From: Rickettsiales bacterium
GTDB taxonomy: Bacteria > Pseudomonadota > Alphaproteobacteria > Rickettsiales > UBA1997
NCBI GenBank assembly: GCA_018969185.1
Contig: JAGWYT010000004.1
Span: 1 to 61,102 of the forward strand
Length of the DNA: 61,102 nt
Direction of reading: 5' to 3'
Below the pieces are notes generated by a model. That model did not search any database and was not told where the DNA came from. It was given only the letters and a program-made list of their open reading frames with translations. A program made the translations under genes and the position numbers. Shown one piece after another: positions 1-61,102 of this stretch; the stretch's first letter is position 1, and each line of letters opens with the position of its first letter.

Positions 1-177
<177 letters not shown>

Positions 178-183
178 AATTAT

Positions 184-240
184 AGAAACTATCTTCGGAT
201 ATGTTTCTAAGAATCTTCTTTATTGAAGATTCAAAAAAAT
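184..240 (+). terminator. Two hairpins directly after 16S (processing stem and/or terminator)
   Basis: TAGAAAC-TATC-TTCG-GATA-T-GTTTCTA followed by GAATCTTC-TTTATT-GAAGATTC; no tRNA or 23S follows. Confidence 0.5.
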
Positions 241-311
241 AAATGGCGGACTATCGCCTTTGTTTTTTCCCTTTTATAAAATGCGACTTATTTACGATTT
301 TTACATTTTGT

Positions 312-791
312 ATGCCTCATCTTATCATCGAGCATTCCTCGGACATCAGTAAATCTTCAATTATAAATTTGCAAAAAAATATTCTTGGCATCATGCCTTC
401 GCTTGAAGGTAATTTTGATCCTGATCAATGCAAATGCCGCAGTTTTTCTTTTGATGAATATTTAGTTGGAAAATTGGATCATAAAAAATCTTCATTCATT
501 CATATTACAATAAAAATTCTTTCCGGTAGAAATTTGGAAATGCGTAAAAAACTTGCTGAAGAAATTTTTAAGCAAGCAAAAGAATCTTTTGATAAATTGG
601 CATTTTCACCGACAAAAAAAGATGAAATAATAGAGACTGCAAATAATTTAGTTGATGCAATTACTGGTGTTCCACACTTACAAATGCCTGTGATTAACCA
701 TGATTTGAGTGGAAAGCGTTGTGATATTTCAGTTAATGTTATTGAAATGGAAAGAGAGACTTATCAGAAAATCAGAATAGAAAATAAATAA
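312..791 (+). CDS. 5-carboxymethyl-2-hydroxymuconate isomerase-like protein (tautomerase superfamily)
   Basis: ATG at 312 gives MPHLIIEHS, the Pro-1 N-terminus of this family; FIHITIKILSGR and C-terminal DISVNVIEM also match. The ORF-track start at 243 is probably too long. Confidence 0.75.
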   Translation: MPHLIIEHSSDISKSSIINLQKNILGIMPSLEGNFDPDQCKCRSFSFDEYLVGKLDHKKSSFIHITIKILSGRNLEMRKKLAEEIFKQAKESFDKLAFSPTKKDEIIETANNLVDAITGVPHLQMPVINHDLSGKRCDISVNVIEMERETYQKIRIENK

Positions 792-1249
792 TGAATTTTG
801 ATAAATTAATTTTTCGTAAAGCTGAAGAAAAAGATTTATTACAAATTGTTACATTGCTTGCTGATGATATTTTGGGAAAGAATCGTGAAAATTTAGAAAA
901 TATAGGTTCATATAAAAAAGCTTTTGATGAAATTTCCTCTGATAAAAATAATTTTTTAGCTGTTGTTGAGTTTGAAAATAAAATTATTGGAACTTGTCAT
1001 TTAACTTTGATGACATCTTTAACTATGAAAGGTTCAAAGCGCATGAATATTGAGGCGGTGAGGGTTAGTAATGAATTTTCTAATCAAGGAATTGGCTCTT
1101 GGATGATGAAAAAAGCAATTGAGTTTGCTAAAAATAATAATGTTAAAATTGTGCAATTGACCAGTAATAAGGAGCGCCATGATGCACATCGTTTTTATGA
1201 AAGGCTTGGTTTTATTGCAAGCCATAAAGGTATGAAATTGGTTTTGTAA
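791..1249 (+). CDS. GNAT family N-acetyltransferase
   Basis: Acetyl-CoA motif A (VRVSNEFSNQGIGSWMM) and AHRFYERLGF. Confidence 0.9.
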   Translation: MNFDKLIFRKAEEKDLLQIVTLLADDILGKNRENLENIGSYKKAFDEISSDKNNFLAVVEFENKIIGTCHLTLMTSLTMKGSKRMNIEAVRVSNEFSNQGIGSWMMKKAIEFAKNNNVKIVQLTSNKERHDAHRFYERLGFIASHKGMKLVL

Positions 1250-1270
1250 AATTCTAATTTTAAGAAATAT

Positions 1271-2605
1271 ATGTCATTAGATGATCTTTCAATTATAGCT
1301 GGTAATGGACTTTCTGCTAAGTCAGAAAGTGAATTGGCAGAAAATTTTAGAACCTTTTCTTCTAAGCGTGAAGAGTTAAGTGGCAGAGTTATTGATAGCG
1401 ATATTGCTGTGTTAGGAAATGGAAAAAGTTTTCATAAAAGAAATTCTGAAGATGAGAAAATATTTCAAATTGCAAGTATTACCAAAACTTTCACTGCTGC
1501 GGCTTTAGTTAGAATCATGGTTGATAATCCTGATTATTTTGATAGAGATGATCCTTTAGCAACTAAAATTTCTGTTTTTAAAGATCGATTGAAACCAGAA
1601 GCGAAGGCTTATTTTGAGAAGTTAGAATTTGATCCTGAATTTCATTATGAAGATATAACTTTACGTCACGTGTTAAATCATAGCTCTGGTGTTATTTGCC
1701 AAGATTTTTCTGATAAATTTCGTAGCGATCAAACTAAAGAACTTCGCCTTTCTGAAGATACAGTTCCAGTAAAAAGTGAAGTGGGTTTTGGGGAGTTTAG
1801 TTATTCTGATGCAAATTATAATTACATAATTGAACCGATAATTGAAGCGGTTACAGGTAGAAATTTTGCTGATGTAATCCGTGATGAAATAATCATACCA
1901 TGCGAATTACATCAAACTTTTATGTTTGATGAGATGAAATATGATAGGGAAAGAAATGAAGTATTTGTAGAAGGGAGACCGGAAATAAAAGTGGCACAGG
2001 GTTATGATTATTTTGATGGAAAATATACATCAACACAGGATTTTAATTATGATTCTGCTGCTGGTGGAATTTATTCTAGTGCTCATGATGTGGCAAAATT
2101 CTACCAGAAATTATTAAGTGGAGAAATGATTGGTGATGAAGAAGATCAACAAAAATTTGATGATATTTTTTTTAAAGACGAGAATTTTATTGATAGTGAT
2201 AAATTCAAATATGGTGCTGGAATTAGGAGAATAGAGAATGAGGGAAAGGAATATTTTCTTCATAGCGGCAGTGCTTATGGATTTAATTCTTGTGTATGGG
2301 GACAAAGAAATTTAGATGCTGAAAAAGAGGTTAAAATCTGTGCTGCAGTGATTTCTTATGAAAATTTAACGCGTGAAATTGCTGCTGATTCAATTGGTGA
2401 TAAAAAAATAAAACCAAGTGGAGAGTTTTTTGTTGATGATGAGTTAAAGGATAAAATGGATGAGTTGGCTAGATCTAACTCTTTAGAACAGCTTATTGAA
2501 ATTAGAAAAGAGATGGAAGAAAATCACAAGATGGGAAAAGAAGATTCTTGGGCTGCAAGAATTAGGCAGGAAGAACAAAAAAAATCAAAAGAAAATGTTC
2601 GGTAA
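1271..2605 (+). CDS. Serine hydrolase, beta-lactamase/PBP-like family, with charged C-terminal tail
   Basis: SxxK (IASITK), ITLRHVLNHSSG, YSD in place of YSN, AAGGIYSS and HSG motifs; no signal peptide visible. Confidence 0.85.
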   Translation: MSLDDLSIIAGNGLSAKSESELAENFRTFSSKREELSGRVIDSDIAVLGNGKSFHKRNSEDEKIFQIASITKTFTAAALVRIMVDNPDYFDRDDPLATKISVFKDRLKPEAKAYFEKLEFDPEFHYEDITLRHVLNHSSGVICQDFSDKFRSDQTKELRLSEDTVPVKSEVGFGEFSYSDANYNYIIEPIIEAVTGRNFADVIRDEIIIPCELHQTFMFDEMKYDRERNEVFVEGRPEIKVAQGYDYFDGKYTSTQDFNYDSAAGGIYSSAHDVAKFYQKLLSGEMIGDEEDQQKFDDIFFKDENFIDSDKFKYGAGIRRIENEGKEYFLHSGSAYGFNSCVWGQRNLDAEKEVKICAAVISYENLTREIAADSIGDKKIKPSGEFFVDDELKDKMDELARSNSLEQLIEIRKEMEENHKMGKEDSWAARIRQEEQKKSKENVR

Positions 2606-3380
2606 AAATAAAATTTTAAAGCCAGAAAATCATGATGGGTTGCATTTGGATGTGGTGGAAATTTTTCCAACGCTTCAAGGTGAAGGGCCTTACGTGGGCT
2701 ATCCATCTGTGTTTGTGAGGCTTGGTGGCTGTAATTTGGCTTGTGAATTTTGTGATACAGAATTTGAAAATTATAAAAATTTTTCTCTATCAGAAATTTT
2801 AGATGAAGTGAGAAAATTAGCAAAAAATGATGAAGGAAAAATAGTTAGGAATTTAGTTGTGATAACTGGTGGAGAGCCTTTGCGTCAGCCAATAGAGCTC
2901 TTTTGCGAAGAGTTGGTAAAATCAGGATTTTTAGTGCAAATTGAAACTAATGGAACTTTATTTCGTGAATTACCAAAAGAAGTGAAGATTATTTGTTCGC
3001 CAAAAATTTCTAATGGTAAATATCATTCAATCAGACCAGATTTGCTTGCACGCATAAATGCTTTTAAGTTTATAGTGCGTAATCCACATTCTTGTCATCT
3101 CGAGCATAGCGAGAGATCTCTTCCAATCTCACGAGATTCTTCGCTAACAATCGCTAAAAGCGATTGTAAAGCTCATGATGACGGAGGGGGAGATAAAGAA
3201 AATTATTCTGAAATTATGGAGGTTGGTCAGTCAAAATTTAAAACTCCGGTTTATGTGCAACCGATGGATGAATATGATGAAGTTAAGAATAAAAAGAACT
3301 TACAATATGCTGCAGATTTATGCCAGAAACATGGTTATTTGCTTTCAATTCAACTGCATAAAATGCTTGGCTTAAAATAA
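2595..3380 (+). CDS. queE: 7-carboxy-7-deazaguanine synthase (radical SAM), with in-frame palindromic insertion
   Basis: EIFPTLQGEG, CNLACEFCDT (CxxxCxxC), VVITGGEP, IETNG, SIQLHK; ATG at 2595 overlaps the upstream stop region. Confidence 0.93.
   Translation: MFGKNKILKPENHDGLHLDVVEIFPTLQGEGPYVGYPSVFVRLGGCNLACEFCDTEFENYKNFSLSEILDEVRKLAKNDEGKIVRNLVVITGGEPLRQPIELFCEELVKSGFLVQIETNGTLFRELPKEVKIICSPKISNGKYHSIRPDLLARINAFKFIVRNPHSCHLEHSERSLPISRDSSLTIAKSDCKAHDDGGGDKENYSEIMEVGQSKFKTPVYVQPMDEYDEVKNKKNLQYAADLCQKHGYLLSIQLHKMLGLK
3093..3183 (+). repeat. Family-1 palindromic element (RPE/REP-like), in frame inside queE
   Basis: TGTCATCTCGAGC...GAGATTCTTCGC-TA-ACAATCGC-TAAAA-GCGATTGT-AAAGCTCATGATGACG, 91 bp, homologous to the copies at 6043 and 32716. 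Confidence 0.9.
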
Positions 3381-3438
3381 ATTTAAGTTTAGTTTGTTTT
3401 TATATTAACCGCATTTTATTAGTCCTAAAATAAACAAT

Positions 3439-4350
3439 ATGCAAAGAATCAAAAAGCGACAGGCTTTTTCTTTGATTGAATTATCTATAGTGATATTGGT
3501 GGTGGGAATCCTAGTTGCTGGTGTAATGCAGGCTAGTAGCATGATGATTAAATTTCAATTACAAACTGCAAGGTCTTTGACTAATAGCTCTCCAGTTTCA
3601 TCAATTAAGGATTTAGCATTATGGCTTGAAACAACTTCAGAGAGTAGTTTTTCTGGTTCTTACCCGGATAATTTGGATAGAATTGGTACGTGGAGAGATA
3701 TTAATTCGCAAGTTGGAATTAGAAATGATGCCACTCAAACCACAGGTTCTCTTCAGCCATATTTTTATGAGAATGTAATTAATGGCTTGCCCGGAATGTA
3801 TTTTACGCCTTCTACAAACCAAATAATGAATGGGACTTCTCCAATAAACTCAAAAAATTCTAATGGGTCTTTTTCGTTTTTCTTGGTTGCGCTATCTAAT
3901 CAAACAGGAAATTTTCAAACGCCATTTGATACAGGAACATGGAATAGTCAGGGATGGGCGTTTAATAAATTACAATCAGCTTGGAATAATGAATTGAGAT
4001 TTCTTATTTGTCGTAGTGCTGGCTGTGCTGCTCCTGGAACTGCAACTTATGCGCCAGACAATGTTATTCAAATATATTCTGCTGTGTTTGATGATAATAG
4101 TAAATTATGGTATTACATAAATGGTGGTACGCAAACTTTTACCCAAACTGGTTTAGGCACTATTTTAACAGCTACATCTGGTTATAGAGTGGGCAATGAT
4201 CAAGGTTGGATAAATGCGACTGTTAATGCAGCGTGGCGTGGTTATATTGGTGAAATTATTGTTTATAACCGCGCTCTTAAAACTGAAGAAAGAAGGGCAG
4301 TTGAGAAATATCTTGGACAAAAATGGAAGATTGCGGTGGTTGAAACGTAG
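3439..4350 (+). CDS. Type IV pilin-like protein (class III signal) with C-terminal LamG/ConA-like domain
   Basis: KKRQA|FSLIELSIVILVVGILVAG N-terminus; LWLE, GYIGEIIVYNRALKTEERRAVEKYL C-terminal jellyroll signature. Confidence 0.8.
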   Translation: MQRIKKRQAFSLIELSIVILVVGILVAGVMQASSMMIKFQLQTARSLTNSSPVSSIKDLALWLETTSESSFSGSYPDNLDRIGTWRDINSQVGIRNDATQTTGSLQPYFYENVINGLPGMYFTPSTNQIMNGTSPINSKNSNGSFSFFLVALSNQTGNFQTPFDTGTWNSQGWAFNKLQSAWNNELRFLICRSAGCAAPGTATYAPDNVIQIYSAVFDDNSKLWYYINGGTQTFTQTGLGTILTATSGYRVGNDQGWINATVNAAWRGYIGEIIVYNRALKTEERRAVEKYLGQKWKIAVVET

Positions 4351-4355
4351 TTTAT

Positions 4356-4832
4356 TTACCACTTATCAGGGCCTAAGATTCTAAATAAATTTTCAACCGC
4401 TTTTTCTATCATATTGTAAACTTCTGTGATGTCAGAATGCGAGCCATAGTAAGGGTCAATTAATTCATCATGCCATGAATTTTGCACTTTACAGAATTCA
4501 AGAAGTAATTTTATTTTTATATGATATTGTGGTTCTGCCATTGCAAGTAGATGACTCCTATGATCTTTAGTCATCGCAAGAATTAAGTCATATTCTTTGA
4601 AATCTTTATTTTCTATTTGTGTTGCAAAAATATTATCAAAAGAAACGCCGCGTTCTTTTCCAATTTTAACAACTCTTGAGTCTGGGCGTTCCTGATGATA
4701 AAAAACTTTTATTCCTGCTGAGGCAAAAGTTAATTTATTTTCAACATGTAGAATTTTTGCCTTATGGCGGGCAATAGCTTGCGCTGTGGGTGAGCGGCAA
4801 ATATTTCCAGTGCAAACAAATAAAATTTTCAT
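4356..4832 (-). CDS. Low-molecular-weight protein-tyrosine phosphatase, paralog 2
   Basis: P-loop VCTGNICRS and DPYYG. Confidence 0.92.
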   Translation of the reverse strand: MKILFVCTGNICRSPTAQAIARHKAKILHVENKLTFASAGIKVFYHQERPDSRVVKIGKERGVSFDNIFATQIENKDFKEYDLILAMTKDHRSHLLAMAEPQYHIKIKLLLEFCKVQNSWHDELIDPYYGSHSDITEVYNMIEKAVENLFRILGPDKW

Positions 4833-5290
4833 ATTATTTTGAAGAGTTTTTCAATAGCAATTTCAATAATATCAAATACATCAAGAAATTCTTTATAGCT
4901 ATGATAATAAGGGTCAACAACTTCATCATGCCATGAATTTTTTGTGTCACAAAATTCCAAAAATAATTTTATTTTATGATGATGATTTGAAGGTGAAATT
5001 CTAAGTAAATGCTTGAGATGTGATTTATCCATCGCAAAAATTAAATCAAAATTCTCAAAATCTTTGTCAGTTATTTTGCGAGAAAAAATATTATCACAAG
5101 AAATCCCTTTATCTTTGCAAGCCTTGACAGACCTTTGATCTGGGCTTTCACCACTGTGATAGCCTTCAATTCCCGCAGAATCAAAAATAAATTGATTTTC
5201 AACTTTTAGCTCTTTTGCTTTATGCCTTGCTATTGCGTGTGCTGTTGGTGAACGACAAATATTTCCAGTGCAGACAAAAAGAATTTTCAT
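4829..5290 (-). CDS. Low-molecular-weight protein-tyrosine phosphatase, paralog 1
   Basis: P-loop VCTGNICRS, DSAG, DPYY. Confidence 0.92.
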   Translation of the reverse strand: MKILFVCTGNICRSPTAHAIARHKAKELKVENQFIFDSAGIEGYHSGESPDQRSVKACKDKGISCDNIFSRKITDKDFENFDLIFAMDKSHLKHLLRISPSNHHHKIKLFLEFCDTKNSWHDEVVDPYYHSYKEFLDVFDIIEIAIEKLFKII

Positions 5291-6018
5291 TGATTTATTA
5301 TTTCAGCAAAATGCTTTTTTAAGGAAGATCTTGGAATTTCATATATATCACCAGCCTTTAAAGTTCCTAAAGAGAAAGGTCCGTAAGAGGTGCGAATAAG
5401 ACGATTTACCTTTAGTCCAAGTGCCTCCATAACTTTTCTAATTTCACGATTTTTTCCTTCTTCTAGCGAAATTGTCAGCCATGAATTTGATTCTTTTTCA
5501 ACATCAATTTCTACTTTAATTGAGCCATAGCGAACTCCATCAACAGTAATTCCATTAACTAATTTTTTTAATCTTTCGTGATTTAATTTTCCAAAAACAC
5601 GGGCGCGATATTTACGATCTAATTTATTTCTTGGCAATTCCATGTGACGAGAAAGTGCGCCACTGGTTGTGAATAATAAAAGTCCTTCAGTGTTGTAATC
5701 AAGCCTGCCGATGGTAATTACGCGGGGCATGTTTTTTGGTAATAAATCAAAAACGGTTTTACGACTATGTGGATCTTTAGTTGTTGTTAAAACACCTTCA
5801 GGTTTGTGAAATAAAAAGAGACGAACTTCCTGTTTGGCATTAATTAATTTATTATCAATCTTGATTGAATGATCAGTAATAAAGGTGGCGGGGCTTGAAA
5901 TCAATTCACCATTTACTTTTACACGTCCTTGCTTGATCAATTCTTCAGCTTCGCGGCGTGAGCAATAGCCTGAATCAGCAATTACTTTTGCGATTCTTAT
6001 GCCTTTTTCGTTTGTCAT
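5287..6018 (-). CDS. rluB: rRNA pseudouridine synthase, RsuA/RluB family
   Basis: N-terminal S4 domain (RIAKVIADSGYCSRREAE) and catalytic GRLD. Confidence 0.8.
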   Translation of the reverse strand: MTNEKGIRIAKVIADSGYCSRREAEELIKQGRVKVNGELISSPATFITDHSIKIDNKLINAKQEVRLFLFHKPEGVLTTTKDPHSRKTVFDLLPKNMPRVITIGRLDYNTEGLLLFTTSGALSRHMELPRNKLDRKYRARVFGKLNHERLKKLVNGITVDGVRYGSIKVEIDVEKESNSWLTISLEEGKNREIRKVMEALGLKVNRLIRTSYGPFSLGTLKAGDIYEIPRSSLKKHFAEIINQ

Positions 6019-6042
6019 ATCTGTTTGCTAAATTTGTTATAG

Positions 6043-6133
6043 TGTCATCCTGAGTCATAGATTTTCTTTTAGAAAATCTTGGCGAAGGATCTCATGCGTT
6101 TGAAAGAGATCCTTCGCTGCGCTCAGGATGACG
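6043..6133 (-). repeat. Family-1 palindromic element overlapping the 3' end of the C26 peptidase gene
   Basis: CGTCATCCTGAGCGCAGCGAAGGATCTC...GAGATCCTTCGCC-AAGATTTTC-TAAAA-GAAAATCT-ATGACTCAGGATGACA on the minus strand, 91 bp. Confidence 0.9.
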
Positions 6134-6889
6134 GCAGGATTTATATTCCTTTGCCGCTTTAATAAAACTTTCAAAAATTCTTTTATCAGCTTCCGACACT
6201 TCAAACTCTGGATGCCATTGCACGCCAAGACAGAAAGGATGATCAGATTTTTCAACTGCTTCAATAACGCCGTCAGAAGCATTAGCGCAAACTTTTAAAT
6301 TACTTCCAGCACATTTCACAGCTTGATGATGGCTGGAATTAGTCATGATTTTTTCTTCGCCAATTATCGAAAATAATTTACTATCTTTAGCAACCTTAAC
6401 TTCATGATAACCAGTGCGATAATCACTAAAACCATCAATATGGCTTTGTTCATGATCCATTAGATTTTGTTCATCAGGAATATGTTGAATAACCTTGCCT
6501 TTATGAAGCAAGTTAATTAGCTGCATGCCATTACATATGCCAAAAAATGGAATTTTAGTTTTTATTAATTCTGATCCAAGGGCATGTTCAAAATTTTCTC
6601 TGATATCATTTAATTTTACAGTGTGATGAATTTCTTTTTCGCCATATCTTTTTGGATTAATATCAAAATATCCACCCACAATCATTACTCCGTCAAGTGA
6701 TTCAAGATAAGAATCAATTAAATCATAATCATAAGTTAAAATAACAGCAGCTCCTCCTGCCTTATTGATCATTTCAACATAATTAGCGCGCAAAGCATAA
6801 TAATTTTTAACAGAATATCCATTAGGACATCCGTCTTTATAGTCAGGAACGATTCCAATTAAAGGGCGTAAAGATTTCTTACCTATCAT
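6092..6889 (-). CDS. Gamma-glutamyl-gamma-aminobutyrate hydrolase-like protein (peptidase C26)
   Basis: FGICNGMQ nucleophile elbow, NSSHHQAV, GVQWHPE catalytic His-Glu. Confidence 0.9.
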   Translation of the reverse strand: MIGKKSLRPLIGIVPDYKDGCPNGYSVKNYYALRANYVEMINKAGGAAVILTYDYDLIDSYLESLDGVMIVGGYFDINPKRYGEKEIHHTVKLNDIRENFEHALGSELIKTKIPFFGICNGMQLINLLHKGKVIQHIPDEQNLMDHEQSHIDGFSDYRTGYHEVKVAKDSKLFSIIGEEKIMTNSSHHQAVKCAGSNLKVCANASDGVIEAVEKSDHPFCLGVQWHPEFEVSEADKRIFESFIKAAKEYKSCRHPERSEGSLSNA

Positions 6890-6891
6890 TT

Positions 6892-8124
6892 TTATTTAGA
6901 GGAATTATAATTTTCAATTGCCGAAGCAAGAGCAGCAAGCCTTGCAATTAAAGAATAAATTTCTGAAATTTTATTTTTTTCTAATCCAACTTGAAGTTGA
7001 GAATTAGATAAATTTTCAAGATCAAAAAAACTGGCGCCAGCAGCATTTAAGCTAATTTTTTCATCACGTGCTTCATTAGCGCGAAATAGATTTCCAACCA
7101 CTTGAGCGTTAATCATGTAAATCATTGGCTCAGCAATTTTTCCATCAATTTTATCTATTGTTTTTATTCCTTCTTGAACCATGATTTGTGTGGTTTTCAC
7201 AGAGCCTTTAAGCATGTCCATTTTATTGCGCTCTTTTTTATTTATATGCAAAACATCTTCACCAGAAAAAACTGGCCACACCGCAATTCCGTAAGTGCCA
7301 TTGTCAGCTTTAATATAGCAATAAGGCTCATCATCAATGCCATATTTTTGATATTTATTTTTTAACTCAGCAATAATTTCATCAACATATTTTGCTAAAC
7401 ATTTTAAACCAGTTTGCTCTTTAAAATCTACGTCGTGACATGATCTGTGAGTTGAAGAAATAAGCCACGGATCGATGTCTAAAATTTGTGCTAACTCTTT
7501 GGCAATTTGATTATAAATATCGAAATGCGCTGATTTTGTTCTGTTGTGCCAGCCCATATTTTTAGATGGAACAATAGGAGTTGCGCAGTTTTCTAAAATC
7601 TCAGGAATTCCTGAGGTTAGATCGTTATTTAGCACAATTACGTCGGCAATAAATCCATCGATAGTTGTGATTTTTCCTGAATTATTTGCAACCGGATGAA
7701 GAGTTATGGAGCCTCCATTTTCAAGATCAATTGCGGTTTTTTCTTTAATTTCTTCAAGCAAAGTGCCAATAACCACTTCTCTTTTCGCAGAAATAACTTC
7801 TGTTAAATCAGCAATATTTTGTAGATAGCGTAAATTACGTGTATGACTTTCAGGAATGATTATAATTTTCTTTGCATCAGAAAAATTTTTATCAAAAAAA
7901 TCATCAGCAATTATTTTTGCTTTTTCTTTTGAGACTTTAGAAAGATTGTTAAAACCTGCAGGAAAGCAGTTGGTGTCAATTGGTGCAATCTTTATGCCAT
8001 TGTGACGTAAATCAACTGAATTATAAAATAACGCTGGAGTTTTGGCGAATTTTTCTTTAAACCAATTATCAATTAAAGCGCGATTATTTTCAATTTTTGT
8101 TAATAAAATTTCAGTTATATTCAT
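6892..8124 (-). CDS. gshA: Glutamate--cysteine ligase (Rickettsia/betaproteobacterial GshA type)
   Basis: FYNSVDLRHNGIKIAPIDTNCFPAGFNNL, IKADNGTYG, QEG, AEPMIYM. Confidence 0.88.
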   Translation of the reverse strand: MNITEILLTKIENNRALIDNWFKEKFAKTPALFYNSVDLRHNGIKIAPIDTNCFPAGFNNLSKVSKEKAKIIADDFFDKNFSDAKKIIIIPESHTRNLRYLQNIADLTEVISAKREVVIGTLLEEIKEKTAIDLENGGSITLHPVANNSGKITTIDGFIADVIVLNNDLTSGIPEILENCATPIVPSKNMGWHNRTKSAHFDIYNQIAKELAQILDIDPWLISSTHRSCHDVDFKEQTGLKCLAKYVDEIIAELKNKYQKYGIDDEPYCYIKADNGTYGIAVWPVFSGEDVLHINKKERNKMDMLKGSVKTTQIMVQEGIKTIDKIDGKIAEPMIYMINAQVVGNLFRANEARDEKISLNAAGASFFDLENLSNSQLQVGLEKNKISEIYSLIARLAALASAIENYNSSK

Positions 8125-8126
8125 TT

Positions 8127-8411
8127 TTAGTTGGTAAAATTTTCAGCGTAAGATTTCTGTTTTATTGTTGAATCATTTGGTTCAAAAACTTCATATTCAA
8201 AACCTTCGCTCTTCGCATATTCAATTGCTGTCTCTTTTGAATCAAAGAAAAATTTTAATTGAGTTTCTGTTTTATCAGATGAAGTCCAACCCATTAAAGG
8301 ATTGAGTTCTCGTGTTTTATTTTCTTCAAATGGAACCATTAACCATTTTTTATTTTTTGCTCTACCAGATTGCATTGCTGATTTTACTGGTTTGTAAATT
8401 TTTACTTTCAT
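8127..8411 (-). CDS. ETC complex I subunit (NDUFS4 homologue)
   Basis: KIYKPVKSAMQSGRA, NPLMGWTSS, LKFFFDSKETAIEYA, KSYAENF. Confidence 0.88.
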   Translation of the reverse strand: MKVKIYKPVKSAMQSGRAKNKKWLMVPFEENKTRELNPLMGWTSSDKTETQLKFFFDSKETAIEYAKSEGFEYEVFEPNDSTIKQKSYAENFTN

Positions 8412-8429
8412 GTGTTTATAAAATTAATT

Positions 8430-10181
8430 TTATTCAGATATTGCAACACCTTCACGTCTTGGATCAGAACCACCTTCAATATTATCATTGTTAATTGTAA
8501 TGGCATTGATACCGCTGACAATTTCAATTTCTTTGGTTTTATGGCCCATTTTTTCAAGCTTTGATTTTAGATTTACGATATCACGATTTTTTTCAAGTTC
8601 AATCACATTATTTAAAACTACGAATGACGCTAGTGAAATGGCATTTTGAATATCAAGTTTGAAATCAAGATGGTTGATAATTGCTTTTGCAATAAATTGA
8701 ATAATGCGTGGTCCTCCTGGAGAACCAACAATCATCAATAATTTTCCTTTATTATCAAAAACAAATGTTGGAGCCATAGAGCTGCGTGGTTGCTTATTCG
8801 GCGCTAAAGCATTAGCAACTTTTTTGCCATTTTTTACTGGTTCAAATGAGAAATCAGTTAATTGGTTGTTAAGCAAGAAGCCATCAACTGAAAGGGCTGA
8901 GCCAAAGAAATATTCAATTGAATTAGTCATTGAAACGGCGTTACCCATTTCATCAATTACCGATAAATGTGTGGTGGAAGGCAATTCAACTGCTTTATTA
9001 TCAACAATTAAATTTTTATCATTAACTGCAAATTTTCCTGGTAAAACTTCTTGCATCGCGGTTTCTTGGTTAATAAGAGCGGCGCGTTTTTTGAGATATT
9101 CTTTATTTAATAATTCATTCACAGGAACATTAGCACTATCTGCAATATACTCAGCGCGGTCGGCATAGGCAAGACGAGTTGCTTCAGTAATTAAATGAAC
9201 TGTTTTTAGAGAATTAGGTTTCATTTTTGATAAATCAAAATTTTCTAATATTCCCATTATCTCTAATAAAGTCACGCCTCCAGAAGGCAGTGGCATAGTA
9301 CATATTTTGTAAGATTTTCTATAATCTTCACATAGTAAATCTCCTTTTTTGACCTTATAATTTTTTAAATCAGAAAGTGATAAATAACCCGGATTTATTG
9401 GAGATTGTGCCACCGCACTTGCAATATCATTTGCAATTTTTCCCTTATAAAAATCATCAATGCCATTATTCGCAATTTTTGTTAGAGTTTTTGCTAATTT
9501 TTTATTAGTGATTTTCTCACCAACTTCATAGGGTTTACCATCAGGTTTTAAGTATATCTCAGCACTTTCTTTAAAATCTTTTAAATAGGAAATTTCTTTT
9601 GATAAATTGTGAAATCTTTCACTAACAATAAATCCGTCATTAGCAATTTTTATTGCTGGTTGAAATAAATCTTTGAAAGGAAGTTTGCCATATTTTTTAT
9701 GTGCTTCAAACATCATTTTTAAAAGCCCTGGAGTGCCAACTGACAATCCTCCACGCACAGCATCAGAAAATTCTCTAGGCTTTCCCTCGTTATTTAAAAA
9801 AATATCACTTTTAGCATTTTTTGGTGCGGTTTCGCGGCCATTAAAATAAATTGTTTTGCCAGTTTTTTTATCATAATAAAGCATGAAGCCACCACCGCCA
9901 ATACCTGAGGAATGTGGTTCAACAACATTTAAAACTAAAGAAGTTGCAATTGCAGCATCAATTGCGTTTCCCCCAATAGCTAAAATTTCTGCACCAGCTT
10001 TGCTTGATAATTCGCTTCCTGAAGAAACCATATATTTTTTTGCTTTTACAAGAGAAAGATCGCGAAAGCCAGAATCAGGCTCACCAACCCATGTGTCAGA
10101 GAGATCAAAATTTTTAGCGATTGCATCTTGTAAGAAAAACATGCTAAAAATTACAAAGAAAAATAATGAATGTTTTTTCAT
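8430..10181 (-). CDS. ggt: Gamma-glutamyltransferase
   Basis: Signal peptide, GGNAIDAAIA, SGIGGGGF, autocleavage site TTHLSVID, PRSSMAPT, GSPGG. Confidence 0.95.
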   Translation of the reverse strand: MKKHSLFFFVIFSMFFLQDAIAKNFDLSDTWVGEPDSGFRDLSLVKAKKYMVSSGSELSSKAGAEILAIGGNAIDAAIATSLVLNVVEPHSSGIGGGGFMLYYDKKTGKTIYFNGRETAPKNAKSDIFLNNEGKPREFSDAVRGGLSVGTPGLLKMMFEAHKKYGKLPFKDLFQPAIKIANDGFIVSERFHNLSKEISYLKDFKESAEIYLKPDGKPYEVGEKITNKKLAKTLTKIANNGIDDFYKGKIANDIASAVAQSPINPGYLSLSDLKNYKVKKGDLLCEDYRKSYKICTMPLPSGGVTLLEIMGILENFDLSKMKPNSLKTVHLITEATRLAYADRAEYIADSANVPVNELLNKEYLKKRAALINQETAMQEVLPGKFAVNDKNLIVDNKAVELPSTTHLSVIDEMGNAVSMTNSIEYFFGSALSVDGFLLNNQLTDFSFEPVKNGKKVANALAPNKQPRSSMAPTFVFDNKGKLLMIVGSPGGPRIIQFIAKAIINHLDFKLDIQNAISLASFVVLNNVIELEKNRDIVNLKSKLEKMGHKTKEIEIVSGINAITINNDNIEGGSDPRREGVAISE

Positions 10182-10246
10182 AGCGATTTTAAAAGTTAGG
10201 AAGTGTTTACTAGCCTAGTTAAATTAATGATTTATTCAAGAAATTT

Positions 10247-11086
10247 GTGTCCTCTTCTAATCTACAAATAATTCTAAAAGAGCTTAAACAATCTGACTAT
10301 AATTCTTATCTATGCGCCACTTTTTCTTTGCGTGAGGATTTAGAAAAAGTTGCTGCTATTCTTTTACTACAAAATGAGTTAAAGAAAATTTTTGATATTG
10401 CCTCTGAAGATATGGTTGGCATGGTTAGGATTGCATGGTGGAGAGAAAATCTAGAAGAGATTTTTTTGCAAAATAAAAAGAAAAATCATCATCTTTTAGA
10501 AGTGATTTATGATTTAAAAAACGATATTGACTATGATCTTCTAAAGCAAGCTTTAGAAGGTTTTGAAAGTGATTTTAATTCAGAGAAAAAATTTAAAAAT
10601 AAAGCAGAATTAGAGGAATATATTTTTAAAACTAGAGAAATTTTTTTCTTAATTATTTTGAGGCTTTTGAATTTTAGAGATGAGTTCTTGGGAAAAGAAT
10701 TAGCAAGGAATCTGGCTATAATCTCATTTTATTTTGATTTATTGCAAAAAATAAAAAATGAAGATGAAAAAGTAACAAGATTTTTTTATGATGGTTTTTT
10801 TTCTGAGTTAAAAATTGAGGCTAAATTTTGGCAGGAAAATAATATCAATAAAAAATATGATGAGAATTTATTGGTGATTGTAGAACATGTTGTAACGCGG
10901 GTGGAAGAAGCTTGCAATAGTATTGATAAAATTAGAAAATCATTGCCAAAAAATCTAAAAAATTTAATTACTAAAAAAGATTTAGCGGAGATTCTACTTT
11001 GTAATTTACGTAAGAAAAATTTTGATATTTTTACAAGTGACTTATTGGCAAAGTCTTTTGTAACGAAGATTAGATTGTTGTTGTAA
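10247..11086 (+). CDS. Squalene/phytoene synthase-like protein (NDUFAF6 homologue)
   Basis: LKQSDYNSYLCATF, EDMVGMVRIAWWRE; GTG start. Confidence 0.65.
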   Translation: MSSSNLQIILKELKQSDYNSYLCATFSLREDLEKVAAILLLQNELKKIFDIASEDMVGMVRIAWWRENLEEIFLQNKKKNHHLLEVIYDLKNDIDYDLLKQALEGFESDFNSEKKFKNKAELEEYIFKTREIFFLIILRLLNFRDEFLGKELARNLAIISFYFDLLQKIKNEDEKVTRFFYDGFFSELKIEAKFWQENNINKKYDENLLVIVEHVVTRVEEACNSIDKIRKSLPKNLKNLITKKDLAEILLCNLRKKNFDIFTSDLLAKSFVTKIRLLL

Positions 11087-11198
11087 ATCTTATCCGCTGG
11101 TTGAGCGAAGTCGAAACCAAGGATAAGATTATTCAGTTTCTCTTGGTTTTGACACTTCGTCAAGCTTAGTGCGGCGCATGCTCAAGGCGCGAGAAACT
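11086..11198. repeat. Family-2 REP-like inverted doublet; second unit lies in the ccmF 3' end
   Basis: AATCTTATCC-GCTGGTTGAGCGAAGTCGAAACCAA-GGATAAGATT followed by an inverted, expanded unit AGTTTCTC...GAGAAACT. Confidence 0.85.
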
Positions 11199-13096
11199 AA
11201 AATCCCCACCATCATAGCACTAAAAATCATGGCGCAGCCAATCCAGATTAAATAAATAAATGGTTTGATATAAATTCTTAAAGCAAAAAAACCATTTTCG
11301 TCTTTTTGTCCCATTACCAAATAAATGTCACCAAAAATTCCACTTTTAATTGCTGCTTCATTTGTTGTTTGATTGGAAGTTGGATAGAAGCGAAGTTGTG
11401 GCACCAACAATACATGAGGCTTGCCATCTTTTTTTACTTCAAACATACCTTCTCTAGCAAGAAAATTTGGTCCAATTTGATAGCCAATTTTGCTGAACTT
11501 TATATCATAATTTGCAATTGATACTGATTCATTTTCTCTAATATTTAATTCTTTAACTTTGTCAAAAGATGAGGTTAAAATAACGCCAATTATTATAAGT
11601 AGAAAGCCAAGGTGAGCCATTGTTACTGGTAGCTGCGAAATGGCATTGGAAAAGTTATTTTTAAGAACTTTACTAAAAAATAAAATTGTAATTATTGCGG
11701 CAAAAATTGCTAAAAATAAAATTGTAATTTGCGATAATCTGACATCTTTCTCATAATAAAATCCTATAGAAGTAATGGCGGCTGAAATCAGGCAAATCAG
11801 AGTGTTTTGACGATTAATTATTTTTTCTTTAGCAGTTTTATTTGAATAATTTAAATGATAAGAAATCGCTAAAAATAATAAAAATGGAATGATTAAAATT
11901 GTAAGCAATTTATTGTAATAGCTTGGCCCAATTGAGATGAATTGGTTAAAAAAACTTTGTGAGAAAATTGGATAAAGTGTGCCAAGAAGAACGATGAATA
12001 AAGATAGAATCAAAAAATAATTATTAACTAAGATTGCCCCAATTTTTGACAGCAAATGAAACTCACTTTTTTCACTTTTTAATTTTGGTAATTTGTAACA
12101 AAAGATTAGCATCGCGATGCCACCAATCAAAGTAATTAGAGCAATTACAAAGAATCCACGTTTGGCATCAATTGCAAAAGAATGAACGGAAGTTAGAATT
12201 CCAGAACGCACTAAAAAAATTCCAAGTAGGCACAAAATAAAAGTTAGAATTGCTAAGAAAGAACTCCAGATTTTAAAAATTTCTTTTTTCTCAAGTATTT
12301 TTAAAGCGTGAACTAAAGCGGTTGCAGCAAGCCATGGCATTAGAGAAATATTTTCTACAGGATCAAAAAACCAATATCCGCCCCAACCAAGCTCACGATA
12401 TGCCCACCAAGCACCAAGACCAATTCCTAAAGTTAGAAAGCCATAAGCAAAAAATAACCAATTCTTTAAATATCTAGCAAAATCTTGATTAATTTTTTCA
12501 CATAAAAGTGAGGCAAGCGCAAAAGAAAAAATTAGAGAGAAGCCAATATATCCAGTGTAAAGCATTGGAGGGTGCATGGCAAGACCAATATCTTGTAAAA
12601 TTGGATTTAAGCCAAGACCTTCATGTGGCATTGGAAAGATGCGTTTAAAAGGATTTGAAGTAAAAGCGGTGAAAGCAGCAAAAGCGCTGATAATAAAGGA
12701 TTGTGAGGCAATTGTAATGAGCTTTTTTTTATCATCACATTTACTTAAAAAAGCAAAAGCTAATGTATAAGTTGTCAGTATTGTGATGAGCAGCAACATT
12801 GACCCTTCATGGTTTCCCCAGCTTCCAGAGATTTTGTAAATTAAAGGTTTCAGATGATGAGAATTATAATAAACATTTGAAACTGAATAATCAGAAATTA
12901 TGAAGGAATAAATCAGACAAGATTGTGAGAGAAGAGCGGAAACAAAAAGTAAAATAATTAAAATTAACGAGATTTTTTTAAGCTCAGAAATTTTGATTTT
13001 TGACTTTTCTTGTAGTGAAAAAAAAGTAAAAAATGGCAAAAATAAACCAATTGTGAATACTGCTAATAGTAATGTAAAGCCAATGGTTGGAATCAT
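11129..13096 (-). CDS. ccmF: Cytochrome c-type biogenesis heme lyase
   Basis: WGNHEGSMLL, GLNPILQD, HPPMLYTGY, tryptophan-rich WAYRELGWGGYWFFDPVEN, SVHSFA. ATG at 13096 is preferred because the ORF-track start at 13129 lies in a repeat. Confidence 0.95.
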   Translation of the reverse strand: MIPTIGFTLLLAVFTIGLFLPFFTFFSLQEKSKIKISELKKISLILIILLFVSALLSQSCLIYSFIISDYSVSNVYYNSHHLKPLIYKISGSWGNHEGSMLLLITILTTYTLAFAFLSKCDDKKKLITIASQSFIISAFAAFTAFTSNPFKRIFPMPHEGLGLNPILQDIGLAMHPPMLYTGYIGFSLIFSFALASLLCEKINQDFARYLKNWLFFAYGFLTLGIGLGAWWAYRELGWGGYWFFDPVENISLMPWLAATALVHALKILEKKEIFKIWSSFLAILTFILCLLGIFLVRSGILTSVHSFAIDAKRGFFVIALITLIGGIAMLIFCYKLPKLKSEKSEFHLLSKIGAILVNNYFLILSLFIVLLGTLYPIFSQSFFNQFISIGPSYYNKLLTILIIPFLLFLAISYHLNYSNKTAKEKIINRQNTLICLISAAITSIGFYYEKDVRLSQITILFLAIFAAIITILFFSKVLKNNFSNAISQLPVTMAHLGFLLIIIGVILTSSFDKVKELNIRENESVSIANYDIKFSKIGYQIGPNFLAREGMFEVKKDGKPHVLLVPQLRFYPTSNQTTNEAAIKSGIFGDIYLVMGQKDENGFFALRIYIKPFIYLIWIGCAMIFSAMMVGILVSRALSMRRTKLDEVSKPRETE

Positions 13097-13113
13097 ATAT
13101 AAGAAAAGAATTA

Positions 13114-13217
13114 AATCCTCCGTCCTCACTTCGTTCGGACACCTCCTTTTTACTTAAAATTTATTTTTTTTTAAGTAAGAAGTTGCAATTTGCTAAAGCA
13201 AATTGTCAAAGGAGGTT
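13114..13217. repeat. Family-3 nested palindrome
   Basis: AATCCTCCGTC-hairpin-GACACCTCCTTTT-[TACTTA...TAAGTA-AGAAGTT-GCAATTTGC-TAAA-GCAAATTGT]-CAAAGGAGGT; near-identical at 22547 and 58121. Confidence 0.88.
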
Positions 13218-13227
13218 GTAAGGGATT

Positions 13228-14634
13228 TTATATGTTTTGTGAAATAAATTTCTTCACTGCCGCAATATCATTATTTATGATATCAAATTTTTCTTTGCGC
13301 TTAAATAAATCTTTTAAGAAATTAGGCAATTCTGGCTTAGGGGCTCCTGCTTCAATGACAGCGTCAGGAAATTTTGCGCCGTGAGCTGTTGCAAGTGCAA
13401 CAACTAATTCACCTTTATAATCATTGTTTTTCATAAAGGCATCAGCAGCAGCAACTCCAATTGCGCTATGTGGATCAAGAATTTCTCCAGTTTTAACAAA
13501 AACTTCTTTAATTTTTTTAGTAGTTTCTTTGTCGTTAAAAGCATAAGAAGCAAATTCTTTTTTGATGCTATCAAGAATTGATTTCTTAACTTTTAATTTA
13601 CCGCTCTTATCAAATTCTCTCATTAAATTTGCCACTTCTTTTTCTGATTTTTGATCTTTGTGAGCATTAAAAAGAAGTCTTTCGAAATTACTTGAAACTT
13701 GAATATTCATACTTGGAGAGATTGTCTCATGAAGTTTATTTCTGCTATAATCATTATTTTTTAAGAAGCGATGTAAGATGTCGTTTGAGTTTGTTGCAAT
13801 AATCAGTTTATTAATGTTTAGACCCATTTTTTTTGCTAAATAGCCAGCGTAAATATCACCAAAATTTCCAGTTGGAACAGAGAAAGAAACTGGATTATTC
13901 TTATTAGCACCAATTCTTAATCCAGCATAAAAATAATAAACAATTTGTGCCATGATGCGGGCAAAATTAATTGAATTTACCGCAACCATTCTTTTTCCTT
14001 TTAAGAAAGTTTGATCACCAAACATTTTCTTAACCATTGATTGGCAATCATCGAAATCACCTGTTAGCGCGATGTTGAAAACGTTATCTGCAATTACTGA
14101 AGTCATTTGTTTTCTTTGTACTTCAGATACTTTATTGTGAGGATGTAAAATAAAAATTGTGGCATTCTTGCAAGATTTACAACCTTGAATTGCCGCAGAT
14201 CCAGTATCTCCTGAAGTGGCACCAATTATGATTATTTTCTCTTTTCTTTTTTGTAAAAGATAATCAAGTAAATTTCCTAAGAATTGCAAAGCAAAGTCTT
14301 TAAAAGCAAGAGTTGGGCCGTGAAATAGTTCAAGTAAAAATTGATTCTGACCAAGTTGTTTTAATGGTGCAATTGCGCTGTGAGAAAAATTCTTATATGA
14401 TTTCTCAATTATTTTTTTATAGGTTTTTTCATCAATTTCTGAGCCAATAAATGATTTTGTAACTTCAAAAAATAACTCCGGATAAGTCATTTTTTTCATT
14501 TTTTCTAATTTCTTCTCATCAAATTTTGGTAAAGATTCAGGAATATAAAGTCCACCGTCGCTTGCTAGTCCTTGCAAAACAACATCTTCAAAAGAAAGTT
14601 TTTGTGCCTTTAATCGGCTTGAAATATATTTCAT
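13228..14634 (-). CDS. thrC: Threonine synthase
   Basis: GLASDGGLY, PLP lysine LELFHGPTLAFKD, ATSGDTGSAA, SVPTGNFGD, DPHSAIG. Confidence 0.96.
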   Translation of the reverse strand: MKYISSRLKAQKLSFEDVVLQGLASDGGLYIPESLPKFDEKKLEKMKKMTYPELFFEVTKSFIGSEIDEKTYKKIIEKSYKNFSHSAIAPLKQLGQNQFLLELFHGPTLAFKDFALQFLGNLLDYLLQKRKEKIIIIGATSGDTGSAAIQGCKSCKNATIFILHPHNKVSEVQRKQMTSVIADNVFNIALTGDFDDCQSMVKKMFGDQTFLKGKRMVAVNSINFARIMAQIVYYFYAGLRIGANKNNPVSFSVPTGNFGDIYAGYLAKKMGLNINKLIIATNSNDILHRFLKNNDYSRNKLHETISPSMNIQVSSNFERLLFNAHKDQKSEKEVANLMREFDKSGKLKVKKSILDSIKKEFASYAFNDKETTKKIKEVFVKTGEILDPHSAIGVAAADAFMKNNDYKGELVVALATAHGAKFPDAVIEAGAPKPELPNFLKDLFKRKEKFDIINNDIAAVKKFISQNI

Positions 14635-14715
14635 GTTTATAATATGGATAAAAATTTGATTTTTTTGTCGTAACCCTATAGTTAATGTTGCAACATAGTA
14701 AATTTTTCTAAATTA

Positions 14716-15222
14716 ATGTCAAAATCTAATTCTAAGAACCAACAAACAAAGCAAAAGCCTGACTATCTTTATCGTAATGGAGTTGGCATTATGATCATTA
14801 ATAAAGATAAGAAAATTTTTGTGGGCAAGAGAATTGACAATAACTCTGATGCTTGGCAGATGCCGCAAGGTGGGCTTGATGCTGGAGAAAGTGAAGATTT
14901 GGCGATGTTGCGTGAGTTGAAGGAAGAGACAGGAATTAGTGATAATTTGGTTAGAATCATAACCAAAAGTAAGAAGCACCATTATTATGATTTACCTTAT
15001 AAATTACAGAAAAAATTCTGGGGTGGCAAATATTTAGGACAAAGACAAAAATGGTATTTGATTGAATTCTTGGGAAATGAAGATGAAATAAATATCAAGA
15101 CTGAAGATCCAGAATTTTCTGAATGGAAATGGGTTGCTAAACAAGATTTACTTAGTGAAATAGTTTATTTTAAAAGGGATCTTTACGAAAATATTGTAAA
15201 AGAATTTGAGGAGTTTTTATAG
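14716..15222 (+). CDS. rppH: RNA pyrophosphohydrolase
   Basis: YRNGVGIM, WQMPQGG, Nudix box, GQRQKW, EFSEWKW. Confidence 0.93.
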   Translation: MSKSNSKNQQTKQKPDYLYRNGVGIMIINKDKKIFVGKRIDNNSDAWQMPQGGLDAGESEDLAMLRELKEETGISDNLVRIITKSKKHHYYDLPYKLQKKFWGGKYLGQRQKWYLIEFLGNEDEINIKTEDPEFSEWKWVAKQDLLSEIVYFKRDLYENIVKEFEEFL

Positions 15223-15669
15223 ATGGTTATGGAAGTTAGTTTTTATCAATGTGACGAAGCTCTTGCAAAATCAATTGCTCCTTTGTTACTCAAAATATTA
15301 GATGAAAATAAGAAGGCTTTAATTGTGACCACAAGCCAAATGGAAGTGAAAGAAATTGATGCTGCGCTATGGAGTTTTGGGAAAAATAAATTTATTCCTC
15401 ATATAACGGATAGCGATAAGGATTTTGATTTTAAAAGGCAGCCAATAATTATCACTGATAAGGAAGATAATTTTAATGGTGCGGATTATATAGTTTTGAC
15501 TAAGGAAGTTTCTTCAAATTTCTTGAGAAATTTTTCTAGAGTTTTTTATTTTTACGATGTTTTAAATGTTGCAGTTGCTAAGGTTTTAGCTGGTAAATAT
15601 AAAAATATTGCAAGTAAGATTCAGTCTTATGGGAAGAAAGATGGTAAGTGGGTTAAGATAGATATCTAA
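15223..15669 (+). CDS. holC: DNA polymerase III chi subunit
   Basis: MEVSFYQ, IDAALWSF..FIPH, QPIII, GKWVK. Confidence 0.8.
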   Translation: MVMEVSFYQCDEALAKSIAPLLLKILDENKKALIVTTSQMEVKEIDAALWSFGKNKFIPHITDSDKDFDFKRQPIIITDKEDNFNGADYIVLTKEVSSNFLRNFSRVFYFYDVLNVAVAKVLAGKYKNIASKIQSYGKKDGKWVKIDI

Positions 15670-15670
15670 A

Positions 15671-17056
15671 CTACTTACTAATAAACACTGCCTCAATATT
15701 TTTCTCTTCAATTCCTGTTTTGTCTTTGATTATCAGACTAATCAAATTTTGCGCTTCAATATTTTTATCTAAAAATTCTTTTGGTAAGGTTACATATATT
15801 TTGAATGATCCTACAGAATCTTGATCTATTGGCAAATTTTCTGCATCAACTCCTTCATAAGATTGAACTTTTAATTTAGCTTCTTGAGGAGACAGGATTT
15901 TTATTTCAAAAGTCTTTTTCTCGTGAGTTTTATTGGCAATTTTAATTGTATAACCATTTCTTATATTACCATCAGCAAGCATTACAAATGTTGGGTTGCG
16001 GTCAGCAATAATATTAATTTCAAAAGCTGATTTTGAAATTAAATTAAAAGACATTAAACTGCAGGCAAAAATTAATATTGCGGCATAATAAAATGTTCTT
16101 GGTTTTAGCAGCTTGAAACGATTTTTTATATCAGGATTGCGTAGATTTTTTTCAGTATCATATCTAATTAAGCCTTTTGGTCTGTCAATTTTTTTCATCA
16201 CATTATCACAAGCATCAATACAAAGGCCGCAAGCAATACATTCCATTTGTAAGCCATTTCTAATATCAATTCCAACTGGGCAAACTACAACACATTGTTT
16301 GCAATCAATGCAATCGCCAAGATTGCTTTTTGATTTGAATTTTCCTCTTGGTTCGCCGCGTTTTTCATCATAAGTAATGATTAAAGTATTTTCATCAAAC
16401 ATTGCAGATTGAAAGCGTGAGTAAGGGCACATATAGGTACAAACCTGTTCACGGGCAAAGCCTGCCATTATATAAGTTGAGGTAGCAATGCCAAAAATCC
16501 AACCCCAAATTGCAAGATCAAATTGAAGTGAGATGGTATTCTTTATTAGTTCAAAAATATCGTTGAAATAGCAGACAAAGCCAAAGCCAGTAATGATTGA
16601 GACTAAAATCCAAGAAAGATGTGTAAGTGATTTTTTATAGAATTTTTTAAAGGAATTTTTGCGATCAAGTATAATTCTATCATTGCGATCTCCTTGAAAA
16701 AATCTTTCTAAAAAAATAAATATATCAGTCCAAACTGTTTGGAAACAAGCATAGCCGCACCATATCCGGCCAAAAAGTGAAGTGACAAAAAATAATGTTA
16801 CAGCAGCAATTATCAAAATTCCCATCAAGTAATAAACTTCCTGTGGCCATATTTCTATAGCAAAAAAATAAATTTTACTATTTGTAAAATCGATTAAAAT
16901 TGCTTGATTTGGTGCATCACCACCACGATTGAAACGTAAAAAAGGTGAAAATAAATAGATGCTTAAAAAAATAAAATTTAGAATTGATTTTATTTTTCTA
17001 AATTTTCCTTTTACATATTGTGGAAATAATCTTTTTCTAGCGGCAAATAATTCCAT
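15671..17056 (-). CDS. ccoG: Cytochrome c oxidase accessory ferredoxin-like protein CcoG/FixG
   Basis: GRIWCGYACFQTVW, AREQVCTYMCPY, CIDCKQCVVVCP, CIACGLCIDACD. Confidence 0.93.
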   Translation of the reverse strand: MELFAARKRLFPQYVKGKFRKIKSILNFIFLSIYLFSPFLRFNRGGDAPNQAILIDFTNSKIYFFAIEIWPQEVYYLMGILIIAAVTLFFVTSLFGRIWCGYACFQTVWTDIFIFLERFFQGDRNDRIILDRKNSFKKFYKKSLTHLSWILVSIITGFGFVCYFNDIFELIKNTISLQFDLAIWGWIFGIATSTYIMAGFAREQVCTYMCPYSRFQSAMFDENTLIITYDEKRGEPRGKFKSKSNLGDCIDCKQCVVVCPVGIDIRNGLQMECIACGLCIDACDNVMKKIDRPKGLIRYDTEKNLRNPDIKNRFKLLKPRTFYYAAILIFACSLMSFNLISKSAFEINIIADRNPTFVMLADGNIRNGYTIKIANKTHEKKTFEIKILSPQEAKLKVQSYEGVDAENLPIDQDSVGSFKIYVTLPKEFLDKNIEAQNLISLIIKDKTGIEEKNIEAVFISK

Positions 17057-17155
17057 AGACAGATAATTTTATTAGGAGTTTCATCATGAACTTGTTTTAG
17101 GATTTTAGAACAACAACGTTATAACTAATTAATTTAAAAACGCGAATTTTTATTC

Positions 17156-18295
17156 ATGAATAAAATTGCAATTAAAATGCTAATGGGAGACAAGGCAAAA
17201 TATCTCGGTTTGATATTTGGCATTATGTTTGCAACGCTTTTAATGTCGCAACAAATGTCGCTTTTCGTTGGTATTATGGCGCGCACTTTCGCCCTTGTGT
17301 CTGAGACTTCAGAAGGTGATATTTGGGTGATGAATAATAAGGTGCAATATGTTGATGGCATTGAGCCAATGCCTGATGTTACTTTAGGGCAAGTGCGTGG
17401 TGTTGAAGGTGTGAAATGGGCGGTTCCGATGCATAAAGGACAAGTGGTGGTGAAGGTTAATGGTAATCTTGAATTAGTAACATTAATTGGGGTTGATGAT
17501 GTTTCTTTAGTTGGTGCACCGCGTAAAATGTTGATGGGAAATTTAAATGATATAAATCGCCCAAATGCTGTAATTGTTGATAAATTAGGCTATGATTATA
17601 TTTGGGGAAAAGATGGAGAGATGAGCATAAATAAAGAGTTTGAAGCTAATGATCAAAGAATGGTTTTAGTTGGAATTTGCAATTCAACTCCTAATTTCGC
17701 TTCGCCAATTTTGATGTATTCACGTTATAATGAGGCCATAAAATACACGGGTCAAGCACGCAATAAAATGTCATTCATAATTGTGAAAGTAAAAGAAGGA
17801 AATGATGCAAAAGAGGTTGCCAAAAGAATTAATGAAGAAACTGGTTTTAAGGCGCTTACTTGGCAGGAATTTTCTGACGCAACATATAATTATTATATTA
17901 CGCATACCGGAATTGCGATTAATTTTGGAATAACTGTTTTGCTTGGATTCATTGTTGGCGCAGTAATTTCTGGTCAAACTTTTTATATTTTTGTGGTAGA
18001 AAATCTCAAACAATTTGCGGCTCTAAAAGCAATTGGTGTTACTCATAGAAAAATTATGCAAATGGTTTTAACGCAAGCAGCAGTTGTGGGTTCAATTGGC
18101 TTTGCCATGGGTATTGGTCTTACTTCAATATTTTTTGGTAAGGTTGCCAAAGAGGGTGTATTTAAAGGATTTTATCTGCCATTAGAAGTTGTAATTGGAA
18201 CTGCCTTAGCAGTAATTTTAATTATGATTATTTCTAGTTTTATTAGTATTAGGAAGGTGTTCGTAGTAGACCCAGCAATAGTATTTAGGGGGTAA
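17156..18295 (+). CDS. ABC exporter permease (FtsX/MacB/DevC-like)
   Basis: N-terminal TM, large periplasmic domain, LKAIG motif, three C-terminal TMs, DPAIVF. Confidence 0.85.
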   Translation: MNKIAIKMLMGDKAKYLGLIFGIMFATLLMSQQMSLFVGIMARTFALVSETSEGDIWVMNNKVQYVDGIEPMPDVTLGQVRGVEGVKWAVPMHKGQVVVKVNGNLELVTLIGVDDVSLVGAPRKMLMGNLNDINRPNAVIVDKLGYDYIWGKDGEMSINKEFEANDQRMVLVGICNSTPNFASPILMYSRYNEAIKYTGQARNKMSFIIVKVKEGNDAKEVAKRINEETGFKALTWQEFSDATYNYYITHTGIAINFGITVLLGFIVGAVISGQTFYIFVVENLKQFAALKAIGVTHRKIMQMVLTQAAVVGSIGFAMGIGLTSIFFGKVAKEGVFKGFYLPLEVVIGTALAVILIMIISSFISIRKVFVVDPAIVFRG

Positions 18296-18296
18296 G

Positions 18297-19031
18297 ATGA
18301 CAAAAAAAATTCTTATTGAGACAAAAAATATTAGTAAAGATTTTAAGATTGGCGAACAAACAACAAGAGTTTTGCATGAAGTTGATTTAAAAATTTATGC
18401 TGGTGAATTAACGATGATTGTGGGGCCAAGCGGCTGTGGTAAAACAACTTTGCTTTCAATAATGACAGGAATTTTAACACCAAGTGAAGGTGAAGTTATT
18501 ATTAATGATTGTGTCATAACAAAATTATCTAGTAGTGAAAAAATAGATCATCGCAGAAAGAATTTGGGATTTATTTTTCAACAATATAATCTTTTACCAG
18601 CGCTCACTGCTGCTGAGAATGCCGCAATTCCGCTAATTGCTGATGGTGTAAAAATTTCTGTTGCTACTAATAAAGCAAAACAAGTTTTAAATATGATGGA
18701 TATGGAAAATCATGTTGATAAATTGCCATCACAACTTTCCGGTGGTCAGCAACAAAGAGTTGCAATTGCAAGAGCCTTGGTTCATGATCCAATATTAATT
18801 GTGTGTGATGAACCAACAGCAGCTTTAGATGCTGCTGCTGGTAAAAAGGTGATGGAAATTTTGCGTGAAAATGCTTATAAGGAAGGCCGTGCTGTTATTG
18901 TGGTAACTCATGATAATCGTATTTTTCAATTTGCTGATCGTATCATTGAAATGGAAGATGGTCGTATCACGGTAAGTAAAAGAAAGAAAAGCTTCTCGCT
19001 GGTTGAGATTGTCGAAACCAAGAGAAGCTAA
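18297..19031 (+). CDS. ABC exporter ATP-binding protein (LolD/MacB/DevA-like)
   Basis: Walker A GPSGCGKT, LSGGQQQRVAIARAL, CDEPT, VTHD. Confidence 0.93.
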   Translation: MTKKILIETKNISKDFKIGEQTTRVLHEVDLKIYAGELTMIVGPSGCGKTTLLSIMTGILTPSEGEVIINDCVITKLSSSEKIDHRRKNLGFIFQQYNLLPALTAAENAAIPLIADGVKISVATNKAKQVLNMMDMENHVDKLPSQLSGGQQQRVAIARALVHDPILIVCDEPTAALDAAAGKKVMEILRENAYKEGRAVIVVTHDNRIFQFADRIIEMEDGRITVSKRKKSFSLVEIVETKRS

Positions 19032-19074
19032 TCTTATCCTTGGTTTGTCACAAGCTCAACCAGCGGATAAGATT
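18990..19074. repeat. Family-2 REP-like inverted doublet; first unit encodes the ATPase C-terminus
   Basis: AGCTTCTC-GCTGGTTGAGATTGTCGAAACCAA-GAGAAGCT then AATCTTATCC-TTGGTTTGTCACAAGCTCAACCAGC-GGATAAGATT. Confidence 0.85.
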
Positions 19075-19101
19075 TTTAGATATATTGTTTAAAAAAAACT
19101 A

Positions 19102-29105: not shown

Positions 29106-31208
29106 TTATCCCCCACTTACCATTTTCAAGCATTCATCATAATTAAAAAGCTGCAGTAATTCACGATATTTTTTACTTTCGGGGAATTGTAATTTTTCAT
29201 CTTTTTGCAAAATTACCTCAGCATTTTTGTGAGCAATTTTTAATAAATCATTATCAAAATTTAAATCTGCAATTTTAAATTCTGGAAAACCGCTTTGTTT
29301 AGTGCCAAGTAATTCGCCACTTCCCCGCATTTTTAAATCTTCTTCAGCAATAAAAAATCCATCATTTGAATCACGTAAAATTCCAAGTCTTTTCTTACCA
29401 TTAGCACCATATTTTTTTCCGTAAAGTAAAATGCAGTAAGATTTTTTCTCTCCTCTTCCAACGCGTCCACGTAATTGATGTAATTGCGAAAGTCCAAAAT
29501 GTTCGGCATTTTCAATTACAATTATTGTGGCGTCACTTACATCAATTCCAACTTCAATCACTGTTGTTGCAACCAATATTTTCAAGCATCCATCGCTTTT
29601 AACAAATTCACTCATCACTTTTTCTTTTTCTGATTCTTTCATTTTTCCATGAAGCAATCCGGTTTTTTCTTGACCAAAAATTTTTACTAACTCTTGATGT
29701 TTTTCTTTTACACTTCTAAGTCCGTTGGCTTCTTTTTCTAAATTATTTTCATCAATGATTTCTTCTTCAATTGCGGGACAAATAAAATAAATTTTTTCAC
29801 CTTGTGCAATCGCTCTTTTCAAGCTTTCATAGATTTCGTCAGATTTATTTGATGACATTATTAACGTCTCAATTTTTTGACGATTTTTTGGTTTTTCGTT
29901 TAAAATTGAAATATCCATATCGCCATATAGACCCATCATTAGGCTACGTGGAATGGGCGTTGCGCTCATTAATAAAGTGTCAACTTCTTGACCTTTTTCA
30001 ACTAATTTTAACCTTTGCATTACACCAAAACGATGTTGTTCGTCAATTATAGCAAGACCAAGATTCTTAAATTTCACATCATCTTCTAAAACCGCGTGAG
30101 TGCTGATTAGAATGTCAATTTTTCCTTCAGATAAATCTTGTAAAATTTTGTTTTTTTGTTTTTTTGTTGTGGTGCCAATCAAGAGCTCAACATTGATATT
30201 TAGGCCTTCAAGAAGCTTTTGAAAATAAATAAAATGTTGTTTTGCTAAAGTTGTAATTGGCACAATCACGCAGGCTTGCTTATTTTGTGAAATGGCAAGA
30301 AGACAAGCAAATATTGCCACCACAGTTTTTCCACTACCAACATCTCCTTGCAAAAGACGTAACATTTTTTTACTTGAAGCAATATCATTTTTTATTTCCA
30401 ACATCACTTTATGCTGTGATTTTGTAAGCTCAAAAGGCAGTGAGGTTAAGAATTCGTCAGCTAAATTTTTCGTAAAATTTATTTTTGTTTTATTTTGAAC
30501 ACCTTGTTTTTTCGCTAAAAGAATTGCAATTGACCAAGCTAAAAACTCATCATAGGCAAGGCGTTTTCTTGAATCATCTTTGAAAAAGGATGTTTCAAAG
30601 TAATGTAAATTTTTCATTGCCTCAAAAAATCCATTCCAATTTTTTTGCTTTATCAAACTCACATCAATCCACTCTTCAAGGGGTTTTTCCTTCTCACATA
30701 AAATCAAAATTTCTTTAATTTTATTACGTAAAAATTTTTGTGTAATAGCGTAAGAAAGCGGATAAATGACATTTATTTTTGGTAATTTTTCAATATCCTT
30801 AGCATCAATAATTTCTTGCGGATGAACAATTTGATTCTCACCAGATGATTTTTGTAAATTCCCTAAAACCGCAATTTCTCTACCTATTTTAAGCTTTTCA
30901 ATTTGCCCGGGAAAAGTTTTAAAAAAAACCAAAGAAAAATATCCGGTTGGAGTATAGCAAATTATTTTGTGTGGTTGCCTTGAATTTGCTGGTTTTACGT
31001 GTGATTCAATTTTTGCTTTTATAATAATTAATTCATCATTTTGTACTTCAAAAAGGCGAGGGCAGAAGGAAATATTTTCAATACGAAGTGGTTTTATCAA
31101 CAACAGATCAAAAATTCGATCACGAATTGTTAGTCTTAAAAGTGATTTATGAATTACTGTGCCAACACCTCTTAAAACTGATAATGGCTGTAGTAATATT
31201 TTATGCAT
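29106..31208 (-). CDS. recG: ATP-dependent DNA helicase RecG
   Basis: OB/wedge domain, QGDVGSGKT, DEQHRFG, MSATPIPR, QLHQLRGRVGRG, DLKMRGSGELLG. Confidence 0.97.
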   Translation of the reverse strand: MHKILLQPLSVLRGVGTVIHKSLLRLTIRDRIFDLLLIKPLRIENISFCPRLFEVQNDELIIIKAKIESHVKPANSRQPHKIICYTPTGYFSLVFFKTFPGQIEKLKIGREIAVLGNLQKSSGENQIVHPQEIIDAKDIEKLPKINVIYPLSYAITQKFLRNKIKEILILCEKEKPLEEWIDVSLIKQKNWNGFFEAMKNLHYFETSFFKDDSRKRLAYDEFLAWSIAILLAKKQGVQNKTKINFTKNLADEFLTSLPFELTKSQHKVMLEIKNDIASSKKMLRLLQGDVGSGKTVVAIFACLLAISQNKQACVIVPITTLAKQHFIYFQKLLEGLNINVELLIGTTTKKQKNKILQDLSEGKIDILISTHAVLEDDVKFKNLGLAIIDEQHRFGVMQRLKLVEKGQEVDTLLMSATPIPRSLMMGLYGDMDISILNEKPKNRQKIETLIMSSNKSDEIYESLKRAIAQGEKIYFICPAIEEEIIDENNLEKEANGLRSVKEKHQELVKIFGQEKTGLLHGKMKESEKEKVMSEFVKSDGCLKILVATTVIEVGIDVSDATIIVIENAEHFGLSQLHQLRGRVGRGEKKSYCILLYGKKYGANGKKRLGILRDSNDGFFIAEEDLKMRGSGELLGTKQSGFPEFKIADLNFDNDLLKIAHKNAEVILQKDEKLQFPESKKYRELLQLFNYDECLKMVSGG

Positions 31209-31305
31209 TATTAATTTATTTCTTTTTAAAGATTAGCGCAGGAACTGACTTGTAGTCCGTTCCTCATGTTCATTAAAAATTAAGACGTTCTTGCAGTGGA
31301 GAAAT

Positions 31306-31740
31306 TTAATCTTCCCCTCTTTGTTTGCGGCGATTATCATCTCTTTCTTTAATCGCCTCTCTTTTATCATAAAGTTTTTTGCCACGTCCAATTCCAACCA
31401 AAACCTTAGCAAAATTTTTTTTGTTAAAATAAATTTTTAGAGCAAGAGCAGAGTAGCCTTTGCTATTCATTTTACCGACTATTTTTTCTAATTGTTTTTT
31501 ATGTAATAAAATTTTTCTTGGACGTTTTGGTGCATGATTAAACTTGCTTGCACCCTTATATTCATTGATATTGGCGTTAATTAGAAATAACTCTCCCTTA
31601 CTTTCAGCAATATAACTTTCAGCAATGCTGGCTTTACCTTCTCTTAAAGATTTTACTTCACTTCCAAGCAGCATGATTCCTGCTTCAATCTCTTCTTCTA
31701 TGGTAAAATTAAATCTGGCTTTTCTATTTAGGATTTCCAT
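31306..31740 (-). CDS. smpB: SsrA-binding protein
   Basis: NRKARFNF, EAGIMLLGSEVKSLR, RKILLHK, GKKLYDKRE. Confidence 0.96.
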   Translation of the reverse strand: MEILNRKARFNFTIEEEIEAGIMLLGSEVKSLREGKASIAESYIAESKGELFLINANINEYKGASKFNHAPKRPRKILLHKKQLEKIVGKMNSKGYSALALKIYFNKKNFAKVLVGIGRGKKLYDKREAIKERDDNRRKQRGED

Positions 31741-32000
31741 TATTTATATATAGTGCTTCTATGTCCAATATCGATAATAATAATGATAAGTTCGTTCTTT
31801 TTAATCTCACAAACTATTCGATAATCTCCGACTCTATATCTCCAAAATCCTTTAAGATTAGCAGATAAAGCTTTACCAAAGTTTTCAGGATTTTTGCTAT
31901 TAGAGATTTTATTTAGATAGTTGTAAATCTTTTCTTGAGAGATGCGATCTAATTTCTCTAGAGATTTTAATGATTGTTGGTGATATTGAATTTTCCACAT
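31740..32000 (-). CDS. relE: Type II toxin, RelE/StbE family
   Basis: NPENFGKAL, GFWRYRVGDYRIV, IGHRSTIY. Confidence 0.9.
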   Translation of the reverse strand: MWKIQYHQQSLKSLEKLDRISQEKIYNYLNKISNSKNPENFGKALSANLKGFWRYRVGDYRIVCEIKKNELIIIIIDIGHRSTIYK

Positions 32001-32021
32001 TTCTTATGCAAAATTGGTGTT

Positions 32022-32258
32022 TTAACTCTTTTTCTTAAAGCCTAAACTTTCCCAAACTTCATCATGACTAAGCAATATATTGGGATTTTTTTCATATTCA
32101 TTTTTAGCTTTTAAAGCAGCTTTTACATCACGCCATTCTTCCAATTTGTCAATTAAAGCTCTTTTTATAAACCATGATTTGGTGCGGTCTTGTTCTTCGC
32201 AAAGCTGTTCAAGTTCTTCATTTAGCTCATCTGGCAGTCTAAAAGTAACTGTTGTCAT
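32022..32258 (-). CDS. Type II antitoxin, ribbon-helix-helix (RelB/StbD-like)
   Basis: TVTFRLPDEL beta-ribbon, RTKSWFIKRAL, acidic C-terminus; lies directly upstream of the toxin. Confidence 0.85.
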   Translation of the reverse strand: MTTVTFRLPDELNEELEQLCEEQDRTKSWFIKRALIDKLEEWRDVKAALKAKNEYEKNPNILLSHDEVWESLGFKKKS

Positions 32259-32295
32259 AAGTTGTATTTTAAATATTAATAGTATTAACGGTATT

Positions 32296-32324
32296 AATTG
32301 TAATACAATTCTTATTTAAGTCAA
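32296..32324 (-). promoter_or_regulatory. Toxin-antitoxin promoter with overlapping operator palindrome
   Basis: Minus strand TTGACT-N16-TACAAT; inverted repeat AATTGTA-A-TACAATT (32296-32310) covers the -10, as expected for RHH autorepression. Confidence 0.65.
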
Positions 32325-32332
32325 GGGACGAA

Positions 32333-32427
32333 AAAACTTCTCTCACCTTGAGCTTGTGACAAACCAAGAGAAGTTTTGTACTTAATTTTACTCTTGGTTT
32401 CGATAGGCTCAAGGCGCGGATAAGATT
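32333..32427. repeat. Family-2 REP-like inverted doublet
   Basis: AAAACTTCTC-TCACCTTGAGCTTGTGACAAACCAA-GAGAAGTTTT then an inverted unit ending GGATAAGATT. Confidence 0.82.
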
Positions 32428-32434
32428 ATGTGCT

Positions 32435-34771
32435 TTAAGTATTTATTAATGTTCCAGTTTTTTCTATATTTATCCAAAATGCCATAATTCTGATTAAATA
32501 TTCATTATCATCACCTTTAACAAAATAATCACTCATGCCAACGTTAAAGAAGTGGTGCAGTTTTTCAACTTCGCTATCTCCTGTAAAGGCAATTATTGGA
32601 GTTTCTTTTAAATTATTTTCTTTCTCATATTTTCTAATTTCAACTGTTGCCTCATCACCATTAACCTTATACATGTTGATGTCAGTGATGATTAGGTCGT
32701 AAGCACAACTACCACTGTCATCCTGAGCTCTACAGTCGCTTTTAGCGACTGTGAGCGAAGGATCTCTTTCAATTTCATTAGATCCTTCGCTACGCTCAGG
32801 ATGACAGGTGTATGATTCAGGATGACCAGAAAAAGAAGCCTTATATTTTTCCACTAGATCTTGTCCATCTGCCACTTTCTCCACTACAGCACCAAATTTT
32901 TCAATATATTTAGCAAGCATTAAAAGATTGGTTCCTTCATCATCAGCCAATAAAACTTTTTTATCTTTTAAAATAATTTTCAAATCATCTAAAGATTTAT
33001 TCTTCAGAGGGTCATATTTAATTCCAACCCATTTCGCAACAATCTTGCTCAATAATTCTTTTTTGGTTGGTTTGACAAAATAGCCATCAGCGCCGGCAGC
33101 AATTGCTTTCTCTTTTGCATCAGTTAAATAAGAATAAGCAATAATTGGAATATCATGTCTTAATTTTCTGATTTCTCTTATTGCTTCAAATCCGTCCATC
33201 ACTGGCATTTCCAAATCCATCAAAACAAATTCATATGGTTTAATTCTATTATCTTCTTCGTGATCATAATAATTTTTTCTAACCATATTTACTGCTTCAG
33301 ATCCATCTTTTGCAATGTCACAAATGATATTAAGATTTTTTTCTAAAATTGATTCTTCAATTAATAAATTAACTTGCTCATCATCAACAATTAGAATTTT
33401 TTTCTTCCCTGCTTCAACAGGGTCAAGCTTTGCTTGTTTTAATTCTTCTTCGCTTAGAATTGGAAATAATAAACTAAATTTAGTCCATTTTTTTAATTCA
33501 GATTCGCAAATAATATCTCCACCAAAAGCAATCATATTTCTTTTGCAAAAGGCAAGACCTAAGCCAGTTCCACCTTTTTTGCCTGAAGTATAAAAGTCAC
33601 CAAATAATTTAGGAATAATGTTTTCAGGAATTCCAGGGCCAGTATCTTGAACATAAATTACATTATAATTTTCCCCTTCATAAGCTCTTTGTTCAACGCC
33701 AATTGTAACGACAGAATCAGGATAATCTTTTAAATAATAAAGCGCATTTTTTAGGAGATTATAAATAATAAAAGTAAATCTTTCTGGGACTACTTTGAAG
33801 GTGAAATCATTATCAGAGTTTAATTTGAGGATTATTTTTGATTTTTCGTTTTCTTCCTTATAGCCGTAGTTTTCTACAATCTTAGGGATAATAACAGATG
33901 GTGATAAGTAAGAAAGATCGCTAGAATTAATCGATTTTTCTCCAAGATCATTTAAAATAATATTAATTATATTATTGGCTCCATCTATTGCTCGCGATAT
34001 TTTAGAAGCTAAGGCTGCTAGTTGTTGAGTTTGAGAGCCTGACAATGCATCATTAGACTTTTTATTTCCTTTATTTATTTCAGATAAAGTGGCACTTATT
34101 TGATTCCCAATTAAATTAATGGTGTTTAATGGATTGCGAATTTCATGTGCGATAGATCCAGCAAGAGATCTGATAATTGTCATTTTGGCTTTAACCGCTA
34201 TACCTTTTGTATTACAGTAGCTGAAAGCATATCCTATAAAAATTGCGAAACCAAATAGAGGTACGTATGTAACAAGAAGATGATCATTTAAGATTATCAA
34301 TTCTGGATGGGTTATACTACAATATGTGATAGCACCAAGTGTTCCAATTAGGAAATTTAAGAACAAAATGATAGGATTTGGAAGGAGCATGGCACAAAAA
34401 ATTATACATGCCATCATACCGCAAGACCAACTTAGAGAGAAGTCGTTTAAAATAAACAGGGTGGTAAAGCAAAATGAAAGATTATAACAAACTGCACAAA
34501 ACCAATAGAGTTTAACGTGTTTTTTTAAATGCTGAGGCCAGAATTTAAACAATAATAAAATTACAGAAACAAAAAACCCAATTGCTCTTAATTTAAGATC
34601 TTCGTATTTCTGTGGATCAATATATGACCAAAGAAACCAGTAAGCTGGGTGTCCGAAAGCTCCAGCAATACCAAGAACATAGAAATTATAATCTACAACT
34701 TGATCCTTGTCTAAGAAATTATTTTTATACCAGCTTTTTAAACGGTATTTTATAAGTGTAGCGGTTTTCAT
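32435..34771 (-). CDS. CqsS/LqsS-type hybrid sensor kinase HK1 (6 TM, HisKA, HATPase, two receiver domains)
   Basis: GHPAYWFLWSYIDPQKYEDLKLR is similar to Vibrio CqsS GFPAYYFIWEYWFPQxYENLGLR; AGSIAHEIRNPL; GLGLAFCKRNMIAFGGDIICES; two DD-D-S/T-K receivers. ATG at 34771 lies 1 nt after the ketosynthase stop. Confidence 0.9.
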   Translation of the reverse strand: MKTATLIKYRLKSWYKNNFLDKDQVVDYNFYVLGIAGAFGHPAYWFLWSYIDPQKYEDLKLRAIGFFVSVILLLFKFWPQHLKKHVKLYWFCAVCYNLSFCFTTLFILNDFSLSWSCGMMACIIFCAMLLPNPIILFLNFLIGTLGAITYCSITHPELIILNDHLLVTYVPLFGFAIFIGYAFSYCNTKGIAVKAKMTIIRSLAGSIAHEIRNPLNTINLIGNQISATLSEINKGNKKSNDALSGSQTQQLAALASKISRAIDGANNIINIILNDLGEKSINSSDLSYLSPSVIIPKIVENYGYKEENEKSKIILKLNSDNDFTFKVVPERFTFIIYNLLKNALYYLKDYPDSVVTIGVEQRAYEGENYNVIYVQDTGPGIPENIIPKLFGDFYTSGKKGGTGLGLAFCKRNMIAFGGDIICESELKKWTKFSLLFPILSEEELKQAKLDPVEAGKKKILIVDDEQVNLLIEESILEKNLNIICDIAKDGSEAVNMVRKNYYDHEEDNRIKPYEFVLMDLEMPVMDGFEAIREIRKLRHDIPIIAYSYLTDAKEKAIAAGADGYFVKPTKKELLSKIVAKWVGIKYDPLKNKSLDDLKIILKDKKVLLADDEGTNLLMLAKYIEKFGAVVEKVADGQDLVEKYKASFSGHPESYTCHPERSEGSNEIERDPSLTVAKSDCRAQDDSGSCAYDLIITDINMYKVNGDEATVEIRKYEKENNLKETPIIAFTGDSEVEKLHHFFNVGMSDYFVKGDDNEYLIRIMAFWINIEKTGTLINT
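32716..32806 (-). repeat. Family-1 palindromic element, in frame inside HK1 receiver 2
   Basis: TGTCATCCTGAGCGTAGCGAAGGATCT...AGATCCTTCGCTC-ACAGTCGC-TAAAA-GCGACTGT-AGAGCTCAGGATGACA, 91 bp, plus a partial GTCATCCTGAA stub to about 32826. Confidence 0.92.
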
Positions 34772-34772
34772 T

Positions 34773-35816
34773 CTAAAATTCAAAAAGAGTGCCATTAAAA
34801 GACATCCCAGCACTGCCTACCCAAGACAGTACTTTGGCGCCCCTCTTTAATTTTCCTTCTTGTTCTGCCAAAAACATTGCGGCTGGAACAGATGCCGAAA
34901 CTAAATTTCCGGTTCTATGATAAATATGATATATTTTGTTGCCAATACCAACCGTATCACCATATTTTTGCCACTCATTCTTAGATGAAGCGTGAGTAAA
35001 AACAATATCTATCTTTTCTTTATTAACTGACATTGAGTTAAATAACTTTACTATTTCTTCTTCTCCAAATTTATGTAAATCATAACCATAAGAACTAAAG
35101 TGTATGGCGCCGTTATTTCCAGTTTTATCTGTCATATCGCAATATTGCTTATATTCTGGAGTTGGTATTACACATAAATCAGCTAAATCAGCACGAGAAG
35201 AAAATTTAAATGTAAAATTTTCTGAATTTTTAGGAGTAAGAATAGTGCATGTTGCTCCTTCTCCAACTGTAAATGTAGGGAAAGTATATTCTAATTGTTG
35301 TTCATTTCTTAAAGAATAATTTTTAAATAAAGGGCCTCCGTGAACGGTAAATTCACCGTTAACTATCATTGCATTTTTATATGAATTACTTTTAAATAAA
35401 CTATCAACTATTTGCATAGTAGCTGTCCAGCTCATGCAAGCATCTATTACGTCAAAGCATCTTACGCTATTCATTCCCATAGCTTTTGCAACTAAGTAGC
35501 TATTTCCTGGTTCGGCAAACCCTCTTCCTATACCAACATATATCAAAAGATCTATATCATTTTTACTCATATTTGCTTTTAATAAAGCCTGTTCGATAGA
35601 GTTTTTTATATGATCAATTGGTTTTTCGTCTTTTTCTTTGCTAAGCCAATAACGTTCCTTTGCTCCAGTTTTATCAAGAATGATACTTGCTTTTCTTAAT
35701 GCTTTATCAAGATTTCCTTCAAATGTTGGTTTTGAGTTATGTCTTATTAGGTCAACAACTTCTTCGTTGTTTAATTTCCAAGATGGCAAACTTAACGATA
35801 CTGCTTCGATTTTCAT
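34773..35816 (-). CDS. Ketosynthase III / thiolase-fold condensing enzyme (OleA/PpyS/FabH-like)
   Basis: AEP (Glu), FDVIDACMSW (Cys), IVNGE, VFTHASS (His), TGNLVSASVP (Asn), GSAGMS. Confidence 0.88.
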   Translation of the reverse strand: MKIEAVSLSLPSWKLNNEEVVDLIRHNSKPTFEGNLDKALRKASIILDKTGAKERYWLSKEKDEKPIDHIKNSIEQALLKANMSKNDIDLLIYVGIGRGFAEPGNSYLVAKAMGMNSVRCFDVIDACMSWTATMQIVDSLFKSNSYKNAMIVNGEFTVHGGPLFKNYSLRNEQQLEYTFPTFTVGEGATCTILTPKNSENFTFKFSSRADLADLCVIPTPEYKQYCDMTDKTGNNGAIHFSSYGYDLHKFGEEEIVKLFNSMSVNKEKIDIVFTHASSKNEWQKYGDTVGIGNKIYHIYHRTGNLVSASVPAAMFLAEQEGKLKRGAKVLSWVGSAGMSFNGTLFEF

Positions 35817-35966
35817 TTAATATTTTATCTATTGAGGTTTTGAATTGATACTTGTGGTAGTTACAAGCGGGGACAGAATAAATTTAATTCTTCACAAAAA
35901 GAAGAAACTTCGTGTTTTGAGGATGTTTTAAGTTTTATATGTTATAAAAAGCTACATAATCGCGGA

Positions 35967-38111
35967 CTATGCGATCTTTACCCAAAACCCTATAATTCTA
36001 ATCAAATATTCATTATCATCGCCTTTAACAAAATAATCATTCATGCCAACGTTAAAGAAGTGATGGAGCTTTTCAGTTTCGCTATTCCCAGTAAAAGCAA
36101 TTATTGGGATTTGTTTTAAATTATTTTCTTTTTCGTGTTTTCTAATCTTAATTGTTGCCTCATCGCCATTAACTTTATACATGTTGACGTCAGTGATGAT
36201 GAGGTCATAAGTGCTATGAGAAGAAGCCTCATATTTTGCAACCAGCTCATTACCATCTTTTACTTGATCTATAATCATACCATAATTTTCAAGATATTTA
36301 GTAAGTATTATGCGATTGGTTGTTTCGTCATCAGCTAAGAGAATTCTCTTATTGTTCAAAATATCTTTTAGTTCTTGTCGTGACCTAGAAACAAAAGGGT
36401 CGTATTTAATATTACTCCATTTAGCAACTGTTTTAAGAAGCAACTCTTTCTTTGCTGGTTTATTTAGGAAATCATTAGCTCCAGATTCTAGGGCTTTTTC
36501 TTTGGCACCTTTTAAAGAGGAATATGTTATAATTGGTAGTGAAGAATTGAATTTTCTTATTTCCTTTGTCGCGTCAAATCCGTTCATTACTGGCATTTCT
36601 ACATCCATGATAATCGCCACATAATCTTTACTTTTCTTCAGAATTTCAACAGCCTCAAAGCCATTATTTATAGTGTCACAAATAACATTTAAGTTTCTTT
36701 CTAAGGTGGATTTCTCAATCAGTAAATTAACTTGCTCATCATCAACTATTAATATTTTATTATTTTCAATTATATTGGTTTTTATTTGTTCTTCATTGCT
36801 TAAAATTGGAAATAATAAACTAAATTTTGTCCATTCATTTACTTCCGATTCACAAATTATATCACCATCAAAGGCGATCATATTTCTTTTGCAAAATGCG
36901 AGACCAAGCCCAGTGCCACCTTTCTTGCCAAAGGTAAAAAAATCATCAAATAATTTTGGAATTACATCATAAGGAATTCCAGGGCCAGTATCATGAACAT
37001 AAATGACATTATAATTCTTTCCTTCAAAAACTCTTTGTTCAGTGCCAATTGTGACTATGGAATTAGGATATTTGTCCAAATAATAAAGTGCGTTTTTAAG
37101 TAAATTATAGATGATGAATATTAGTCTTTCTGGAATTGCTTTGAAGATAAAATAATTGTTTAAATTGAGCTTTACCTTTTGTTTTTCGGATTCTTCTTGA
37201 TATCCGTAGCTTGATATTACATCAAGCACAATTTCTCTTGGTTGAAGATATTTAAAATCACTGTGATTAATTGTTTTTTCTCCTAAATCGTTAAGCACTA
37301 TATTAATAATGTCATTTGCCTGCTTTATAGCGTTATTAATATTATTTTTACAGTTTAGAACTTCTTTTAATCTTAATTTCTCATCTAAATTTGGTGATTT
37401 AAGAATTGTTGTGCTATTAGCAATTGCCAATCTTATGCTATTTAGAGGGTTGCGAATTTCATGAACTATAGAGCCAGCTATAGAAATAACTTTTTTATAT
37501 TGCTGATTTTCCTTGGCGGTGATCCAAGCAGAGCGGTTAGCATAAATGAAAATTATACTAGTAAATCCAGTAAAAAATAAAATAAAACTATATCCAGCAA
37601 TGTTAAATTGAGGTGATAAATCAATTATGTCACTTGTTGGAGTTGTGATAATATATAAGACTATTGCCGCAGAAAATGAAATCAGTAAATCAATTATGAA
37701 GATTAGCCAATTTGGCACATATAGAGCTAATAGAAAAGTTACAAATATTTCCCAATATAGATAAATTTCATGAAAATTATTTTTTAAAAGTAAAAAAGTT
37801 ACACTAAAAGTAAGAGCTGCCATTACCATTACATGCCAGTAAAATGGAAAATATTTGATTTTAACTGTTTCTGGTAAGTATTTGTAGAAGTAAACAGAAG
37901 AGCATAAGAAAGCCACAGTCAAACGCAGAGTAAGACTTTCGTAAGGCAGAATTACAACATAACTATAAAAGAAATATAAAAATATGTAAGTTGGTGCGCC
38001 AATAAGAACAGCAGTCAAGATATTGCCACGATCAATCTGGGTTCCCTCTCCAAAGGATTTAACCAAAAATTGTTTAATTTTAGCTATAAAATTGCTCATC
38101 AGTAGCTTCAC
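35967..38111 (-). CDS. CqsS/LqsS-type hybrid sensor kinase HK2 (6 TM, HisKA, HATPase, two receiver domains)
   Basis: PYESLTLRL in the sensor region, AGSIVHEIRNPL, kinase and receiver domains closely paralogous to HK1; start is GTG 38111 or ATG 38099. Confidence 0.88.
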   Translation of the reverse strand: MKLLMSNFIAKIKQFLVKSFGEGTQIDRGNILTAVLIGAPTYIFLYFFYSYVVILPYESLTLRLTVAFLCSSVYFYKYLPETVKIKYFPFYWHVMVMAALTFSVTFLLLKNNFHEIYLYWEIFVTFLLALYVPNWLIFIIDLLISFSAAIVLYIITTPTSDIIDLSPQFNIAGYSFILFFTGFTSIIFIYANRSAWITAKENQQYKKVISIAGSIVHEIRNPLNSIRLAIANSTTILKSPNLDEKLRLKEVLNCKNNINNAIKQANDIINIVLNDLGEKTINHSDFKYLQPREIVLDVISSYGYQEESEKQKVKLNLNNYFIFKAIPERLIFIIYNLLKNALYYLDKYPNSIVTIGTEQRVFEGKNYNVIYVHDTGPGIPYDVIPKLFDDFFTFGKKGGTGLGLAFCKRNMIAFDGDIICESEVNEWTKFSLLFPILSNEEQIKTNIIENNKILIVDDEQVNLLIEKSTLERNLNVICDTINNGFEAVEILKKSKDYVAIIMDVEMPVMNGFDATKEIRKFNSSLPIITYSSLKGAKEKALESGANDFLNKPAKKELLLKTVAKWSNIKYDPFVSRSRQELKDILNNKRILLADDETTNRIILTKYLENYGMIIDQVKDGNELVAKYEASSHSTYDLIITDVNMYKVNGDEATIKIRKHEKENNLKQIPIIAFTGNSETEKLHHFFNVGMNDYFVKGDDNEYLIRIIGFWVKIA

Positions 38112-38153
38112 TTAGAAATGAAAGAGTTTTTAACTTTTCTACTTCCACTAACC

Positions 38154-38210
38154 TAAAAACTCAATTATAGTCAGTATCAAAGCCTTTATATTTAGCAAAG
38201 TGCTTCAAAA
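38154..38210 (-). promoter_or_regulatory. Bipartite upstream box, copy 1 (before HK2)
   Basis: Plus strand TAAAAACTCAATTAT-N28-AAAGTGCTTCAAAA, identical to copy 2 in both arms and spacing. Confidence 0.65.
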
Positions 38211-38235
38211 TTAGGGTTTAGTTCTGATCCAGTTT

Positions 38236-38757
38236 TTATTTTTTCTTCGATGCATTAGAGGAATTGCCAATCCAGAACACCATAATTCTTATTAAATATT
38301 CATTATCTTTACCTTTTGCAAAATAATCATTTACACCCGCATCATAAAAACTTTCTATTTTCTTCTCATCTTCATCACCAGTGAATGCAACTATCGGGAT
38401 TGGTCTTAGATTATTTTGTTTCTCGTATTTTCTGATTTCTTTGGTGGCTAAAACGCCATCCATGGTTGGCATATGAATATCCGTAATAATCAAGTCATAT
38501 TGATCGTTATTTACATCGCCTTTAGTTTCAGCAACATTGATCATGTAAAATGGTTGATTAACAGCAGTAGAAGTAATATATTTATCAATCAACTCCTTAC
38601 CATCATTTACCTGATCCACAATCATACCATAATTTTCAAGGTATTTTGCAAGTATCATACGGTTTGTTTGTTCATCATCAGCAACTAAAACCCTTTTATT
38701 CTTTAGGAGATTTAGATTAAGCTTTGATGATTGATTTGTTACATTATCTTGTTTCAT
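38236..38757 (-). CDS. Single-domain response regulator (receiver only)
   Basis: RVLVADDE, ITDIHMP, IVAFTG, YFAKG; closely similar to receiver 2 of HK1 and HK2. Confidence 0.9.
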   Translation of the reverse strand: MKQDNVTNQSSKLNLNLLKNKRVLVADDEQTNRMILAKYLENYGMIVDQVNDGKELIDKYITSTAVNQPFYMINVAETKGDVNNDQYDLIITDIHMPTMDGVLATKEIRKYEKQNNLRPIPIVAFTGDEDEKKIESFYDAGVNDYFAKGKDNEYLIRIMVFWIGNSSNASKKK

Positions 38758-38867
38758 TTCTGTAGATAAAACTTTTAAAACATAAAAATAGCTAACAGTG
38801 TCTAATTATTATTTGCAGAAATAACAAACTAAATTCTGCCTTCAATCTATGAATTATATTTCCGCCA

Positions 38868-38924
38868 TAAAAACTCAATTATCTAGGTAATTAAGATTTG
38901 TACATTTTATAAAGTGCTTCAAAA
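38868..38924 (-). promoter_or_regulatory. Bipartite upstream box, copy 2 (before the response regulator)
   Basis: Plus strand TAAAAACTCAATTAT-N28-AAAGTGCTTCAAAA. Confidence 0.65.
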
Positions 38925-39104
38925 ATTGGTTTTTATTGTTTTCTGGTTAAGGAACAAACTTTATCTTGCAATTAAAACTTTAGATCGTAAATTACCCGAC
39001 CTCTTTTTGGTATAATCAAAGAAATGTTATAGCTGCTTGCTGTTAGTTATGATCAGGTGAATTGAAGAGAAAATACCAAATTATCAATTAAATATTTTAA
39101 TATT

Positions 39105-39518
39105 ATGGCTCTTTACGAGACAGTTTTTATCGCTAGACAAGACTTGGCTGCAGAAGATGTTGATGCCTTGTCAAATAAGTTGGCAAAAATCATTACTGAT
39201 GGTAATGGTAAAGTTGTATCAAAAGAATATTGGGGCTTAAGAAATTTGTCCTATAAAATTAACAAAAATTCACGTGGTCATTACGTGATTTTGAACATTG
39301 ATTCTGAATATTCTGCTGTTGCTGAGTTAAAAAGAGTTATCGGTTTTAACGAAGATATCATCAGAAGCGTTACTTTCAAAGTTGATGAACATGCTAAAGA
39401 ATCAATGCTTTTCCTTTCTGCAACAGCTAAGGATTACAAAGCTGGAAAAGTAGCGGCTAAAAAAGAGCCAACTAAAACTGATCTAGTGATTGATCAAGTG
39501 CAATTTAACGAAGCTTAA
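39105..39518 (+). CDS. rpsF: 30S ribosomal protein S6
   Basis: MALYETVFIARQD, EYWGLRNLSYKINK, GHYVILNI. Confidence 0.97.
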   Translation: MALYETVFIARQDLAAEDVDALSNKLAKIITDGNGKVVSKEYWGLRNLSYKINKNSRGHYVILNIDSEYSAVAELKRVIGFNEDIIRSVTFKVDEHAKESMLFLSATAKDYKAGKVAAKKEPTKTDLVIDQVQFNEA

Positions 39519-39536
39519 TTTTAAAATAGGTAAAAT

Positions 39537-39875
39537 ATGGTTGCTAAAGTAATGAAGAAAAATAATAAAAATGCTCCTCATCACAATGCTGAAGGTGATA
39601 ATGAAGAAGGCTACGTAAAGGTTTCTCTTGTTAATCAAAGCGTTTTTGTTAGAAAGAAAAAAACTTGTCCACTTCGTGACATTCCTTTCTCTGAAATAGA
39701 TTATAAAAATTTAAAACTTTTGAATAAATTTGTTTCTGAAAGGGGCAAAATTATTCCAAGCAGAATTACCAATGTTTCAATGAAAAAACAAAAAGCTTTA
39801 TCTAACGCAATTAAAAGAGCGCGTCATTTAGCTTTGATTTCTCCAATTGGTAAAGAAGTAACTCAAAATCAGTAA
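39537..39875 (+). CDS. rpsR: 30S ribosomal protein S18 with N-terminal extension
   Basis: IDYKNLKLLNKFVSERGKIIPSRIT, AIKRARHLAL. Confidence 0.96.
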   Translation: MVAKVMKKNNKNAPHHNAEGDNEEGYVKVSLVNQSVFVRKKKTCPLRDIPFSEIDYKNLKLLNKFVSERGKIIPSRITNVSMKKQKALSNAIKRARHLALISPIGKEVTQNQ

Positions 39876-39881
39876 TTAATC

Positions 39882-40523
39882 ATGAAAATTATTTTAACCG
39901 CTGCAGTTCCTAATCTAGGTAAAGTTGGTGATGTAGTTGAAGTAAAAAACGGCTATGCGAAAAATTTTTTAATTCCAACTAAAAAAGCAATTTGTGCTAC
40001 TTCTAACAATAGCAAAATTTTTGAACTTAAAAGAAAAGAGTTTGAACAAGCAAATGATTCTGAACTTGCAACTGCTACAAAAATCAAAGATAAGATTTTT
40101 GGTAAAGATGTTGTAATTCTTGAAAATGCATCTGATGATGGCAGACTTTACGGTTCAGTTAATTCTTCAGTTATCGCTGCAAAAATTAATGAAGTTGCTA
40201 AAGGTAAATCTGTTGCAAGAGTCAATATCTTCTTGAAAAAACCAATTAAAGAAGTTGGTGTTTATCAAGTGAAATTAACACTTCACTCTGAAGTTGTTTT
40301 TGAAGTTCGTCTTGTTGTTGCAAGAAATGATTCTGAAGTGGTTGCACTTCTAAAGGCTGATAAAAAAGCTTCTGAAAAATCTAATATTGATTTGGAAGAA
40401 AAGAAATCTAGAAAATCTGCGAACAAAGAAGAAGCTTCTGAAGTAGTTGCTGAAACAGCAGAAGAAAATGCTGAAGCTAAATCAGAAAAACCAAAAAAAG
40501 TTAAGAAGAAAAAAGCAGAATAA
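39882..40523 (+). CDS. rplI: 50S ribosomal protein L9 with charged C-terminal tail
   Basis: LGKVGDVVEVKNGYAKNFLIP, GRLYGSV, LHSEV. Confidence 0.96.
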   Translation: MKIILTAAVPNLGKVGDVVEVKNGYAKNFLIPTKKAICATSNNSKIFELKRKEFEQANDSELATATKIKDKIFGKDVVILENASDDGRLYGSVNSSVIAAKINEVAKGKSVARVNIFLKKPIKEVGVYQVKLTLHSEVVFEVRLVVARNDSEVVALLKADKKASEKSNIDLEEKKSRKSANKEEASEVVAETAEENAEAKSEKPKKVKKKKAE

Positions 40524-40550
40524 TTTTTGCTAAAATTTTTTTATAAAATG

Positions 40551-40585
40551 AACCGCCTTTGGTAATTATCAAAGGCGGTTTTTTT
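40551..40585 (+). terminator. Rho-independent terminator after rplI
   Basis: AACCGCCTTTG-GTAATTAT-CAAAGGCGGTT followed by a T run. Confidence 0.85.
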
Positions 40586-40598
40586 ATTGGTAAAATTT

Positions 40599-40732
40599 AA
40601 ATCTTTCGTCATTCAACTTCGCTAAAGCAAAGTTGAATGACACCTCCTTTTTCAAAGGATGTTAGAACGAATTTGCTATGCCTTCCCCCTTTGAAAAAGT
40701 GGGAAGGGTCGCGAAGCGGCGAAGGGGGAATT
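40599..40732. repeat. Family-3 doublet (simple loop form)
   Basis: GTCATTCAACTTCGC-TAAA-GCAAAGTTGAATGAC-ACCTCCTTTTTCAAAGGATGT, then an inverted unit CCTTCCCCCTTTGAAAAAGTGGGAAGG...GAAGGGGGAATT. Confidence 0.7.
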
Positions 40733-40976
40733 AATTTATTTTTAATAAAATTTTATTTTTCTAAAAAACCAGTTGCAAAATAAAAATTATTTGTTCTAGA
40801 AAAAGAAAAATTTCTCATCAATTTTCAAATCAAAAAATCACAAATTTTTTTAAATTAAAAAAAGAAATTTTTCTTAAAAATAAATTATTAAATTTTTTTA
40901 ATTTTTTTTAATAATCTTTTTAGAAACCTTGAATATCAAGCTTCCAAAGCATGTAATAAATTATTTAAAAACCTAC

Positions 40977-41006
40977 TTGACTTTAAAGAAGGAACAAGTT
41001 TATAAT
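40977..41006 (+). promoter_or_regulatory. Promoter of the stand-alone 23S-5S unit
   Basis: TTGACT-N18-TATAAT with discriminator ACTCGCCCC, preceded by a long A/T-tract region. Confidence 0.65.
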
Positions 41007-41321
41007 ACTCGCCCCTAACTTTTTTAAGTTTAGATGATAGCAGTTATGATTTCGTTTTTGATGTCAATTAAAGTTGGCAATTAAGAAGGTCTTTTAGCTA
41101 AATTACTTTATTACTTTGAGATGAAAAATTTAAGATAGCATTAATGCTTTCTTATTGATTCTAGTCTTTTAAGTAAAGTTGGGTATGTTGTTTTCAAAGT
41201 GAATAATTAATAGTTAGAGAATACCGTAAGAAAGCATTTTAAAAAAATGCTAACTTAACGAATTCAAATAATCTCAAGAACCTTATATCTTGCTTGCAGA
41301 TTTTATTCTGCACACAACTTC

Positions 41322-44085
<2,764 letters not shown>

Positions 44086-44188
44086 ACGAAGTTGTGTGTA
44101 GTATAAAATCTATATATGATGGATGTAAGGTTTTTGAGAAGCTAGAATTCAGGTATACTCTAACTATTAATTATAAATGTCACTTATT

Positions 44189-44307
44189 GGCTTGGTGACG
44201 ATAGCGGTGTGGAACCACTCGACACATTCCGAACTCGCAAGTGAAACGCAAGTCGCGCCGATGGTACTTAGTCGTTAGGGCTAGAGAGATTAGGTTATCA
44301 CCAAGCT
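44189..44307 (+). rRNA. rrf: 5S rRNA
   Basis: GCTTGGTGA / TCACCAAGC helix I, CATTCCGAACTC, GCCGATGGTACT; flanked by AAATGTCACTTA / TAAGTGACATTT. Confidence 0.93.
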
Positions 44308-44337
44308 TGTAAGTGACATTTACTTTTAATAATAACT

Positions 44338-44373
44338 AAAAACCCGCCTAATTAATTTTAGGCGGGTTTTTTT
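44338..44373 (+). terminator. Rho-independent terminator after 5S
   Basis: AAAAACCCGCCTAA-loop-TTAGGCGGGTTTTT followed by further Ts. Confidence 0.88.
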
Positions 44374-44526
44374 ATTTTCTTGATTTCATCATTATTTTTG
44401 AATCGCTTTTTATTTCAGGGATGAAGATATATGGGAATAATTTCTTCATTTTTTCAACTCTATATTGAAATAATTGCTTATCATAATTAAATTCTTATCT
44501 CTATTAAAACTTCTAAAGCTAATTAA

Positions 44527-46377
44527 ATGAATAATTCCAAAAAAAGTCTTCTTACCTGGTTAATAATTTTTGTTGTGGTGATGATGGTTTCAAACATCAT
44601 TGCTGGTCCTTCTGGTATTAATGGTAATAATCTCGCTTTTAGCGATTTCATGAAGAAGGTTGATGCAGCTGAGGTGGTTCATGTCGATATTAAAGGTAAT
44701 GACTTAGTTGGAAAATTAAAAGATGGTTCACAATTTTATACATATCTCCCAGATTATCCTAATTTAATAGAAAAATTACGTGAAAAAAATGTTGAGATAA
44801 ATGCTGTTCCTTTGGTGAGTAAGTCAGAAAGGATAGTTGGTGGAATCTTAGGTTTCTTGCCATTCGTTTTGATGATTGCTTTATGGATATTTTTTGCTAA
44901 AGGCATGTCTGCAAGCAGTAATCGCGCGATGGGGTTTGGTAAATCAAAAGCAAAACTTTTACAAGAAAATAAAAACCGCGTTACTTTTGCTGATGTTGCA
45001 GGTATTGATGAAGCAAAACAAGAATTAAGCGAAATTGTTGATTTTTTGAAAGATGCTAAAAAATATACTGAAGTTGGTGCGAGAATTCCTCGCGGATGTT
45101 TATTAATTGGTTCTCCCGGAACTGGTAAAACATTGTTAGCGCGCGCTATTGCTGGTGAAGCTGGTGTGCCATTCTTCTCAATTTCAGGATCAGATTTTGT
45201 TGAAATGTTTGTGGGTGTTGGCGCGTCACGTGTTCGTGATATGTTTGAGCAATCAAAAAAATCAGCACCATGCATTGTTTTTATTGATGAAATTGATGCG
45301 GTTGGAAGACACAGAGGTTCTGGAGTTGGTGGTGGAAATGATGAAAGAGAACAGACGTTAAACCAATTGCTTGTTGAGATGGATGGTTTTTCAGAAAATG
45401 AAGGTGTGGTAATTATTGCAGCAACAAACCGTCCTGATGTTTTGGATCGTGCTCTTTTACGTCCTGGTCGTTTTGATCGTCAAGTTACAGTGCCAAATCC
45501 TGATATTATTGGTCGTGAACAAATTCTTGCAGTTCATGTTAAAAAAATTAATGCGGCGGCAGATGTTGATATTAAAGGTATTGCACGTGGCACTCCAGGT
45601 TTTGCTGGTGCTGATTTAGCTAATTTGATTAATGAAGGTGCTTTAATGGCGGCAAGAAATAATCAGAAAATGGTTACCATGAAAAATCTTGAAGAGGCAA
45701 AAGATAAAATCATGATGGGACCAGAAAGAAAAAGCATGGTGATGCAAAAAGAAGAGAAAGAATTAACGGCCTATCATGAAGCGGGGCATGCAATTACGGC
45801 GATTAATTCTGCTAATTCTGATCCAATTCACAAAGCAACAATTATTCCACGTGGCCGTGCTTTGGGTCTTGTTATGCGCTTGCCGGAGCGTGATCGTTTT
45901 TCAATTACTCGTGCAAAATTACATGATGATTTAGTTGTGGCAATGGGTGGACGTGCTGCTGAAGAAATGATTTTTGGTTATGATAGAGTTACAACTGGAG
46001 CATCTTCTGATATTACACAAGCAACAAATATGGCGCGCAACATGGTAATAAAATGGGGCTTATCTGACAAGGTTGGAACAATTGATTATAGCTCTGATGA
46101 TAGCTCATCTTATTATCCACAACAAAAAGAATTTTCAGAAGAGACTGGAAAATTAATTGATGCTGAGACTAAGAGAATTGTTGATGAAGCTCTTACAAAA
46201 GCAAAAAATATTCTTAATGAGAAAAAAGCTGATCTTGAAAAATTAGCAAAAGCTTTGCTTGAATATGAAACGCTAACTGGTGATGAGATTAAGTCTTTAC
46301 TGGCTGGAAATGAGATTAGAAAAAATTCATCGACAGAAACTCATAGTAGAGCCAGCTTTATTCCGTCTCAATCTTAA
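44527..46377 (+). CDS. ftsH: ATP-dependent zinc metalloprotease FtsH
   Basis: Two N-terminal TMs, [32 protein letters not shown]. Confidence 0.98.
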
Positions 46378-46389
46378 TCTTCTACTACA

Positions 46390-46478
46390 CGTCATCCTTG
46401 AAATGCGAAGCATTTCGAGGATCTCATGAGTTAAAAGGAAGAGATCTTCGAATTTACTTCGTAAATTCAAGGATGACG
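46390..46478. repeat. Family-1 variant palindrome
   Basis: CGTCATCCTTGAAATGCGAAGCATTTCGAGGATCTC...GAGATCTTCGAATTTACTTCGTAAATTCAAGGATGACG. Confidence 0.8.
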
Positions 46479-46556
46479 AGATTAATTTTAGTTGAATTTA
46501 AGTGCTTTAGTCTTAATTTTTGTCAGAGTTAATCGTTAAAATAAATTTCTTAAATT

Positions 46557-47663
46557 ATGCAATTTGAAGTAGCAAAGCCAACATTGTTGAAAGCGGTTTC
46601 AAACGTTAATGGCGCGGTTGAAAAGAAAAATACTATTCCAGTTTTACAAAATATTAAAATTGAAGTTGCAGGAGACAAAGTTAATTTGGTGGCAACTGAT
46701 ATGGATATTTTGGTTACTACAGATTTTGAAGCAGATGTTAAAAAGGGTGGCGCTACAACAGTGCCGGCACAAATGTTTTTTGATATTATCAGAAAAATTC
46801 CTGATCTATCAAAAATTATGATTTTGCAAGAAAGTCCAACAATTTTACAAATAAAATCAGGTAAATCGAAATATAATTTGCCATGCATTGAAGCTTCGGA
46901 ATTTCCTAATTTATCTGAAGGGGATCTTGGTGGTGCGGCTGAAATTGAATCAGAAAAATTAGCAAAAATGATTGATAAAACACGTTTTGCAATTTCTAGT
47001 GACGAAGCACGTTATTACTTAAATGGTTTATTTTTACAAGCAGTTAAAAAAGATGCCGGTTTTGAATTGCGATCTGTTGCTACAGATGGACATAGACTTG
47101 CTTTATCTCACACGCCAGCTGTTAATTTTGATAGTGAATTTGGTGTTATTTTACCAAAAAAATCAGTTGCAGAAATTAGAAGAATTATTGACGGAACTAA
47201 GAAAGTTAGTATTGCGGTTTCTCGTGTGAAAATAAAAATTATTGCTGAGCAAACAACTATTGTTTCAAAGCTTATTGACGGTGAATTTCCTGATTATGAT
47301 AAGGTTCTACCAAAAAATAATAGTCAATTAGCAGTGATTAATAAAAAGACTTTTTTTGACTGTGTTGATCGTGTTTCAACAGTTGCTAATGATAAGCATA
47401 AATCAGTTAAATTAACGCTTGAAAATGGTAAGATGAATTTACAAGTGAGCACCAATGATGGCAGTTTTGCTTATGAAGAATTTGATGTTTCATATAGTGG
47501 AGATAAAATTGAAACAGGTTTTAATTCACGCTATCTTCTTGATGTAATTGGTCAAGTTGATAAGGAAGAAGTGTTGATGAGATTCAAAGACAGAGTTTCT
47601 CCAGCATTGCTTGAAGCGAGGGATATGTATTCGATTTTCGTTATTATGCCGGTTAGGGTATAA
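46557..47663 (+). CDS. dnaN: DNA polymerase III beta clamp
   Basis: TIPVLQNIKI, ATDMDI, RYYLNG, VATDGHRL, GFNSRYLLD, VIMPVRV. Confidence 0.97.
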   Translation: MQFEVAKPTLLKAVSNVNGAVEKKNTIPVLQNIKIEVAGDKVNLVATDMDILVTTDFEADVKKGGATTVPAQMFFDIIRKIPDLSKIMILQESPTILQIKSGKSKYNLPCIEASEFPNLSEGDLGGAAEIESEKLAKMIDKTRFAISSDEARYYLNGLFLQAVKKDAGFELRSVATDGHRLALSHTPAVNFDSEFGVILPKKSVAEIRRIIDGTKKVSIAVSRVKIKIIAEQTTIVSKLIDGEFPDYDKVLPKNNSQLAVINKKTFFDCVDRVSTVANDKHKSVKLTLENGKMNLQVSTNDGSFAYEEFDVSYSGDKIETGFNSRYLLDVIGQVDKEEVLMRFKDRVSPALLEARDMYSIFVIMPVRV

Positions 47664-47669
47664 ATATAG

Positions 47670-47837
47670 TGTCATTCTGAGCGCAGCGAAGAATCTCGTC
47701 CAAGTGTCATGAGATCCTTCACAAAGAAAAAGTTAAGCAACAAGTTGTTTAACTTTTTCTTTGTTCATGATGACAAGTGGTTTAGTAATTATTAAGTTGA
47801 AACTTGGTAATGGATGCCGTCTTTCGACGGCATGACA
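47670..47837. repeat. Family-1 element (47670-47775) plus a short REP-like palindrome (47811-47837)
   Basis: TGTCATTCTGAGCGCAGCGAAGAATCTC...GAGATCCTTCAC-[AAAGAAAAAGTTAA...TTAACTTTTTCTTT]-GTTCATGATGACA; TGGATGCCGTCTTTCGACGGCATGACA. Confidence 0.8.
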
Positions 47838-47850
47838 AAAGTGTAAAATT

Positions 47851-48960
47851 GTGACACAAATCTCAAAATTAATTCTTACAAATTTTCGTAATTTCTCTTC
47901 TAAGAAACTTGAATTCTCTTCGCAGTTGGTTTTTTTATTTGGTGAGAATGGTGTTGGAAAAACCAATATTTTAGAAGGGTTAACTCTTATTGGGCGTAGT
48001 CAGGCTTTGCGCCCCGCTGATTTTGAAGAGATGATAAATAATGAGAGTAAGAATGGATTTACTGTTTATGCAGAGCTGGTAAATCATGATTTAATTGAGA
48101 AATTAGGCGTTGCTTTTGATTTAGAAAAAAAGAAAAAATTATTTCAAGTTAATGGTGAAATTCTCAGTAATAAGAAACAAAATGAGTTAAAAAATAAATT
48201 AATAAATTTTATTTATTTAACGCCACAAATAGAATCGCTATTTATTTCAGGAAAGAGTGAAAGAAGGGTATATCTGGATAAAATTGTTTCTGACATCGAT
48301 GTTGAGCATCAAAACCGCATTAATAGCTATCAAAAATTACTCAAAGAAAGATTATTAATTCTGCAAAAGTACAAATCTAATGATTCTGTCAAATGGCTTG
48401 ATGTAATTGAAAATCAAATTGTTGAGCTTGGTATGGCAATTGCCTCAGCGCGTATTGAGACAGTTGATTTCTTTAATAAAGCTATAAATTCATTTTCTTC
48501 AAATTTCCCAAAACCACAATTACAAATAATTGGTGATGTTGAGCAAAATGTTATGAAGCAAAGTGCGGTTTTATTAGAAGAAAATTATAGGCAAAAATTA
48601 AAGGAAAATCGTAATAGTGATTTAGTGAATTTTAAAACTGCATTTGGTGTTCATCGTAGTGATTTTGATGCGATATTTACTAAAAAAAATATCTCAGCAA
48701 AATTTTGTTCAACCGGAGAACAGAAGTCAATTATGGCTTCAATCACTTTGGCGCGCGCAAAAATTTCTGCTACTTATAGAAATCAACCAACAATTTTGAT
48801 ATTTGATGAAGTGGCTTCACATCTTGATAATAAAAGAAAGAGTGATTTGTTTGAAGAAATAAAAGAAACAAAACTACAATCTTTTTTTAGCGCTACTACG
48901 CAAGATTTAATTCCTAAAAAATATTTATTCCAAAGCAAAAATCTATTGATAGTAAATTAA
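47851..48960 (+). CDS. recF: DNA replication and repair protein RecF
   Basis: NFRNF, Walker A GENGVGKTNILE, CSTGEQKS, LIFDEVASHLD; follows dnaN. Confidence 0.93.
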   Translation: MTQISKLILTNFRNFSSKKLEFSSQLVFLFGENGVGKTNILEGLTLIGRSQALRPADFEEMINNESKNGFTVYAELVNHDLIEKLGVAFDLEKKKKLFQVNGEILSNKKQNELKNKLINFIYLTPQIESLFISGKSERRVYLDKIVSDIDVEHQNRINSYQKLLKERLLILQKYKSNDSVKWLDVIENQIVELGMAIASARIETVDFFNKAINSFSSNFPKPQLQIIGDVEQNVMKQSAVLLEENYRQKLKENRNSDLVNFKTAFGVHRSDFDAIFTKKNISAKFCSTGEQKSIMASITLARAKISATYRNQPTILIFDEVASHLDNKRKSDLFEEIKETKLQSFFSATTQDLIPKKYLFQSKNLLIVN

Positions 48961-49011
48961 TATTAATTGCAGTAGCAAAGTATTTTTACTTTGGTATATA
49001 AGAAGGGTAGA

Positions 49012-49293
49012 TTATAGCGATAGATAATTTGTGATAAGAGAAAATAATAATAATATGTAGAAGATTAGAAGTGCTGGTGTTAGAAGGCTTATAGCATTTG
49101 ATATTTTTTTTGTGAGGCTGATTTGATTTATATTTTTTATATAAATAAAATATCCAACAAAAAATATAATTGATGTACTTACTGCTGCAAAAATTCCTTC
49201 CTCAAAATAATTCGTCAGAAAGAACAATCCGTAAAGAAGAGTAAGTGGAATTAAAAAGTTTGAGAGTGATAGAATTACTGTGTTTTTTTTCAT
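49012..49293 (-). CDS. Small hypothetical membrane protein (weak MnhB-like N-terminus)
   Basis: Three hydrophobic segments; LSNFLIPLTLLYGLF resembles MnhB helix 1, but the GGGF motif is absent. Confidence 0.5.
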   Translation of the reverse strand: MKKNTVILSLSNFLIPLTLLYGLFFLTNYFEEGIFAAVSTSIIFFVGYFIYIKNINQISLTKKISNAISLLTPALLIFYILLLFSLITNYLSL

Positions 49294-49335
49294 TATATTG
49301 AAAATGTTTTCGTAGTATTAAGTTCTACATAAAAT

Positions 49336-49371
49336 AAAACCCTGCCACTTATAATTAAGTGACAGGGTTTT
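49336..49371 (-). terminator. Rho-independent terminator after the pilin gene
   Basis: Minus strand AAAACCCTGTCACTT-AATTAT-AAGTGGCAGGGTTTT followed by ATTTT. Confidence 0.8.
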
Positions 49372-49399
49372 ATAAAACTTTTCTCCAAAGAAAAATCAA

Positions 49400-50215
49400 T
49401 TAAGAGTTTACGTCAACTTGGAAAGTTAAAGCACAAACCTTAGAGCTTGCTGAAGACACGATATAACCAGTGTTAGCAGAAGCACTTGCAGTATAGCAAG
49501 TAGTTAAAAGACCTCTAACTCTACCAGCATTTGCAAAACCGTCATCAACTTTAGTGTCGATTGAAAGAGCATCTGGACCAGTAAGAGAAGCTGTAGCTAA
49601 AGGAGCTGAACCATTCACCAAAGTGTTAGCAACTGTTGTAGATGCAGTAGTAGCACCAGTTAACACAACAACGTTTTGATAAGCTGGAGATGCAGCTTTA
49701 CCTTCACTAACAGAAGTTGTATAAGCTGCGTCAGTAGCAGAAGTTACAGCGATACGATAGTCAAAATGCCATCCAGCAAATTTGATTTTAGAAGCAGGCA
49801 TGTTAGTTCCAACTGCTTGTGAGTTAGTAATGTTAGAAGAAGTTAAGTTTAAGCTGTTATCAATAGTACCAGTTTTGATTAATTGATCCCAAGCAACAAC
49901 TGATTCTGAAGAATAAGTTGTAATGTTAGCGTTATTATATTGAATTTTGCTGTTTAATCCATAAGTGGTATCAGATACAGCTGAGCCTGCAACTGCTGTT
50001 GTATAGTCACCAGGAAGAGCATTGTACTGAGAGTAGAAACCGCTAACAGCAACAGCATATCCTCTAGCTTCGCTAATAGCAGAACGTAATTCTGAGCTTT
50101 TAATCAAGCTTGCACCACCAGTTACACCGGCAATTAAAAGACCAATGATGATTAACACAATTGATAATTCGATCAGTGAGAATGCTGATTTTTTTGAAGA
50201 AAAAGTTTTTTTCAT
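49400..50215 (-). CDS. Type IV pilin-like protein (class III signal)
   Basis: KKSA|FSLIELSIVLIIIGLLIAGV, YNALPGD, IDTKVDDG, C-terminal Cys pair. Confidence 0.85.
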   Translation of the reverse strand: MKKTFSSKKSAFSLIELSIVLIIIGLLIAGVTGGASLIKSSELRSAISEARGYAVAVSGFYSQYNALPGDYTTAVAGSAVSDTTYGLNSKIQYNNANITTYSSESVVAWDQLIKTGTIDNSLNLTSSNITNSQAVGTNMPASKIKFAGWHFDYRIAVTSATDAAYTTSVSEGKAASPAYQNVVVLTGATTASTTVANTLVNGSAPLATASLTGPDALSIDTKVDDGFANAGRVRGLLTTCYTASASANTGYIVSSASSKVCALTFQVDVNS

Positions 50216-50341
50216 AATTTGTAAAACTAGTTATTTTTATTTATTATAAGGAAAGCGAAAGCTAACTTAAGAACTAAAAGCTCTAACTTAGATTAGGTAA
50301 TTAAGCAACTGAATTTCTTGATGTCAATATATTATTTTTCT

Positions 50342-50815
50342 TTATACAAATTTTACATCGATTATTTCATAATTTGACACACCACCTGGAGTTTTAATTT
50401 CAACTTCATCACCAGATTTTTTTCCTAAAAGAAAACGCGCAACAGGCGAAAATACTGATATTAGACCATTATCGATATCTGCTTCAAACTCACTTACTAT
50501 TTTATAAGTAACCATTTTTCCATTATCGAGATTTTCTAGCTTAACAGTTGCACCAAATTGAACATTATCACCTTTAAGGTCAGAAATATTAATCACTTCT
50601 GCTCGAGAAAATTTATTTTCAAGATCAGCAATTTGCGCTTCAATTAAACCTTGTTTATCTTTTGCAGAATGATATTCAGCATTTTCTTTTAGATCGCCAA
50701 GCTCCCGCGCTTCAGCAATCGCGGTGATGATTCTTGGTCTTTCAACCATTTTTAAATTATCAAGTTCAGATTTTAATTTTTGATAACCTTCTTTGGTAAT
50801 TTGAAATTTTTCCAT
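50342..50815 (-). CDS. greA: Transcription elongation factor GreA
   Basis: ARELGDLKENAEYHSAK, ISVFSPVARFLLGK. Confidence 0.97.
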   Translation of the reverse strand: MEKFQITKEGYQKLKSELDNLKMVERPRIITAIAEARELGDLKENAEYHSAKDKQGLIEAQIADLENKFSRAEVINISDLKGDNVQFGATVKLENLDNGKMVTYKIVSEFEADIDNGLISVFSPVARFLLGKKSGDEVEIKTPGGVSNYEIIDVKFV

Positions 50816-50845
50816 TTTTATCTCTAGTATATTTTTGTTATCTAA

Positions 50846-61102: not shown

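Follow-up and report, generated by a model that had tools for sequence, protein, structure and literature searches.

A repeat of about 90 bases, found at about 110 loci in a small Rickettsiales-type genome (110 by nhmmer at E<1e-3 across the whole genome, in an assembly that is 94% complete), is best explained, with a probability which we put at roughly three in four, as a dimer of (C/T)GTC-tagged REP hairpins that is likely the non-autonomous progeny of a hairpin-nuclease-hairpin unit and whose copies within genes have been filtered by reading frame, length and site. Seven copies lie in the window, the whole 61,102-nt stretch of DNA that was analysed. An earlier sequence-only reading had located these seven, and all are present where it placed them. 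The copies and the genes concerned are the following.

2595..3377, + strand: queE (7-carboxy-7-deazaguanine synthase), host of an insert, 261 aa
3093..3182, - strand: in-frame copy in queE, a partly decayed head-to-head dimer whose hairpin-bearing half is on the minus strand, the gene being on the plus strand
6043..6133, + strand: copy overlapping the 3' end of a C26-type amidotransferase gene
24107..24222, - strand: 116-nt intergenic dimer with an apical hairpin in each half
32435..34813, - strand: HK1, a hybrid histidine kinase with two receiver domains, host of an insert
32716..32806, with an extra 21-nt unit to 32826, + strand: in-frame copy in HK1, the gene being on the minus strand
35967..38111, - strand: HK2, a paralogue of HK1 (48% identity), with the empty site
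46390..46478, no strand assigned: divergent intergenic sub-type with the common GTCATCC...GGATGAC frame and another inner hairpin
47670..47775, no strand assigned: intergenic dimer of divergent sub-type, whose left hairpin (GTCATTCTGAGCGCAGCGAAGAATC) is plain and whose right half has a long apical hairpin
58787..58842, - strand: intergenic solo half, a single hairpin unit that bears an apical hairpin

The queE and HK1 copies encode the peptides originally reported for them, in the same orientation and frame. The C26 copy shares this orientation and frame and, as had been claimed, forms the C-terminus of the peptidase: it provides the last 13 codons and the stop of the ORF (6092-6889, minus strand), which reads ...CRHPERSEGSLSNA before the stop. 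The HK1 copy consists of a 91-nt dimer and one 21-nt terminal duplicate, which encodes GHPESYT ahead of CHPERSEGS. The remaining four, described as non-coding, are all located in intergenic gaps, those at 24107, 46390 and 47670 directly past the stop codon of a gene. A 24-base core pattern has three matches in the window against 0.00 expected from 100 shuffles, which excludes chance, and the folding z-scores of the copies range from -5.5 to -10.9. An Rfam scan of the window and of four foreign loci returned no family at gathering score and only noise (E<=10, one copy).

The repeat is not the one 91-bp palindrome that had been described: two autonomous REP-type hairpins, each with a (T/C)GTC tag, are joined head to head into a dimer. 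In pair counts derived from the alignment of copies, stems within the halves are 96.6% paired and include 15 pairs with double (compensatory) changes, whereas the alternative pairing (outer with outer and inner with inner) has no double changes and includes one column pair that is 44% unpaired. Compensation is thus seen inside the separate halves and never between them. The same evidence bears on the possibility of a classical MITE, in which a DDE transposase would move a single long palindrome of terminal inverted repeats. The size is indeed MITE-like and copies with identical halves thermodynamically favour the long outer/outer pairing, but compensation is strictly confined to the halves, heterodimers disrupt the long-range pairing, solo halves exist, and the inspected flanks of copies show no target-site duplication (nor any clear target motif), so that we consider a MITE very improbable. 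Each unit of the dimer comprises, in order, GTC, AT, a short stem (CCTGAGC/GCGAAGG) with a tandem G.A/A.G mismatch, a GNA triloop, the returning stem, AT and C, and the tail is CTC. In one or both units a nested 26-nt apical hairpin replaces the triloop, which accounts for the two size classes of about 89 nt and about 111–114 nt that are found together with the solo halves.

At least ten proteins carry a copy in frame, as a probably flexible loop of 30–40 residues: QueE, HK1, ValRS, Acs, TrmB, AddA, AddB, a GltD-like protein and two unknowns. These intragenic copies represent about 9% of the loci and all have a single orientation and a single reading frame; a further 11 loci provide the stop codon of a gene. 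A palindromic repeat dispersed both between genes and within unrelated ORFs, always in a compatible frame, behaves as do the Rickettsia palindromic elements (RPEs), and the original description of an RPE-like, selfish-looking dispersed repeat is therefore borne out. Where the inserts could be placed in the host protein, they occupy loops or domain edges. The host genes could in principle be pseudogenes, or the segment could be removed from RNA or protein so that no peptide is donated. This appears very unlikely: every host keeps a long frame which is intact through the insert, ValRS, an essential enzyme, and QueE each have only one full-length match in the genome, and 31 aa leave no room for an intein or intron core. 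Furthermore, R. conorii proteins decorated with RPE-1 have been reported as expressed, as cited in PMC3733652.

Comparison within the genus reveals the empty sites. QueE is 261 aa long here, compared to 222–225 aa in 11 aligned orthologues from the same genus, none of which includes the segment, and the QueE pieces that flank the insert abut in 17 of 17 matching genus genomes. HK2 had been put forward as an empty-site control and remains one, since neither this paralogue nor any HK homologue found in 40 genus genomes carries the insert, which in HK1 is located in the loop preceding the YDLIITD strand of receiver domain 2. In these orthologue comparisons the inserts are species-specific. In an AF2 model the QueE insert is predicted as a disordered loop on the protein surface, with a pLDDT of 33–41 within a confident surrounding fold.

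Only one of the six frames ('-2') is stop-free or commonly open across the repeat. It reads xGT CAT CCT GAG ... GCT CAG GAT GAC and gives CHPE...AQDD. Among non-coding one-hairpin copies, 7 of 23 (about 30%) are open in this frame. The coding copies measured (n=9) are 89, 110 or 113 nt long, all of which keep the host frame, while the mode of the non-coding copies, 88 nt, breaks it; coding copies are thus a length-filtered subset. The frame which they have in common is a survival filter and reflects survivorship rather than design. Insertions would land anywhere, and those surviving within genes would have to satisfy three conditions: (a) the sole stop-free orientation and frame, (b) a number of added bases that is a multiple of three and (c) a permissive surface loop or domain junction. 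This filter of orientation and frame, length and site explains how one hydrophilic peptide of about 31 aa comes to be present in unrelated proteins; the peptide itself is probably a by-product and is predicted to be disordered.

The sequence-only reading had instead seen a coding-compatible repeat that remodels proteins, that is, one for which protein insertion is an evolved strategy and the remodelling adaptive. One frame is certainly open across the consensus, at least 10 of the 110 loci are in frame with 11 more giving gene stop codons, and sister species show repeated hits in the same loops. However, coding compatibility as an evolved property sits poorly with the small proportion of open non-coding copies and with their frame-breaking modal length, and the location of the inserts in loops or domain edges, their species specificity and the predicted disorder of the QueE segment argue against adaptive remodelling, which remains unproven. 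We consider this explanation improbable, and retain survivorship.

Whether the repeat is independent of, or related to, the RPEs had been left undecided. Tags and layout shared with RPE-4, CGTC REPs and Ssn hairpins support relatedness; a fully independent origin does not hold, nor does membership of a listed RPE family. Di Nocera et al. 2013 (PMC3733652) identify RPE-4 and RPE-6 (Ogata et al. 2002) with their CGTC-4 and CGTC-1 REP dimers; they describe CGTC REPs as head-to-head dimers, which as RPE-4 and RPE-6 occupy in-frame positions in genes of R. conorii. With these two, the present family shares the bacterial order, a size of about 90–96 nt, head-to-head hairpin pairs within TGTCAT...ATGACA with inner ends ATCC/GGAT, both intergenic and in-frame positions, and a peptide of about 31–32 aa which ends in ..DD because of GGATGAC. 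Comparison with real RPE-4 DNA shows the same layout, TGTCAT-stem-loop-stem-ATCC, spacer, GGAT-stem-loop-stem-ATGACA, with different stems (CCTGAGC/GCGAAGG with its tandem G.A mismatch here, CCCGTGG/CCACGGG in RPE-4). The family also differs from RPE-4 and RPE-6 in its nested apical hairpin and in a 5'-end reading frame that is one base off. The NCBIfam models RPE1, RPE3, RPE4 and RPE5 (TIGR01045, TIGR03775, TIGR03777 and TIGR03776) have no match in this genome (G000), and the inserts and host proteins searched against NCBIfam yielded no RPE family; two of these models, RPE1 and RPE4, have matches in Rickettsia-like genomes of the order. Identity with RPE-1 was rejected, the DNA sequence being unrelated. 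The element is an unlisted relative within the RPE, CGTC-REP and Ssn-motif phenomenon and not a new kind of element.

In many respects the copies also resemble the wider group of CGTC-tagged REPs (PMC3733652): they have a CGTC/TGTC tag, a stem opening with A-T then T-A and a mostly head-to-head dimeric arrangement, and can be located just 3' of genes. Intragenic dimers of that group encode 20–30 aa, often in repair genes and tRNA synthetases. In contrast, published CGTC REPs have stems of 8–9 bp with at most one mismatch, loops of 4–5 nt and a CCA tail, whereas in ours the stem has two internal G.A mismatches, the loop is 3 nt long or replaced by a 26-nt nested hairpin, and the tail is CTC. 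Candidate partner enzymes were sought among RAYTs, DUF559 proteins and GIY-YIG nucleases. The inverted doublet of REP hairpins is the layout of a REPIN, in which the doublet is the replicating unit and its hairpins also bracket the gene of the partner enzyme (Bertels and Rainey 2011, PMC3116915). Of the explanations considered, a REPIN that depends on a RAYT, an IS200/IS605-type tyrosine transposase, is nevertheless the least probable: the genome has no Y1_Tnp (RAYT, PF01797) match, the tag is (C/T)GTC and not GTAG, and no RAYT was flanked by CGTC units in the published survey (PMC3733652). The candidate partner here is a GIY-YIG nuclease. A link with DUF559 was rejected, since the hairpins at the DUF559 loci of this genome (C65:135100-135570 and C52:54950-55560) are of the CCCCTTGAGGGG type, which is another family.

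The preferred partner of the (C/T)GTC dimers, a nuclease of the Ssn type, is suggested by other genomes. SsnA cuts ssDNA beside such hairpins, and the NTS-ssnA-NTS layout is IS-like (Chenal 2025, PMC11893778). Our hairpins have in common with the NTS/SRM of that study a (C/T)GTCAT tag upstream of a hairpin ending in ATC and occurrence in hundreds of copies, and in other genomes small GIY-YIG genes of the cd10448 type lie between copies of this same hairpin. More than 120 stretches from many phyla contain the core hairpin, which directly adjoins ORFs of about 100 aa with a GIY-YIG domain at five loci (L093, L025, L067, L123 and L125); at a sixth (L110) the ORF, which carries canonical NTS hairpins, is some 1 kb away from a core hairpin, and a Rickettsiales relative (L166) has an attc-variant of the stem. 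Hairpins flanking an Ssn-family (single-domain GIY-YIG) gene were found only in such other genomes. The same GIY-YIG protein family is flanked by canonical NTS hairpins in sister genomes, and its profile matches genes with canonical NTS flanks (L157, L161 and L110). Given that, in many phyla, the plain hairpin flanks small Ssn-type genes with a single GIY-YIG domain, the copies are most likely the non-autonomous progeny of a hairpin-nuclease-hairpin unit, and would spread through single-stranded DNA hairpin intermediates. To our knowledge, the mobility of Ssn-flanked hairpins has never been demonstrated.

There are also differences. The published degenerate SRM pattern has no hit in this genome; it matches canonical NTS and not the core hairpin. 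In-frame intragenic loci make up about 9% here, compared to 2% of NTS inside genes in N. meningitidis (PMC11893778), and that study mentions neither RPEs nor in-frame copies. A profile search (A1) found no ssn homologue in the 94%-complete assembly, searched with 8 kb withheld, where the sole GIY-YIG domain makes up the C-terminal part of a MutS-V protein; the family is hence probably orphaned, or was formerly served in trans. Across the genus, hairpin abundance (by BLAST) does not follow ssn cleanly, since four genomes rich in the hairpin (G004, G005, G034 and G025) lack ssn and many that are poor in it have the gene, although this co-occurrence test is weak because those ssn genes carry other hairpin variants. 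In the search for in-frame copies among the at least 120 foreign loci, long spurious ORFs were abundant in high-GC DNA. Literature searches with the exact motif gave only chance primer matches.

Several sister species have hairpin inserts in the same loops of ValRS and Acs. The ends of elements are amplified in frame, here as 21-nt units and, in the ValRS of a sister species, as arrays of 30 nt x 8.7 and 39 nt x 2.7 which add 139 aa. Five Rickettsia-like genomes have RPE-4 counts of 48, 34, 45, 68 and 0, which go with 3, 6, 5, 5 and 0 remnants of ssn homologues, and such remnants have RPE-4-like and NTS-like (CGTC-tagged) hairpin flanks. We therefore tentatively raise the idea, for which we found no paper linking SsnA with RPEs, that RPE-4, RPE-6 and the present family may all be non-autonomous offspring of hairpin-ssn-hairpin units; Ssn nucleases might then be the long-missing mobilising enzyme, and end amplification a trace left by recurrent rounds of cutting and repair at the tag.

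These observations show that protein-coding palindromes occur outside Rickettsia as well, in an uncultured freshwater genus of the Rickettsiales, and explain the constancy of the donated peptide by two combined filters, one of frame (one in six) and one of length. They reveal a very widespread hairpin type which both published search patterns miss and which nonetheless brackets Ssn nuclease genes, and they join three literatures, on RPEs, CGTC-REPs and Ssn/NTS, that do not cite each other on this point. The recurrent occupation of the ValRS and Acs loops, together with in-frame end amplification, provides material for working out how the element inserts, and bears on how much disordered sequence essential enzymes tolerate.

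The copies that the sequence-only reading had claimed in the window, three coding and four non-coding, were all found at, or a few bases off, the positions proposed for them:

3093-3182: coding copy in queE
6043-6133: coding copy at the 3′ end of the C26-peptidase gene
32716-32826: coding copy in HK1
24107-24222: non-coding copy
46390-46478: non-coding copy
47670-47775: non-coding copy
58787-58842: non-coding copy

A 24-base core pattern has 3 matches in the window against 0.00 expected, and single copies have folding z-scores of -5.5 to -10.9. The assembly to which the window contig belongs (C50) comprises 1.59 Mb in 69 contigs, is 94% complete and has a GC content of 32.8%. The genome-wide count proposed with the initial description, made with nhmmer and a profile built from three window copies, gave 110 loci (E<1e-3), a lower bound since the divergent sub-types starting at 46390 and at 47670 escape this profile. 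Two size classes, ~89 nt and 111-114 nt, are represented, together with solo halves of 55-60 nt.

The element had been described as a 91-bp palindrome. It is indeed a dispersed repeat but not a single palindrome: the unit is a hairpin of ~27 nt and the element a head-to-head dimer of two such hairpins. Each half is arranged in the order (T/C)GTC, AT, CCT, GA, GC, an apex which is either GNA or a 26-nt hairpin, and then GC, GA, AGG, AT and C. This view is based on compensation within the halves. In an alignment of 27 copies with a single apical hairpin (A3), 96.6% of the within-half positions are paired and 15 within-half pairs show double-sided changes (e.g. CG to UA at columns 12-52, 13-51, 78-94 and 79-93). 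The alternative, in which the two outer arms and the two inner arms pair with each other, shows no double-sided change in any pair of its helices, and its column pair 12-94 is unpaired in 12 of the 27 copies. In the ValRS copy, among others, the left stem is ATCTT/AAGAT and the right ATTCT/AGAAT. Among 93 units retrieved by a strict pattern, the apex is 3 nt long in 40 and 26 nt in 43. The apical hairpin occurs in at least three sequence types. The 91-nt form which carries it is almost exclusive to this species, while plain hairpins are patchily distributed across the genus and the order.

The window carries other repeats. One further family of hairpin repeats, CTCCTTTTTACTTA...CAAAGGAGG, whose members contain two AT-rich sub-hairpins, is present at 13141-13221, 22579-22659 and 58149-58197, and this repeat type also flanks a free-standing DUF559 gene (contig C52, 54950-55560). 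The apical hairpins of the element are similar to these sub-hairpins, which hints at possible sharing of modules between repeat families. A third repeat, ..ATCTTATCCGCTGGTTGAGCGAAGTCGAAACCAAGGATAAGAT.., likewise of hairpin type, has a GAGCGAAG core (11066-11130, 24934-24998 and 24979-25045 / 32337-32403; 88% identity between copies). The rRNA operon is unlinked, as is usual in Rickettsiales, with the 16S end at the window start (1-178) and the 23S and 5S genes (41325-44306) 41 kb away.

The consensus has only one stop-free frame, xGT CAT CCT GAG ... GCT CAG GAT GAC; read in the opposite orientation, the sequence runs into a TAG just ahead of or within the apical hairpin. From GTCAT to ATGAC, non-coding copies with one apical hairpin are mostly 88 nt long (14 copies) and the stop-free frame is open in 7 of 23 of them. 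The coding copies measured are 89, 110 or 113 nt long (9/9), all 2 mod 3. With one stop-free frame and coding lengths restricted in this way, the shared peptide is therefore what remains once selection has purged frame-breaking and stop-bearing insertions. The peptides originally quoted proved correct, and the claim of a common orientation, frame and peptide extends to all in-frame copies (CHPERSEGS...AQDD). Among the clear hosts compared, the ORF is antisense to the model orientation in 9/9. The internal inserts are as follows:

QueE: after strand 154-161, in a loop predicted to be disordered
HK1: in receiver 2, in the loop preceding the strand with the acceptor Asp
ValRS: between the catalytic and anticodon-binding domains
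Acetyl-CoA synthetase (Acs): in a loop of the C-terminal domain
TrmB: ahead of the methyltransferase domain
AddB: past the nuclease domain
AddA (locus L010, G000:C49, 3150-3281): an in-frame insert, now decayed, comprising two plain right-hand units (..ESLRCAQDN.., ..EILRFAQDD..) and a decayed one
GltD-like oxidoreductase of 1205 aa: internal
Two unknown ORFs: internal

AddAB thus carries an insert in both subunits. Copies in LptD and a DacA-like protein lie close to the N-terminus, and the true start may come after them. At 11 further loci an ORF of at least 150 aa ends at a stop codon inside the element; 9 of these stops are provided by the TGA in the terminal GTCATCCTGA.

Alignment of QueE orthologues revealed the expected empty site: 11 from the genus are 222-225 aa long and lack the segment, versus 261 aa here, and the flanking pieces are adjacent in 17/17 matching genus genomes. 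The alignment with the E. coli QueE structure (6nhl) ends at residue 162, right before the insert. An AF2 model is in line with the loop position, with a confident fold and pLDDT values of 33-41 for residues ~171-200. HK2, the paralogue put forward as an empty-site control for HK1, does lack the segment, as does every HK homologue found in 40 genus genomes. ValRS and QueE each have one full-length match in the genome. ValRS is essential and, because its full-length match is single, at least this enzyme must work with its insert.

The ValRS loop has a short native form in 27 genus species, three of which were read and have 24 aa between the anchors, including ..QENAV... Ten other genus species give an unsplit or longer match. 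All ten were read, with the following occupants:

Element family of this study: G004, G018 and G034, as well as the present genome
GACGGGG-type hairpin: G011 and G003
Third type: G033, G009 and G001
Only ~8 additional residues, whose origin is unclear: G050 and G016

In a tree based on 204 aa of ValRS, whose resolution is poor, empty species are interspersed with occupied ones. The Acs loop contains a dimer with an apical hairpin in the present genome (L001, C10) and a plain dimer, read in that same frame, in G003 (L179, C19); it is empty in a closer relative, G032 (L180). Terminal duplications are present in five of 10 coding copies here, each of which has gained one or two 21- or 24-nt units consisting of the tag and 5′ arm. 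The ValRS insert of G034, a sister species (L221, G034:C138:1550-2605) adds 139 aa, all in frame, from arrays made of element ends (30-nt x 8.7 with 98% matches and 39-nt x 2.7 with 100% matches). The near-perfect copies imply that these arrays expanded recently; alternatively, they may be an assembly artefact, the contig being short.

The analogy with Rickettsia palindromic elements (RPEs) proved apt. The tag is shared with the CGTC-tagged REPs, a survey of which described head-to-head dimers and, within R. conorii genes, copies that are in frame; it equated CGTC-1 with RPE-6 and CGTC-4 with RPE-4, and found no dedicated transposase (PMC3733652). RPE-4 DNA resembles the present element in tags and layout and differs in its stem. 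Of the suggestion that the element is "independent or related" to RPEs, likeness in behaviour, tags and layout stands, but the RPE1, RPE3, RPE4 and RPE5 models give no match. Since, in addition, the hairpin is not matched by the published pattern for SRM, hairpins associated with the small GIY-YIG nuclease Ssn, and deviates from the CGTC-REP family definitions, we place the element outside any named family, as a variant working like the RPE, CGTC-REP and Ssn systems.

Neither a RAYT nor an Ssn homologue was detected in the assembly, which, being 94% complete, may have missed such a gene. The one GIY-YIG domain found forms the C-terminal part of a MutS domain V protein of MSH1-like architecture (L155, G000:C21:22576-25764, ORF 1-1758). 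Two DUF559 genes were rejected as partners, as another hairpin family lies beside them. Among contigs sampled at one genome per species, the pattern GATCCTTCGC-NNN-GCTCAGGATGAC matched at least 120 stretches; the matches listed include Acidobacteriota, Chloroflexota, Bacteroidota, Planctomycetota, Bacillota, Omnitrophota, Saccharibacteria and Proteobacteria, and inverted doublets are frequent among them. ORF clustering over 120 of the matched loci yielded one small family from six loci, all six members being GIY-YIG proteins of ~100 aa. Their genes adjoin or lie between hairpins in five of the six loci, L067 (Hymenobacter glaciei) among them; the sixth (L110) is ~1 kb from the hairpin and has canonical NTS hairpins. 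Of the genus genomes, 26 of 36 contain strong homologues detected with a profile of the six proteins (A1), as do 12 of 24 other families of the order. Of the 12 homologues inspected, nearly all lie between inverted GTCAT...hairpin...ATCC units. The stems of these units vary, and among the units are canonical Neisseria NTS and, in G058, an attc-variant of the present stem type, the variant carried at L166. These hairpin-bracketed genes represent the published Ssn/SRM system, in which SsnA, a site-specific ssDNA nuclease, binds the hairpin and cuts upstream, and whose NTS-ssnA-NTS layout is IS-like, with mobility merely hypothesised (PMC11893778).

The order includes Rickettsia-like genomes with abundant RPE-1 and RPE-4. 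In five of these, RPE-4 counts (48, 34, 45, 68 and 0) run alongside those of ssn-homologue remnants (3, 6, 5, 5 and 0), G153 having neither. Most of the remnants (L205-L210, in G093, G059, G135 and G117) are pseudogenes containing several stop codons. RPE-4-like and NTS-like (CGTC-tagged) hairpins still lie on either side of the remnants. These observations, together with the ValRS and Acs loops and the end duplications, suggest that element ends have been active repeatedly and that certain loops are either preferred targets or strongly permissive.

Elements of this kind, in-frame CGTC-REP/RPE dimers and Ssn-associated hairpins, are already known. What is new is a very widespread variant with a tandem G.A stem and a nested apical hairpin, outside both published patterns, together with the demonstration of a frame and length filter, loops acting as hot spots, with element ends amplified in frame, and an explicit link between RPEs and Ssn.
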